A stretch of DNA of 64,000 nucleotides. Source: Candidatus Eiseniibacteriota bacterium. Lineage in GTDB: Bacteria > Eisenbacteria > RBG-16-71-46 > CAIMUX01 > VGJL01. Made by a program: the position numbers and the translations under genes. Position 1 is the first letter of the stretch; the number at the start of each line of letters is the position of its first letter. Shown in pieces: positions 1 to 64,000 of the stretch. The stretch covers positions 266,548 to 330,547 of the forward strand of contig CAWBWI010000004.1 in NCBI GenBank assembly GCA_963792585.1. Reading direction: 5' to 3'. The notes under the pieces are model-generated. The model worked only from the letters and a program-made list of their open reading frames with translations. It ran no database searches and was not told the DNA's origin.

Positions 1-84
1 ATCCGCGCCCAGCGATTCCGCATTCGTGACCGGCTGGGGTGGTCCGTTGCTCCGTCCCCCGCAATCCCCGCGCTGCGGCCCCCA

Positions 85-436
85 CGCCCGGCATGCCCCG
101 CTCTCCTCAGCGTCCACCGCGAGCACGCAGTTACGTGAACCGTCCGCTCTGGGGTCCGGAGCGGACACCCGCGTCCACCACTCGGCGGTTAGAGAACGGA
201 GAGGCGAGAGTTTCGGCTCATCTGCGGACCTTGCGTCCACCACTTCCCCGGACGGCGTTCGACCAGAGAGTCACGCCGCCCGACCCACCTCTGCAAGACC
301 TTCGCATTCCTGCGGATACAACGCGCCTTTTCGCGGGTCAGGGCCATCGCTTCGTCTACCACTCTCGGTCACGCGAGTTCGTTGCCCGCAGCTCCGGCTC
401 CCCGCTCAGGACTGTTTACTAACGGTTCTCTATTCC
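85..436. repeat. Intergenic repeat family, copy A (complete)
   Basis: Aligns by eye with 27075-27392, 13980-14342 and 24520-24778 (GCGTCCACCAC...GAGAGTTTCG...CTGCGGATA...GGCTCCCC). Core motif at 110, 171, 233, ~293 and 352. Confidence 0.85.
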
Positions 437-572
437 AAACTCGGCACGCCCCCGTGACAACTCCGACGGAACACGGTGATGCTGCTCGGCATGAAGCCAA
501 GGAGCGATCCTCTCTCATGGCAGAAAGAAGATCGCCCCCTGACTCAGAGGCTCGACTCAGGTTCGTCCCAGG

Positions 573-3500
573 TCATTTGGTCAGAACCAGTCGTCCCGTC
601 GTGGTCCCCCGTGCGGTCACAACCCGGGCAAAGTAGACCCCTGTCGGTACCTCTCGCCCGTTGTCATCTCGCCCGTTCCATTGGGTCGAGAAGGAACCGG
701 CCGGCCGCTCACCGTCCGCTAGCTGCCGCACGAGTGCTCCGGCCGCATTGAATATCTCCAGGGAGATAGCCGTCGCTGCAGGCAGGCGGTACAGGATCGA
801 GACTGCTCCGGAGCTTGGACTCGGAGCCACAGAGAGAGTCAGCGACTCCACGTTCTGAGAGGTCCCATCAACAGTGGAATTCGGGCATAGGTTGGATTGG
901 CAATCGGTTCCGTCTCCCAGGTAGATGCCTGGAGGTTCGCACCATTCCTGGGTTGTGAAGGTGCATGCACCGTCCTCGTGGCAGCAAGCACCGCCGGCCA
1001 AACGAATCAAGCCCAGGATGCCGCCACCTCCCGCGATGGCGAAGAAGTCGGAATTGGGTTCCGGTATGTTACAATGGCCGCTGTCGTTGTACCCCCAAGC
1101 TACGATGGATCCATCGGCCCTGAGCCCCAGACTGTGCATCGCGCCTGCCGCGACATCGACGAAGTCGGTGTATCCCGGAACATTGCACTGGCCTTGGTGG
1201 TTGCCCCCCCAGGCGACGATCTTCCCGTCGCTCTTGAGCCCCAGGTTGTGTTCGCCGCCTGCCGCAACGGCGACGAAACCGGTGTTGGGTGCTGGAACAT
1301 CACACTGGCCGCTGGTGTTGAGCCCCCACGCCACGACGGAGCCGTTACCCTTGAGGCCCAGGCTGTGCCAGTAGCCTGCCGCAACGGCGACGAAACCGGT
1401 GTTGGGTGCAGGAACATTGCACTGGCCGCGGTCGTTTCGCTCCCACGCGACGATCGACCCGTCAGTCTTGATGCCAAGGCTATGCCAGCGCCCAGCTGTG
1501 ACGGCAATGAAACCCGTGTTTGGTTCCGGTACATTGCACTGGCCGTAGTAGTTCCACCCCCAGGCCACGATGGCCCCGTCGGCCTTGAGCCCCAGGCTGT
1601 TGTCGTCGCCTGCCGCGATGGCTACGAAGTCGGTGTTGGGGTCCGGTACGCTGCATTGGCCGAACTGGTCGTCTCCCCAGGCCGCGATGGAGCCGTCGGC
1701 CTTGAGTCCAAGGTTGTGCACGTATCCACCCGCGACGGCGACGAAGCCCGTGTTGGGTGCAGGTGCATTGCACTGGCCGTAGCCGTTGTCCCCCCACATC
1801 ACGATGGAGCCGTAGGCCTTGAGTCCTAGGCTGTGGTTGGGTCCGGCCGCGACAGCGACGAAGCCAGTGTTGGGTGCCGGTAAGGTGCACTGGCCGGAGC
1901 CGTTGTCCCCCCACGCCACGATGGAGCCATCGGCCTTGAGACCCAGGCTGTGCGCCTGCGCTGGCTCAATGCGTCCTCCTGCAGCTACGGCGACGAAGCC
2001 GGTGTTGGGTACCGGTACGTCACACTGGCCGTCCTCGTTGCTCCCCCATGCCACGATGGAGCCGTCGGCTTTGAGCCCTAGGCTGTGCAAGTAGCCTGCC
2101 GCAACGGCGACGAAACCGGTGTTGGGTGCAGGAACATTGCACTGACCGCCCTCGTTCCACCCCCATGCCACGATGGAGCCGTCGGCCTTGAGGCCAAGGT
2201 TGTGATAGACGCCCGCCGCGATCGCCACGAAATCGGCATTGGGCAAGGGAACCTGATCGGTGGGCCCCCACGCCAGGATCGTCCCGTCGGCCTTGAGGCC
2301 TAGGCTGTGATTGCCGCCCGCCGCAACGGCGACGAAGTCGGCATTGGGTACAGGAACATTGCATTCATCATTGTAGTTGACTCCCCATGCCACAATCGAG
2401 CTGTCGGCCTTAAGGCCAAGGCTGTGGCCGGCGCCTGCCGCGACAGCGACGAAGTCTGCGTTGGGTGCCGGAACATTACACTGGCCGACAAGGTTGCGCC
2501 CCCACGCCAGGATCGAGCCGTCCGCCTTGAGGCCAAGGCTGTGCACCGCACCCGCGGCGATGGCGACGAGATCCTCAAGCGCGGTGGGTTCTACAACAAC
2601 CATGTTGCCCCATCCCACGATGGTGCCACCGGGCGGCTGAGGACATGGATTCGGAAGGCAGGCCGTTCCCACACCCATCCAGACGTTCTGAGGAGCGCAC
2701 AGGTACTCGGCCACGATCATGCACTGTCCGGTTGCTGGACTACAGCATGCACCCGGTGAGCAGGTTTCCGGTCCGCAAGTGCTGGGGTACCCTTGTGGAT
2801 TCCCACCTTCGGAGCGGCAAGTGCTCTCGGTGACGAACTCACAGTGCCCGTCCGGGAAGCAGCATGCCATCGAGGGTTGGGAACACGGGTTGGGGTCGCA
2901 GCTCGCGCCCATGCCCGACGATCCCCCTCCTTCATCACAGGCAGCCAGAGACAATTGCTCGCAGTGCCCATCGGGGAAGCAGCAGGCCATCGGAACGGAT
3001 GGACAGGGATTCGGGTCGCATGAGCTCCCGGGCCCCTGAAAGGACCCACCGAGCTGGTTACAGTCAGCGTGCATCAAGACCTCGCAGTGCAAGTCCGCGA
3101 AGCAGCACGCACCGGGAACCGGAGGGGTTCTGTAGAATCTTTGACTCACGTCCAGGGCTACTCCGAACACCTCCCCACTAGTAGTCCAGTCCGGGTACGA
3201 GAAGTATGCGGAACGAAACGTAGCCTGGTGGCCAGTTACCTGTCCCGCTGCTACGCGCCCCCATTGCGGTGGGAATACATGGTCGCACGCTTGAACTGAG
3301 AACCAGTATGTTCCCTCTCCGATGTTGGCCGCCACGGCCGCATGGTACTCGTAGACTGGTCCATAGAGGCCCTGACCTACATCAATCACCTCCGTCGGGG
3401 TGGATTCGAGATACTCATCCACGATGGAACCCGGAACGCCTCCAGCGTCAGCGTAGAACCGCAAGTTGAATGCAGTGACGTTGGGTTCGCCAGCTCCGTT

Positions 3501-3809
3501 GTAGTACTCCCCCCACCAGACAGCTTCATAGATGACCGTCGACGACGAGGAGTAGAAGTCGTTTGCGATTTCGGTCTCGAGCCCATACATGGCAATGATC
3601 TCTGATGTCAGCGGTTCTCCGTTGAGATCCGGAGGCTCGTCCCACCATCCGTCCCTGTCCCCGAGCAACACCGCCGGGGGGCCGCTCGCGCGATGAGGGG
3701 TCCCAAGCGTCGGCGAGCCAGCAATTCCAATTCCTTGGCAGAGCAGCAGGAACATCAAACAGAGACTCAAACAAAGGTATCCGATCCGCAACGACCCTTG
3801 GTCTTTCAT
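573..3809 (-). CDS. Secreted modular protein: conserved N-terminal domain, 5 Cys-rich modules, 14 RCC1-like repeats, FlgD-Ig/T9SS-like CTD (1078 aa)
   Basis: Intact ORF with signal peptide; repeats IVAWGxNxxGQCxVPAPNTGFVAVAAGxxHSLGLK; C-terminal IFNAAG..WNGRDDNG..TGVYF. Confidence 0.93.
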   Translation of the reverse strand: MKDQGSLRIGYLCLSLCLMFLLLCQGIGIAGSPTLGTPHRASGPPAVLLGDRDGWWDEPPDLNGEPLTSEIIAMYGLETEIANDFYSSSSTVIYEAVWWGEYYNGAGEPNVTAFNLRFYADAGGVPGSIVDEYLESTPTEVIDVGQGLYGPVYEYHAAVAANIGEGTYWFSVQACDHVFPPQWGRVAAGQVTGHQATFRSAYFSYPDWTTSGEVFGVALDVSQRFYRTPPVPGACCFADLHCEVLMHADCNQLGGSFQGPGSSCDPNPCPSVPMACCFPDGHCEQLSLAACDEGGGSSGMGASCDPNPCSQPSMACCFPDGHCEFVTESTCRSEGGNPQGYPSTCGPETCSPGACCSPATGQCMIVAEYLCAPQNVWMGVGTACLPNPCPQPPGGTIVGWGNMVVVEPTALEDLVAIAAGAVHSLGLKADGSILAWGRNLVGQCNVPAPNADFVAVAAGAGHSLGLKADSSIVAWGVNYNDECNVPVPNADFVAVAAGGNHSLGLKADGTILAWGPTDQVPLPNADFVAIAAGVYHNLGLKADGSIVAWGWNEGGQCNVPAPNTGFVAVAAGYLHSLGLKADGSIVAWGSNEDGQCDVPVPNTGFVAVAAGGRIEPAQAHSLGLKADGSIVAWGDNGSGQCTLPAPNTGFVAVAAGPNHSLGLKAYGSIVMWGDNGYGQCNAPAPNTGFVAVAGGYVHNLGLKADGSIAAWGDDQFGQCSVPDPNTDFVAIAAGDDNSLGLKADGAIVAWGWNYYGQCNVPEPNTGFIAVTAGRWHSLGIKTDGSIVAWERNDRGQCNVPAPNTGFVAVAAGYWHSLGLKGNGSVVAWGLNTSGQCDVPAPNTGFVAVAAGGEHNLGLKSDGKIVAWGGNHQGQCNVPGYTDFVDVAAGAMHSLGLRADGSIVAWGYNDSGHCNIPEPNSDFFAIAGGGGILGLIRLAGGACCHEDGACTFTTQEWCEPPGIYLGDGTDCQSNLCPNSTVDGTSQNVESLTLSVAPSPSSGAVSILYRLPAATAISLEIFNAAGALVRQLADGERPAGSFSTQWNGRDDNGREVPTGVYFARVVTARGTTTGRLVLTK

Positions 3810-3903
3810 CTGGCGGCCCCTTTCCCTTTGTACCAGCTCGGTTCCCGCTCAGTTGCAGAGCGTCAAACGCTCATCCAATGCTTTGACCTGGCCTCGTTCC
3901 TGT

Positions 3904-6900
3904 TCAACGCAGCACGATCAGACGGCTCGATTGCACCTCTCCCCCCATGCGAAGCCGGCAAACATAAACGCCTGAGGGGAGGATTCGTCCGGCGTCGTCG
4001 TTGCGCTTCCAGATCATCTGATGAACTCCGGCCGAATACGGCATTCGCGAAGCGAGTCGCCGGACGCAGCGGCCACTAACGTCATAGATGGCCAGATCGA
4101 TCACTGCTTCCTTCGCGAGGCCAAACGCGATCGCCGTCTCGTTGGCGAAGGGGTTGGGTCTCCCGGGCATCAGTCCCATCGTCACCTGGGCCATGGGATC
4201 CTCAGTCCCCGTGGCGGGACAACCGAGACCGAGCGCTCCGATCAAGAGATCGCATGGGCTATTCCAGGGCAAACACGGGGAACCGGACAAGAGGGTGTAA
4301 TCCCCTCCGGGAGGGGGCGCGTCACATGGTTCTGGAGCACAGAACCTGGGATCCGAGAACACCTGCGGGCCGAGGTAGGTGATGCTGCCGCTCGCTCCCA
4401 ATCGATCAAGCGCGCAGCAGGTCATCGTTAGGTTCGAACCAATCACTTCGTGGCCCAGTGGGTTGCTTGGGTTCGTGTTCCCCCAAAGGATGGTCCGGCT
4501 CACCTGCGTGTCGGTTCCGTCCAGCCCCCCCGTCCCATTCTCGTTGTCCGAGCAGTTGCTGCTGATGGTGCAGCTGATAATGCTCGAACTCGCGACCTCA
4601 ATCCCCCTGCCAATGTTGCCCGTGATGACACAGTCGTTGACTTGGAGATTGCTTCCCCGGATCCCACCCGGGCTGCCGCGGTTACCGCTGACCGCGCAAC
4701 CTGCGATCGTCAGGCTGTCCCCCACGACTCCACCGACGTCACCGTGATTGTCGGCGATCACGCAATCCCGAATCGTCGTATTGGAGCCGGCGTGCACTCC
4801 TCCCGCACCCATACCCCCGCTGTTGCCTCGAATGTCGCAACCCGCGATGACTCCCGCCGCGCAGTAGATCCCACCACCGTAAAGCGCATGGTTGGAGTCG
4901 ATGGTGCATCCGGAGATATCTCCGTTATAGCAGGCGATGCCACCCCCGATTGCACTTGCATTTGAGTACACGTAGTTGCCGGTGACAATGCAGTTCCGCA
5001 TCGTCAGAATCGACGATTCGTCGCTATAGATCCCCGCCCCGCCAAATCCTGCTGGATATCTGCTGCTTCCCACGGTGCAGTCCGAGATCGTGCAGTCGGT
5101 CAGGAGAGGAGAAGCCGAAGCGCTGCAGTGGACGCCTGCACCCCGACCCCAGTGGTCGATTTGGAAGTTGATGATCTTGCAGCCCTTGATCCACGGCGAG
5201 GATGACAAGATGTGGATTCCGCCACCCCCGAACTCCGAGTATCCGCCGGATAGCGTTACCGCTTCGAGCACGGCCCGATTGTCTTCCCCGGAATCGAAGG
5301 TGAATCCGCCTGCTCCGCCGCATCCGATGACGCACTGGTCGGGGTCCCTGCTCTGCGAGCGAATCGTCACCAGCCGCCCGTGATAGTCAATCTGGCGATT
5401 GCCCGGCCCCGTGAAGGGCGTGCCGATCAGTTCGATCACGTCCCCGTTCGCGAGGTCCGTGTAGTCGATCGCCGCCTGAATCGTCGGGAAATACGGGGGC
5501 GATTCTCCACTCCCGTCGGAGCGGACATAGTAGACCGAGCCGCCGGGTGGCTGGGCGCACGGGTTCGGAGCGCAGGGCGTACCCACCCCCATCCAGACCT
5601 TGGGCAGTATGCACTGCTCCTCAGTCAGCATCGTGCAGCGTCCCGTTGTCGGGTTGCAGCACGCGCCATGGGGGCCAGTCAGCCCCAGGCCGTGCCAAGC
5701 CTCTGCCGCAATGGCCACGAAGCCGTTGTTGGGTTCCGGAACATTGCACTGGCCGTTGGCGTTGTCCCCCCACGCTACGATGGAGCCATCCGCCTTGAGG
5801 CCCAAACTGTGGTTACTCCCTGCCGCGACAGCGACGAAGCCGGTGTTTGGCGCCGGTACGTCGCGCTGGCCATCGGAGTTGCTCCCCCATGCAACGATGG
5901 TGCCGTTGGCCAGAAGTCCCAGACCGTGACTGGTCCCTGCCGCGACAGCGACGAAGCCGATGTTGGGTGCAGGAACATCGCACTGGCCTCCGGAGTTGCT
6001 CCCCCATGCCACGATGGAGCCATTCGCCTTGAGGCCCAGGCTGTGGTGGTGCCCTGCAGCAACTGCGACGAAATCGGCGTTCGGCGCGGGGACGTCGCAC
6101 TGGCCGGAGGAGCTGCTCCCCCATGCCACAATGGAGCCGTCTGTCTTGAGCCCTAGGCTGTGGCTTGCGCCTCCCGCGACAGCGACATAGCCGATGTTGG
6201 GTGCAGGGACATCGCACTGACCGTAGCTGTTATACCCCCATGCAACGATCGAGCCGTCCGTCTTGAGCCCGAGGCTGTGAGTGGTCCCTGCCGCGACGGC
6301 GACAAAACCGGTGTTGGGCGCCGGCACATCGCACTGGCCGTATTGGTTATTGCCCCCCCACGCCACGATTGAGCCGTTAGCTTTCAAACCAAGACTGTGG
6401 TTATCTCCTCCGGCGACCGCGACAAACCCGAGGTTGGGTTCCGGCACGTCGCTGCCGAACTCCCACAACACGATCGACCCGCTGGGCGGCTGAGGGCATG
6501 GATTCGGAAAGCAGACTGTTCCCTCACCCATCCAGACGCCGGGGGCCGTGCACTGCTCCTCGGCCATCACCATGCAGTTTCCCGTTACTGGACTGCAGCA
6601 TGCGCCAAACTGTGGGCAGAGTGATTCGTCACAGGTGGTCGGATACCCGAGTGGAATCCCGCCTTCGAATATGCAGGTCTGTTCCGTGGTGAACTCACAG
6701 TGTCCGTCCAAAAGCAGCATGCCATCGAGGGTTGCGGACAGGTGTTCGGGTCGCAGTTGATACTGACGCCCGACGATCCCCCTCCTTCATCACAGGCAGC
6801 CTGAGACAATGGTTCGCAGTGCCCATCGGGGAAGCAGCATGCCATTGGAACGAACGGGCAAGGGTTCGGGTCACAGGTGGTCTCGGGCCCCTGCCACACC

Positions 6901-7667
6901 CCGCCGAGTTGATCGCAGTTCAGCTCCACCAGAGATTCGCAATGCAGATCGAAATAGCAACACGCTCCGACAACCGGCGGAGTTGTATAGAACCTCTGAC
7001 TCGCGTCGAGGGGGATACCCCAGATTTGCTCAGTAGGAGTCCAGTCTGGGTACCCAGCCCATTCAGAACGCAACATGGATTGGTAGCCGGTCACCTGGCC
7101 CGCTGAGAGGCGACCCCATTGCGGTGGGTACACATGGTCGCATGCTTGAACTGAGAACCAGTATGACCCTACTCCGATATCGACCGTCACGGATGCATGG
7201 TACTCGTAGATTGGTCCGTCGGGGCCCTGACCTTGAGGAATCGTCTCTGTAGGGGTAGTTCCGGGATACTCGGCAATGAGGGAACCCGGAACGCCACCCG
7301 CGTCATCGTAGAACCGCAGGTTGAATGCAGAGACGTTTGGCCCGGTTCCATCGTCGTTGAAGTACTCTCCCCACCACACGGCCTCATAGATGATCGTCGG
7401 CGCTGAGGAGTAGAAATCGTTTGCAGTTTCAGTCTCGAACCCAAGGATAGAAATGATCTCTGAACTCATCACACTTCCGTACAAATCCGGTGGCTCGTCC
7501 CACCATCCCTCCCTATCCCCGGGCAACGCCACCGGCGGCCCGCTTGCGCGATGCGTGGGGCCAAGCGTCGGCGTACCCGCAAGCCCAATTGCCGGACAGA
7601 GCATCACGAAGATCAAGCAAAGACCCACGCAAAGGCATCCGATCCGCAACGACCCTTGGTATTTCAT
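3904..7667 (-). CDS. Paralogous secreted modular protein: N-domain, 5 Cys-rich modules, 7 RCC1 repeats, right-handed beta-helix, FlgD-Ig CTD; one frameshift near 6710
   Basis: ORFs 6585-7727 (MKYQG start at 7667) and 3904-6720 join at ACCF/DGHC within a T run. N-terminus is highly similar to 573-3809. Confidence 0.88.
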
Positions 7668-8113
7668 CTGGCGGCCCCTTTCCCTTTGTCCCAGTCGGCT
7701 CCGAGCAGCAGGACGCCAAGCGTTCACGTGGATTGGTGACCTCGGATGAACGGACGATCACCCGCTCCACCGCTCGTACTCATCGGAAATCAATGGGATC
7801 AAGCTCGCGGCTCTCACAGTAAGTGCCCTTCCGGTCGCATCCGCGTAGTTGAAGGCGGGATAAGTGTACTCCCGTCGAGGGCGAAGGGCGCGGATGTAGT
7901 GGAGGAAGCCGTTTCTCTTCCTGGCCGCCGCCCGACAAGGCTACCCCAGGGATCTGCCGCCCCAGGCGATGATTACGGGGCTTTGGGCCGGTTGGTCGGT
8001 GCGTCGGGGTGGAATACTTCCGATCGTGGCCATGCCCGATCCGAAACCCTCTCCTCACGACTCCGTCGATCAGTCATCGTGGCGACGACTCGCAATCTCG
8101 GGGATGACGCTCC
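7668..8113. repeat. Duplicated ~450-bp 5' leader/intergenic region (copy 1)
   Basis: Colinear with 17672-18117; the first ~80 bp also resemble 3810-3890. Confidence 0.85.
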
Positions 8114-9100
8114 CTATCGGGCCAGGACAACCCTTCCCGTTGTTGATCCTTCCCCCGTCACGATCCGCGCGAAGTACACCCCCGTGGGCAGGTCGCGACC
8201 GTTGTCATCGTGGCCGTCCCAGGGCGTGAAGAACGCACCCGCGGGGCGCTGGCCCTCGTCGACTCTGCGCACCAGGCCACCCGCCGCATCGAACACCTCG
8301 ATAGTGACTGCCGTGGGTCTAGGCAGGGTGTACCGGATCATGACCTGGCCGGTGCTCGGATTCGGGGTTGCGGTCAGCCGTAGCTCGCTGACCTGTGTCG
8401 CATCCTCCACCCCGGACACGCACGGGTTTGGCTCGCAGAAACTACCGGGCCCCATAAAGACCCCGTCATACCCAACGCACTGAGCCTCTGACATCCGTTC
8501 GCAGTAGGTGTGGTGGCAGCAGGCTCCTACCAGGCATGGATTCGGGTCGCAGTCGGTGCCCCAACCCTGCCAGACGCCAGGGGCCGGGCAGTTGGCTTCC
8601 GTCGCCATCATGCAGGTGCCGTCAGGCTGGCAACACGCCGCGCCTAGGTCCTCCCGGTCGAGGTCTTCCCATCTAAAGAGGCCAGTTCCCGACGTCCAAA
8701 TCCATACCTGCCCATCGTCGTAGGCGAACGGGATCATGTTTCCGTCTTGGCAGTCCATGTCCACGACGCTCGCCCCTTCCCGATGTGCGTCGACAAAGAA
8801 CTCAAACCCCGAATACATCCCCGCAAGGTACACTTGATCGTCCGCATAGAGGATCAGAAGCCCTGAGTACCTTGCCTGCATCCGCTTGATGGGGACATTC
8901 CTGTTCACGTCGGTCAACTGTGTGGGGGGACCACCACCCCTCCAGACCTGGTTGTCCTCGTAAGCAGCGAATACGACCTGATTGATCCCCGCCACGTCGA
9001 CGATCTTCAGTAACTCGGCTTGTGACATTGCGGGAAGCAAGAGGAGCAAGGAAACGACAGACACCAGCATCGCGGTTCTCACAGTAGGCCTCCCCTTCAT
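8114..9100 (-). CDS. Secreted protein with short YxDxQV repeats, 2 Cys-rich modules and FlgD-Ig CTD (328 aa)
   Basis: Signal peptide; YEDNQVW/YADDQVY/YDDGQVW; GACC..PNPC twice; PNPS..WDG..GVYF. Confidence 0.9.
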   Translation of the reverse strand: MKGRPTVRTAMLVSVVSLLLLLPAMSQAELLKIVDVAGINQVVFAAYEDNQVWRGGGPPTQLTDVNRNVPIKRMQARYSGLLILYADDQVYLAGMYSGFEFFVDAHREGASVVDMDCQDGNMIPFAYDDGQVWIWTSGTGLFRWEDLDREDLGAACCQPDGTCMMATEANCPAPGVWQGWGTDCDPNPCLVGACCHHTYCERMSEAQCVGYDGVFMGPGSFCEPNPCVSGVEDATQVSELRLTATPNPSTGQVMIRYTLPRPTAVTIEVFDAAGGLVRRVDEGQRPAGAFFTPWDGHDDNGRDLPTGVYFARIVTGEGSTTGRVVLAR

Positions 9101-9657
9101 CGAATCCGCGTGATCGAAGGCGCGTCGAGTGTACCACGGGCGCGGGCCGGGCGGATAGCATCTGATTCAGCGGGGCTACCTGCACCTGTCTGCACGAGGC
9201 AAGGATGGCACGGGGGGGATGACAGCCGTTGACGTAGGGGTGGACGCCTATTCTTCTCGAAACCCTATCCGAGGAGGACGAACAAGGGACCGATTGTGGC
9301 TATCACGGCACCTCGGGGCGCATCGGGAGCGCCACGAGTGTCCCGGCAAGGGCGCTAAGAGCGGCCTTCCTGGGGCTGTCAGATCGGGTCACGGCGGGGA
9401 CTGGCTCTCTCTCTGTTTCGTCAACGTGGATGATCTGAACGTGCCCATCGGGGAGCATGTGGACCCGCGCTACTACGCACCATCTGCTGTCGTTCATGCC
9501 GCCCTCCGCTTGTTCCTCTGTGCGCTGTTCCTCGAACTTGGCGATCCGCGTCTCGAGATCGGCCAACTCGCGGACCCTCAGGAGCGCATCAACCCATCGC
9601 CTCGCCGCCGGTGCCTTGCCCTGCTTGTGGACGTCGCAGCCCCTTGGTCCCGATAGT

Positions 9658-9819
9658 TCACTTCTTCTTCGTGGAGACCGCGAAGCTCGTGATCTTCTGC
9701 CGTACCTTGGAGGACTTGCACTCCGGACACTTGATCTTGGCTGTGTCGTGCTTGACCATCCCCATCGTTATCGTGAAGTTCTTCCCGCAAGCCTCGCACT
9801 TGTAGGCATACTCGGACAT
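9658..9819 (-). CDS. FmdB-family zinc-ribbon protein (53 aa)
   Basis: MSEYAYKCEACG...CPECKS; AAGGAGG ribosome-binding site just upstream. Confidence 0.85.
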   Translation of the reverse strand: MSEYAYKCEACGKNFTITMGMVKHDTAKIKCPECKSSKVRQKITSFAVSTKKK

Positions 9820-9931
9820 GACAAGACCTCCTTGGCAGACGAGAATCGGCGCGGTGGTCAATGTGGCGACTCGATCATAGCACGGGAGGGGTGTGGCAGG
9901 AGCATCGTCGGGCCGGGATCCGCGCGTCGAT

Positions 9932-10054
9932 CTACTCCAGAATCTCCAGGACCACCCGCCTGTCCTCCTTCGCCGCGACGCCGCTCAGAATCGTCCGCAG
10001 CGCCTTCAGGGTGTGCCCGTGCTTCCCAATGACCTTGCCAAGATCGCCCTGGCC
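9932..10054 (-). pseudogene. khpA: 3' fragment of KH-domain RNA-binding protein KhpA (UPF0109)
   Basis: Manual translation [40 protein letters not shown]. In-frame TGA directly upstream; no 5' half. Confidence 0.8.
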
Positions 10055-10544
10055 TCAGCCGTCATCCCTGTCGCAACCGCAACCAGACCGAGGAATGCGA
10101 CAGTGATCTGCCCCAGACACCCGCTGACGCGTGTGCGCTCGAAGCGGGGACCGTCGTCTGGATCTGATTGAGCATCTTCGTGGCCCCGCGCCGTTGACTT
10201 CACGCGAGCCAAGTACTCTGATCCGCCTCCGAGCGGCACATCCTCAAGTTTCCCTGAGGAACGGGCTGCCAGAATGTAGCTGTACTCCGGGTCAGCGAAG
10301 AATCTGGGACGAATAGTCCCTGTCGCTTCTATGAGCTCCATCCCGCTTGATGCGATTGTGGTTACGCCGGTTCGCTGAAGAGGCTGCTCGATCGGGATAG
10401 AGGCTCATCGAGCGTCGGTAGACAGCTCCCCTGGCCGTGTCCTGCGTTTCGCCCTTCCTGACCGGGCGCGGCGGCCCGGCGCTGCTTCAGATGTCGGTGG
10501 GTGCGGCTTCCCGGCAGGTGGGAACGAAAATGGCGTCATGGGCT

Positions 10545-10700
10545 GCCTCCGCAACACCCACAACGCCTTCCGCTTTGTGGCCGGGCCGCTGTCTGGTGAT
10601 ATGTACCGATGCGGTGCGTTCACCGCGATGAATCAGTTTCTACGCGGGGAGCGGGAGCGTGTCAAGGGCGACCCGAGAAGCATCTGCTTCCCAGGCCGCC
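10545..10700. repeat. Degenerate partial copy of the intergenic repeat
   Basis: GCGTTCACCGCGATGAATCAGTTTC at 10616 matches unit 1 (GCGTTCACCACGAGATCGCAGTTTC at ~22450). Confidence 0.5.
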
Positions 10701-10720
10701 CCGATTCGCATGCCATCAGT

Positions 10721-12028
10721 CTACCGGTAACTCGCCTTGATCCGACCCCAGGTAGTCGCCTGGATCGGCGTAGGCTCACACTCATTCGGGTCACAGTTGG
10801 TCCCGTTCCCCATGTAGTTCCCGCCCTGGTCGCCGCACGCTGACTGTCCAAGGACGAGGCACGGTCCATCCCCGAAGCAGCAAGCACCAGTCGGTAGAGC
10901 GCCGCAACCCTGCCCGAGGGCACCTATGAGTTCACCGCAAGGGCTATTCTCGGCAAGACATGGGGAATCCTCGCGAAGACTATAGTCCGACAAATGAGCT
11001 TCATAGCAGTCGAATTCTAAGCAGTACATTGGATCATCCCATACCTGCTCGCCCACGAATCCGATGCTCCATAAGGTGACACCGGTACTATCAACGGCGC
11101 AGCACTCCACCCGGCCAATGGCCCCTTCCCAGACATTGAGATCGAACTGACCGCATTCAGTGAAGTTATCTCGTACTACCGACCGCTGCGCATCCAGGCT
11201 CCCCGATCGCACTTCAACCCCACCTGCATTTCCTGCCAGGGTGCTGCGGATGATATGGGCATTAGCTTCTGCGCCATCAATTGCAATCCCGCCGATTCCT
11301 CCAGCCTGTCTTCCGAAGTTGTAGGTCACCAGTGACTCCTCGAGCCGCAGCTCCCCCGCATCCGACACCATTACACCCCCCGCCATCCCTCCATTGCAGT
11401 CGCGGATCACGCAACGGTCGATCGTGAGTCGCCCGCGCCCTGTTACCTCAGCGCCGCCGCCACTTTCACGGATCGTGCAGGTCACCAACCGCACACTGGC
11501 CATCCCATGGACGCCAACAGCAGGAATGACGTTCTCCTCGATCAAACAATCCGTCACGACTACAGAGGCATCTCCACCCGCAAGGATGGCTCCATTCAAC
11601 GGCGGCGGTGGATCTCCATACGCAAAGGAATAGCCCGTCATATGGCAGCCGTTGATCCTCAGAGTGCAGTTTCCACTCGCACAAACCGCACAACCAGAAC
11701 CTGTGTCGAGGGTGAATCCATCGACTAGGGCAACGGCATTGTCCGAACCACCAACCCAGACACTCCCACCGACCACTCTCGTGCTGATTGCACCCGACTC
11801 ACCTAGCAATACAACATCCCAATCAGGGAAGGATATTTCCTGATTCCCCTCACCTTGATGGACCCCGCTCCTAACCAGAACAGTGTCCCCCTCTTCCGCC
11901 GCCGTCAGCCCTGCCTGGATCGTAGGATACTGGTCGGGCACAATGCGAAGTACAGCCTGCGCCGACTGCCCGACGAATAGCACCAGGGGGACCACGCCCC
12001 ACGAACAAAGACGCTTCCGGCCGCTCAT
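10721..12028 (-). CDS. Secreted right-handed beta-helix protein with Cys-rich module and TTWGRIKASYR C-terminus (435 aa)
   Basis: Signal peptide; VPDQYPTIQAG..GDTVLV; beta-helix repeats; GAAGGAGGAG RBS. Confidence 0.9.
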   Translation of the reverse strand: MSGRKRLCSWGVVPLVLFVGQSAQAVLRIVPDQYPTIQAGLTAAEEGDTVLVRSGVHQGEGNQEISFPDWDVVLLGESGAISTRVVGGSVWVGGSDNAVALVDGFTLDTGSGCAVCASGNCTLRINGCHMTGYSFAYGDPPPPLNGAILAGGDASVVVTDCLIEENVIPAVGVHGMASVRLVTCTIRESGGGAEVTGRGRLTIDRCVIRDCNGGMAGGVMVSDAGELRLEESLVTYNFGRQAGGIGGIAIDGAEANAHIIRSTLAGNAGGVEVRSGSLDAQRSVVRDNFTECGQFDLNVWEGAIGRVECCAVDSTGVTLWSIGFVGEQVWDDPMYCLEFDCYEAHLSDYSLREDSPCLAENSPCGELIGALGQGCGALPTGACCFGDGPCLVLGQSACGDQGGNYMGNGTNCDPNECEPTPIQATTWGRIKASYR

Positions 12029-12334
12029 CTGCCCGCTCCTCCTTCAATGACGATGGGGACGGTCTTTCTCTTCGTCCCCACCCGAAGCTGAGCGAAGTAG
12101 ACCCCCCGCAACTCTGATGCCTCCATCGGTCTTTCCGTCCCACGCCACGTCCTTCACGCCATTAACTATCGCTCCACGCAACAAGGAGGCGAATCTTCGC
12201 GGTTCGCACCATCACTGTTATCTCGAGCGCGCGCTTTGGTGTCGGCATATCCGCTGGAAAGGATGCTGAGGAAGTGTGGTCCAGACCTGGTCGGGGATGG
12301 GTGCTAGGGCCTAGAGTTGGGGGCCAGGACGCAG

Positions 12335-12605
12335 ATGCCCCTCGGCCCACTCGGCGGAGGGGCTTCCAGTAGGCGCAATGAGAATCTGCGACCTGCATGC
12401 TCGACTCCAGAACCTCGATCCCACGTGAACTGGCCCGCGCAAGTCGTCGCGATGAGGCGGCGTATGCGTCTGGAGAAGACGCAACGAGGATACCGCGATC
12501 ACGGAGGGAGCGCCAGCGGCATTTGATGAGCGTTCGCCACGACCGCACAGTTTCGTCAACCGTCCTCAGCGGGCATCGCTCATGCTGAGAGCGTCCACCA
12601 CTCGG
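12335..12605. repeat. Second repeat segment (shared with 24222-24425) fused to the left part of the intergenic repeat
   Basis: CTCGGCGGAGGGGCTTCC...CTCCAGAACCTCGATCCC...GCGTCTGGAGAAG..GCAACGAGG present at both loci, followed by CAGTTTCG...CGCTCATGCTGAGAGCGTCCACCAC. Confidence 0.8.
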
Positions 12606-12614
12606 CCGCGATCC

Positions 12615-12753
12615 TCGACGATGAGGGCGCGTTGCGCCTGAAACGAGGAGATCAGGGCACGGATAATGGTGAAGAGCAAGGCGGGAAGGCTATCGTAGAT
12701 CTGCGCGTAACTGCAAGCCAAGCGGCGAGGACGGAGTTTTTCAGAAGCCATAG
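12615..12753 (-). mobile_element. Remnant left end of an IS related to the element at 18134-19511
   Basis: Translation LLFTIIRALISSFQAQRALIVE resembles the transposase N-terminus LLRFLRAILQSRTTLALE. End CTATGGCTTCTGAAAAACTCC resembles the IS terminal repeats. Confidence 0.5.
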
Positions 12754-12883
12754 CTCTTTCATGCCGCAAGTGTGTGCCACGCGCTGCCCTTAGCGCACGG
12801 ACGGCTCGGGTCTGAAACCACCGACCGACTGGGCTCGCGCTGCGCACCCCGCGCGTTCGCGCGCGTGTTAGACACCACCTATT

Positions 12884-13723
12884 CTAATTGCGGTATCGCG
12901 CCTTTACTGCGCCCCACGTTGTCTCAATGACCGGGACGGGTCCATCCACCTCCACCCGGAACTCATCGAGGCTCCACTCTGTCCAGTCGTCGGCCCATAA
13001 GTACCAGTAGATCGGGGCATTTCCGAAGAGGACGGCGGTCGGTCTCAATGAAGTCGTGACCGGACCGTAGATGACCTGACCGTCGACGAGGATCGCGGCC
13101 GATGTCCCGACGTACACCACCTTGACCTCATGAGGAGCGGTCGGGTCGACCGGTACAATCCCCACCAGGTCGAACGAGCCGTCGAGAGCCGTGTTGATCC
13201 GGAGCCCCCCTTGCGCAGCGTCGGTCCCCATATGCAGTACGACATCTTCCGGGTGTCCATGGGGCAGACGGTCCCCGACGGGCTCCGTGTCCTGCGATCG
13301 AAAGACTGCGAGGCCACTGCCATATGGCGCGAGGTGGTCGTAGCGCAATCGCAGCGTGAAAGAGAAATCTCCTGAGGTTGGGAACACCAGCACGGACCCG
13401 GGGAGCCTGGAATACAGGATTGGGTATGCTCGTTCATTACTCGAGGAGAAGTGCATCCATCCATCAGATAGGGTCGCACTGCCGTACGGCGCGTGGATGG
13501 CGATATCGTGGCACTCGACTCCCTCATCGACCCAAGACCCGGGCCCCCAATAGTCGTCCGTCTCCTGACACCAGCGCGGACCGCTGGTCAGGATCTCGGT
13601 GCGCCAGACTGAGGGGTCCAGGTTTGGTCCGTTGAACTGCTCCTCGAAGAAGATGTCGGCGGCCGCCATCGATGCGATCGACAGCAGGCTGGTGAACACG
13701 AATAGGCCGATGATCGGCTTCAA
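12884..13723 (-). CDS. Secreted beta-sandwich/lectin-like protein with TTWGAVKARYRN C-terminus (279 aa)
   Basis: TTG start behind GGAGG; signal peptide; FEEQFNGPNLDPSVW; fold is a guess. Confidence 0.8.
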   Translation of the reverse strand: MKPIIGLFVFTSLLSIASMAAADIFFEEQFNGPNLDPSVWRTEILTSGPRWCQETDDYWGPGSWVDEGVECHDIAIHAPYGSATLSDGWMHFSSSNERAYPILYSRLPGSVLVFPTSGDFSFTLRLRYDHLAPYGSGLAVFRSQDTEPVGDRLPHGHPEDVVLHMGTDAAQGGLRINTALDGSFDLVGIVPVDPTAPHEVKVVYVGTSAAILVDGQVIYGPVTTSLRPTAVLFGNAPIYWYLWADDWTEWSLDEFRVEVDGPVPVIETTWGAVKARYRN

Positions 13724-13979
13724 GAAACACCTCCATATGCTTGGGTGGCAAAGCCATGGACTGGCACTGTGTCCGGGACCGTTTGTCGCGGAGGGAGGCA
13801 AGGCCGAAGGGAAACGTGCGGTTGCGGCCGCATCTCAGCGTCTCCTTTGTCGGAGCACGGATTCGACGCATCACCGTCTCGACCTGTTTGCGCAAGAGGA
13901 TTCTACGCCCCGCGAGCACTCATGTCCAAGCAGGAGATCGGGATCTGCTCTCTCGAAGCCTGGCCGAGCACCAGGTATC

Positions 13980-14342
13980 CCGCCCGGCATGTCCCGACCG
14001 CATCGGTGTTCACCACGAGCGCGCAGTTTCGTGAAGCGCCCGCAGCGGGCACCGCTCATGCCGAGAGCGTCCACCACTCGACCAACAGAGAGAGTGCCAC
14101 AGAGAGTTACGCCCTCTCACGCCCCAATTTCGCGGCGGTTCACAGCGATCGCGCTCGACACAGTTCGCAAACAGAGAATCCGCATCGTCGTGCCACGCGC
14201 GCAACACGCACGCGTTTCTGCGGATAACAAGGAGCGCCGGAGGCATCAACCACCGAGGCTCCGTCCACCACTCTCGCCACGATAAGCTCGTGGCCTGCTT
14301 GTCTGGCTCCCCGGAGAGGACAGATTACGAACGGTTCTCTCC
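13980..14342. repeat. Intergenic repeat family, copy B (complete)
   Basis: Core motifs at 14006, 14067, ~14136, ~14200 and 14261; ends in AACGGTTCTC like copy A. Confidence 0.85.
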
Positions 14343-14370
14343 TGTCGCGGCCCTCGAAGCGCCAGGTCTC

Positions 14371-17300
14371 TCAGTTGATCCGTATCACTCCCCTCCTCCA
14401 GCACTTCTCCCCAGCACTCAGGCGCAGGAAATACACACCCGGGGCGACCTGACCTCCGCCTGATCCTCGGCCATCCCACGCGAGGGAGTGCGTCCCTGCA
14501 GCCACTACCCCAAGATCCAGGGTTCGAATCGTCCGACCGGCGGCATCAAAGACATCCAGACGCGCCGGCCCCGCATTCGATAGGCGATACCATAGTACCG
14601 CTGAGGTCGAGGATGGGTTTGGAACCACGCCAAGGATTCCCTCCCCGCCTACTGCAGCGATGGCAGGAATGCCTGACACCGGACACGGATTCGGATCACA
14701 GGTCGTCCATTCAGGATGCCAGACATTGGGGGCAACGCAGGCCGCCTGAGTGGTCATGGCGCATGTCTCTGCTACCGGATTGCAGCAGGCGCCGACCTGC
14801 GGACAGGGGTTCGGGGTGCAGGTCGCCCACTCCCCGTGCCAGACGTTTGGAGCAACACACTCAAGCGACGTCGTCATTGTACAGGCTCCGGTTGTCGGGT
14901 TACAGCACGCACCCTGTGGCTGTGGACAGGGATTCGGCGCACAAGTCGTCCACTCCCCGTGCCATACATTCGGAGCGACACACTCAGGTGGCGTTGTGAC
15001 TGTGCACACCCCAGTCGTCGGGCTACAGCACGCGCCTTGTGGCTGTGGACACGGGTTCGGCGCACAGGTCGTCCATTCCCCGTGCCAGACGTAGCCGCAG
15101 TTCGCCTGGGTCGTAACCGTACATGTGCCCGTGGCCGGATTGCAGCAGGCCCCAACCGCGGGGACCAAACCCAGACTGCGATAGGCGCCCGCCGCGACCG
15201 CTACGAAGCCGGCGTTCGGTGTGGGGACATGGGACTCGCCGTAGTAGTTCGTCCCCCATGCCACGATCCTTCCATCGGCCTTGAGACCCAGACTGTGACG
15301 AAACCCCGCAGTGACTGCGATGAAGCTGGTATTAGGCTCCGGAACGTTACACTCACCGGAACCGTTGTACCCCCAAGCGATGATCGAGCCATCGGATTTC
15401 AGGCCCAAACTGTGATACTGACCCCCAGCGACCGCTACGAAGCCGGTGTTCGGCGCGGGGACGTAGCACTGGCCAAACCAGTCGAGACCCCATGCCACGA
15501 TCGTCCCGTTGGACTTCAGGCCCAGACTGTGATAGTTGCCCGCCGCAACTGCCACGAATCCGGCGTTTGGCGCGGGGACGTAGCACTCGCCGCTGAAGTT
15601 GTTGCCCCATGCCACGATCGTCCCGTTGGACTTCAGGCCCAGACTTTGACTGGTGCCCGCTGCGACCGCCACGAAGTCGGCGTTCAACGCGGGGACGTTG
15701 CACTGGCCGTAGTCGTTGAGCCCCCACGCCACGATGGACCCATCGGCTTTGAGAGCCAAGCTGTGAGCCCCTCCCCCCGCGATCGCTACGAAGTCCGCGT
15801 TCGGCGCGGGGACGTTGCACTGGCCGTAGTCGTTGAGCCCCCATGCCACGATCGTCCCGTCGGACTTGAGACCAAGACTGTGCTCATTGCATCCATTGAT
15901 CGCCACGAAGTCGGCGTTGGGCGCCGGCACATCGCACCCGCCGTTGTCGTTCTTCCCCCATGCCACGATCGAGCTGCCGCCTGGTTGAGGACATGGATTC
16001 GGAAGACAGGACGTTCCCGGACCCATCCAGACGCTGGGGAACGTGCATAGATTCTCGGTCACCACTAGGCAATTCCCCGTCACGGGATTGCAGCAGCCGC
16101 CGGGTGGACAGGGGCTTGGGTCGCAGCTCGTCGTTCCGCCCCATCCTCCCCCTCCTTCGGCGCAGGTTGCCTGAGGTAGTTGCTCGCAGTGTCCATCGGG
16201 GAAGCAGCAGGCCATCGGAGTGGACGGGCAGGGATTCGGGTCACAAGTGCTTGGGTATCCGAGCGGAACCCCTCCTTCGGAGAGGCAAACGCGTTCCGTG
16301 ACGAACTCACAGTGCTCGTCCGGGAAACAGCAGGCCGACGACTCCGGAAGCGTGATCGACCAGTCGAGCGTGAAGTCCGCGCCCGCGTCTGGGCCGGTGG
16401 CGTCGGCGATCAGGTAGTAGGTCCCGGCGGCTCCCACCGTCCATGTGAACGTCTCCGGCTCCGGATTGTCCGCGCCGACCACACAACTGGCCATATCACC
16501 GCAATCGGAGAGGATGTAGATGGATCCATCATATGCTGGAGTCGCATAGACGACGTGGACGATGTCGCCGACGACCACGTTCAGTATGTACACGAGATCC
16601 CTGCCGTGTGCAGAGTTGCCGGTGCAACCGTTCGTCGGGTTGTAATCGTTGAACGCGCCCGCCAGGTTCGCGGCGATCGAGCCGCTGCCGTAGCGGGGCA
16701 ACTCGATCGCACCCGAGCACAAGTCGTTCGGCGGTCGCGCGCATGGATTTGGGTTACAGCTCGTATCGATGCCCGATGATCCCCCTCCTTCATCACAGGC
16801 AGCCTGGAGACAATTGCTCGCAACGCCCATCGGGAAAGCAGCAGGCCATCGGAAGCGACGGGCAGGGATTCGGGTCACAAGTGCTCCCGGGTCCCTGGTA
16901 TGCCCCCCCGAGTTGGGAGCAGTCCACAGGCATGAGGGACTCGCAATGCAAATCGGCAAAGCAGCACGCTCCGGGAACCGGAGGAGTTGTATAGAACCGC
17001 TGACTGGCGTCAAAAGGGACGCCAATGAGATCCTCAATCCGAATCCAGTCCGGGTACCCGTAGGCTTCGGAACGAAACGTAGATTGATAGCCGGTCACCT
17101 GCCCCGCCGCGAGATGAAACCAACTCGGCGGGATCGCATGGTCGCACGCTTGGGCCGAGAACCAGTATGACCCTACCCCAATATCCGCCGACACGGATGC
17201 GTGATACTCGTAGACTCTTGCGCCCTCGGGGCCCTGGCCTACATCGATCGTCCACGTCGGGGTGGATTCGAGATACTCGGCCACGATGGAACCCGGAACA

Positions 17301-17671
17301 CCACCAGCGTCAGAGTAGAACCGCAAGTTGAATGCAGTGACATTTGGTTCGCCTTCTCCGTTTTCGTACACTCCCCACCACACGGCTTCAAGGATGGTCG
17401 TTTGCGCCGAAGAGTAGAAGTCGTTTGCGACTTCGGTCTCGGTCCCATAGACAGCATTGATCTCTGACATCAGCGCCGATCCGTTGAGATCCGGAGGCTC
17501 GTCCCACCATCCGTCCCGATCCCCGAGCATCACCGCCGGCGGCCCGCTGCCGCGATGCGCGAGCCCAAGCGTCGGGGGACCGGCAATTCCAACTGCCGGA
17601 CAGAGCATCACGAAGATCAAGCAGAGACCCAAACTGAGGAATCCGACCCGCGACGACCCTTGGTTCTTCAT
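14371..17671 (-). CDS. Third paralog: N-domain, 9 Cys-rich modules, PPC-like beta-sandwich, 7 RCC1 repeats, FlgD-Ig CTD; frameshift near 16805
   Basis: ORFs 16793-17731 (MKNQG start at 17671) and 14371-17037 join at EQLS/QAAC with one extra base. Confidence 0.88.
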
Positions 17672-18133
17672 CTGACGGCCCCTTTCCCTCTGTCCCAGTC
17701 GGTTCCGAGCAGCATGACGCCACGCGTCCAAGTGGATGGATTATCTCGGGTGAACGGACGATCACCGGCTCCACTGCTCGTACTCATCGGAAATCAATGG
17801 GATCAAGTGCGCGGATCTCACAGTAAGTGCCCTTCCGGTCGCGTCCGCGTAGTTGAAGGCGGAATAAGTATACTCCCGCATGGGGTGGAAGGCGCATATT
17901 GTAGTGGAGGAGGCTTGCTCTATTCCGGACGCCACCCAAGAAGGCTGACCCAGGGATCTGCCGCCCCAGGCGATGATTGCGGGGTCTCCGGCTGGTTGGT
18001 CGGTGCGTCGGGGTGGAATACTTCCGATCGTGGCCACCGCTGTTCCAACACGTCCCATTCACGCATCCGTGGATCGCTCATCGTGGCGGCGACTCGCAAA
18101 CTGAGGGGGACGCTCCCTATCGGGCCAAGATCA
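17672..18133. repeat. Duplicated leader region (copy 2) plus last codons (VILAR*) of a deleted gene
   Basis: Colinear with 7668-8130, including CGCTCCCTATCGGGCCA. Confidence 0.85.
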
Positions 18134-19511
18134 CCTGTGCTTCACGAGAATCCCTGCAGCCGCTCCCCCAGACAGATCTGCCGCCAATCCGTGATACGCT
18201 CAGCGACCTCATGGAAACACTTCTATCCGGACTGCTCAGATTCCTCCGCGCGATTCTCCAGTCGAGGACAACTCTGGCCTTGGAGAACGCCGCCCTGCGC
18301 CAACAACTCACGATCTACGAACGCTCTCAGAGGCATGTTCGGCTCCGAAGTGAAGATCGACTCTTCTGGATCTTTCTGCGCCGACTCTGGTCGGGCTGGG
18401 ATCGGACCCTGATCGTCGTCAAGCCCGAGACCGTGATCGCATGGCATCGACGAGGCTTCAAACTCTTCTGGAGGAGGAAGTCGGGGCCGTCCGTAGGCCG
18501 ACCGAAGATCCCACGGAGTCACATCCGATACATCCAGCGCATCTCGGGCGACCACCCGGAGTGGGGCGAGGACAGGATCGCCGAAGAACTTGTCGCCAAG
18601 TTCGGAGTCTCACACTCGTCCAGCACCATCCGTCGGTACATGGTTCCACGCGAGCGACCGCCCCGCGCAGAAGCAGACCTGGCGCACCTTCATTCAGTAA
18701 CCATGCCGGGCAGGTGTGGGCCTGCGACTTCCTCACCCAGTACACGGCTTTCTATGCCGTCATCCACGTCTTCGTCATCATGGAGGTCGGATCGCGGCGG
18801 ATCGTCCATGCCAACGTCACGAGCAACCCGACATTGTCATGGGTGAAGCAGCAGTTCCGGGAGGCGACGGCCGATGGCCAGATGCTCCGCGCTTCCTCGT
18901 CCACGACAACGGCGGAATCTACCGGCAGTGGGGGAAGCCCCTGGTCGTGGAGGAGGAAGGCCGGAGCCGCAGCTACCGATGCCATCTCGATCTCTGGTTG
19001 GACCAAGTCATGGGTATCGAGGGGCTGCCGATTCCCTACGGAGCGCCGAACGCGTCGCCCCACATCGAACGGTTCATGAGGACGCTACGGCAAGAGGCGC
19101 TGGACCACTTCATCTTCCTCAGTGCCGATCACATCCGTCGAGTCGTCAGCGAGTACGTCCGTTACTACAACGGGGCGCGCCCGTCGCAGGCGATTCACGG
19201 GATTCCCGATCCATACCCGGAGCTACGGCAGCCACCACCGACCGCGGGACGATTGGTTGCCCTCCCCATCCTGGGTGGCGTCCAGCACGACTACCGGTTG
19301 GTCGCGTAGCTCTCTTTCGTCCGTTCGGCCACGCTCAATCGCGAGGGATAACTACGCCCCGGCCGGTCGGAAATCTCCTCGACGCGCTCGCACTTGCTTT
19401 TCGGAGCGCCTCGAGAGCATGGATCGTTGCCCTGCTACGTCCCAAGAACATCCAAGCCGACGATAATCAGGTTAGTCCGCCAAGGCGCATGGAGTTTTCT
19501 CGGAGTACGGG
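18134..19511 (+). mobile_element. Insertion sequence with rve/integrase-core DDE transposase (IS3/IS481-like); CDS ~18211-19309 with frameshifts
   Basis: ENAALRQQL, VKPETVIAWHRRGF, WACDF, APNASPHIERFMRTLRQE, YYNGARPSQ, LGGVQHDY. Imperfect terminal IRs CCTGTGCTTCACGAGAATCCC / GGAGTTTTCTCGGAGTACGGG. Confidence 0.85.
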
Positions 19512-19650
19512 TTTCCAAACAGAGAATCGGCCCGGCGGAGGCACGCGCGCAACAGGCGCGCAGCTCTGCGGATAACGAAGAGCCCCGATGGCATCAACCA
19601 CCGAGGCTCCGTTCACCGCTCTGATCACGCGCAGGTCATGCAGCGGGGCC
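19512..19650. repeat. Intergenic repeat family, copy C (right part, cut by the IS)
   Basis: AAACAGAGAATC...CTGCGGATA...ACCACCGAGGCTCCGT.CACCGCTCTGATCACGCGCAGGTCATGCAGCG, nearly the same as 24645-24780. Confidence 0.85.
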
Positions 19651-22140
19651 TTATCTGGCCAAGATCACCCGTCCCGTCTTGGTCCCCTGTGGCGTTACAA
19701 CCCGGGCAAAGTAGACTCCTGTCGGCACCTCTCGTCCGTTGTCATCTCGTCCGTCCCATGGGGTCGAGAAGGAACCGGCCGGCAGCTGGCCCTCCACTAG
19801 CTGCCGCACAAGGACTCCGGCCGCGTCGAATATCTCAAGGGTGATAGCCGTCGCTGTGGGCAAGCCATAAAGGATCGAGACTTCTCGGGAGCTAGGATTA
19901 GGAGCGGCCGTGAGAGTCAGCGACTCCGCAGTCCGAGATATCGCCTCGATAGCGGAAGGCGGACACTGGTTGCCCAGACAGAGTGTTCCATCTCCCTGGT
20001 AGTTGTTTGGAGGCTGACATCCTTCCTGGGTTGCCTGCCTGCATGTGCCGTCAACATAACAGCATGCTCCCGGCCGTGGACACGGATTCGGCTCGCAGGT
20101 CGTCCACTCCCCGTGCCAGACGTTGGGAGCGACACACTCAAGGGACGTCGTGATTGTGCAGGTCCCGGTCGTGGGGTTGCAGCACGCACCTTGAGGCTGT
20201 GGACTGGACAGCTTGGCGACGAACGCGTCGTGATCGCCCCCGTTATACGATGTGTCGTAGGCTCCCGGCGTCGTGGGGAATGTCGAAGAGGCCAGTCCCG
20301 TCAAGACGGGGCATTCAGAAATATCCAGAGCGAGGGCAACGCCTCCGTCCCCGCCACTTCCCCCCAGGAAAGTGCTAAAGAGAAGTATCGAACCCGTGCC
20401 GGAGAGCCTGGCGACGAATGCGTCACTGTAGCCATCGAGCGAGGCGTCGTACGCCCCCGGCGTCGTCGGGAAGTCCGAAGATACGGTAGAGCCCGTCAGG
20501 ATTGGTTCTCCTGCTGCATTCAGAGCAAGGGCCGAGGCCCTATCAAGGTTGTTTCCCCCCAGGAAGGTGCCCCAAAGAAGGCTCGAACCCGTGCTGGAAA
20601 GCTTGGCGACGAAGACGTCATAGCCGCCGCCGTTGAATGAGGTGTCGAACGCCCCCGGCGTCGTGGGGAAGTCAGAAGACCAGGTCAACCCCGTCAGGAC
20701 GGAGTTTCCTGAAGTGTCCAGCGCGAGAGCATAGCCCTCCTCAACATCGCTCCCCCCCAGGAAGGTGCTCCAGAGAAGGCTCGAACCTGTGCTGGAAAGC
20801 TTGGTGACGAAGGCATCGACGGAGCCGTTGATCGAGGTGTTGTATGCCCCCGCCGTCGTAGGAAAGTCCGCAGATAAGGCATACCCCATCACGACGGGAT
20901 TATCTGACGAGTCCGGAACGATCGCATAACCCCGGTCATAGTCGTTCCCTCCTAGGAAGGTGCTCCAGAGAAGGCTCGAACCCGTGCCAGAAAGCTTGAC
21001 GACGAACGCGTCGTACAGGCCACCGTTGAATGAGGTGTCGAACGCCCCCGGCGTCGTGGGGAAGTCGGATGAGTAGGTGTACCCAGTCAGGACAGGGTTT
21101 CCAGAAGCGTCCAGAGCGACGGAAAGGGTACAGTCCATATCGCCCCCCCCTAGTAGGGTGCTCCAGAGAAGGCGCGAACCCGTGCCAGAAAGCTTGGCGA
21201 CAAACGCATCACTGTGGCCGGCGAGCGAGGCGTCGTACGCCCCCGGCGTCGTGGGGAAGTCAGAAGACTCGGTTCTACCCGCTAGGACTGGGTCTCCTGA
21301 AGTGTCCAGAACGATAGCATCGCCGTCGTCATCGCTGCTTCCCCCCAGGAATGTGCCCCAGAGAAGCGCGCTCGGATCGTCCCGATCTCCCAGCCCCACA
21401 TCCTCACCGTCGATCTCCCCAAGTGCTCTCCCCGCCAAGAATCGTCCTTCCCTGCTCCCGGCCCCCGGCCGGACCTCCACCAACCACCCCGCCGATGTCT
21501 CGAGCCACACCTCCGGGCCCCCGCGATCCATCACCTGCTCGACGCCCTTGTACAGGAACCGGGAGGGTTGTGGCGCGGCACCGTTCTGCGCCACCATCTC
21601 GTACGTCAACGCACCATCCTGGCTCCGGAATACCAGATCCACGCCGGGCCAGAGTTCCGGATAGACAACCTCGCCGTAGGAGGGAACGTCCGTCCGCCAT
21701 CGGGCCGGGTCATTCCCAAGAAAGAAGTTGTACCTGCCAGGTAACTCCTCACGAGCCTCCACGCGGGGTGCGGAATCCGCTCCGTCAAAGCAGAGCCACA
21801 CGGCGCAGCCGCGTCTCTGCGATGATCTAGGCTCTCCTGCAAGTTGTACTGCACTCGCCGGTCCACGTGAGAACCTCGGATGCCGTCCCGCGCCAGTCTC
21901 CCAGGATGCCTCCACTGTTTGCTCCACATCCGCCTGCGTGTCCTCATCGCGCAGGTCGAAAACCAAAGCATCCCTTGTGAAGTAGACGGTCCCACGCTGC
22001 CCCGTGCCGTAGAACAAGACCCGTTCGTCCAACTGGCCGCGGTTCTGGATGAACCCGCTGGAGATGGCCTCCGCTCTGGGCACAGTGAGAACACAAGCAG
22101 TCAAGATCAGCAAACAGACGCCAAGGAACCTCACCGGCAC
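19651..22140 (-). CDS. Secreted SBBP beta-propeller protein (6 clear repeats), 2 Cys-rich modules, FlgD-Ig CTD; start uncertain
   Basis: FIQNRGQ N-domain; repeats LLWSTFLGG..D...G.T.SSDFPTTPGAYD..DAFVAKL. Confidence 0.9.
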   Translation of the reverse strand: MPVRFLGVCLLILTACVLTVPRAEAISSGFIQNRGQLDERVLFYGTGQRGTVYFTRDALVFDLRDEDTQADVEQTVEASWETGAGRHPRFSRGPASAVQLAGEPRSSQRRGCAVWLCFDGADSAPRVEAREELPGRYNFFLGNDPARWRTDVPSYGEVVYPELWPGVDLVFRSQDGALTYEMVAQNGAAPQPSRFLYKGVEQVMDRGGPEVWLETSAGWLVEVRPGAGSREGRFLAGRALGEIDGEDVGLGDRDDPSALLWGTFLGGSSDDDGDAIVLDTSGDPVLAGRTESSDFPTTPGAYDASLAGHSDAFVAKLSGTGSRLLWSTLLGGGDMDCTLSVALDASGNPVLTGYTYSSDFPTTPGAFDTSFNGGLYDAFVVKLSGTGSSLLWSTFLGGNDYDRGYAIVPDSSDNPVVMGYALSADFPTTAGAYNTSINGSVDAFVTKLSSTGSSLLWSTFLGGSDVEEGYALALDTSGNSVLTGLTWSSDFPTTPGAFDTSFNGGGYDVFVAKLSSTGSSLLWGTFLGGNNLDRASALALNAAGEPILTGSTVSSDFPTTPGAYDASLDGYSDAFVARLSGTGSILLFSTFLGGSGGDGGVALALDISECPVLTGLASSTFPTTPGAYDTSYNGGDHDAFVAKLSSPQPQGACCNPTTGTCTITTSLECVAPNVWHGEWTTCEPNPCPRPGACCYVDGTCRQATQEGCQPPNNYQGDGTLCLGNQCPPSAIEAISRTAESLTLTAAPNPSSREVSILYGLPTATAITLEIFDAAGVLVRQLVEGQLPAGSFSTPWDGRDDNGREVPTGVYFARVVTPQGTKTGRVILAR

Positions 22141-22409
22141 CCCGCCGCGACTCCATCTTTCGGACCAGGAGTCGACGGAGCATCGGACCTTGCCAACATG
22201 AGGACGAAAGAAGCTCCCATACAAGCCAGCCATGGCGAATCCCCCGTTCGTAATTGCACCTGTGGAATGATCCGCTGTTGTGACCGGGAAGTATCCTACG
22301 CTTCTCCGAGCCCACAAGCAATGTGGACTCTACGGCGGGTGATGTACGAGGTTGTGTGCCAGGCCGGTCTCAGGAAGTGCTTGAGACGGGCGGGAGATAG
22401 CTCCGTGTA

Positions 22410-22517
22410 CCGCGCCCCGGCCCCATGCCGCCCTGTCCCGCTCGCATCCGCGTTCACCACGAGATCGCAGTTTCGTGAAGCGTCCTCAGCGGGCATCGCT
22501 CATGACGGGAGCGTCCC
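22410..22517. repeat. Intergenic repeat family, copy D (left part)
   Basis: GCGTTCACCACGAG..GCAGTTTCGTGAAGCG..CAGCGGGCA.CGCTCATG matches 14006-14060. Confidence 0.8.
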
Positions 22518-22592
22518 GCACACATGCCACGCCAGATTCGCGAGTCTTGTCCCTCTGCGGCCAAGTTTTTCCGCGACCATCTCGATCGTGCA

Positions 22593-23325
22593 TTACCGAA
22601 ACAGCGACTTCACCTCACCCCAGGTCGTGTTCTTTACCGGCGTCGATTCGCATGGATTCGGATCGCACGGAATCCCGTCGCCCACGTACGCCCCTCCGGC
22701 CACTTCGCAATCCTCCACGGTTCCCTCCAGGCAAGCACCCGATGGGAAGCAGCAGGCTCCAGTTCCGGTACTGGTGACTGACACGGCATCGAGCGCCAGT
22801 CCTTGCCCGAAATGGGGACTCCAGACGTGTGTGAACTGCAGCGTGGTCAGTTGGGAATCCGCCGTGAACCGCCTGGCGTAGGTCAGGTAGTTCATGTTGT
22901 CGCGCGTCGATCCGGAATGCGTGAGGGTCGTGTCGACCAGGTGTTGTGGTGCCCAGCACCTGCACCCTGCCGGTGGCCGTAGACGCATCTATGTTGTTCG
23001 CATATGCAAACGAGAGTGAGTACGCTTGCCCGGGTACGGTCGCGAAGGACTGCAGAATCGTGGTTCCGATGCCACTGTCACCGTCCAGATCGATCGACTG
23101 CGAGCCCTGGAAGGCAGGCCAGTAATCACGGACCAGATCGATGGTCCAGCCATCCGGGATCGTCCAGCCTGTGATGAAGTCGCCCGTTACGTCGACGAAA
23201 TCCGTGCCAGCGGGTAACGGTGGCAGTTCAAACCCGCCGTTCACGATCTGCTCTGCCATGGCCGTGGTCGCGCCGCCCAGGATGATGATGACCGCGACCA
23301 TCCACGAACAAGACCTGTTCATCAT
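22593..23325 (-). CDS. Secreted DUF642/choice-of-anchor-C-like protein, Cys-rich module, TTWGEVKSLFR; frameshift near 22945
   Basis: IVNGGFE, GSQSIDLDG, QSFATVPGQAYSLSF; continues in ORF 22593-22988. Confidence 0.82.
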
Positions 23326-23358
23326 GTTGAGTCTCCCCTCTCGCGCGGGGCACTCCGC

Positions 23359-24135
23359 CTAACGGTAGATCGCCTTGACCCGCCCCCAAGTGGTGGTCTC
23401 AATGGGTGTCGACTCGCAGGGGTTGGGATCACAGGGAACCTCGTCGCCCAGGTAGGTTCCTCCCGCCCCCTCGCAGCCCGCCTCCGTCCCCAGCAGGCAA
23501 TCGCCGGAGGCGAAGCAACACGCGCCGACCGGAGGCTCGGTGGTCTCCAGTACGAAGTCGATCTGGGTGCTGTCGTAGTAGAAGGAGATGGGGCTCACCG
23601 CGCATTCCACCGTGGATCCCGCGTGCACGGAAATCGTCCCGCTGTAGTCCGCCGTCGTGCCGAGCCCATCGAGCGTCGCCTCGTAGAGCTCTATACCGTC
23701 GGCGAGGATGAATACAATCTTCGAGCCGATGTCGATGGACAGAAAGTGTGCGGTCACCGTCACACTGTCAGCGCTCGGCGCCGTCCACCGAACCACGCTC
23801 TGCTGAGCGGGCCCAGGATGAAAGAGGGCCTTATGCGGCTGGATGACAAAGGTCTGGCAGGTGATCGGGTAGTCGTGGGGGTTCCGGATCACATTGGGGC
23901 ACCAGACCTCGAAGTACTTCACCCACGGTTCGAGATCGGGACAGAAGTAGTTGTGGTCGGTGTAGAGAGTCAGCGGCTCTTCCGCGGAGGGCCGCCACCC
24001 GTACGACCACGCCCCGTTCGGGTTCTGAGTTGCCGAGAAGTCATCGGCCAGGTTCCAGACTTCTCCCTGACTCACGACCGGGCACAGCAGCAGGAGCGTG
24101 CACACCACGCCCGCGATTCGCATCTTCATGGTCAT
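23359..24135 (-). CDS. Secreted protein with Cys-rich module and TTWGRVKAIYR (258 aa)
   Basis: GAGGAG RBS; signal peptide; DFSATQNPNGAWSYG. Confidence 0.88.
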   Translation of the reverse strand: MTMKMRIAGVVCTLLLLCPVVSQGEVWNLADDFSATQNPNGAWSYGWRPSAEEPLTLYTDHNYFCPDLEPWVKYFEVWCPNVIRNPHDYPITCQTFVIQPHKALFHPGPAQQSVVRWTAPSADSVTVTAHFLSIDIGSKIVFILADGIELYEATLDGLGTTADYSGTISVHAGSTVECAVSPISFYYDSTQIDFVLETTEPPVGACCFASGDCLLGTEAGCEGAGGTYLGDEVPCDPNPCESTPIETTTWGRVKAIYR

Positions 24136-24221
24136 TTTCTCCTCTGAAATACGACGGCATTCCTCGACGAACGGGAGTGGGGGTGGTCGCAAGTCGAATG
24201 AGGCGGAGTATGGAATGTGGC

Positions 24222-24778
24222 TGCCCTTCGGACCTCTCGGCGGAGGGGCTTCCCACGAGCACGCTGTGGACTTACGGCCTGCATACTCGGCTCCAGAACC
24301 TCGATCCCGTGTGCACCGGAGTGGCGCTCATCGTCGCGGTCGGGCGGCGAAGGCGTCTGGAGAAGTCGCAACGAGGGTACCGCCATCACGGCTGAGACTC
24401 CAGCGGCATTTGCTGGGCGTTCACCGAGAGGCGGCGCAGCACTACCGGTCAGAAAGCGGTCCTTGTTGCTGCGGTAGCGGTTACGAGGATCACCAGCGAG
24501 GCTGGTCGGAAACCGTATCGAGCGGTACCGCTCATGCCGAGAGCGTCCACCACATCGTCGGAGAGAACCGAGAGGAAGAGAGTTTCGCCCCCTCGCGCCC
24601 CAATTCGTGACGGTTCACACCGCTCGCGCTCGATACACTTCGCAAACAGAGAATCCGCACCGCCGAATTCACCCCCGCAACACGCAAGCGTTTCTGCGGA
24701 TATAGACGAGCCTTGGCGGCATGCACCACCGAGGCTCCGTCCACCGCTCTGATCACGCGCAGGTCATGCAGCGCGGCC
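24222..24778. repeat. Second repeat segment (24222-24425) and intergenic repeat copy E (24520-24778)
   Basis: Matches 12335-12540 and 14050-14270 respectively. Confidence 0.85.
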
Positions 24779-26950
24779 TTATCTTCAAGAGCACGACTCG
24801 CGCGGTCCTCGTCCCCGCGTTCGTCGAAACGCGTGCCAGATAGATCCCCGGCACGACCTCGCGGCCCGCATCGTCACGTCCATCCCAGACCACGTCGTGA
24901 ACGCCGACGCTCATGATCTCGTCCTGTAAACATCGTACCAAGCGCCCCGCAACATCGTGGATGGTCGTCCGCACGGAGCCTGCGGTCGGCAACTCGAAGC
25001 GAATCGCCGCCTGCCGCCACGCCGGATTCGGGACCGTACGCAGACGAAACGTCGCGGCGATGTCCGTGTTCTCGGCGTTTCCTACCGGCTCGCACTGGAC
25101 CGGCAGAATCTGGAGACCGGAATCGTAGTCTGCGACGTAGGCGTGGGTGCCCGAGACGGCCACGCCACGGGCACTCCCCGGCGTGTCCACGCTGCCCACG
25201 ATCTGCGGGCTCGCGGGATTCGTGATGTCGATCACCTGGAGACCGGGATCCCAGTCCGCGACGTAGGCGTAGGTGCCCGAGACGGCCACGCCATAGGCAG
25301 TCGTCCGGCGTGTTCACGCTGCCCACGATCTGGGGGCTCGCGGGATTCGTGATGTCGATCACCTGGAGACCGGATCCACTGTCCGCGACGTAGGCGTGGG
25401 TGCCCGAGACGGCCACGACCATAGGCAGTCCCCGGCGTGTCCACGCTGCCCACGATCTGGGGGCTCGCGGGATTCGTGATGTCGATCACCTGGAGACCGG
25501 AATACCTATCCGCGACGTAGGCGTGGGTGCCCGAGACGGCCACACCATGGGCATCGCCCGGCGTGTCCACGCTGCCCACGATCTGTGGGCTCGCGGGATT
25601 CGTGATGTCGATCACCTGGAGACCGGAATCGTACGTCCGCGACGTAGGCGTAGGTGCCCGAGACGGCCACACCATAGGCACTCCCCGGCGTGTCCACGCT
25701 GCCCACGATCTGGGGGCTCGCGGGATTCGCGATGTCGATCACCTGGAGACCGGACGTCCGCCGTCCGCGACGTAGGCGTGGGTGCCCGAGACGGCCACGC
25801 CATGACGCGCACTCCGGCGTGTCCACGCTGCCCACGATCTGAGGGCTCGCGGGATTCGTGATGTCGATCACCTGGAGACCGGAATCCCCGTCCGCGACGT
25901 AGGCGTGAGTGCCCGAGACGGCCACGCCTTGGGCACGTCCCGGCGTGTCCACGCTGCCCACGATCTGGGGCTCGGGGATTCGTGATGTCGATCACCGAAG
26001 ACCGGATGCTCAGTCCGCGACGTAGGCATAGGTGCCCGAGACGGCCACGCCCACGGCACGTCCGTGTCCACGCTGCCCACGATCTGGGGCTCTGGGATTG
26101 TGATGTCGATCACCTGGAGACCGGAATCCGTCCGCGACGTAGGCGTAGGTGCCCCGAGACGGCCACGCCAACGGCAGTCGCCCGGCGTGTCCACGCTGCC
26201 CACGATCTGGGGGCTCGCGGGATTCGTGATGTCGATCACCTGGAGACCGGACTACCCAGTCCGCGACGTAGGCGTAGGTGCCCGAGACGGCCACGCCCAT
26301 GGCATAGCCCGGCGTGTCCACGCTGCCCACGATCTGGGGGCTCGCGGGATTCGTGATGTCGATCACCTGGAGACCGGACGCGCCGTCCGCGACGTAGGCG
26401 TAGGTGCCCGAGACGGCCACGTCCATAGGCATCGCCCGGCGTGTCCACGCTGCCCACGATCTGGGGGCTCGCCGGATTCGTGATGTCGATCACCTGGAGA
26501 CCGGACTCGGCCGTCCGCGACGTAGGCGTAGGTGCCCGAGACGGCAACGTCCATAGGCATCGCCCGGCGTGTCCACGCTGCCCACGATCTGGGGGCTCGT
26601 CGGGATTCGTGATGTCGATCACCTGGAGACCGGAGCTGCCGTCCGCGACGTAGGCGTAGCTGCCCGAGACGGCCACGCCCAAGGCATCGCCCGGCGTGTC
26701 CACGCTGCCCACGATCTGGGGGCTCGCGGGATTCGTGATGTCGATCACCTGGAGACCGGAGCCCCAGCCGTCGGCGACGTAGGCGTGGGTGCCCGAGACG
26801 GCCACGTCCATAAGCCCAAGTCCCGGCGTGATCCACGCTGCCCACCCAGTGGAGGTAGTCTCCGTAGTCGATGCACTCAGCAGAGGCAGGGCACGAAACT
26901 ACGAGCACCCCAAGGAATGCCAGACCGATGACAACCACGGGAACTCTCAT
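24753..26950 (-). CDS. Secreted LVIVD-repeat beta-propeller protein, 14 units, FlgD-Ig CTD; many indels (true stop probably 24779)
   Basis: Signal peptide [10 protein letters not shown]; unit [42 protein letters not shown] with ~126-bp period. Confidence 0.9.
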
Positions 26951-27074
26951 GGCCAGTCCCTCCCTTCGATCTGCCACCGAAAGCACAGTCAATTCAGCAC
27001 GGAGAGATGCGGCGGGATGAGTTTAGGGGATCCTGACGCTCGGATCCATGGCGGATTTCGTAAACCCTTGCTCT

Positions 27075-27392
27075 GCACGCCACGCTCGCGTGAGCATCCA
27101 CCAGGAGAACTCAGTTTCGTATGCGGTTCGCTGTGGGGTTCGCTCATGTTGAGAGCGTCCACCACCGGGGGGATAGAGAATGGAGAGGCGAGAGTTCCGC
27201 CCCATTTTCGGCCCGTGCGTTCACCACTTCCGCGGACGCCAATCACGCAGAGAGCACGCCCCCGGGACCCGCCCGCGCAACACCCTCGCATTTCTGCGGA
27301 TACAACGCACCTTTTCGGCATCGTCGCACCGACGCTCCGCTCACCACTCTCCGCCGCTAAGTTCGTACCCTGCATCGTCCGGCTCCCCGCTC
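27075..27392. repeat. Intergenic repeat family, copy F (complete; closest to copy A)
   Basis: Core motifs at 27094, 27155, 27217, ~27276 and 27337. Confidence 0.85.
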
Positions 27393-27898
27393 CTACCGCG
27401 AACCAGCACACCAGCGGTTGACGCCCCACGCCCCCATCCATATGACGAGGCGAGCCATCTCACCCGATCGAATTCCGCGCCCCGCTCGCGGCATCCCTCT
27501 CGCGCCGGCTCACCAACCGGCCGCCCCGAGCGGCCTTCCCGCCACTCGCACGCCGCCCACAACCCCATCCGGCGTGCTCGGCATTCTTCGCCCGTGACCT
27601 CACGATCCTTCTGCAGGGATTTTCGGGTTACGGCCGTAACCGGTCGCACGCGGGTCCAAGTGCATCAAGTTGAGGTTCGATTTTGCGGCCGGATCCGCCA
27701 GCCCCGTCGGCAGGAGCCATCAACTTCGAGAATCGTGAAGTTGGGTCGACAGGTTACGCGTCAGAAACGATCTGCATGCGCCCGCGGGTGGGATTCCGAA
27801 CAATTAGAGAGGGATCCGGCCCGCCGGACCTCACATTTCCCCGTGCAGACCTGGCCCTACCCGCCAAACAGGCGGTGCACCACCCCGTCGACCTAGCC

Positions 27899-28732
27899 TC
27901 ACCGCTCCGGATGCGCGCGCAGCGTCATCAGCGACTTCCACGTTTCCTTCTCGAGGAAGCTGCCGGCCACGTTTCCCTCCATCTCCTCGTACATCGCCAG
28001 CGGCACTGTGAAGGTCATCATGTCGGGATCGATCAGGTGGGCGACGTTTCGCCTCGCCGAGATGTCGAAAAGTCCCATCACGGCGCGGGGGTGATCCCGC
28101 TCCGACTCGCTGTAGGAGAGGATGCCGACGGCATGGCAGCCGGCGCCGAAGGGCGCGATCACGTTGTCGTTCGTCGGCCGTCCGTAATTGGCCAGGACGA
28201 CGAGCGCCGAGAGCTGGTCGGGGTTGGCCAGGAAACTTATCGTCACCGGCCGCTCGCCATCCCCATTGATCTGCTCCAGCGGCTTGAAGACCACATAACG
28301 CGCGGGGATGTCCCGCATTGGGAGGGAATCCACGAAGGTCTTGGCCACTTCCGGGGATCGAAAGTACCCCTCCCCTTCGAGGAAGCTCTCGCGGGCCTGC
28401 GGGCTCATTCTCCCTTCCAAGGTCGCCGCGACGGTTCGGCCCCCTTCATCGAGCGCGTTTCCGCTCGAGAGGAACCGATAGAAGCAATCGATCCCACCGG
28501 GCGTTTCTGCGTAAACGTCGCCGAACCCGACCCCGACGCCCCCGCCGCGGCAGCCCATCGCCTCGCGCGAAAGCGCGGTGGTCCTCCCCAGCGCGGCCTG
28601 CACGAACATGACGATTGCGCATCCCCACTTCCCCGGCGTGAATTGACGCGCATCCGGCGGCTTCTCGTCGGCCCAGAGCAAAGCCACCGGCTGGTACTTG
28701 AGGCCCAGCGCCTCCCGAATCCGACTCTTCAT
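27899..28732 (-). CDS. DUF169 family protein
   Basis: LGLKYQPVA, GCRGGGVGVGFG, ANPDQLSAL, APFGAGC, GLFDISAR. Confidence 0.8.
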   Translation of the reverse strand: MKSRIREALGLKYQPVALLWADEKPPDARQFTPGKWGCAIVMFVQAALGRTTALSREAMGCRGGGVGVGFGDVYAETPGGIDCFYRFLSSGNALDEGGRTVAATLEGRMSPQARESFLEGEGYFRSPEVAKTFVDSLPMRDIPARYVVFKPLEQINGDGERPVTISFLANPDQLSALVVLANYGRPTNDNVIAPFGAGCHAVGILSYSESERDHPRAVMGLFDISARRNVAHLIDPDMMTFTVPLAMYEEMEGNVAGSFLEKETWKSLMTLRAHPER

Positions 28733-28751
28733 CGATCGGCTCCTAACGCGG

Positions 28752-29735
28752 CTAAACGATAACCTCGGTGCCTACACCGGAAGCGCGCGCAAGTTCGAAG
28801 ACGCGCACGGCGGTTGCGGCGTCCTGGACGGCCAGCCCGACCGACTTGAAGAAGGTGATCTCGTCGTCGGAGGTGCGCCCCGGCTTCGAGCCGGCGACGA
28901 TTTCGCCAAGCGAGGCGTGTATGCGGCCCTCGTCGTACTTCCCATCCTTGATGGCGAGGATCAGTTCCCCGGCTTCGGCCATGCAGGCGGGCAGGTAATC
29001 GGTCACCACCGTCGCGCGCCCGAGCAACTCGGCCCCGATCTCGCGGGCGTCGGCGGAATGGGCGCCGACCCCGTTGATGTGGGTCCCGGCGGCGATCCAG
29101 CCGTTCTCCAGAACCGGGGTCTTGCTGGAGGTCGCGAGGCAGAGGATCTCGTTCGCCGCGCAGGCGCGGGGATCCTCGGTGGCGCGGACCGGAATCCCGA
29201 GCTGTGCCGCCATGTCGGTCGCGAACCGCTCCCGCGCCTCCGGCAGCGGGTCGTAGACGAGCGCCTCGCGGATCGAACGGACATCGCAGACCGCGGCGAG
29301 CTGGGTCCGCGCCATGGCCCCCGCACCGAATATCCCCACGGTGGATGCCCCGGCCCGTGCCAGGTGCCGGGTCGCGACCCCGGAGACGGCCCCCGTGCGC
29401 ATCGCGGTCAGGAACCCCGCATCCATGATGGCCACCAGGGCTCCGGTCCGCGGATCGTTGAGCAAGAGGGTCCCGATGGTCGTCGGAAGACCGTGTTTGG
29501 CGGGATTCTCGGGGTAGACGGTCACGACCTTGAGCGCGAGGGCCCCCTGCTGGCCACCGATGTGGGCGGGCATTCCGAGGTGGAGCCCCTTGTGATCCGG
29601 CACGCGGATCGCGGTCCGCTGGGGCATCGTGACATTCCCGAGGGCCAGCTGTTTGAACCCTTCGGCGACCGCGGCGATCGTCTCCTTCATGGTGAGCACG
29701 GACTCGACATTCTTGCGGGTCAGCAATAGCGGCAT
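28752..29735 (-). CDS. Ornithine cyclodeaminase/mu-crystallin family (archaeal-type alanine dehydrogenase-like)
   Basis: LTAMRTGA, GIFGAGAMA, HINGVG, FFKSVGLAVQD. Confidence 0.92.
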   Translation of the reverse strand: MPLLLTRKNVESVLTMKETIAAVAEGFKQLALGNVTMPQRTAIRVPDHKGLHLGMPAHIGGQQGALALKVVTVYPENPAKHGLPTTIGTLLLNDPRTGALVAIMDAGFLTAMRTGAVSGVATRHLARAGASTVGIFGAGAMARTQLAAVCDVRSIREALVYDPLPEARERFATDMAAQLGIPVRATEDPRACAANEILCLATSSKTPVLENGWIAAGTHINGVGAHSADAREIGAELLGRATVVTDYLPACMAEAGELILAIKDGKYDEGRIHASLGEIVAGSKPGRTSDDEITFFKSVGLAVQDAATAVRVFELARASGVGTEVIV

Positions 29736-29957
29736 GGCGGCATCCTCCCCTTCACCCGCGCGGAGTCTAGGCGCAGGGGCCCGATCGATCAACCCGATGT
29801 ACGGCCGGTGCGACGGACGGCCGGCACCCCGCGGGCGGCGCGGGAACGCAACGGGTCGCTGACGGTTGAAAACTCCTGGCGAGCCGATTCGGCCGCCGAT
29901 ATGATGCGGGCGCGTACGGTTTCACAACGAGGACGCAGGCAGGGAGCGACGATTCGG

Positions 29958-31196
29958 ATGACCGAAGCCGGCTTCACGATCCCGCGGGTCGTAGCGATGA
30001 TCCTCGCCGGAGGGCGGGTCAACGAGCTGTCCGTCCTCACCCTCGTCCGGCCGAAATCCGCGATGCCCTTCGCGGGCCACTACCGGATCATCGACTTCGC
30101 CCTTTCGAACCTGATGCACGCGGGCATCAACCACGTCGGGCTCCTTTCCCAGTACCGCCCGGCGAGTCTCATCGACCATGTCCGCGTGGGCGAGAGCTGG
30201 GATTTCGTGGGACTCGAGCGCGGCGCGAAGATCCTGCCCCCCTTCCGCGGGGCGGAGGCATCCGACTGGTACCGCGGCAACGCCGACGCCGTATACCGCA
30301 ACCTGAACTACATCACCGACCACAAGGCCGAGCTGGTGCTGATCCTCTCCGGGGACCACATCTACCGGATGGACTATCGCAAGCTCCTCCGCTACCACAT
30401 CGAGCGCGAGTCCGACTTCACGATCGCCTTCAAGAGGATGGGGAAACGGACGAGCCAGCGGTTCGGCTACGGCACGATCGACGACGACGGACGGGTCACA
30501 TCATACGAAGAGAAGCCGGCCGTCCCCGCATCGGACCTCGCGTCCCTGACGATCTACGTGGCCAACGTGAAGCCGCTGCTCCACATTCTCGAGCAATGCG
30601 TCGGGCTGGAGTCGTACGAGTTCGGGCGCGACGTCATCCCCCGGATGCTGGCCCACCACAAGGTCTTCGGCTACGAGTTCGACGGATACTGGGCTTACGC
30701 TCGGACGATCGACTCCTACTACCAGGCGACCCAGGACCTGATCCTCGGCCGCATCGACATGGACGACTGGCAGGTGCGCACGAACCTGGTCGACGGCGGC
30801 GTAGCCGTCTCGCCCCCGGCGCGCCTCCGCGCGGGCGCGGAGGTCCGCAACAGCCTGATCAGCGCCGGTTGCGATATCGCGGGCACGGTCCGCGGCAGCG
30901 TCCTCTCGCCTGGGGTACGGGTCGAGCAGGGCGCCATCGTGGAGAGTTCGGTCGTGTTTCAGAGGACCGTGATCGGTGCGGGGGCGCACGTCGAACGCAC
31001 GATCTTCGACAAAGATGTCCGGGTCGGCGCCGACAGCCACGTGGGCGGGCCGGCGATGGTGGGATCCGATCCCGCGGGCGGCGCCCCGGGCGACCTGGGC
31101 CTCACCGTCGTGGGAAAGGGCGCGCTGATCGCCGCTCGGTCGATTCTCCCTCCCGGAGAAACGGTCCAGCCGGGCGCGATCTGGGATCGGACATGA
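29958..31196 (+). CDS. glgD: Glucose-1-phosphate adenylyltransferase, GlgD-like subunit
   Basis: GlgC fold (PFAGHYRIIDF, WYRGNADA, LSGDH) but AGGRVNEL in place of AGGxGxRL. Confidence 0.78.
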   Translation: MTEAGFTIPRVVAMILAGGRVNELSVLTLVRPKSAMPFAGHYRIIDFALSNLMHAGINHVGLLSQYRPASLIDHVRVGESWDFVGLERGAKILPPFRGAEASDWYRGNADAVYRNLNYITDHKAELVLILSGDHIYRMDYRKLLRYHIERESDFTIAFKRMGKRTSQRFGYGTIDDDGRVTSYEEKPAVPASDLASLTIYVANVKPLLHILEQCVGLESYEFGRDVIPRMLAHHKVFGYEFDGYWAYARTIDSYYQATQDLILGRIDMDDWQVRTNLVDGGVAVSPPARLRAGAEVRNSLISAGCDIAGTVRGSVLSPGVRVEQGAIVESSVVFQRTVIGAGAHVERTIFDKDVRVGADSHVGGPAMVGSDPAGGAPGDLGLTVVGKGALIAARSILPPGETVQPGAIWDRT

Positions 31197-32497
31197 GCGC
31201 GATCGCACCATCGATCGATATGCGCCGCACCCTCGCCATCTTGCTGGCGGGGGGTGAGGGAAGTCGGCTGAACGTGCTGGTCCACCGGCGGGCGAAGCCG
31301 GCCGTCCCATTCGGCGGGATCTATCGGATCATCGACTTCGCCATGAGCAACGTCATGCACTCGGGCCTCGAGAAGATCGGGATCCTCACCCAGTACATGC
31401 CCTACAGCCTCACGGACCACATCGAGATCGGGCAAAGCTGGGGAATGCTCGGGCGCAGCCGTGAAGTCCGGATTCTCCCCCCGCACACGGGGCAGCGGGC
31501 ATCCGACTGGTATCGCGGGACCGCCGACGCCGTCTACCGCAACATGAGCTACGTCGAGCGCCATCATCCCGCATCGGTCCTGATCCTCTCGGGCGATCAT
31601 GTCTACCGGATGGACTACGCCCGGATGGTCGGCGAGCACTTGAACACGGGCGCCGACGTCACGATCGCCGTGCGCGAGGTTCCGATCGAGGAGGCGCACC
31701 AGTTCGGCACCGTCCTGACCGATGCCACGGGGCGAATCACCGGCTTCGAGGAGAAGCCGGAGCATCCCCGATCGAACCTGATCTCGATGGGAATCTACGT
31801 CTTCGCCCGCAAGACACTGTGCGACGAACTCGAGGAGGTGGTCGCCCATCAAGGTCTCTCCGACTTCGGAAAGCACATCTTCCCTCACATGCTCGCCGCC
31901 GGGTGCCATCTCCAGGCCTTCCGTTTCGCCGGGTACTGGCAGGACGTCGGCACGATTCGCGCGTACTTCGATGCGCATATGGAGATGTTGCGCTCCAACG
32001 GCCCGATCGATCTCGCGGCCTGGGACGTTCGCACCAACTGGGACGAAGGGCGCCCGGGCGATCGCCCTCCGGCGCAGTTCGCGCCGAGCGCGCACATGGA
32101 GTCCTCGATCGTCGGCGACGGTTGCCGGATCGCCGGGGAGGTGCGGGACAGCATCCTCTCCCCCGGTGTCGTCGTCGAGCAGGGGGCCACGGTCGAGCGA
32201 TCGATTCTGATGCACGACGTCTGGATCGGGCCCGGCGCGCGGGTCCGCGAGGCGATCCTCGACAAAGGGGCCTCGGTCGGCGAGGCCGCCGTCGTGGGGG
32301 GCGTGGGCGCGATGGTCCCCAACCGGAGATACCCGACCCATGTCGACGGGGGGCACGTGCTGATCGGCAAGAGGGCCCGCGTCCCCGCCGGAGCGACCGT
32401 CGAGCGCAACGCGATCCTCTTTCCCTTCGTGACCGTGCCCCGGGGAGATCAAGCGCACGTCTTGGCGGGAGAGACGATCGGCGACATGGATCACTGA
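31193..32497 (+). CDS. glgC: Glucose-1-phosphate adenylyltransferase
   Basis: LAGGEGSRL..RAKPAVPFGG, WYRGTADA, FEEKP, YWQDVGT; ATGA overlap with upstream gene. Confidence 0.93.
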   Translation: MSAIAPSIDMRRTLAILLAGGEGSRLNVLVHRRAKPAVPFGGIYRIIDFAMSNVMHSGLEKIGILTQYMPYSLTDHIEIGQSWGMLGRSREVRILPPHTGQRASDWYRGTADAVYRNMSYVERHHPASVLILSGDHVYRMDYARMVGEHLNTGADVTIAVREVPIEEAHQFGTVLTDATGRITGFEEKPEHPRSNLISMGIYVFARKTLCDELEEVVAHQGLSDFGKHIFPHMLAAGCHLQAFRFAGYWQDVGTIRAYFDAHMEMLRSNGPIDLAAWDVRTNWDEGRPGDRPPAQFAPSAHMESSIVGDGCRIAGEVRDSILSPGVVVEQGATVERSILMHDVWIGPGARVREAILDKGASVGEAAVVGGVGAMVPNRRYPTHVDGGHVLIGKRARVPAGATVERNAILFPFVTVPRGDQAHVLAGETIGDMDH

Positions 32498-32586
32498 CCG
32501 TCTGGACGCGAAGCCCCGCGCCGCCCCTCTTCCCTGCAACCCCCACCTTCGCTAGTCTTCCCCCTTCCCGAGGAATGGAGGATCCC

Positions 32587-33462
32587 ATGAACTGGCCCGC
32601 CATAAGCGCGATTGCGACCGTCGTCTCGATGCTCGCCTTCGTCGCCACCGCCTTCTTCGTCTGGCTCGAACTCCGATCGTTCGGCAAGAGCCGTTACCTG
32701 CAGGTATCGAGCGAGCTGTTCTCGGTGTGGCAGGGGCGGGACTTCATGCAGGCGCAACTATGGCTGATCCACACGCTCGAGGAGACCTCCTGGGAGGATT
32801 TCATCGCGGCCCACCGCGCTGACTATGGCGAGCAGTCGTTCCACAGGGTCGGCTCTTTCTATGATCGCGTCGGCACGTTGGTCCGCCTCGGCCTGATCGA
32901 GGACAAGGAGATCCTCTCCACGATGGGGCCCTATGCGATCGCCGTCTGGAACAAGATCCGGCCGCTCGTCGAGGAAGCCCGCCGGCTCGAGAACTCGATC
33001 CTCTTCGACGACTTCGAGCGGCTCCTCCCGGCCTGCTACGAGTGCTACGTGCCCAACCTCAGGCTCGGAGAGGCGCGCACGCACTTCGCCCCCGAGGCGG
33101 CGAAGATTTCCGTGCGGGATCTTCGCAAGCGGATCGCGGAGGTGACCCTACTCGACGTGCGGCGTACCGCCGCGAGCGGCGAGGAGCCGGATCAGATACC
33201 GGGCGCGATCGTCGTCCACCCGGATCGGATCGAGTCGCGGCTCGACGAGATCCCCCACGATCGGGACGTGGTCGTCTACTGTTCCTGACCGGATGAGGCG
33301 ACGAGCGCCCGGGTGGCGCTCTTCATGACGGAGCGGGGATTCAAGGCGGCCGCGTTGATCGGCGGGATCGCGGCGTGGAGGGCGGCGGGTCACCCGGTCG
33401 AACGTCTCCTGCCCGCTTCCGGCGACAAGGTCACCGACCCACGCGCCCGCACGACAACCTAG
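32587..33462 (+). CDS. Membrane-anchored DUF4760-like domain fused to a rhodanese domain with probable selenocysteine (UGA at 33286-33288)
   Basis: VVVYCS-TGA-PDEATSARVALFMTERGFKAAALIGGIAAWRAAGHPVE continues in frame and completes the rhodanese fold. Confidence 0.82.
33292..33327 (+). promoter_or_regulatory. Candidate bacterial SECIS hairpin
   Basis: GAGCGCC-CGGGT-GGCGCTC stem-loop (33303-33321) starting 15 nt after the UGA; possible lower stem ATGAGG/CTTCAT. Confidence 0.65.
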
Positions 33463-33478
33463 TTCAGGGCGCGCCCAC

Positions 33479-36193
33479 TCAGTTCACGCGCACGACCTGC
33501 ACGGTCCGCGTCTCGGCCGGAGTGCGCAGCCGAACCCAGTAGTGCCCGTTGGGCACGGGGCGGCCCGACGCATCCCGGCCATCCCACTCGATATCCCTCC
33601 AGCCCGAGGCCGAGGGAACCACTTCGAGATTGCGCAGAAGTCGCCCCTGCGGGTCGTAGACCGCAAGGGAGGATGTAGCCGCCGGGGGCGCCGCGTAGCG
33701 GATTCGGATCGATCCCTTCATCGGATTCGGACCGACCGACAGGAGCGCCGCGGGGGGAGGCGCGACTGAGCTGTCGCCGACGCTGAAGGTCAGCATGTCG
33801 CTGAAGAGCCCACGCTGGGCCGGATCGGCCGCGAACGCCCTCCAGGAGTAGGTCCCCGGATCGAGGAACGACAATACCTCCCAGGACGTGAGACCTGCGC
33901 CCGCGGGAATCCCATCGGCGGAGGCGACGACGCGGGTTGGATCGTTGTCCTCGAAGACGCGGAATCCATAGGTGAGAGGATCCCCCTCCGCGTCGCCCAC
34001 GTTCTCCACGACCAGTACGGGCCTCGCCGGCAGGTCCCCAGCGCCGTCGAGGGGCGTCATCGGCGCGGGCGCCGGGGGCGCTTGATTCGCAATGTCTCGG
34101 GGCACGATTCGCACATCGTCGATCCCGCCTTCGATCAGATCCCCGTCGGTGAGCCCGTCCGCCACCTGGATCCTCATGCAGACGCGGTCCGTCAGCTCGA
34201 TCACGCTTCCCAGATCGATCGCCAGCGTGCGCCAGGACCCGGCGGTCGCCTGATCTCCGATCGCGACGAGGTTCCCCCACGTCTCCCCACCGTCGGAGGA
34301 GATGTCGATGCGGAAGAAGTCCCCGTCCGGGTCGTCCCCGCCATCCCGCTGGCCGTGGAAGTAGTTCATCGTGAGGTGCGCGCCACCCGCGTTGGACAGG
34401 TCGATGAGCGGCGAGCGCGCGGCGGCGATCCCGCCGTCCACATCCCCGTCGCCGTCGCTCGTGTTCTGGCCCGTCACCCACGCGCTCACTCCGGGCGCCG
34501 GCGTCGTATCTCCGCCCGGTTGGAAGGCGCTCGGATTCGGATCGATCCTCTCGAAGAACCCGGCCGATGCGGTGGTGGAAGGATCGGGGTCCCAGGCGCT
34601 CCCGGCGATCTCGAAATCATCCGCGTAGATCGCGGAGGATTCCCCGATGCCGAGCTCGAGCGGCGTTTCGATGCGCAGGCCGCCCTCGCTGGTGATGGTG
34701 AGGGTGAACGGCGACCGCCGGCCCCGCGGGCATCCGTCTTCCACGCGGAACGCCAGCGGCGCGGACTCGAGGGTGGCGGTCTCTCCGGGGCCGATCGAAC
34801 CGATCTCCGCCGAGGCGTGGATCATCTCCACGTATGGATCATCGCAGCGCAACCGCACGGCGACCCCCCGGGCCGCCGCGAGCACACCCTCGTTGCGGAG
34901 AACCGGCGCGAGCGTGCAGCTCTCTCCCGGCTCGATCTGCCGATCGCCGTCGTCATCGTTGACCACGATGTCGTCCGCGCGCAGGGCGGGCCCCGCGATC
35001 TGCGCCAGATAGAGCATCGAGGGGAGGTTCTCCTGGATCAGCTCGTCCTTCTCGGAGGGGTCGGGCCAGAATCCCGTCCCGCCGATCTCGGTCGTGAAGG
35101 AGTAGACGGCGGGCCGCTCTGTCGTCTGCCCGTAGGTCCAGTCGATGAAGTCGCCGCTGGTCGAGTAGAGCAGTTCCGGGCACTGTCCGGTCCGGTACCC
35201 GCTCGCCCGCGCCATCTCCCTCACGATGAGACGGAGGATCGCGTCATCCGGTGTGGGGGCCTCCGTATAGCACCAAGGCAAGAGGACCATCCCGGCGACC
35301 GAGTGGAACGAGTTGTGCGTGACGAACCGGTGCGTGTCGACGAAAGCCATCATCGCCTGTGTCTCCGGCTCGCTTCCGGCAGCGGGACCGCGGTAGTCCT
35401 CGGCACAGGGCGCGCCTGAGGAGCCGTCGTCTCGCCCCCATTGGAACGGGTAGTTCCGGTTGATGTCCACGCCGAAGCAGGGGCCACCGGTGGGCCTGCG
35501 GTTCTTCCGCCACATGCCGCCGCCGCCGGGCGCGATCACCTCGTTGTAGGCGAACCCATCCGGGTTGACGATCGGCGCGAGATAGACCTGGCGGTGTTCG
35601 ACGATGTCGCGGACCACGGGATCGCCCGGGTAGTGGTCGCACAGGTAGTTCGCGAATGCGAGGAGCAGTTCCACGCTCATGATCTCGCGCGCGTGGTGAA
35701 CGCTATCGAAGAGGACCTCCGGTTCGTCCTCGAGCGAGTCGGGGTTGTCGGAGATCCGCACGACCCAGAGATCGCGTCCCTCCTGCGATTGGCCGATCGA
35801 GAACGGGGCGCTCACGATGCCCGGGTGATCCGCACGCAGGCGGGTGAGTTCCGTAACGACCTCGTCATAGGTGTGCCACACCCCGGGGACGCCGAGCGCC
35901 TTCTGCCGGGCGGAGTAGAAGGACTGCAGGTCCTCGTGCAGGACGTCGACGCGGAAGCCGCGGGCGATCAGATCTCGGGTCCTCGAGGGTCTCGAGAGCA
36001 GGCGGACGTCCCCATCGCCAAGACCCATCACCTCGAGATCCGGGATCTCCCGCAGGTCGGTGAGGGATCTTTCGGGGCTCAACGAAACGCGGATCTCCTG
36101 AAATGCTTCATCCGGCGAGACGCCGGCGGCGGGCGCGGCGAAGACCAGGCAAAGGAGCATGGCACTCAGGGCACCGCGCATCAAGCGCATCAA
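33479..36193 (-). CDS. M14 zinc carboxypeptidase (carboxypeptidase T-like) with accessory domains and FlgD-Ig CTD
   Basis: HHARE, WRKNR, GVDINRNY, SEPE, FHS, FTTEIG. Confidence 0.93.
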   Translation of the reverse strand: MMRLMRGALSAMLLCLVFAAPAAGVSPDEAFQEIRVSLSPERSLTDLREIPDLEVMGLGDGDVRLLSRPSRTRDLIARGFRVDVLHEDLQSFYSARQKALGVPGVWHTYDEVVTELTRLRADHPGIVSAPFSIGQSQEGRDLWVVRISDNPDSLEDEPEVLFDSVHHAREIMSVELLLAFANYLCDHYPGDPVVRDIVEHRQVYLAPIVNPDGFAYNEVIAPGGGGMWRKNRRPTGGPCFGVDINRNYPFQWGRDDGSSGAPCAEDYRGPAAGSEPETQAMMAFVDTHRFVTHNSFHSVAGMVLLPWCYTEAPTPDDAILRLIVREMARASGYRTGQCPELLYSTSGDFIDWTYGQTTERPAVYSFTTEIGGTGFWPDPSEKDELIQENLPSMLYLAQIAGPALRADDIVVNDDDGDRQIEPGESCTLAPVLRNEGVLAAARGVAVRLRCDDPYVEMIHASAEIGSIGPGETATLESAPLAFRVEDGCPRGRRSPFTLTITSEGGLRIETPLELGIGESSAIYADDFEIAGSAWDPDPSTTASAGFFERIDPNPSAFQPGGDTTPAPGVSAWVTGQNTSDGDGDVDGGIAAARSPLIDLSNAGGAHLTMNYFHGQRDGGDDPDGDFFRIDISSDGGETWGNLVAIGDQATAGSWRTLAIDLGSVIELTDRVCMRIQVADGLTDGDLIEGGIDDVRIVPRDIANQAPPAPAPMTPLDGAGDLPARPVLVVENVGDAEGDPLTYGFRVFEDNDPTRVVASADGIPAGAGLTSWEVLSFLDPGTYSWRAFAADPAQRGLFSDMLTFSVGDSSVAPPPAALLSVGPNPMKGSIRIRYAAPPAATSSLAVYDPQGRLLRNLEVVPSASGWRDIEWDGRDASGRPVPNGHYWVRLRTPAETRTVQVVRVN

Positions 36194-36339
36194 GACCTCT
36201 CTCTAACCCCGGCCGCCTCGGACCCCGGCCGAAGCTGGTGAGAGCGTACCGGCTCCGCGGAGGGCCCACAAGCGGAGCGGCCGCGGGGAGCCCGAAGGCT
36301 TCCCGCGGCCGCTCGAGGCGAAGGATCCGGTCGCGCGGC

Positions 36340-39052
36340 CTAGTCGATGTGAACGACCCGAATCGTCCGGGTCTCTCCGGGCGTCCAGAGGCGGACCCAG
36401 TAGCTGCCGCTCGAAACGGAGCGTCCCGCATCGTCCTTGCCGTCCCAGAGAATCTCGTGCCAGCCGCTGGCGGAGGGCACGGTCTTCAGGCTGCGGACGA
36501 GCCTCCCCTGAGGATCGTAGATCGCGAGGCTGCTCGTGGGGGTCGCCGGCAGCATGTAGCGGATCAGGGTGCCCGCCTGCGTTGGGTTCGGCTCGGCGTG
36601 GAGGGACGTCAGGCCGCCGGCGGACAGATCGCCCGCATCGCCCACGGTGGTGACCGTGAAGCGTGAGGTCGTGGAGAAGACGCTTCGTTGGTTCGCGTCT
36701 GCGGCGAACGCGCGCCAGTAGTAGGTGCCCAGCCCGATGGCGGGCGTCTGCCAGCTCGTGGTCGTCGCACCCGGCGCGACATCATTGACCGATGCCACGA
36801 GGATGGTCAGGTCCGCATCGCTGTAGACCCGGAACCCGTAGGTGAGCGGATCTCCCTCGGGATCGGTGGCGTTGGCGACGGTGAGGGTGACCGGCGAACC
36901 GACGTTCCCCCCGTTGGGCGGGGAGAGAAGCGTCGGCGCGTTCGGCGCCAGATTGCCAGAACCCCCGTCGTAGAGGTAGAAGTCGTCGATTCCACCCTCG
37001 ACGATGTCGTTCAGGGGCGCCGCGTCCGCCGCCTGAACTCGGAACCGGACCTGATTGCTCAGCGTGATGTAGTCGGATACGTCGACCGTCAGGTTCCGCC
37101 AGGTCCCGACAACGGCAACATCGCCCATCGTCAGCAGGTTCACCCACGAAGCGCCCGCGTCCGGGGAGATATCGATCTTGAAGAAGTCGCCCGTGGGATC
37201 GTCGCCGGTGTCGCGCTGGCCGTGAAAGTAGTTCACCGACAGCCGCACGCTCGCATACCCCGAGAGATCGAAGTCCGGGGAGCGCGTGGCGGCGGTTCCG
37301 CTGTCCACGTCATCCGTCCCCTCGACGCCGTTCGGATTCTGCGCCGTGATCCAAGCGTTCACGCCCGGCGCCGGGGTGGTGTCATCGCCCGGCTGATAGA
37401 GCGGCGTGGCGACCGGGTCGACCCGCACGAAGGCGCCGGTGGTCGCGGTGTGCGTCGCGTCCTGCGTCCATTCCGTTCCCGTGCCCTCGAACGTGTTCGC
37501 CGCGATGGCAGGGAGTTCCCCGATCGTGATCAGGAAGGGGACCTCGATGTGCACGCCGCCGGCGGCATCGGCCACGACGGTGAAGGTCGCCTGGCGCCCC
37601 GGAGGGCAACCCGCGTCGGCGGTCACGTTGAACGGGTCGAGCGTGTTCGTCCAGGTCTGTCCCGCGCCCAGGATGCCGACCACGTTCGAGGCATCGTTGA
37701 GGGCGATGTACGGGTCATTGCACCGCAGATGGATGGAGAGGTTGGTCAGGGCGGAAAGCACGCCGTCGTTCTTCAGCGTGGCCAGGAGATCGACCGTCTC
37801 GCCGGGTTCGATCTTGCCGTTCCCGTTGCCGCCCGACACCACGAGGCTCTGCACGGTCACCGACGGCCCGGCCACCTGGGCGAGGTAGATGATCGAGTGC
37901 ATGTTCTCCGCGATCAGACCATCACGCTCTGCGGGCTGCGGCCAGAAGTCGCTCCCCCCGATCTCGCTGGAGAAGTCGAAGCACTTGGGCTTCAGGGTTT
38001 GCTCGCCGTACCACCAGTCGAGCGATCCGCCGTTGACGGCGTACAGGAGTCTCCTCCGGCTGCCCGACGGCGTACCCGTTGGCGCTGGCCCGCTCATGGG
38101 CGATGGCGCGGAGGGTGGCGTCGTCGGCCGTATGGGCGGTCGTGTAACCCCATGGGATCAAGACCATGCCCGCCACCGAGTGCCACGAGTCGTGGGTCAC
38201 GAAGCTATGGGCAAGGCCGAGGTTCATGAGGGCCTGGTTTTCGGGCTCGCTGCCCGCAGACGGGCCGCGGTAGGTGTCATCGCACGGGTTGGTCGAGGAT
38301 CCGCCGCCGACCCACTCGTACGGGTAGTTCCGGTTGTTGTCGACGCCGTAGCAGCCGCCGTTGTTGCGGCGGTTCTTCCGCCACATCCCGCCGCCGTTCG
38401 GGTTGGTCACCTCGTTGTATACGAAGCCGTCGATGTTCACGAGCGGGACGAACCAGATCTGCCGGTTGTCGACGAGGAAGGTCGCCACCGGGTCGGTCCC
38501 GTAGTTCTCGCAGAGATAGCGCATGAAATAGAGGTTCAACTCAACCGTCATGATCTCGCGGGCGTGATGCATGGCATCGTTGAGGACCTCGGGTTCGTCT
38601 TCCTGAACGTTGGGGTTGTCGGAGATCTTCATCGCCCAGATGTCGCGGTTCTCGCCGGTGCGTCCGAGCGAGACCGGGGCGGTCGTGAGGTTCGGGTACT
38701 GCGAGTGCAGCAGATTCATCTCGGCCACTGTCTCCGCATAGGTGTGCCAAATCCCGTAGTCGAGGACCGCCATCTGCCGCGATGCGTAGAACGCCTCGAG
38801 GTCGGAATGGATGATGTCGACCTTCCAACCATTGCGGATCAGCTCGCTCGTCAGAGACGGACGCGAGAGGAACACGGCGTCCCCGTCCCCAAGTCCCATC
38901 ACCTCGAGATCCGGGTGAATGAAGAGCTTGGACAGATCGGCATTTGCCGGCAGGTAGACCCGGATCTGCTCATACGGCTCGTCCGCGGCCAGGGCCGGAA
39001 TCGCGCCGGCCAAGAGGACCACGCCGAGGAGCAACCCCAAGAAGTTACGCAT
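36340..39052 (-). CDS. Tandem paralogous M14 carboxypeptidase with FlgD-Ig CTD; frameshift near 38050
   Basis: ORFs 37922-39079 and 36340-38097 together are colinear with 33479-36193. Confidence 0.9.
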
Positions 39053-39211
39053 CGTTCCCTCCAGAGATGATGCCGCCAAGATTGAAAAGACCCTTATATA
39101 CTTTACAGGATTCGAGATAGAGGATCAAGGAGGACTCGGGGGCACATCTCGGACGGCGTTGCGCGAGGAGCCGGGACCACCTTAGCTAATGGCTCGATCG
39201 GGGGGCGGGGT

Positions 39212-39583
39212 TCAGGGTCCCGCGCGACGGGTGCGGGGCAGACGTGGTCTCCATTGGTAGCGGGTGAGGTCCAATCGTCCGGGCGACAGAAACCGGACAC
39301 CCTCCCGCTCGAGCAGCACCTGTTGGATCATCTCTTCCCCGGTAACGATCGCGGTCGCGCGGGTCGAGATCTCCCCCTTGGCATTGATCACGCGGTGCCA
39401 CGGGACGTTGACTCCCTCGGGCAGGCTGTGGAGGGCATAGCCTACGAGCCGAGGCTGCCCCGGACGCCCGGCGAGCATGGCGACCTGGCCATAGGTGGCG
39501 ACACGCCCACGAGGGATCCTGCGGACCGTCTCCCAGATCCGCTGGTAGAGGGGCGAATAGGCGCGCGGCCGGGGTCGCTCCAT
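39212..39583 (-). CDS. atl: Alkyltransferase-like protein (ATL/YbaZ, MGMT family)
   Basis: IPRGRVATYGQVA and PWHRV (Trp in place of the catalytic Cys). Confidence 0.9.
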   Translation of the reverse strand: MERPRPRAYSPLYQRIWETVRRIPRGRVATYGQVAMLAGRPGQPRLVGYALHSLPEGVNVPWHRVINAKGEISTRATAIVTGEEMIQQVLLEREGVRFLSPGRLDLTRYQWRPRLPRTRRAGP

Positions 39584-39650
39584 TCCTGGAATCCCCTTCG
39601 AACAACGATGCCCCGCAACCTAATCCGTTGCGAGGCAACCCGTTGATACA

Positions 39651-39728
39651 TGGCGGGGTCGACGGGGCTCGAACCCGCGACCTCCGGCTTGACAGGCCGG
39701 CGTTCTAACCAAACTGAACTACGACCCC
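39651..39728 (-). tRNA. tRNA-Asp(GTC)
   Basis: GGGGTCG acceptor stem, CCGGC-CTGTCAA-GCCGG anticodon arm, GGTTCGAG T-loop, encoded CCA. Confidence 0.97.
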
Positions 39729-39808
39729 GCGAAAAACGGTAGGGCCGACCGATCGGCCGGCACGAAGACTGAGGCTATCGAACGGGCCGTCGGGCTGTCA
39801 ACGGACAT

Positions 39809-41218
39809 TTAGAACACAGGATGCGCGCTCCAGCGTCGCGCGAGAGAAGCGATCTCCCCTTCGCCGAAACCGCAGGTTTCGACCGTCCATGCGCCGCTCG
39901 GGAGCGCTCCCGAGGGACCATCGAGCAGGTGGGCGATCGCGCGGACGCGAGATCCGTGACGCTCGAGTTGGGCCCGCGTCGCGTCATCCTCCGGACCCCG
40001 ATGGATCCAACCCACGAGGCTGGGCGCGTCGCTCGAGCCCAACGCGCGTTCGAGGGTGGACGGCTCGTCGGTCCTGTAGCGGAGGAGGCGGCCGATCCGG
40101 CGCTCCGCGGGGAGATCCATGGGAGGGGTCGCTACGGCGCCATACGCGCCCCAACGCTCGGGGAGGATCCAGTCCCAGGCGCCCGGGGGCGTCCCGCCGC
40201 CGGCATGGGAACGGAATCCGGAGTCCGCGGCACGATCGAGGTCCGCGCGAGCCCATGGCTGTGGAATTTCCGGCGGCGGTGCGGCAACCCGCCACGCATC
40301 GAGGCGCGCGGATCGCGCACCGGCGAACATGCGGGCAAGTTCGAGCCCCCCGGAGACGTCGAGACCGACCAGCAACAGATCGCTGCCGGCAGCGAGCGCG
40401 GCGCGGCCGCGCGCTTCCAGATCCCCTACCGTCGCCAGCGCGCCCATGTCGAGCGAATCGGTCACGATCGGGCCGAGCCCGCCCGGAATCGCCGTCAGCG
40501 CCGCGGCGTCGAGCGAGGCGGGGAGATGCCCCTTCCCGCAAACGATGTGCGCCGTCAGAACAGCCGGCGACGGGCCGTCGGCCGCCTGCCACGTGCGGGC
40601 GATCCGCGCATATGGCTCGCGGTGCGGGTTCAGGTCGACTCCCGGGGCGATCCGCGGGAGATCGACGTGCGAATCGGTCGCGGTCGCGCCATGTCCGGGA
40701 TAGTGCTTGAGACAACCCCGGACACCGGCCGAGGCCAGACCGCGCAGCCACGCCGATGCCATTTCGGTGACGCAATCGGGAGCATCCCCGAAACAGCGGG
40801 TGCCCAGCACCGAACTCTGGGGACCCGGATCCAGATCGACCGCGGGCGCAAGGGCGACATCGAGGCCGAGCCGACGCATGCGTCTTCCGATCTCGCGACC
40901 GTGGGCGCGCGCGAGCCCAACATCGCCCGACCGCCCGAGCGCGCGCGGCGAGGGCAGGCGCGGCCAGCATTCGCCCGACGGCTCCCGAAGCCCGCTCAGT
41001 TGCTGGATCAGTCCACCCTCTTCATCGATCGCGAAGATGCAGGGAACCGACGGAGGCCACACCGCCCGAACCTCCGCGACGCGCGACGCGGCCTCTTCGA
41101 CCGTCTCCCCGAACGCATCGCGAAACCAGAGCAGACCCGCGAGCTGCCCCTCGCGCGCCGCGTCCAGGAGCGCGGGAGCGGGGGGATGGCCTCGAAGACC
41201 GACGATCACCCGGGCCAT
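39809..41218 (-). CDS. nagZ: GH3 beta-N-acetylhexosaminidase
   Basis: IDEEGG, KHYPGHGATATDSH, TDSLDMGA. Confidence 0.9.
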   Translation of the reverse strand: MARVIVGLRGHPPAPALLDAAREGQLAGLLWFRDAFGETVEEAASRVAEVRAVWPPSVPCIFAIDEEGGLIQQLSGLREPSGECWPRLPSPRALGRSGDVGLARAHGREIGRRMRRLGLDVALAPAVDLDPGPQSSVLGTRCFGDAPDCVTEMASAWLRGLASAGVRGCLKHYPGHGATATDSHVDLPRIAPGVDLNPHREPYARIARTWQAADGPSPAVLTAHIVCGKGHLPASLDAAALTAIPGGLGPIVTDSLDMGALATVGDLEARGRAALAAGSDLLLVGLDVSGGLELARMFAGARSARLDAWRVAAPPPEIPQPWARADLDRAADSGFRSHAGGGTPPGAWDWILPERWGAYGAVATPPMDLPAERRIGRLLRYRTDEPSTLERALGSSDAPSLVGWIHRGPEDDATRAQLERHGSRVRAIAHLLDGPSGALPSGAWTVETCGFGEGEIASLARRWSAHPVF

Positions 41219-42474
41219 TGGTCGTAGGCCCTCACGATCTGCGCATCGGGTAGTAGAACGCGACGATCTTGCGGAAGTCGTAGCCGGCGCGCGCCATGTC
41301 GATCGCGCCGATCTGGCAGAGACCGATGCCGTGCCCGTACCCGGCGCCGTCGATCGTGAGGGCGCTCAGCCGTCCCTTGCGCGTCGTCGCGTGAACCTTG
41401 AGGATCAACGCGCTGCGTAGCGATCCGCCGTCGGGCTGCGCAGGATCCAGCGGACCTGGTCGCCGCCGACCACGAAGCTCTTCTTCTCGAAGACGATCTC
41501 CAGATCCTTCGCCCTCTCCGATTCGGAGCGGCTCTTGAGCTTCAGATCGCGCAGCCTGCCCCAGCGTTCCGGGTTCTTGGCCCCGAGAACGGCGGGAAGA
41601 CTTTTCTTGAGGATCTTCTCGAGGGCCTGGCCGTCCCAGCGCTCGGTCCAGCGATGTTGCGGAGAGATGGAGCAGAAGGACTTGGCTCCCCTCGAGGGGG
41701 CGTCCCGGCGGGATTTCAGATAGGAGCGCGCGGGGCGCGACCAGACTTCTTCGGGGGCCGCCGTCATTCCGCCGCACGTGGAGCTGTAGTAGGCCTCGAT
41801 CGGCCGCCCGTTGCTCATGGCGATCATCCCGCACGTGTCCCGCAGCGCCGCATCGGTGTCCGCCCGCTCTCCCGCGACGCCGCGGTAGACCTGATCCTCG
41901 ACGGTGCGAGAGCAGATCGAAGCCCCGCGCGCGCCATCGGTTCAGGTAGGCGAGGGTGTAGGAGCGCGCGGCGACGGCCTGCGCCTTGACCGCCTCGATC
42001 CCGTCGGGTCCTCCCGCCACCGATCTCCGCGGGCAGGACCCCGCGCAGGTACGACTCGAGGTCGAGAACGTCGACGACCGTCACGCGCCCGCCTCCGGAG
42101 GCGAAGACGAGCATCTCGCCGCGATAGGGCCGGCCGTCGACTCGAATTGGAATCCGTTCCACGCGACGCGGGGAAGAAGAAGAGGGTATCCGCCGCCCCC
42201 CCGCGCATGCGCGCCGTTGTGATCGCGGATGCCGAGCCGATCACCCTCCGCCGTGGCGACCCACGTTGCGCCGCTCGGGATCTCCTCAACCGCGCCCCGC
42301 CTCCGATCACGCCGACGCTCCAGGCGCCGCCGCAACGAAGGAGAAGCGCTCACCACTTCCGGTGACGATGCCGATGCGGATCAGCGGGATCCTGCTTCGC
42401 GCCCGCGATGCCCGGCAGGAGAAGCGGGATCAGGAGCGCGATGAAGAGAGCGGCTGCCGCCGCGCGCATCTCAT
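41206..42474 (-). CDS. SpoIID/LytB-domain lytic transglycosylase (several frameshifts; ends approximate)
   Basis: [46 protein letters not shown] found in different frames. Confidence 0.85.
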
Positions 42475-43656
42475 GCGGGTCGTGGCGTCCATCGACCCAG
42501 AAGGACCGGCGTCGGAGCGCCCGTCACCGTGGTCAGATCGGTCGGGCGTCCCGCGACGAATTCGCGCGCGAGAAAGGCGAAGAGGACGCACTCGCGGTTG
42601 GCGGCCGTCACGCCTCCTCGTTGAAGCGCTTCGACCCGGTATCCGCGCGGCTCGAAGCGCTCCCGTAGTTCCGCGATGACCGCGCGGTTGTGGATCCCTC
42701 CCCCGCAGATCCAGAGCGTTCTCGCCCAGTCGCCGGGACCGACGTCGCGGCGGAACGAGCTCCAGGCCGCCTCCGCGGTCAACGGTCGGCGGCGGTCGCG
42801 AGAAGGTCCTCGATGCCGAGGCGCATGCCGCGCGCGCCGTCGAGGAAATGACTGAGGAACGCATCGCCGAACTCCTCGCGGCCGGTCGAGCGCGCGCGCC
42901 GCCGCGCGAGGAACGGATGTTCGAACGCGTGCACGAGAAGCGAGGGACTCGATTCGCCCGCGAGCGCGGACCTGCCCCCCGTGTCGCGGAACAACCGCCC
43001 TCCGCCGATTTCCGCCGGATCGATCCCGTCGAGGAGCATGTTGCCCGGTCCCACGTCGAATCCGACGACGTGTCGGATCCCCCCGCATCGGAGATCGCGG
43101 TCAGGTTCGCGATGCCGCCGAGATTCAGGACGAGGGCGCCCTTCCCGCACCGAAAAGCGCGAGATCGAGGATGGGGCTCAACGGCGCCCCTTCCCCGCCG
43201 GCCGCCGTGTCGCCCTGCCGGAAGTGGCTCACGACCGGAACGCGCGCGATCGCGGCGACCGCCTCGGGCAATCCGATCTGAAGAGTCGTAGAGCGTCCGC
43301 GCGGAGCGGGCAGGTGGCAGACCGTTTGCCCATGCAGTCCCGCCGCGCGCACCCGCGCGGGGGACGAGACCGGCGCTCTTCGATCGCGCGCCGGGCGGCG
43401 AGTCCGAAGATCTCCCCCAGCCTGCGCATCGAGGAGGCAGAGGTCGCGGATCCCGATGCCGTCGGGCGCGTCGAGCAGCCTCGAGCGCAATGCTCGTGGG
43501 ATCGCTAGAGAAACGGAGGCGAGGACGCGCGCATGGAACGGCGCATCACCTGCGGGTAGGTCGACCAGAATGGCGTCGACGTGATCGGCTGATGTCCCCG
43601 AGTTGAGGCCGAGGTAGGAACCACGCGTCGGTCCCGGTCGCGCGCCGGCTCTTCAT
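42471..43656 (-). CDS. anmK: Anhydro-N-acetylmuramic acid kinase (several frameshifts)
   Basis: YLGLNSGTSADHVD, HGQTVCH, AAGGEGAPL, GFDVGPGNMLLD, STGREEFG, CGGGIHN. Confidence 0.88.
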
Positions 43657-43671
43657 GTCGCCCCGCGCGGG

Positions 43672-44298
43672 CTAGGGACCGATTTCCACCCCCATCAGGA
43701 AGGTGCCGTCATACGCGACGGTCCATTCCCGAGGGGTGTCGATGCCGTGAATCGTCGCCTCGATCGAGAAGAAAACGCCCGAGGTCCGATAGAAACGGAT
43801 GCCGGCCAGCCCGAGGACTCCGCTGTCCCACCCGGTTGCCGCGCGACGGGCGGCAATCGGCGTCGTATCGAAGTGACCCGCCGTTCGTAGCGGCCCACGC
43901 CCGCGCCGACGTACGGAGCCACGTAGTTCCGGCGGCGCCGTTGAATCGATCCGGTAGATGAGGGACGCCGTGATCGACGTGCGACGGTAGGACCGAGCGA
44001 GATCGCCTGCGTGCGCGCCGAGGTCGGGCAAGTCCGCCGCGGGATCCTGCTCTCGGAGATCTCCGTCGCTCCAGCTGCATCGCGCCGCTCAAACGCGCTT
44101 CGAAGGTGCAGCCGACGGGCGCCTGCGCGAACAGCGTCCCGCCGGGGCCCACATTCCACTGGTGCGAGAGATCACCGAGATATCCCCCGACCGTGAACCC
44201 TCCCCCCAACGCCATCGGCACGGCCGCCGACGCGCACGCCGGAAGCCCGAGCGAGAAGGCAAAGCGATGGCTGCGAAGGTAGATCGAGACGATCGCAT
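43672..44298 (-). CDS. Probable outer-membrane beta-barrel protein (frameshifted)
   Basis: Signal-like N-terminus; APYVGAGVG, LAGIRFY and amphipathic strands. Confidence 0.55.
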
Positions 44299-44333
44299 CG
44301 AATCACCTCCTGGTCGCGCGACCCGGCCGGACG

Positions 44334-45341
<1,008 letters not shown>

Positions 45342-45480
45342 TCAAGGCGCCCGAGGTGGCCCGGGACGATCCGTCCGCCCCCGCAACCCGCTCGAACGCA
45401 GAGGCTAACAGCCCGTCCCCCGGCGCGAAAGCGGCGGCTTGACCATCGAGCCGCCGAAATCCGTACGCTTCCGGGTTCGC

Positions 45481-45495
45481 TGAAACTGAGTCTCA
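45481..45495. promoter_or_regulatory. Fur-box-like 7-1-7 inverted repeat
   Basis: TGAAACT-G-AGTCTCA (one mismatch), 26 nt upstream of the fur start. Confidence 0.6.
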
Positions 45496-45521
45496 ATAAG
45501 CTACATCCGGAGGACGGAACC

Positions 45522-46016
45522 ATGGCCGCCACTGTGGCGATCATCAACGAGGCGACCGAGCGGCTGCGCGACTTCCTTCGCGGCCAGAAACTCCGGCTCA
45601 CTCCGGAGCGAATCGCCCTTCTGCGCGCGGCCCTGGGCTACCCGGGCCACTTCGACGCCGATGAGATGGTGGCCCACCTGCGGCGGCGGCGCAGCCGGGT
45701 CAGCAGGGCCACGATTTATCGCACCCTGTCGATCCTCGAGCAGTGCGGGATCCTTCGCAAATCGCTCCTCGGCCAGGGGCGCGGCGTTTACGAGCGGGCG
45801 CTGGGGCGCGGCCACCACGATCACATCGTCTGCGCGGCCTGCGGCAAGATCGAGGAGTTCTACGACGAGCGCATCGAGAAGCTGCAGGACGAGGTCGCGG
45901 AGGGACTCCGCTACCGGATCCTCGATCACGTTCACGAGTTGTTCGGCCTCTGCGGTGACTGCGGGAAGATCGCTCCAGACGGTATCAAGGGCGGGGCGAA
46001 GTTGAGGAAGGGATAG
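45522..46016 (+). CDS. fur: Fur-family regulator
   Basis: SRATIYRTL, HHDHIVCAACG, GLCGDC; GGAGG RBS. Confidence 0.93.
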   Translation: MAATVAIINEATERLRDFLRGQKLRLTPERIALLRAALGYPGHFDADEMVAHLRRRRSRVSRATIYRTLSILEQCGILRKSLLGQGRGVYERALGRGHHDHIVCAACGKIEEFYDERIEKLQDEVAEGLRYRILDHVHELFGLCGDCGKIAPDGIKGGAKLRKG

Positions 46017-46018
46017 CA

Positions 46019-48157
46019 TTGCACACGCACACTGCGGAGAGGCTCGAACGCCCCGACACGCCCCCCCTGCTGCTCGTCGGCAACCCGAATGTCGGCAAGA
46101 GCGTCATCTTCGGCGCGCTGACGGGGCGCTACGTGAACGTCTCGAACTACCCGGGCACCACGATCGAGGTGACCCGCGGCCGCCTCGCGCGTGCGGGCGC
46201 GCGCGTCGAGGTGATCGATACCCCGGGCACGAACCACCTGATCCCGATGTCGGAAGACGAGCGGGTCACCCGCGACATCCTCATCAACGAGCCTGACTCG
46301 ACGGTGGTTCAGGTCGGCGACGCCAAGAACCTCCGACGGGCGCTGACCTTGACCCTCGAACTCTCGCTCCTCGGCCGTCCGGTGATCCTCGCCCTGAACA
46401 TGATGGACGAGGCCAAGACCCTCGGCATTCGGATCGATCGCGCGCGGCTCGAGTCGATGCTCGGCGTGCCGGTCGTCGAAACGGTGGCCATCCGCAAGAG
46501 CGGGCTGAAGAAGCTCTACGACCTGTCCATCCGGGCCGGACTTCCCAAGCTTCGCGCGCAGTACCCCCCGATCGTGGAGGGTGCGATCGCGAGGGCGGCA
46601 TCCGTTCTCGAAGCCGCCGGCGTGGCCGTCTCGACCCGCTTCCTGGCGGTCCTCTTCCTTGCCGGCGATCGGACGATCGTCCCGTGGCTGCGCGCACGCG
46701 TCGATGCGCGCGCGCTGGAGGCCTGCGAGCAGATCCGGGCCGAGGCAGGGCGCCATGCGAACGAACCGCTGTCCACCATCATCCAGAAGTGCCACCTCGA
46801 CGCGATCGACGCAATCATCGACGCCTGCTACATCCCCGCGACCACCGGACGCGGGGGATTGCGCCACAAGGTAGGCCGCTGGTCGATCCATCCCTTGAAG
46901 GGCGTCGGGGTGCTCGCCATCGTGCTGATCACGACGTTCTGGTTCGTGGGCCTGCTCGGGGCCGGGACACTGGTCGACCTGATGGAGACCGGTCTCTTCG
47001 GCCAGGCCCTCAGTCCGGCGGCGATCCGCGCGGCCGACGCGGTCCTGCCATTCCCACACGTCCACCCGCCGGCGGACATCGAGGTGAATCTGCAGATCCC
47101 GCTGACCCCGACCCACGGGATCGACACGGGACTCGACTGGACTCGCCACGTGGTGACGCCGCAATACGAGCTCACGGGCAACCTCACGGGCGGACAGAAG
47201 GTCCTCCGCTTCGTCCACGATCTGTTCGTCGGTCCCTATGGCGCTTTCACGATGGCGCTCGCCTACGGGTTTGCCATCGTGCTGCCGATCGTGGCGACCT
47301 TCTTTCTCCTCTTCAGCCTCCTCGAGGACAGCGGCTATCTCCCCCGCCTGGCCGTGATGGTCAATGACATCTTCCGCATGATGGGACTCAACGGCCGGGC
47401 CGTCCTCCCGATGGTTCTGGGTCTGGGATGCGACACGATGGCCACCCTGACCACCAGGATTCTCGACACCCGAAAACAGCGATTGATCGTCACCCTCCTT
47501 CTCGCGCTGGGGGTTCCCTGCTCCGCCCAGCTCGGGGTGATCCTCGCCATGATGAGCGCGATCTCGCCGCTGGGCACGGCCATCTGGCTCCTGATCATCC
47601 TGGGGGTCATGGTCCTCGTCGGCTGGCTTGCCGCGCGCGTATTCCGCGGCCGCTCGTCCGACTTCCTGCTCGAGCTGCCGCCGATTCGCCGACCGGTCGT
47701 GAGCAACATCATCGTCAAGACGATGGCGCGGCTCGAGTGGTACCTGAAGGAGGTCCTTCCCCTCTTCATTCTGGGGACCTTGATTCTCTTCACCCTGGAC
47801 CGGACCGGTGTGCTGCCGAGCATCCGCGATTTCGCCGCGCCGCTCGTCAAAGGCTGGCTCGGCTTGCCGCCGCAGACCGCGGATGCGTTCCTGATCGGTT
47901 TTCTCCGCCGCGACTACGGGGCCGTCTTCCTGCTCCAGGCCGCGACGGGGGCTCACCCGATCCTGAGCGGGAACCAGATCCTGGTCAGCATGACCGTGAT
48001 CACGCTCTTCGTTCCGTGCATCGCAAACGTCTTCATCATCGCCAAGGAGCACGGCATGAGGGTCGCTGTGGGGATGACGGCGTTCATCTTCCCCTTCGCC
48101 TTCTTCGTGGGCGGGATCCTCTGGCGCATGCTCACCCTCTTCGGGGTGCAGGTATGA
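46019..48157 (+). CDS. feoB: Ferrous iron transporter B
   Basis: GNPNVGKS, NYPGTT, DTPG, NMMD, LEDSGYLPR, LGLGC, PCSAQ. Confidence 0.95.
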   Translation: MHTHTAERLERPDTPPLLLVGNPNVGKSVIFGALTGRYVNVSNYPGTTIEVTRGRLARAGARVEVIDTPGTNHLIPMSEDERVTRDILINEPDSTVVQVGDAKNLRRALTLTLELSLLGRPVILALNMMDEAKTLGIRIDRARLESMLGVPVVETVAIRKSGLKKLYDLSIRAGLPKLRAQYPPIVEGAIARAASVLEAAGVAVSTRFLAVLFLAGDRTIVPWLRARVDARALEACEQIRAEAGRHANEPLSTIIQKCHLDAIDAIIDACYIPATTGRGGLRHKVGRWSIHPLKGVGVLAIVLITTFWFVGLLGAGTLVDLMETGLFGQALSPAAIRAADAVLPFPHVHPPADIEVNLQIPLTPTHGIDTGLDWTRHVVTPQYELTGNLTGGQKVLRFVHDLFVGPYGAFTMALAYGFAIVLPIVATFFLLFSLLEDSGYLPRLAVMVNDIFRMMGLNGRAVLPMVLGLGCDTMATLTTRILDTRKQRLIVTLLLALGVPCSAQLGVILAMMSAISPLGTAIWLLIILGVMVLVGWLAARVFRGRSSDFLLELPPIRRPVVSNIIVKTMARLEWYLKEVLPLFILGTLILFTLDRTGVLPSIRDFAAPLVKGWLGLPPQTADAFLIGFLRRDYGAVFLLQAATGAHPILSGNQILVSMTVITLFVPCIANVFIIAKEHGMRVAVGMTAFIFPFAFFVGGILWRMLTLFGVQV

Positions 48158-48372
48158 CGGACCGCGAGCCGGCGACGGCCCAAGACGTTCGCGCCTGTCC
48201 GCTCTGCGGGGGACGGGTCTCCGCGGACGCCGATTCCTGCCCCAGCGGCTGCCCGATGGCGAAGAAGTGCAAGTTGATCTGCTGCCCGAATTGCGGCTAC
48301 GAATTCGTGGAGGACTCGGCCGTCGTCTCGGGACTCGGCCGCCTCTGGAAGCGCATCCGGAGGAAACCATGA
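48154..48372 (+). CDS. Small 8-Cys metal-binding protein (72 aa)
   Basis: CPLC..CPSGCPMAKKCKLICCPNCGYEF; ATGA overlaps with both neighbours. Confidence 0.8.
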   Translation: MTDREPATAQDVRACPLCGGRVSADADSCPSGCPMAKKCKLICCPNCGYEFVEDSAVVSGLGRLWKRIRRKP

Positions 48373-49019
48373 CCGATCCGCATCGACTCGATGAGGGCCT
48401 CGAACTCCTCTACACCCTGCGCGAACGCGGGATGAGCGACGTCGCTTCGTTCCTCCGCGTCTGCACGGAGCCCCATCCCGACTCGCTCCTGCGCGAGGTG
48501 CTCGCCGCCGGTCTCGTCGCGCGCGAGGCGGAGGCGCTGTCCCTTACGCAGGCCGGCATGGAACGCGCGGCCGGCATCATCCGCCGCCATCGTCTGGCCG
48601 AGGTGCTGATGCGCTCGGTCCTCGAGGTCGAGGAGCCGGAGATGGAGCAGACCGCCTGCGCCTTCGAGCACGTTCTGGGCGAAGGCGCGGTCGATCGGGT
48701 TTGCGCGTTCCTCGGGCATCCGACCCACTGCCCCCACGGCCGTCCCATCCCTCCGGGCCGATGCTGCAGCATGATCGCAGAGGCCGGCGAGAACATCCAA
48801 CCGCTCTCCGAGATGCAGGTGGGCGATTTGTGCGAGGTCGTCCACATCCGGCCCAAGCACCACGCCCGTCTCGATCGCCTGGGAGCCTACGGGCTCGTGC
48901 CGCGCTCGGTGATCCGGCTGCACCAGAAGCGCCCCAGTTTCGTGGTGCAGATCGACGAGACGGATCTCGCGATCGACATCGACGTCGCCAAGGACATCTA
49001 CGTCCGCATCAAGGTCTGA
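48369..49019 (+). CDS. DtxR/MntR-family metal-dependent regulator with C-terminal FeoA domain
   Basis: IIRRHRLAE, ACAFEH, PTHCPHGRPIP, FeoA-like RLGAYGLVP. Confidence 0.9.
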   Translation: MTDPHRLDEGLELLYTLRERGMSDVASFLRVCTEPHPDSLLREVLAAGLVAREAEALSLTQAGMERAAGIIRRHRLAEVLMRSVLEVEEPEMEQTACAFEHVLGEGAVDRVCAFLGHPTHCPHGRPIPPGRCCSMIAEAGENIQPLSEMQVGDLCEVVHIRPKHHARLDRLGAYGLVPRSVIRLHQKRPSFVVQIDETDLAIDIDVAKDIYVRIKV

Positions 49020-49025
49020 CGGCCT

Positions 49026-51140
49026 CTACGGGCGCATCGAGATTTGCCGCGTACGGTGGAAGTAGACGTCGATGGAGCTGATGTAGCCGTTCGAGTGATC
49101 CGGCAGGCAATCGTAACCGGTCATGCTCATCCACACCTCCGGTCCCGATCCGCTCCATGTGTAGCGCGCGATCTTCGAACAGGTCTCCTCCCCGTCCGTG
49201 CCGCACTGCATCGTCAACAGAGGAGGATGCTCCCAGACGCTGATCATCGGGACATGCTGGAGCTCGAGGGTGCGCGTCTCCGTCCAGCCGTCCGGCCCGC
49301 TCAAGGTCTTCGTTAGATCCAGCGTGACGACCTCGCCCGAATGCGAATCGACCGTCGCACCCATGCTGATGACCGTGCGATATCCGTTCGTGTCCGTCGT
49401 GTCCCGCCCGCCGGTGAACCGGTTGCCCGCAAAGCTCCCCACGATCCCCTCGAACTCTTGGCCGTCGTACCAGTCGCTGACGCCCGAGTTCGATTCGTAC
49501 GTGGCATGCGTGAACAGGTCGACCGTGCAGTAGCGCATGCGATCGAGGGGGAGCTCGCGGCGAACCGTCAAGTCTCCGAGGTCATGGGTCTCGTCCGTCC
49601 GCTGCTCCCAGGGGATCGTGATCGGAACGTCGGCCGAGTCCCCGGCGATCGCCACGCGGATCGCGCTCTCTCCGGGGAACACGCCGCCCGTGATCTGGAA
49701 GTGCCCGGAGCCGTCGGTCGGAATCGACGAGTCGCCGCCCCGGTAGACCCGCTCGCCGACGATGCTCACCGCGCTGACGAAGGCGCCCGCGAGCGGCGCC
49801 CCGGATTCGTCGAACAGACGACCCCGAACGGCGTGCCGCCAGCCCGACCGCTGGAAGATCGCGGGGAGCTTGTCCGCCTGCGCGCCCGCGGCATTCACGA
49901 TCTCCACCCGCAGTCCCTCGGTCGTGACCGCGCGGCGCGCGACGATGCTGTAGAGATCGCCGGTCCCCAGCCCGATCACCGGCACGTCGGTCGTGCGCCC
50001 GTTCTGGATGTCCCGCATCGACGGGGTCGTCCGGGTGAGACCTGCCAGCAGGACGGCGGAGAATCCCTCGAGGCCGGGGAAATCCGCTGTGAGCGGGGTC
50101 AGGCCGTTGAAGATCACGTACGGATCGTGGAGGTCATAGCCCTTGACCGATCCCATCGCGATCCACTCGGTCAGATAGGCGTAGTCCTCCAGAAGGACGT
50201 CGCGCCCGACGGCGTCGCGGATCCCGTGTCCGGTGTCCCACAACGGCGCCTGTCCCTCCAGGATCGACCAGGCGTCGTCCCCGACCAGGACGTGGGTCAG
50301 GTAGTGCCCCGTTTCATGGGCGACATTGCCCGCGTTCGCATCGAGCCTCAGGTGAATCGTCGGGCGCACGAGCCGGCCCAACGAACCGAGACTGCGCCAC
50401 CAGAAACCGCAGTAGTAGAAACCATCCCACTCGGTGTTCCGGCGCAGCCGTCCGTCCACCTCCGCACGTGCCGACGCCTGCAGGGCCGGCGGCATGAGGG
50501 CGATGGCTTCGTCGATGACGCTCGCAATCTGCAGATTGACATGAACCCGCTGCGTCGCCTCGTCGCTTCCCGCGGGGATCGCGGAGATCCAGTAGTTGCT
50601 GAACCCGCCCGTCTGCGCGAGCGATCGTCGCAGGCCGGCGGGCTCCGCCCCGAACGGCAGCGTGAGTTGGAAAACGCGGCCTTCCGGAAGCGAGTCGACC
50701 TGGGGGACGGCGATCCAGCGGGTGCCGGGGCCCGGCAGGTCGTCGTACGCTCCGGGCGCCGAGCCGTAACCGTACACGGTGACGTCGGCGCTGCCGGGCA
50801 GGCCGACGAGCACCTGAAGCGGAGTCTCCCGATCGAATGAAACCGAGAACCCCTGCCCCGCCTCGGGAGGCGCGGGGCCGTCGAGGATCCGGGCTACGAC
50901 CAGGGTTCCGGCGCCGCCTTCGGGGAATCGGAAGGAATGGCCCGTGAGGCTGTCCCCAACCGAGGTCCCCGCGCCCCCCTCCACGGGGTATCCGGTCGCG
51001 GGTCCAAGCGTCCAGCCCTCTCCCCCATCCGCCGGATCGTTCAGACGATCCCGTTGGCCGCAACCGACCACGGCAAAGGCCATGATGACGCCCAGAACAG
51101 AGATCGACGGAAACACGTGCGGTCGCGGCGTGAAGACCAA
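49026..51140 (-). CDS. Putative lipoprotein with HExxH metallopeptidase motif
   Basis: TTG start behind GAAGGAGGAG; lipobox AVVGC; VAHETGH. Confidence 0.75.
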   Translation of the reverse strand: MVFTPRPHVFPSISVLGVIMAFAVVGCGQRDRLNDPADGGEGWTLGPATGYPVEGGAGTSVGDSLTGHSFRFPEGGAGTLVVARILDGPAPPEAGQGFSVSFDRETPLQVLVGLPGSADVTVYGYGSAPGAYDDLPGPGTRWIAVPQVDSLPEGRVFQLTLPFGAEPAGLRRSLAQTGGFSNYWISAIPAGSDEATQRVHVNLQIASVIDEAIALMPPALQASARAEVDGRLRRNTEWDGFYYCGFWWRSLGSLGRLVRPTIHLRLDANAGNVAHETGHYLTHVLVGDDAWSILEGQAPLWDTGHGIRDAVGRDVLLEDYAYLTEWIAMGSVKGYDLHDPYVIFNGLTPLTADFPGLEGFSAVLLAGLTRTTPSMRDIQNGRTTDVPVIGLGTGDLYSIVARRAVTTEGLRVEIVNAAGAQADKLPAIFQRSGWRHAVRGRLFDESGAPLAGAFVSAVSIVGERVYRGGDSSIPTDGSGHFQITGGVFPGESAIRVAIAGDSADVPITIPWEQRTDETHDLGDLTVRRELPLDRMRYCTVDLFTHATYESNSGVSDWYDGQEFEGIVGSFAGNRFTGGRDTTDTNGYRTVISMGATVDSHSGEVVTLDLTKTLSGPDGWTETRTLELQHVPMISVWEHPPLLTMQCGTDGEETCSKIARYTWSGSGPEVWMSMTGYDCLPDHSNGYISSIDVYFHRTRQISMRP

Positions 51141-51361
51141 GCTGGCTCCTCCTTCGATCGGGTATTGCGGATCCGGGCCCTCCGGGGACCGTGACGGGTC
51201 CCAGATCGCCCCACATATGGATATCGGCCGCCCCGATGGTCCTGATGAGGCTTGCGCGGCGCGGTGGATCCAAGACCGTGGGCAGCAACAAACCGTGGCG
51301 CATTCGGAGGAGGTCGGGCTAGACTCCCTTCGTCCGGGGTAGGACACGTGGAGGAACACGG

Positions 51362-52546
51362 TTGGAGCATCGCAAGGGGGGCGCGGCTGGCGGGGCGATC
51401 GTCGCCCTCATCTTCGCGATCTTCCTTCCCCTCCCCGCCGCGGCCGCCGTGTCCCCTGTGACCGACTTGTCGGTCGTCGACAAGCCCCTCGATGCCGGTC
51501 GCTCGCTGCGGATCACCTTCGGCCGTTCCATCGGCGACTCCATTGGCCGGGGTGACGTCGCCCGCTACGAGTTGCTCCGCCGCGGTCCCAAGGACTCCGC
51601 CTTCGTCTCCGTAAAGACCTTCCTCGCCAACCAGCGAGGGGAACGATTTGCGTTCGAAGACATGAACGTTCGTCCAAACGGCGGATACCGCTACTTCGTC
51701 CGCGCCCTCGCGAAGGACGGAATTCATGCCGACGGCGCCGAGGTCGGCCCGGTGATTCCGACCCGCGCGTGGTTCAACAACGTCAGGACCAACACCCTGA
51801 TCGCGACGCTCTGCTTCTTCGGATTGGTTCTAGGCTTCATCCGCGCCGCCCGCGGAGGAGCGAACCTCTTCATCCGCCGCATCGCGGGACTCGATGCGAT
51901 CGACGAGGCGGTCGGCCGATGCACCGAGATGGGGAAGGCGGTTCTCTACATCCCCGGGATCAGCACGATCCAGGACGTCGCCACGATCGCCTCCTTGAAC
52001 ATCCTCGGACAGGTCGCCAAGAAGATCGCGAGCTACCAGAGCCGGATCATCGTGCCCAACCGCGATCCGATCGTCTACCCGGTCACCCAGGACGTCGTAA
52101 AGCTCGCCTTCACGCGAGGCCGGCTACCCGCAGGACTATCGTGACGATGACGTCTACTTCGTGACGCAACGACCAGTTCGCCTATGCCGCGGCCGTCTGC
52201 GGGACGATGGTCCGCGAGAAGCCGGGCGCGAACCTGTTGCTCGGTATGTTCTACGCCGAATCCCTCGTGCTGGCCGAGACCGGCTCCTCGGTTGGAGCGA
52301 TCCAGATCGCCGGCACCGACGCAGTTGCGCAACTCCCCTTCTTCGTCACCGCCTGCGACTACACGATCATCGGCGAGGAGCTCTACGCGGCCAGCGCCTA
52401 CATCGGGCGCGAACCCACCCTGCTCGGAAGCCTCAAGGGGCAGGACGTCTTCAAGGCGATCTGCATCGTCCTCATCGTCGCTCGGGGTAGCCTCGACGAC
52501 CATCGGAGTGCTGACGGGCAGGATCCCCGATCACCTTCATCAATGA
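51362..52546 (+). CDS. Fn3-like domain plus DUF6754-like membrane protein (frameshifts near 52125 and 52480)
   Basis: IRRIAGLDAIDEAVGRCTEMG, FYAESL, QLPFFVTACDYTIIGEELYAASAY; family name recalled, not searched. Confidence 0.75.
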
Positions 52547-52574
52547 CCTCTTACGCGTGAGGGGCGGGAGCGGA

Positions 52575-53196
52575 TGAAGACTCCAGCTTCCCCTCTTCAT
52601 CTGCCGGTCGCCGGTCTCTTCATGGCGGTCGCAGTACTTCATGCCGGCCGCGCTCCCCATCTACGACCGGATCAACGACTACCTGCAGATCGTCATATGC
52701 ATTCTCCATCGTCTTGGGCGTGGTGAGCGTCATCCACCGCCACGGAGGAAAAGTCGCAGCGACGCGCAAGAAGGACTGGCCCTACAGCGCTGGCCGCCCT
52801 CGCCGCCATGGTCCTGATGCTCTTGGCGGGTTTCATCGGCGGCCGCGGCTCCCGGATTCGCTCTTCCAGTCGCTTTTCAGGCGGTGCTTCTCCCCGTCCA
52901 GGCGACGATGTTCGCGCTGCTGGCCTTCTATCTGGCGTCGGCGGCCTTCCGGCCGTTCCGCACCCGCAGCACCGACGCGACCGTTCTGCTCATCGCTGCG
53001 GTGATCGTGATGATCGGGCGACTCGACGACGGGCAGTCGCTGCGGATTCCGGACATCTCCCGCTGGATCCTGAACTGCCCCGAACCTCGTGGCGAAGCGG
53101 GCGATCCTGATCGGAGTAGGCCTGGGCATGACCTCGACCGCGCTCAAGGTCATTCTGGGAATCGAACGCTCCTACCTCGGGTCGGGAAAGGAGTAG
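52575..53196 (+). CDS. Uncharacterised polytopic membrane protein (frameshifted)
   Basis: [17 protein letters not shown] and [25 protein letters not shown] in shifting frames. Confidence 0.7.
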
Positions 53197-53199
53197 GCG

Positions 53200-54042
53200 T
53201 TGAATCTGCGCGACCTGCTCCTGAAGACCCAGAAGATCGACCGGCGGATCATCTACACCGTCCTCTTCGTAGCTGTCATCCTCCCCTTCTACATCTCCTG
53301 GCCATCCGTGCGGATCGATGTCTCCCGGGAAGTCGAGGACACGTACAAGACGATCGATGCCATACCGCCGCACGACAATCCGCTGTTGCTCTCGTTCGAT
53401 TACGACCCGGCCTCCGCCGCCGAACTGACGCCGATGGCCGAGGCGGTCCTCCGCCACTGCTTCTCGAAGGGAATCCGCGTTCTCGTGATCAGTCTGCAGT
53501 TCACAGGACAGGGGGCGGGAATCGCGAGCGAGGTCGTTCCCAGGATCGCCGCCGAATACGGCCGTCAGAAGAACGTCGACTGGGCCTTCCTGGGATTCCA
53601 GCCGAACGCGTCCGTCGCCATGCTCCAGATGGGGGAGAGCATCAAGAGGACCTTTCCGGTCGACTACTACGGGACGCCCTACGAGCAGATCCCGCTTCTC
53701 CAGTCGATTCAGAACTACGATCAGATTCCGGCCGCGATCTCGTTCACCTCGACGGCCATCGGCGAAGCCTGGGTGATCTACCCGGGCACGCGCTACGGGC
53801 TTACCGTCCTCCTCGGATTGACCGCGGTCTACACGGCCGACATGCAACCCTTTTACCAGAGCGGGCAGGTGAAGGGGATGCTCGGTGGATTGAAGGGGGC
53901 CGCGGAGTACGAGAAGCGGATCGGGCGATTGGGTGACGGAACCGACGGGATGCGTTCGCAGAAGCTCGTTCACTATATGATGATCGGCTTCATCGTGATC
54001 GGGAACATCGCTTACTGGTTGTCCCGTAGGCAGGCATCCTGA
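53200..54042 (+). CDS. Uncharacterised membrane protein (280 aa)
   Basis: Intact ORF; DRRIIY, SFDYDP, GMLGGLKGAAEYE; transmembrane segments at both ends. Confidence 0.88.
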   Translation: MNLRDLLLKTQKIDRRIIYTVLFVAVILPFYISWPSVRIDVSREVEDTYKTIDAIPPHDNPLLLSFDYDPASAAELTPMAEAVLRHCFSKGIRVLVISLQFTGQGAGIASEVVPRIAAEYGRQKNVDWAFLGFQPNASVAMLQMGESIKRTFPVDYYGTPYEQIPLLQSIQNYDQIPAAISFTSTAIGEAWVIYPGTRYGLTVLLGLTAVYTADMQPFYQSGQVKGMLGGLKGAAEYEKRIGRLGDGTDGMRSQKLVHYMMIGFIVIGNIAYWLSRRQAS

Positions 54043-54707
54043 TGCAGACCCCGGGCTTCGACATTCTCTGGACGCTGCTGGCGGCCTTCATCACCCTGGC
54101 GATCTTCTCGTTCCTCTACCGGGACAACCCGCTGTACAAGCTCGCCGAGCATATCGCCGTCGGAATCTCGGTCGGCTTCGTGGTTGTGACGTCCTACAAC
54201 AATGTCTTCAAACCGAAGGTGTGGGACATGATCCTGCACCAGGGCCAGCTCGACTACCTGATCCCCCTCTTCTTCGGTCTGATCCTCTTCACGCGCTTCG
54301 TCCCCAAGATCGGATGGTTGAGTCGCTGGGCGATCGCCTTCTATATCGGGGGCTTTTCCGGCCTCTCGATCCCGTCCACGATCGAGGGGCGGGTGCTGGG
54401 CCAAGCCGAGGCGACCATTCGCTCCCTCGTCACCATCGATGCGACGAAGGGGTTCTACCACAACTTCCTCGCATCCGTCGACGCGACCTTCCTCGTCGTG
54501 GGGACCTTGGCCTGCCTCGTCTTCTTCCTCTTCTCCATCGAGCACAAGGGGCCCGTGGGCAAGTTCGCCTACTTCGGCAGGCTCTGCATCATGGCCGGCT
54601 TCGGGGCCTCGTTCGGCTACACGGTCATGGCCCGCGTCTCGCTCCTCATCGGGCGGGTCCAGTTCATGACCCGGGACGTGGTCGACGCGATCGGCCGCAT
54701 CTTCTGA
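54042..54707 (+). CDS. Uncharacterised polytopic membrane protein (221 aa)
   Basis: FSFLYRDNPLYKLAEH, FGASFGYTVMAR; start overlaps the upstream stop. Confidence 0.9.
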   Translation: MQTPGFDILWTLLAAFITLAIFSFLYRDNPLYKLAEHIAVGISVGFVVVTSYNNVFKPKVWDMILHQGQLDYLIPLFFGLILFTRFVPKIGWLSRWAIAFYIGGFSGLSIPSTIEGRVLGQAEATIRSLVTIDATKGFYHNFLASVDATFLVVGTLACLVFFLFSIEHKGPVGKFAYFGRLCIMAGFGASFGYTVMARVSLLIGRVQFMTRDVVDAIGRIF

Positions 54708-54770
54708 TCCGTCCGCTCTTTTTTCGGTAACTTTCGGCTCCCCCAGGGATAGTTATCGCGAGATGGCTGC

Positions 54771-55244
54771 ATGAGCGCGATCGAGGAGATCTACAGAGCG
54801 TACGCGCCCGACGTGCACCGATTCGCCTACTGGCTGTGCGGCGACCGGGCGGAGGCGGAGGACATCGTGTCCGAAACCTTCGTGCGCGCCTGGGCGGGCG
54901 CCGACGACCTGCGGGCGGCAACCGTGAAGGCCTACCTGCTCACGATCGCCCGCAATCTCTACCTGAAGAGGAGGCGACGCGCGTTGAAGCAGACCGCGAT
55001 CGATCCGGCACTGCCCGACCCGGGACCCGATCCGTCGCGCCGCGCCGAGCAGCAAGAGGAGATCGACGCCGTCCAACGCGCGCTCGCCTGCCTGCCGGAG
55101 ATCGACCGGGCCGCGCTCCTGATGCGCGTCGAAGAGGAACTGCCCTACGAGGAGATCGCCCGGGCGCTGAGGATCTCCCTGACTGCGGCAAAGGTGAAAG
55201 TCCACCGTGCGCGCATCCGCCTGGCGGAGAAGTGCAATCGATAG
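54771..55244 (+). CDS. ECF sigma-70 factor
   Basis: AEDIVSETFVRAW, LLTIARN, YEEIA, KVKVHRAR. Confidence 0.93.
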   Translation: MSAIEEIYRAYAPDVHRFAYWLCGDRAEAEDIVSETFVRAWAGADDLRAATVKAYLLTIARNLYLKRRRRALKQTAIDPALPDPGPDPSRRAEQQEEIDAVQRALACLPEIDRAALLMRVEEELPYEEIARALRISLTAAKVKVHRARIRLAEKCNR

Positions 55245-55254
55245 GAGAATTCCG

Positions 55255-55671
55255 ATGAAGGTGACTCGCGATGTCGTGACCGATCTGCTCCCGGCCTACT
55301 TCTCCGGCGAGGCGAGCCCCGATACGCGGGTTCTCGTGGAGGCCTTCTTCGGCCAGGACCCCGAATTCGCAAGACTCGCCCGCTCGCAGGCCGGTCCGTG
55401 GCAAGGGCTCGTTCCACCCCGGCCGCTCACCAAGGAGGATGCGATGCGCACGATTCAGCGAACGAAGAGGATGATCCGACTGCGAGGCACGTTCCTGGGG
55501 CTTGCGATCTTCTTCACGGCGCTTCCCTTCTCAGTCTACGGCGATTCCCATCAGGTTCGGTGGGCTTGGCAGGAGTTCCCCGCGGGCTCGTCGATCGCCG
55601 CTCTGCTCGCCGCTTGCGCCTGGCTATTCTATTTCCGCTTCTGCAGGAACTTGCGGGCGATGGGCGCTTGA
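55255..55671 (+). CDS. Probable membrane-anchored anti-sigma factor
   Basis: DLLPAYFSGEASPDT (zf-HC2-like but without Cys); two TM segments; follows the ECF gene. Confidence 0.8.
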   Translation: MKVTRDVVTDLLPAYFSGEASPDTRVLVEAFFGQDPEFARLARSQAGPWQGLVPPRPLTKEDAMRTIQRTKRMIRLRGTFLGLAIFFTALPFSVYGDSHQVRWAWQEFPAGSSIAALLAACAWLFYFRFCRNLRAMGA

Positions 55672-57170
55672 TCGCCCCTCACGGCCCCCGCCGGGCGGCG
55701 GACCGCCCGCGCGTCGGCCGCCCGCGGCGCGCCCGGGCCGGATCCTCTGGTCCGGGGCGACCAGCCCGAGCTTCTCCATGCGATACCGGAACTGCCCCCG
55801 TCCCATGGAGAGGGAAGCGGCGGCCGCGCTCACATTTCCACCCGCCTTCTCCAGCGCATGCGCGATGGCCGCCCGCTCGATTTCATCGAACGAGACTCCA
55901 TCGGGAATCTCGAGGCGGACGGCGCTCCCGTCCCTGCGAACCCGAACAACGCGATCCGACGCGATCGACTCGGGAATGTCATCGGGGGAGATCTCGTCGC
56001 CGGCCCCCGCAAGCAGAACCGCCCGTTCACAGAGGTTCACGATCTCCCTGACATTGCCCGGCCAAGGCTGTCGCTCGAGGCCCGTCAACGCCGCGGCACT
56101 CCACCGCAGCTTGGGCTTTCCCTGCTTCCGCGCGAAGTGGAGGAGGAAGTGCTCGAGGAGCTGCGCGATATCTCCCGGCCGTTCGCGGAGCGGCGGGATC
56201 CGAATCTTGATCACGTGGAGCCGATGGAACAGGTCGAGCCGGAACCGTCCCGGCGCGCGCCTCCTGCTCGAGGTCCTTCTGCGTGGCGGTGATCACGCGG
56301 ACGTCGACTTCACGCTCTTCGAGTCCCCCCACGCGCCGATAGCGGCCCGAGTCGAGGAACTTCAGGATCTTCGCCTGTACCTGCGGCTCGGTCTCCGCCA
56401 CCTCGTCCAGAAAGAAGGTCCCGGAATCGGCCAGTTCGAGCAGTCCCGGCTTCGCCGTCTGCGCGTGCGTGAAGGCGCCCTGCTCGTGCCCGAAGAGCTC
56501 CGATTCAAGGAGTTGACCGGGCAAGGAGGCGCAGTTGACCTCGACGAAGGCCGATGCGACACGTGGGCTCTCGCGGTGGATCGCGCGCGCGAACGCCCCC
56601 TTGCCCGTGCCCGTCTCTCCCTCGATCAGGATCACGGTGCTAGGGCTCGCGGCCGCGCGACGGGCGAGATCGCACGCCTGGCGGAACGATGGAGCGCTCC
56701 CGATCAGATCGTCGAAGCTGGGGAATTCGCGGCTGCGTGAGCGGACACGAACCTGCTCGGCCCGACGCGAACGCAGCGCCGCGCGGAAGACACGGCGGAC
56801 TTCGGCCGTGTCCAGCGGCCAGCTGAACCAATGGCGGATCCCGAGACGCCCCAACTCCGCGGGAACCGGTGGATGGTGATCCCTGGCGACCAGGAATAGC
56901 TGGCAGTCGGGATGGCGGTGCTTGAGTTCCTCGAGGGCGGCGGGCTCCACCGACTTGGATCCAAGGTCGGCGAGCAGCCAACCGGGTCGAAGCGGAGGAA
57001 CATCTTCCGGCGGGCTCGGGAAGGGCGTTCATCGTCGGACCTGGGTCCCGGTCCCTTCGACGATGCGCCTCACGCATCTCGGCCACCCGAGGATCATCGC
57101 CGACCACCCAGAATCCGGGCGAATCGGCCTCAGCGGATCCCTCGCCGCCCTCAGGAAGGCTGCAACCGCC
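55624..57170 (-). CDS. Sigma54-dependent Fis-family AAA+ activator (frameshifted; start approximate)
   Basis: GETGTGK, ESELFGHEQGAFTHA, FLDEV, WPGNVRE, C-terminal HTH. Confidence 0.88.
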
Positions 57171-57770
57171 GGACCTCTCGAAACGCGAACTCTTGCGGGA
57201 CGCAGAAGCAACCCACGGAACAGGTACCCCGGCTGCAGTGTCTCGAGGATCGTCCCCTCCGGATACTCTTCCGAAGGGCTGGTCACATCGCTTCGTGACC
57301 GTTTGCATCGAACGGAGTTCCCGCGTCGGTCGGTTGCCGTTCCAGGCCGACGGAGCGGGCGTAGTCCTCGAGTCTCGTGAGGGTCAGCAGCAGTCCCTCC
57401 GCATCCGCATCGGGATCGATGCGTCTCCCCGAAGGATCGGGCACGGTCCAGGTCATCCAGGATCGGTAGGAGACCGGTCAAGAGCTTCACCCTTTGCCCT
57501 GTTATCCCATTCGGCACTTCTCGCGCTGGATCCTGCGCCGGAAATTGGCGAACTCCGCCTGCAGCCTCTGAAGCTGCTCGAGATCGGTCATCTCCTCCGC
57601 AGAGATGATGCGGGCGTCCTCCGCAGGCTCGGGTCGGCCCCTCTTCGAGCCGGTCCGCCAACTCCTCGGAAGGCGCGGAGGAGGCTGAGGATTCGCCGTT
57701 CGGCGTGCAATCGGGCATCGGTTTCAGGTGGGATCACCCTCTGTCCCTTCCCTTTCCGGTGCGGTTTCAT
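57165..57770 (-). CDS. grpE: Nucleotide exchange factor GrpE (frameshifted)
   Basis: AEFANFRRR, LLPILDDLDRA, ILETLQPGY..LLRPARVRV. Confidence 0.85.
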
Positions 57771-58062
57771 TCTCTGCCGCCGTCCGGTCCTTCCCTCTGC
57801 TTCTCGTCGAGGTAGTTCAGTCGCAGCGTCGTCAACACCTGGCGCAGGAACGTCTCCTCATCATTGGTGAGGTTGCCGCGTGGTCTTCTCGTCGAGCATT
57901 CCCAGCAGGTCGATCGTGAAGCGGGCCGCATCGAGATTCCGTTCGAGCTGACCCGTTCCGGGATCGCACGAACTTGCCCATGTAGATCATCGCCCCGTAC
58001 TGCTGTTGGGCGACGAACGCCCGGAACAGATCCCCCATGTCGACTTGGACCTGATCTTCCAT
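57770..58062 (-). CDS. DUF1844-like small protein (frameshifted)
   Basis: AMIYMGK...ARFTIDLLGML.EKTTR..NLT pattern. Confidence 0.65.
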
Positions 58063-58069
58063 CCTCCCC

Positions 58070-59435
58070 CTAGCTCGTCTTTCCCTTGTCCTCGTCGACG
58101 ACCTCGTAGTCGGCGTCGACCGGGCCGCCGCCTTGTCCGCCGCCACCCACCCTCGCGCCTCCGGGGGCTCCGGTTCGGCCTGCGCAGGACCGCCGGATTG
58201 CTTGTACATCTCGGCGGCCAACTCGTGGAGTTCCTTCTGCAGGGTCTCCATGGCGCTCCGGATCGGACCAGGGCTCTCGGAGGAGGCTCTCCTTCACCCG
58301 CGAGATCGCCGGCTCGATGCGTCCGCGACGATCGGCGTCCACCTTCTCGCCCCACTCCTTGAGGTTCTTCTCCGTCTCGTAGACCATGTTCTCGGCCTGA
58401 TTGCGCGCGTCGATCAGCTCGCGGCGGGCCTTGTCGTCGCTGGCGTGCTGCTCGGCGTCCCGGACCATCTTCTGGATCTCGGTTTCGGTGAGCCCCGATC
58501 CCGACTCCACGCGGATCGACTGCTCGCGCCCCGTCGCCTTGTCCTTCGCCGAGACCTTGAGGATCCCATTGGCGTCGATGTCGAAGGTCACCTCGATCTG
58601 CGGCATCCCGCGCGGCGCGGGAGGAAGTCCGGTGAGCTGGAAGCGTCCGAGCGACTTGTTGTCGGCCGCCATCTCGCGCTCCCCCTGCAGGACGAGGATC
58701 TCCACCGTCGTCTGGTTGTCGGCGGCGGTCGAGAAGATCTGGCTCTTGCGGGTCGGAATCGTCGTGTTCCGTTCGATCAGCCTCGTGCAGACTCCGCCGA
58801 GCGTCTCGATGCCGAGCGACAGCGGGGTCACGTCGAGCAGCAGGACGTCCTTCACCTCTCCGGCCAACACGCCCCCCTGGATGGCCGCGCCAACCGCGAC
58901 GACCTCGTCCGGGTTCACACCCTTGTGGGGCTCGCGATTGAAGAGCTGGCGCACCACCTCCTGGACCTTCGGGATGCGGGTCGAGCCGCCGACCAGGATC
59001 ACCTCGTCGATGTCGGAAGCCGTGAGGCCCGAATCCTTCATCGCCTGCTTGCAGGGGCCAACGGTCCGTTGGATCAGGTCGTCGACCAGTTGCTCGAACT
59101 TCGAGCGGGTCAGCGTGATGTTCAGGTGCTTCGGACCGCTCTGGTCCGCCGTGATGTAGGGCAGATTGATCTCACTCTGCATCGTGGAGGAAAGCTCGCA
59201 CTTCGCCTTCTCCGCCGGCCTCCTTGAGGCGCTGCAGGGCCATCGCGTCCTTGCGCAGATGATCCCGTTCGAGGCCCGGAACTCGTGGGCCAGCCAGTCG
59301 ATGATCCGCTGAATGAAAATGGTCCCCGCCCAGATGCGTGTCGCCGTTGGTCGACTTGACCTCGAAGACGCCGTCTCCGAGTTCGAGGATCGAGATATCG
59401 AAGGTCCCCGCCGCCGAGGTCGTCGACGGCGATCT
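58070..59435 (-). CDS. dnaK: Chaperone DnaK, C-terminal ~70% (5' part lost at the fold-back point)
   Basis: [57 protein letters not shown]. Confidence 0.95.
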
Positions 59436-59448
59436 TTTCGTCCTTCTT

Positions 59449-62400
59449 GACCTCGGCGGCGCCTTCGATATCTCGATCCTCGAACTCGAGACGCGTCTTC
59501 GAGGTCAAGTCGACCAACGAGCGAACAGCGTGCTGGCGGGGAACCGATGATCGACTGGCTGGCCGACGAGTTCCGGGCCTCCAACGAGATCGATCTGCGC
59601 AAGGACGCGATGGCCCTCAGCGCCTCCAAGGAGGCCGCGGAGAAGGCGAAGTGCGAGCTTTCCTCCACGATGCATGGGGTCAGATCTGCCCCTACATAGC
59701 GGCCAGAGCCAGAGCGGCCCGAAGACGGAAACATCAGGCCTCACCCGCTCGAAGCTGAGCAACTGATGGCGGCCTGCTCGACATGCAAGCAGGCATTGAA
59801 GGACGCGGGTCTGAGGCCCGTCCGACGTCGATGATGATTCTGGTCGGCGGGTCGACCCGAAGGTTCAGGAAGACGGTCCGCACCTCTTTCAACCGTGAGC
59901 CCCAAGTGGGGTGGAACCCGGGTGGGGTTTATGAGCAGTGGCGCGGCGACAAATACCAGGGCAGAGCGTCCTTGCCGCAAGGTGAAGGAGAATATGTGCT
60001 CCTGGACGTGACCCCACTCTCGCTCAGGATCGAGACACTTGGGCGGCAGTGTCGACGAAGCTGATCGAACGAAACACGACGATTCCGACCCGCAAGGGCA
60101 GATCTTCTCGACTCCGCCGCGGACAGCCAGACGATGGTCGAGGTCCATGTCCTCCAGGGGGAGCGTGAGCTGACCGCCCACAACAAGAGCCTGGGCCGGT
60201 TCCAGCTGACGGATTCCATCGGCGCCGCGCGGGACGCCACGGTCGAGGTTTCACCTTCGACATCGACGCCAACGATCCTGAAGGTCTCCGCGGAGGACAA
60301 GGCGACCGGGCACGAGCAGTCGATCCGGATCGAGGCCGGCTCGGGACCGAGACGAGGATGGGGAGATGGTCCAGGATGCGGAGTCCGTCACGCGGCCGAG
60401 GACAAGGAGCGTCGTGAGCTGATCGACTCCCGGAACCAGGCGGAAGACCCTCGTCTACGAGACGGAGAAGGATTGAAGGACTGGGGGGAGAAGGTCGATC
60501 CCGCGACGCGCGCGAAGGTCCGAGGCCGAGATGGCGAAGGTCCGCGAGGCCTCGGCAGCGATCCGCGACGACGATCCCCGCGCCGCGCAGGAACAGCTCA
60601 GAAGGGATTCCGCGCCGAGCTGGCGGCCAGATGTACAAGCAGGCAGGCGGACCCGAGCAGCAGACTTCCGGCTTCCGGTGGCCCCGAGGGTCGCCGGTCA
60701 ATACGAACTACGAAATAGTGGACGAAACAACAAACGGGCAGGGAACCAGGATGCCGGAGCCGAACGAGGCTTTGTTCTTCACTTGGTCCTACAGCAGCAG
60801 ATCGCGGCCATGATGTATCTCGGCAAGGAATGGTGGACCGGACACGGGTCAGCTCGAACGCGATCTCGAGTGGCCAAGTTCACCATCGAAGTGCCTGCTG
60901 GGAATGTTGGAGGACAAGACCAAGGGAAGAGCCTGACCGATGAGGAGAAGCTTCCGCCTCCTCACAGGTCGTGAGCCACCCTGCGCTTGAAGTTCGTCGA
61001 CGGAGAAGAAGAGGAAGAACGCCGAGCCTGATGCTGCGATGGAGCCGAGCCGGCCGGAACCGAGGTGATCCCGCCTGAAAGTTCCGGACACCATTCCACG
61101 CCAATGGCGAATCCTCGACCTCCTCCGCGCCGTCCGAGGAGTTCAGCGACCGGCTCGAAGAGGGTGCGACCCCGGAGCTCAGAGGACGCCGTCGTCTCTG
61201 CGGAGGAGATGACCTGTCGAGCAGCTTCAGAGGCTGCAGGGCCGAGTTCACCAATTTCCGGCGCAGGATCCAGCGCGAGAAGGCCGATGGGATACCGGGC
61301 AAGGGGTGAGGTCTTGAGCCGCTGCTCCTGCGACTGCCCACATGCCGATCCTTCTGGGAGACCATCCTCCCGATGCGATCAGAAGGAGCTGCTTCTGACC
61401 TCGCGAGACTTGACTACGCCCCGCTCCGTGCGCTAGAAAGGCGAACCGACCGACGCGGAACTCCGTTCGAGTGCGAACGGCAGCACGAAGCACTGTTGAC
61501 CAGCCCTTCGGAGGGGACGATCCTCGAGACATTGCAGCCGGGGTACCTGTTCCATCAGTCTGCTGCGTCCCGCAAGAGTTGGCGTTTCGAGAGGTCGAGC
61601 AGTTGAGCTTTCTGAAGGCGGCGAGGGATCGGCTCAGGCCGACTCTCTCGGGTTCTGGGTAGTCAGCAGTGACCTCGGGTGGCCAACTGCGTCGGGCGCG
61701 CCGTCGAAGGCGCCGGGACCCCGATCCGATCGCTGATCGCGCTTCCCAGATCCTCCTGGAGACCTTCCTCCGCTTCGACCCGGTTGGCTGCTCGCCGACC
61801 TTGGATCCGAGTCGGTGGAGCCAGCAGGCCCTCGAGGAACTACGACACCGCCATCCCGACTGCCGGCTGCTCCTGGTCGCCAGGATCGCCGTCCACCGGT
61901 TCCCGCCGAGTTGAGCATATTCGGATCCGCCATTGGTTCAGCTGGCCGCTGGACACAGCCGAGTCGCGTCTTCCGCGCGGCGCTGCGTTCGCGTCGGGCC
62001 GAGCAGGTTCGTGTCCGCTGCACGCAGGCCGCGAATTCCCCGACAGCTCGACGATCTGATCGGGAGCGCTCATCGTTCCACCAGGCATGCGATCTCGCCC
62101 GTCGCGCCGCCGCGGGGCCGCACGCCGCATCCTGATCGAGGGAGAGACGGCACGGGCAAGGGGGCGTTCGCGCGCGCGATCCGCCGCGAGCCCACGTGTC
62201 GCATCGCCCTCGTCGAGGTCGACTGCGCCTCCCTGCCTGGTCGCTTCTTGAATCGGAGCTCTTCGGGCGGGCGCCTTCACGCACGCGCAGACGGCGAAGC
62301 CGGACTGCTGCGACTGGCCGATTCCGGACCTTCTTTCTGGACGAGGTGGCAGCCGAGCAAGTACAGGCGGAGGTCCTGAAGTTCCTCGACTCGGGCCACT

Positions 62401-64000
62401 ATGGGCACATAAGTGGAGCATGGACGATGCCGACGTCCGCATGATCACCGCCACGCAGAGGACCTCGAGCAGGAGGCGTACGCGCCGGCGGCTCCGGCTC
62501 CGACCTGTTCCATCGGCTCCACGTGATCAAGATTCGGATCCCGCCCCGGCTCCGCGAACGGCCCGGAGATGTCGCGCTGCTCCTCGAGCACTTCCTCCTC
62601 CACTTCGCGCGGACACAGCGGAAAGCCCAAGCTGCGGTGGAGTCCCGCGGCGTTGACGGTCTCGAGCGGACGGCCTTGCACCAGGCAATCTGCGGGAGAA
62701 ATCGTGACGACCTCTGTGAAGACGGCGGCTTCTGTTTGCGGGGCCGACGACGATCTCCCCAAGGACATTCCCGAGTCGATCGCGTCGGATCGCGTTGTTC
62801 CATTCGCCGGGACGGGAGCAGCATCCGCCCTCGAATTTGCCGAGACAGAGGGGCCCCTGGTTCGATGGAGATTGAGCGGCAGCCATGGCGCAGTGGAGAA
62901 GGCGGGTGGAAGCGTGGGGCAGCCGCCGCCGCTTCCTCTCCAGAAGTGGGACGGGGGCAGTTCCCGTATGGCATGGAGAAGCTGGCGCTGGTCGCCGCCG
63001 AGAGGATGCCGCCCCCGGCGCGCCGCGGGCGGCCGACGCGCGCGGTCCGCCGGCCCGGCGGCAGTGAGGGGGCGATCAGAGCGCCTAGGTTCCTGCAGAA
63101 CGGAGATAAATAGCCAGGCGCAAGAGGCACGACGGCAGCGAGATCAACAAGCCCGCGGGAAGCTCCTGCCAAGCCCCGCCGAACCTGATGGGAATCACCG
63201 TGAGCTGAGAAGGGAAGCGCCCGTGGAGGAGAAATTCGCAAGCCCCAGGACAGTACCTCGCAGATCGGATCATCCTCTTCGTTCCTGGATCGTGCGCATC
63301 GCATCCTCCTTGGTGGGCAAGTAGCCGGGGTGGAACGAGCCCTGCCACGCGTCTGGAGTTCGGGGGTCTGGCCGAAGAGAAGGCCTCCACGAGAAGCCCG
63401 CGTATCGGGGCTCGCCTCGCCGGAGGTCGCCGGGACGGGGTCGTCACGACATGGCGGGTCCACCTTCATCCGGACTCTCCCTATCGATTGCACTTCTCCG
63501 CCAGGCGGATGCGCGCACGGTGGACTTTCACCTTGCCGCAGTCGGAGATCCCCAGCGCCGGGGCGATCTCCTCGTAGGGCCGTTCCTCTTCGACGCGCAT
63601 CAGGAGCGCGGCCCGGTCGATCTCCGGCAGGCAGGCGAGCACGCGTTGGACGGCGTCGATCTCCTCTTGGCGCGACGGATGGGTCCCGGATCGGGCAGTA
63701 CCGGATCGATCGGCGTCTGCTTCGACGCGCGCCGCCTCCTCTTCAGGTAGAGATTGCGGCGATCGTGAGCAGGTGTAGCTCACGGTCGCCGCCGCAGGAT
63801 CATCACGCACCCCCAGGCGCGCCAGCGAAGGTTTCGGACACGATGTCCTCCGCCTCCGCCGCGTCGCCGCACAGCCAGTAGGCGAATCGCGTGCACGTGC
63901 GGGCGCGTACGCCCTGTAGATCTCCTCGATCGCGCTCATGCAGCCATCTCGCAGTAACATGCTGGGGACCCGGAGGCCTACCGAAAAGAGGCGATCGTCG
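59449..64000. other. Error-rich inverted copy of ~54705-59421 (dnaK, DUF1844, grpE, activator, anti-sigma, ECF); probable fold-back chimera
   Basis: CCGCCGAGGTC (59411) pairs with GACCTCGGCGG (59449). All downstream sequence mirrors upstream genes with dense indels. Confidence 0.93.

Follow-up and report, generated by a model that had tools for sequence, protein, structure and literature searches.

A cassette-like gene array in an Eisenbacteria genome as a probable stack of serine-recombinase island units on a spare tRNA-Asn half

Why do co-oriented genes for secreted proteins alternate with copies of one non-coding repeat on contig C4 of this Candidatus Eiseniibacteriota genome? The stretch that we analysed (64,000 nucleotides, here called the window) holds the array in its first part. 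The original prediction, made from the sequence of the window, compared the layout with an integron cassette array and suggested that the repeat might be a site, not described before, at which surface-protein genes are assembled or reshuffled. We examined where the repeat occurs, what it is made of, which enzyme accompanies it and which genes lie behind it.

RESULTS

The repeat is clustered, with one orientation in each cluster

A profile was built from 11 full copies of the repeat, with the reversed genome as the control. It matches seven of the eight copies that had been listed, at the places predicted and all on the minus strand (84-434, 12521-12606, 13981-14343, 19495-19626, 22431-22516, 24524-24753 and 27068-27398), and has no match in the reversed genome. 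The claim of a single orientation is borne out for these seven copies, and the eighth (10545-10700) belongs to a second repeat family. BLAST also recovers the repeat in the genome. A wider profile, partly trained on loci which it also scores, brings the total for the 5.4-Mb genome to 30 copies, full or partial. Nearly all fall into four clusters, one on C4 with the copies of the window (255-294 kb) and three on C1 (199-227, 264-320 and 1877-1946 kb), and the orientation is uniform within every cluster. Three further partial copies lie to the left of the window (C4, 255.9-264.4 kb); since the array extends leftward beyond the window, the copy at 85 is internal, and complete copies do not bracket the array as had been supposed. 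Past 27.43 kb neither profile finds a copy in the window, in agreement with the predicted end at 27.4 kb. The array part of the window has a G+C content of 62.2%, compared to 66.6% for the rest of the window.

The sites and repeats of the window are as follows.

71..434, minus strand: complete internal junction with an element-type (P) half-site; core 396-403
10472..10700, minus strand: second repeat family, a leader region found upstream of DUF2924 elsewhere (profile search)
12199..12543, minus strand: third repeat family, a distal extension of the arm; second copy at 24113-24430
12519..12608, minus strand: distal arm fragment joined to a 5' fragment of an insertion sequence (IS; 12604-12750)
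13969..14343, minus strand: complete internal junction with ~30 bp of P-type half-site, core 14305-14312, terminator-like hairpin (about 14232-14261, conserved on the minus strand only) and arm
18137..19509, plus strand: insertion sequence of the rve_3 type, frameshifted, with ends assigned by reading the letters
19509..19640, minus strand: arm fragment without core, cut by the adjoining IS
22432..22516, minus strand: distal arm fragment
24471..24768, minus strand: arm without core, with a 3' flank in common with the 19.5-kb copy
27054..27389, minus strand: complete left arm of the head unit, with core, hairpin region and conserved ACTCTC and GGTNNAC motifs (profiles)
27381..27422, minus strand: landing pad at the head of the array, a degenerate tRNA-Asn 3' half with a tRNA-type (B) half-site, reaching from the core (27381-27388) back to the anticodon loop (GT-NN-AC) (tRNA-half pattern match)
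27054..27422, minus strand: whole head copy (pad and arm)

The core is kept in only the three window copies with complete junctions or pad, and is missing from the other four of the seven. Identity between full copies of this genome is 51-80%, and the copies are mosaic, in that the nearest neighbour switches by segment and certain stretches of 60 bp reach 98-100% identity where the copies as a whole are 70-80% identical; the partial copies break off at varied positions. The third repeat family is found in the source genome only. The main repeat is present in four other genera of the same family, and one relative (G003) carries a five-copy array. When a single copy was used as a BLAST query against 206 genomes of the phylum, only three others were found, but this search is insensitive and the profile reaches further. 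A pattern scan of viral contigs for an arm motif gave no matches, and two matches in actinomycete genomes fall inside genes and look like chance.

The repeat begins with the 3' end of tRNA-Asn

In gene direction, the complete copies run from the 3' end of tRNA-Asn, the core GGGGAGCC, through a terminator-like hairpin into a conserved arm of ~300 bp that carries the ACTCTC and GGTNNAC motifs; the hairpin after the core is presumably the terminator of the tRNA. In G005 the arm begins at the 3' end of an intact tRNA-Asn. Another 24 tRNA-Asn loci were fetched from the order, 3 of these 24 ending within 110 bp of the tRNA; in 11 of the 24, a profile trained without these loci matches over at least 150 positions behind the tRNA. 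As in LSR (large serine recombinase) islands that target tRNA or tmRNA genes, the end of a stable RNA gene (its 3' part) recurs at the borders of the units. Judged by sequence comparison, then, the repeat is the 3' end of tRNA-Asn followed by the conserved left arm of DUF2924/LSR islands, and the predicted site is not of an undescribed kind.

The stack in the window does not stand at an intact gene. It begins at a tRNA half on C4, in which 26 of 44 bases are the same as in the 3' half of the genome's own tRNA-Asn and the T-loop and acceptor end are retained. The genome's own tRNA-Asn lies on contig C3; a simple hairpin comes next, and the sole trace of the arm is an 85-bp piece 1.4 kb further on. 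A low-threshold scan for pseudo-tRNAs gave noise only.

A pattern for the tRNA-Asn 3' half has 50 matches in 35 genomes, and 1 in the backwards control. Away from intact tRNAs there are four such halves (pads) in the source genome, eight in G027, three each in G023 and G003, two each in G008 and G012 and one each in G002 and G025; the G025 match (on its C42) has no arm and was dropped before the PWM step, and one G003 match lies outside the fetched regions. The likeness of the pads to the tRNA begins ~5 nt ahead of the anticodon loop, in which the central two bases are variable, and the arm is present in 11 of the 15 fetched pad regions. In G002, the pad is 900 bp behind the intact tRNA, beyond a small toxin-antitoxin pair. 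Not all pads are independent, because three of those in G027, and likewise two in G003, have an upstream flank in common. An empty-site search succeeded for two of four pads, for which orthologous flank genes occur in G023, G019, G027 and G015 with neither pad nor arm; the spacers in those relatives are too diverged to place the crossover. For the window island, neither a circle nor an empty site nor a clear attR was seen, and among 34 relatives none has an orthologue of the flank gene at E ≤1e-30. On the simplest reading, pads would move by a separate crossover at the anticodon loop.

Pads and internal junctions differ by 5 bp

The distance from GTTCG to the core is 10 nt in all 24 intact tRNAs and in 16 of 23 tRNA-half pads, and 15 nt in 15 of 22 internal junctions across genomes. 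In serine integrases, the ZD motif is described as lying 5 bp nearer the centre in attB than in attP half-sites (PMC3783163), and the left half-sites here match this difference. The signal is weaker in the right half-sites, where a motif at +23/24 is present in 14 of 22 cases for internal junctions, in 12 of 23 for pads and in 6 of 24 for tRNAs. Because the right motif is less regular and the best centre of symmetry is a single base of the core, not a dinucleotide, the crossover is located only to within the core; presumably it takes place in the core or beside it.

Three arrays of the genome have a tRNA-type pad at the head and element-type junctions inside, and one further pad is internal. 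A unit of 1,959 bp (arm, 5' flank and beta-helix gene) is 94.6% identical between two islands; it starts 3 nt before the core, stops at the stop codon and lies behind a pad in one island and behind an element-type half in the other. These borders, as read from the alignment, are as expected from insertion at the core. The part of the original prediction that saw in the repeat a co-oriented, recombination-site-like junction between gene units holds.

The arm is linked to a DUF2924-LSR gene pair

In G005, DUF2924 and LSR genes are found within 14 kb downstream of the arm; in G012 and G026, the pair follows the arm directly. In 6 of 20 fetched regions, several of which are short contig ends, a DUF2924-LSR pair (58-66% identical to the G005 enzyme) follows within 0.6-14 kb, and the pair is present in 3 of the 15 pad regions. 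The converse test points the same way: of the best 80 viral loci chosen by LSR protein alone, 25 have the arm, whereas none of the 80 does so in reversed form. Of the 14 tRNAs in those viral LSR loci, 8 are tRNA-Asn. The enzyme is not a Ccr, since its scores against the NCBIfam CcrA/B/C models are 104-158 bits and the cut-offs are 700-900 (for CcrB, 158 versus 900).

Two sister islands of the source genome keep the DUF2924-LSR pair, together with a methylase, a terminase, a tyrosine recombinase of 192 aa and, in one of them, a primase-like gene; the tyrosine recombinase also occurs in islands of three relatives (67-76% identity). Both sister-island LSR genes are split across frames, through decay or assembly error. 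Frameshifts are frequent in the assembly, and a gene for an Xer-like recombinase is split as well; gene breakage is therefore uncertain. On contig C4, and hence in the window's island, neither LSR nor DUF2924 has a match, which agrees with the prediction that no integrase lies within the window; a co-occurring recombinase does exist, in the sister islands, the relatives and the viral loci above.

The second repeat family has 9 matches in the genome, 15 in the relatives' loci and none in the control, and is found at 11 of the best 80 viral LSR loci. Six relatives' loci and one sister island carry it at 230-370 bp ahead of DUF2924, and by eye it has only a short motif in common with the main repeat. 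Because this DUF2924 leader persists at 10472-10700, the window island has likely lost its recombinase module, of which 10472-10700 is likely a relic.

The cargo is mixed

The following genes lie between the repeats.

573..3809, minus strand: RCC1-repeat protein with a FlgD_ig/T9SS-like C-terminal domain (CTD)
3904..7727, minus strand: RCC1-repeat paralogue, in two reading frames
8114..9100, minus strand: FlgD_ig/Por_Secre_tail protein
10721..12028, minus strand: beta-helix protein
12884..13801, minus strand: protein with a hydrophobic N-terminus, no family given
14371..17731, minus strand: RCC1-repeat, FlgD_ig protein, in two reading frames
19651..22317, minus strand: SBBP/DUF7948 protein with a FlgD_ig domain
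22615..24192, minus strand: DUF642 (choice-of-anchor C-like) gene and one gene without assignment
24779..26992, minus strand: FlgD_ig gene with LVIVD repeats spaced 126-130 bp apart and numerous frameshifts

The genes that end at 19651 and 24779 had been called unrelated. They have a C-terminal domain family in common and a near-identical 3' flank, and so are not unrelated at that end. The arm also precedes defence, restriction and IS cargo; TIR, NACHT and toxin-antitoxin genes are among the genes behind it.

DISCUSSION

We consider the array, with a probability of about 0.78, to be a decaying stack of LSR-island units that were inserted serially into a spare tRNA half, at its GGGGAGCC core, and whose recombinase is now lost. 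The tRNA-half pad would have reached its present chromosomal site by separate recombination at the anticodon loop, for which the 192-aa tyrosine recombinase of the islands is a candidate enzyme. Units would then have been inserted at the core of the pad one after another by the LSR, whether provided in trans or encoded by a module that was later deleted, each insertion leaving an element-type junction and an arm in front of the older cargo. Deletion may have removed the recombinase module from the window island, and the IS insertion (18137-19509), deletions and homologous exchange may have trimmed four of the seven copies. That homologous exchange played a part is suggested by the mosaic copies and by the 3' flank that the genes with ends at 19651 and 24779 have in common. 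Points that run counter to the stack reading are that the enzyme is absent from the island, that the sister LSR genes are split and that four of seven window copies have no core. The same is true of the missing circle, empty site and attR of this island, of the weaker right half-sites with their single-base centre of symmetry, and of the genome's own tRNA-Asn, with its simple hairpin and distant 85-bp arm piece. An attL-like site as target is atypical of phage serine integrases as described in PMC3783163.

The array could instead have grown by homologous recombination and duplication, via arms that are former island ends and via shared C-terminal domain sequences, with no site-specific step internally. 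The mosaicism of the copies, the many partial copies with varied breakpoints and the cargo paralogues with common flanks all fit such growth, but an element-type half-site that reaches the core in 15 of 22 complete internal junctions, and a shared beta-helix unit that begins at the core, do not, and we regard this explanation as unlikely. Still fewer grounds lead us to think that the same sites are served at every step by the short tyrosine recombinase of the islands, or by the chromosomal IntI, which we hold to be quite improbable. The 192-aa enzyme is indeed found in both sister islands and three relatives' islands, the pads do start at the anticodon loop, and integration at tRNA ends is mostly the work of tyrosine enzymes (910 of 937 tycheposons in the available text of bioRxiv 10.1101/2020.12.28.424599); however, in the enzyme-first search the arm follows the LSR, it lies directly before DUF2924-LSR in G012 and G026, the 5-bp shift suits serine integrases, and IntI has an attC array of its own.

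The dedicated, integron-like shuffling system for surface-protein genes that had originally been proposed is now very hard to uphold. It would account for the orientation of the cargo (in the four islands, 85 of 107 ORFs of at least 150 aa and 27 of 31 CTD genes are co-oriented) and for CTD genes being ~3-fold denser there (31 genes in 191 kb, compared to 269 in 5.2 Mb; 16.2 versus 5.2 per 100 kb). Yet only 10 of the 300 CTD-tagged genes of the genome have the repeat within 600 bp of the 3' end, which rules out a CTD-specific tag, and defence, toxin-antitoxin, restriction and IS genes are cargo too. The genome's real integron, with IntI (TIGR02249, 431 bits) and a long attC array, is on contig C6 and not beside this array, in which neither strand has a whole-element hairpin such as that of attC sites, with their RYYYAAC...GTTRRRY pattern; a profile of the genome's own attC has no match in the window at E <1. 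The array is thus not one of integron cassettes, and the prediction that the site is not attC holds. We see next to no chance that the repeat is an ordinary MITE/REP-type repeat, a structured ncRNA or a decayed ORF. It is multi-copy, intergenic, ~360 bp long and adjoined by IS elements, but its copies are clustered and co-oriented, with no genome-wide scatter, and it begins with a tRNA end. By eye, the alignment has neither terminal inverted repeats nor a target duplication. No link to an IS91/REP transposase was found, and no Y1 or Y2 transposase was detected in the genome (84% complete), a negative that is weak for Y2 because the Y2 control matched nowhere. A structured ncRNA was rejected because Rfam covariance models have no match up to E 1 in window positions 1-28000, single copies fold no better than shuffles (z -0.9 and -1.2) and the alignment has one conserved local hairpin, on the gene strand only; a decayed ORF is ruled out by the lack of codon periodicity and of a common open frame in the alignment.

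If the array is a stack of LSR-island units, a wider role for the pads can be proposed tentatively. The tRNA half may be a portable platform, copied to new sites via anticodon-loop recombination, each a fresh LSR target, with recombinase-less one-gene units swapped among the arrays in one cell in a self-seeding, integron-like manner; in this lineage it may have gathered mostly secreted CTD-tagged proteins, and even integron cassettes. We think this possible, though doubtful. Should the pads be active, a single enzyme would act on several arrays in each genome, which would allow fast turnover of surface and defence genes, and the pads would be a possible tool for serial gene stacking; if they are inactive, the array is a decayed island of an already known kind. 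The lineage offers dozens of natural site variants that define a testable att geometry. Serine-recombinase islands at tRNA-Asn are seemingly widespread and thinly described in print: a search of the literature (mostly open-access text, no supplements) returned no paper on serine recombinases at tRNA-Asn or anticodon loops, and for DUF2924 with a recombinase the texts that it covered were Wolbachia papers only.

Several known systems resemble this one in part. Integrons (IntI, attI, attC) also have co-oriented gene units, one head site and, as inferred here, growth at the head, but the window array has no attC fold, no nearby IntI and no match to the genome's attC family. Like the units described here, SCC/SCCmec and enterococcal ECC elements (Ccr) are LSR-driven islands of variable cargo with att repeats at the unit borders, although the target here is not rlmH and the att region is much longer (PMC6222049, as far as its available text goes). 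Tycheposons likewise integrate successively at tRNA ends, leave partial tRNAs and in some cases carry primase and packaging genes; in the portion consulted, theirs are mostly tyrosine integrases and the islands remain beside the tRNA (bioRxiv 10.1101/2020.12.28.424599). Phage large serine integrases (A118/LI, Bxb1, phiC31) have the same Resolvase, Recombinase and zinc-ribbon domains and the same 5-bp shift between host-type and element-type half-sites (PMC3783163), whereas here reuse of a hybrid host-type/element-type target, and several targets per genome, are implied. Close parallels can also be drawn with the ssrA islands of Dehalococcoides, which, according to the sections available of PMC3146451, lie in tandem at the 3' part of a stable RNA, each have a repeat of that RNA end at their borders and have an LSR integrase (DsiB, a CcrB-like serine recombinase), many of the units being without an integration module, which is ascribed to accretion. 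They differ in target, which here is tRNA-Asn, in the repeated piece, which here takes in an arm of 340 bp and in theirs is ~20-35 bp, and in the partner, which here is DUF2924, not DsiA (PMC3146451). What appears to be novel here is that stacks also stand on dispersed, spare tRNA halves, far from the real tRNA gene.

Repeat genes and recurring pieces in the window

The repeats of the LVIVD-repeat gene are spaced 126-130 bp apart, a spacing that amounts to many single-base indels and reflects either decay or assembly error; by contrast, the RCC1 repeats (117 bp each) stay in frame. Six RCC1-family paralogues in the genome share a 390-bp 5' flank (73-83%), two copies of which lie in the window, and both islands on contig C1 hold near-identical pieces (91-92%) of the region with the zinc-ribbon gene.

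Window features
24779-26992, LVIVD-repeat gene
7730-8115 and 17731-18135, RCC1-family 5' flank
9667-10054, small zinc-ribbon gene and KhpA-like fragment
39651-39728, tRNA-Asp gene with no relation to the array

Arm copies and recombinases

Outside the four arrays of the source genome (G000), we found two diverged copies (C3:573357-573586 and C2:376122-376415) of the arm, the conserved stretch behind tRNA-Asn; one has a tRNA-half pad and the other lies near a terminase gene. In a metagenome contig (L044:3425-4907), an IS110-family transposase gene cuts one arm copy into two.

The large serine recombinase (LSR) module occurs in both orientations (G000:C1:273529-275553 and loci L131 of relative G011, L162, L169, L171 and L210): the LSR points towards the tRNA or arm in some elements, and in most of the others it points away. 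A 192-aa tyrosine recombinase consisting of the catalytic domain only (L016:9534-10109, L017:9381-9960, L119, L120, L125) is 60-76% conserved across its islands, in most of which it adjoins a terminase.

Integron cassettes as island cargo

The two LSR islands on C1 contain 15 attC sites of the same family as those of a large chromosomal integron on contig C6, and their neighbours are defence-type genes. These sites are integron cassettes carried as island cargo.

Integron and attC loci
G000:C6:618821-667777 (L073, L074), IntI followed by ~40 attC sites, each ~130 bp
G000:C1:267238-269290, 1880070-1881476 and 1934611-1941677 (L023, L018, L020), the 15 island attC sites

Follow-up and report, generated by a model that had tools for sequence, protein, structure and literature searches.

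The locus and its product

Within the window, by which we mean the whole stretch of 64,000 nucleotides analysed here, lies a frameshifted gene on the minus strand that encodes LVIVD repeats and an FlgD-Ig domain and whose translation runs from an ATG at 26950 to a TGA (Table 1). The N-terminus, as read from the translation, is hydrophobic, 24 aa long, and ends in PASA. The LVIVD repeats score 77 and 47 bits against PF08309 (cut-off 20.2), with unit-by-unit matches, and the C-terminal tail scores 39.6 bits against FlgD_ig (PF13860; cut-off 27). A profile search of the gene returned these two domains only, with no match to the Por_Secre_tail model and no NACHT/STAND ATPase or effector domain. 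The signal peptide and the C-terminal domain are in frame, and the array between them is out of frame. A promoter scan found no promoter, and Rfam gave no match over 22300-27900.

Table 1. Features of the LVIVD/FlgD-Ig gene and its flanks (window coordinates)
Feature	Position	Strand	Basis or remark
5' flank and ribosome-binding site GGAGGG directly before the ATG	26951-27117	-	common to the C1 paralog
Start codon and likely Sec signal peptide, about 24 aa, judged by eye	26879-26950	-	translation; identical peptide in the intact paralog
Mature N-terminus (10 residues) and partial blade unit 0	26758-26878	-	N-terminus family-typical in homologues; has indels
13 full LVIVD units, nominally 126 bp (42 aa)	25119-26757	-	PF08309; boundaries; indels in 10 of 13; L014 model
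Variable loop A, example: codons 22-27, variable at 24 and 26	25164-25182 (unit 13); 26677-26695 (unit 1)	-	
Variable loop B, example: codons 40-42, variable at 40 and 41	25119-25127 (unit 13); 26632-26640 (unit 1)	-	
Units 6-7, worst-damaged stretch, 10 bases short (lengths 119 and 123)	25881-26122	-	putative junction of two propellers
Last strand, linker, C-terminal FlgD-Ig domain and stop TGA at 24753-24755	24753-25118	-	PF13860, E 5e-10
Repeated intergenic element, copy 3' of the stop	24520-24752	-	second copy upstream at about 27140-27350

The FlgD-Ig domain is likely a type IX secretion sorting domain. Because a profile search of the genome found SprA_N and three PorV matches above cut-off, together with at least 150 FlgD_ig domains (150 of 150 scored candidates match), the protein likely leaves the cell through Sec and a type IX-like system. 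It would then be a putative surface or secreted binding protein.

Around the gene lie IS remnants and further genes for secreted proteins with an FlgD tail. The repeated intergenic element on either side of it is at least 240 bp long and has 15 matches in the genome by nhmmer, 13 of them (C1, C4) beyond the pair in the window. It often lies directly after the stop of secreted FlgD-tail genes, beside IS-like ends, has no Rfam match, and may be a non-autonomous derivative of an IS that aids the movement of these genes. Elsewhere in the window are a DUF642-like secreted gene (22593-23325) with a single frameshift near 22980 and three secreted RCC1-repeat genes (573-6720 and 14371-17037), in frame and built of 117-bp units with 71-74% matches, which together with IS remnants make up a cluster of genes for secreted propellers.

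A uniform but damaged unit array

TRF places the array at 25110-26845, with a period of 127, 13.7 copies, 89% matches and 4% indels. All 14 GLQ anchors listed in the initial annotation lie within 2 nt of the positions given there; they mark 13 full units and a partial one at the N-terminus, the last anchor leading on into the C-terminal domain. Unit 0, the 13 units and the last strand would together give 14 blades, or two 7-bladed propellers.

Whole units have a pairwise identity of 92.4%. With indel-hit codons masked, scaffold identity is 97.4% (pS 0.059, pN 0.015), and codons 24, 26, 40 and 41 are saturated (pN 0.60, pS 0.65). The near-invariant 126-bp units described at the outset are thus present in the assembled sequence, but they carry indels in 10 of 13 cases and their uniformity is probably not the organism's true sequence. 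There are 23 indel regions, of which 14 touch the two loops, which account for 21% of the unit, and several loop indels spell two alleles consecutively. Since only 6 of 13 units have a readable loop A and 7 of 13 a readable loop B, several of the residue pairs first quoted for the hypervariable codons are guesses, although the four codons themselves are indeed variable.

Two further ideas about the array were dropped. A DNA hairpin as the cause of conservation gave z values of -0.79, -0.99 and -2.61 in the 3 of 13 units that were folded, with no consistent signal. The idea that indels single out hypervariable loci failed because a frame model gives 1819 shifts genome-wide with core genes on top, a count that includes gene junctions and false calls, from a model that caught only 4 in the array.

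An in-register paralog

A close paralog lies at G000:C1:1899862-1900950 (L010:14863-15978), G000 being the source genome. It is intact, has 7 units and the same 5' flank and signal peptide, and stops just before an IS without the C-terminal domain. It also holds an internal duplication of 113+44 bp, which bears out the initial suggestion of unit exchange at the level of the family. The 5' flank of the window gene is 94.7% identical to C1:1900949-1901115 over 169 nt, and the 240 nt at 26846-27085 agree with the paralog in 236 of 242 columns (97.5%).

Window units 1-7 are in register with paralog units 1-7 (permutation p 0.00035) and have rare loop alleles in common with them. At the 81 scaffold sites where the paralog has a private base, the window carries the consensus base in 67, the paralog's base in 3 and another base in 1, with the remaining 10 near an indel. 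Units 6-7 are where the paralog is most divergent and the window most damaged, and remnants of the paralog's units persist there. Scaffold indels were not significantly associated with paralog-differing sites (Fisher p 0.061; 6/9, permutation p 0.093). The paralog's units are 95% alike to those of the window, yet they are neither frameshifted nor flattened; one possible explanation is that reads common to the twin genes were assigned to the paralog and the window copy was left exposed. As a comparator for units 8-13, the gene L015 of another genome (G019) gave no clear register (best offset -2, mean 3.8).

The LVIVD family in Eisenbacteria

LVIVD repeats were first described in PMC2447325. The source genome has 12 LVIVD genes, and the 11 besides the window gene have open frames of 375-1106 aa. 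Array DNA has matches in 36 of 41 related genomes, and a search with the homologue L014 returned 4886 proteins at E<=1e-50 among 8000 scored candidates. The RpoB of a same-family relative clusters with a protein labelled Candidatus Eisenbacteria.

The C-terminal domain of the window gene is 84% identical in amino acids and 89.9% in nucleotides to that of L015, whose genome belongs to another family (housekeeping genes 69-72% identical, rpoB 79%). Because of this excess over the housekeeping genes, and of a 68-bp exact match that joins the window array to G010, the gene family likely moves horizontally among Eisenbacteria. In addition, units from different Eisenbacteria families (L014, L015, L018, L028, L030, L035 and the paralog) scatter round a single DNA consensus, and rare codons are common to the family: GGT occurs at codon 1 in 54% against 11% expected, and T at codon 9 in 75% against 23%. 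This common consensus, including its rare codons, suggests that the gene family has spread recently, by horizontal movement.

Among 30 intact arrays measured, the highest internal identity is 88.3%. A degenerate 56-letter scaffold pattern matched 0 metagenome loci, and a 32-base pattern matched 4 loci in genomes and 4 in metagenomes, none of them by inspection as uniform as the window array. A literature search on LVIVD, repetitive propellers, Eisenbacteria and bacterial surface-repeat evolution showed nothing on the variable loops of the family among the papers listed.

Variable loops and predicted fold

Since the frame of the window gene is broken, the structure was predicted for the intact homologue L014 (658 aa, 14-sequence alignment). 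In the model (pLDDT 86.3, pTM 0.60), four strands recur every 42 residues, and Foldseek returned double propellers, with PorZ (PDB 5M11) on top at E 1.1e-21. Together with the PF08309 matches, these results support the LVIVD double-propeller architecture originally proposed. In the model, the d-a loop and the start of strand a carry codons 24 and 26, and the b-c turn carries codons 40-41; the WD40 R1 hotspot has likewise been located at the start of strand a (PMC3419727). From propeller topology and the secondary structure of this intact homologue, we infer that the four variable residues form the top, ligand-binding face, which supports the initial claim that they lie on one face.

Across 251 units of 30 arrays, the same four codons have the highest entropy (3.7-4.0 bits), and in 28 of 30 arrays three or more of them rank within the top six for variability. 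The 30 arrays include the source genome's own C6 paralog and the partial duplicate L050, which repeats part of L015; arrays in which fewer than 5 units could be cut cleanly, L017 and L021 for example, were left out. The four variable loop codons are a family-wide trait that extends beyond the window gene. In the most uniform intact arrays, loop pN is two- to three-fold scaffold pS, at 0.51 against 0.16 in L018, 0.62 against 0.24 in L014 and 0.59 against 0.30 in L028. This fits faster change in the loops with some conversion of the scaffold, as a comparison of rates and not a formal selection test. In the per-site check proposed at the outset, entropy thus peaks at the four codons; within the loop codons of the window gene pN/pS is about 0.9, so positive selection is not shown.

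Origin of the variable codons

A diversity-generating retroelement (DGR) that mutates template adenines to write the four variable codons as NNT seems to us exceedingly improbable. The T-endings that suggested it are confirmed at codon 24, in 6 of 6 readable units, but not at codon 26, in only 3 of 6. Codon 26 includes TTG, ATG and CAA, and T at codon 24 also occurs in 7 of 7 paralog units and is enriched family-wide (36% against 11% expected). In addition, 16 of 17 scaffold adenines are invariant, so that targeted mutagenesis as initially envisaged finds no backing. The search for a reverse transcriptase and a template with adenines at the variable sites came back empty in the genome: its only RVT_1 match is a fragment with motifs that we take to be group II intron-like, BLAST gave coding paralogs only and no template copy, two strict A-rich patterns had 0 matches, and a loose one had 4, all outside LVIVD genes. 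G010, which has the most uniform intact array, is also without an RT match. As the source genome is only 84% complete, a detail that leaves some room for the idea, the absence of a DGR is not proven. Codon context was tried as another source of the T-endings and rejected; since genome rates before GC are 5-37%, which is too low, inheritance explains them better. Two RT fragments that are presumably group II intron-like lie at C3 about 572400-572800, just upstream of the C3 propeller gene, and at C6:91765-92064.

Origin of the uniform scaffold

We propose that the true array is probably moderately diverged and that its near-identical scaffold arose as an artefact of majority voting during consensus polishing. 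The consensus of the window units differs from that of genes in other genomes at 2 of 99 scaffold sites, both of them polymorphic, and single window units stand 1-3 bases from the consensus of the other genomes. By comparison, 0 of 243 natural units come within 4 bases of the consensus (minimum 5, median 21), and most relatives' units have a window unit as their nearest neighbour. The concentration of indels in the loops and the 88.3% maximum among intact arrays point the same way. The initial annotation saw a homogenised scaffold and itself named polishing as what would overturn that view; with units this close to the consensus and most of the paralog-private bases replaced by it, polishing is most likely what happened.

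The contrary view, to which we give a minor share of belief, is that the uniform scaffold is real: short-tract gene conversion would have followed duplication from a paralog-like ancestor, the diverse loop codons would have been kept by selection, as in the het-d/het-e WD40 arrays of Podospora, and the indels would be local assembly noise. Units are indeed copied within the family, both in the paralog and in L018 (a 99 bp internal repeat), and propellers with 14 near-identical blades have been described (PMC9218822). In the intact L018, L014 and L028, loop pN is higher than scaffold pS, and the C1 paralog was not flattened. Adjacent window units resemble each other slightly more than units further apart do (rho -0.21, p 0.043), a weak effect of the kind that local exchange would give. 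However, real amplifications carry fixed bases, as described in PMC9218822 and as seen in the L022 array, which has its own consensus, 79% identical to that of the window, and the window has no private fixed bases against the family consensus except at the two polymorphic positions. Starting from natural arrays of the highest uniformity, conversion by drift should leave about 8-16 private bases fixed (Poisson P(<=2) 0.011 or less). About 67 scaffold changes would also be needed in 7 units while the 5' region diverged by 2.5%, and the loop pN/pS near 0.9 lends this view no help.

Against it, too, stands the demonstrable merging of alleles in this assembly, which affects rpoB as well. Over 3.5 kb, the rpoB region (C3:1191500-1195000) has 24 indels that break the frame, of which 19 are insertions, and 21 of 29 inserted columns adjoin a column that is polymorphic among three relatives (background 0.44, p 0.002). 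A less conserved control, glgC, has only 1 inserted column. Private bases in rpoB are only modestly reduced, at 93 against 102-165, a point against the artefact.

These merges imply mixed reads and could also stem from strains: the window array might be a column-wise consensus of three or more co-occurring strain haplotypes with shuffled units, in which case its uniformity would still be an artefact. We rate this lower again, as rather improbable. It would accommodate a signal peptide and C-terminal domain in frame on either side of an array that is not, and a possible natural case exists in an LVIVD gene of 12-14 units (L073:2194-3570), whose flanks match those of L031 without a mismatch (2194 and 1800 nt) and which differs from it in unit 1 and in unit number. 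That difference is either real exchange or unreliable array assembly, and may itself be a short-read assembly error. Moreover, several haplotypes would be required to erase 83% of the private bases, and without reads such a mixture is indistinguishable from a pile-up of foreign reads. Were it true, it would signal real and fast shuffling of units in the population.

For the polishing artefact that we favour, the course of events may have been as follows. Reads from many similar LVIVD units, belonging to the window gene, its paralogs and co-occurring relatives, would have piled onto the array. At scaffold sites such reads agree, so they would outvote the unit-specific bases and the family consensus would be written; at loop codons they disagree, and the original base would often survive, or two alleles would merge into a frameshifting insertion. 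A polisher at low depth can overwrite one repeat copy with another, as reported for a short-read polisher (10.1101/2024.03.07.584013), and mixed strains can yield inaccurate consensus genomes (PMC11552494). We modelled the vote in a toy simulation, a one-parameter plurality vote on the paralog units with a foreign pool taken from other genomes and not from the real sample. With 20-25% own reads, it gave a scaffold identity of 0.966-0.977, 1.5-2.0 differences per unit and 37-48% of loop codons kept, with ties mostly in the loops; the observed values are 0.974, 0-3 and 4 of 12 readable loop codons.

Because no run with the source reads turned up (the best of the 24 listed runs of the run index had 0.10 of the words), the artefact is inferred and not seen; small read-word shares of this kind carry no information on habitat. 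Four runs compared with the window showed only pieces of relatives, and in four runs compared with L073 that organism was absent. In favour of the artefact, such arrays attract foreign sequence: in run X17, foreign contigs on the array reached a summed depth of up to 97, against at most 3.5 in bins outside it, and the L073 flanks drew no foreign contigs in 4 of 4 runs. Counting against the artefact, three other arrays of the genome with 87-90% identity are in frame (C1:1862484-1864943, C3:550051-550985 and C6:84403-87465); they consist of cysteine-rich 120- and 117-bp units and of 342-bp units labelled by eye as Ig/FN3-like. The clean state of the paralog, the lack of a significant link between scaffold indels and paralog-differing sites, and the slight likeness of adjacent units also speak against it.

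A second frameshifted propeller array lies at G000:C3:570985-572256 (L061), with 147-bp units, 87% matches, 2% indels, and indels near variable positions. Its units have what we take to be an FG-GAP/VCBS-like motif, and its damage is probably the same polishing effect.

Discussion

What kind of system, then, does the window gene resemble? The closest are other LVIVD proteins (PF08309) with FlgD-Ig (PF13860), which have the same 42-aa repeat, signal peptide and C-terminal Ig domain, and from which the window gene shows no difference beyond its apparent DNA uniformity. Our search found no solved LVIVD structure, the nearest by profile being the designed SAKe6BC and the Methanosarcina surface layer protein 1L0Q. 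PorZ (PDB 5M11) is alike in its two propellers and Ig-like tail, but in fold only (13% identity), and is a non-repetitive component of the type IX secretion system, whereas the window protein is repetitive. The TALE-like architecture named in the initial annotation is a loose analogy: TAL effectors have helical DNA-binding repeats of 33-35 aa with one variable di-residue, and the window repeats are 42 aa long and all-beta.

A nearer parallel is offered by the HET-D/HET-E (HNWD) WD40 proteins of Podospora anserina, which likewise have 126-bp units, unit exchange and a double 7-bladed propeller, and whose array assemblies are known as unreliable (PMC1805685, 10.1101/2025.01.13.632504). Arrays of this highly conserved type have a true internal identity above 80-90%; the 97.4% of the window array is probably inflated, and intact homologues reach 88.3%. 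In HET-E, the selected codons are also four, paired at the d-a loop and the b-c turn (PMC1805685). However, HNWD proteins are cytoplasmic fungal NLRs with NACHT, and the window protein is likely secreted, bacterial, and without NACHT/STAND. In the HNWD accounts cited, concerted evolution and dN/dS>1 are shown; neither is shown for the window, where the gene-specific fixed bases of concerted evolution are absent and the uniform scaffold is probably artificial. The WRAP domain of Nostoc Npun_R6612 (PMC9218822) similarly has 14 nearly identical blades with few synonymous changes and frequent disrupted genes, but WRAP-type propellers carry propeller-specific fixed nucleotides, where the window units show the cross-genome family consensus; the main text of that paper makes no mention of LVIVD. 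By analogy, the window gene would work at most like a HET-E-type variable binding propeller, and it falls outside the HNWD, DGR and TALE groups.

There is a slim but real prospect that the array is genuine, as a type IX-secreted double propeller in which the DNA of the blades repeatedly reverts to a master unit common to the order while the four top-face codons are shuffled. If so, the fungal HET-E recognition repertoire would have a secreted counterpart in bacteria, the window gene would be the freshest master copy, and the master unit would have spread horizontally across Eisenbacteria families.

On the reading of a polishing artefact, the finding bears first on method. Since polishing of metagenome assemblies can produce a frozen scaffold with hypervariable codons, similar arrays should be checked in three ways: for private bases fixed against the family consensus, for paralogs in register, and for merged alleles in conserved genes. 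Single-base findings in conserved or multi-copy genes of the source genome call for caution, given its allele-merge frameshifts.

In terms of biology, the window gene itself adds little: it is one more member of a large secreted-propeller family, with loop variability that is expected at a binding face. For the family as a whole, our results show in part that it is expanded and mobile, occasionally copies units within a gene, and has its fastest change at four loop residues. That variation keeps to fixed positions, that units are copied and that genes pass between families of Eisenbacteria together suggests a repertoire of binding proteins.
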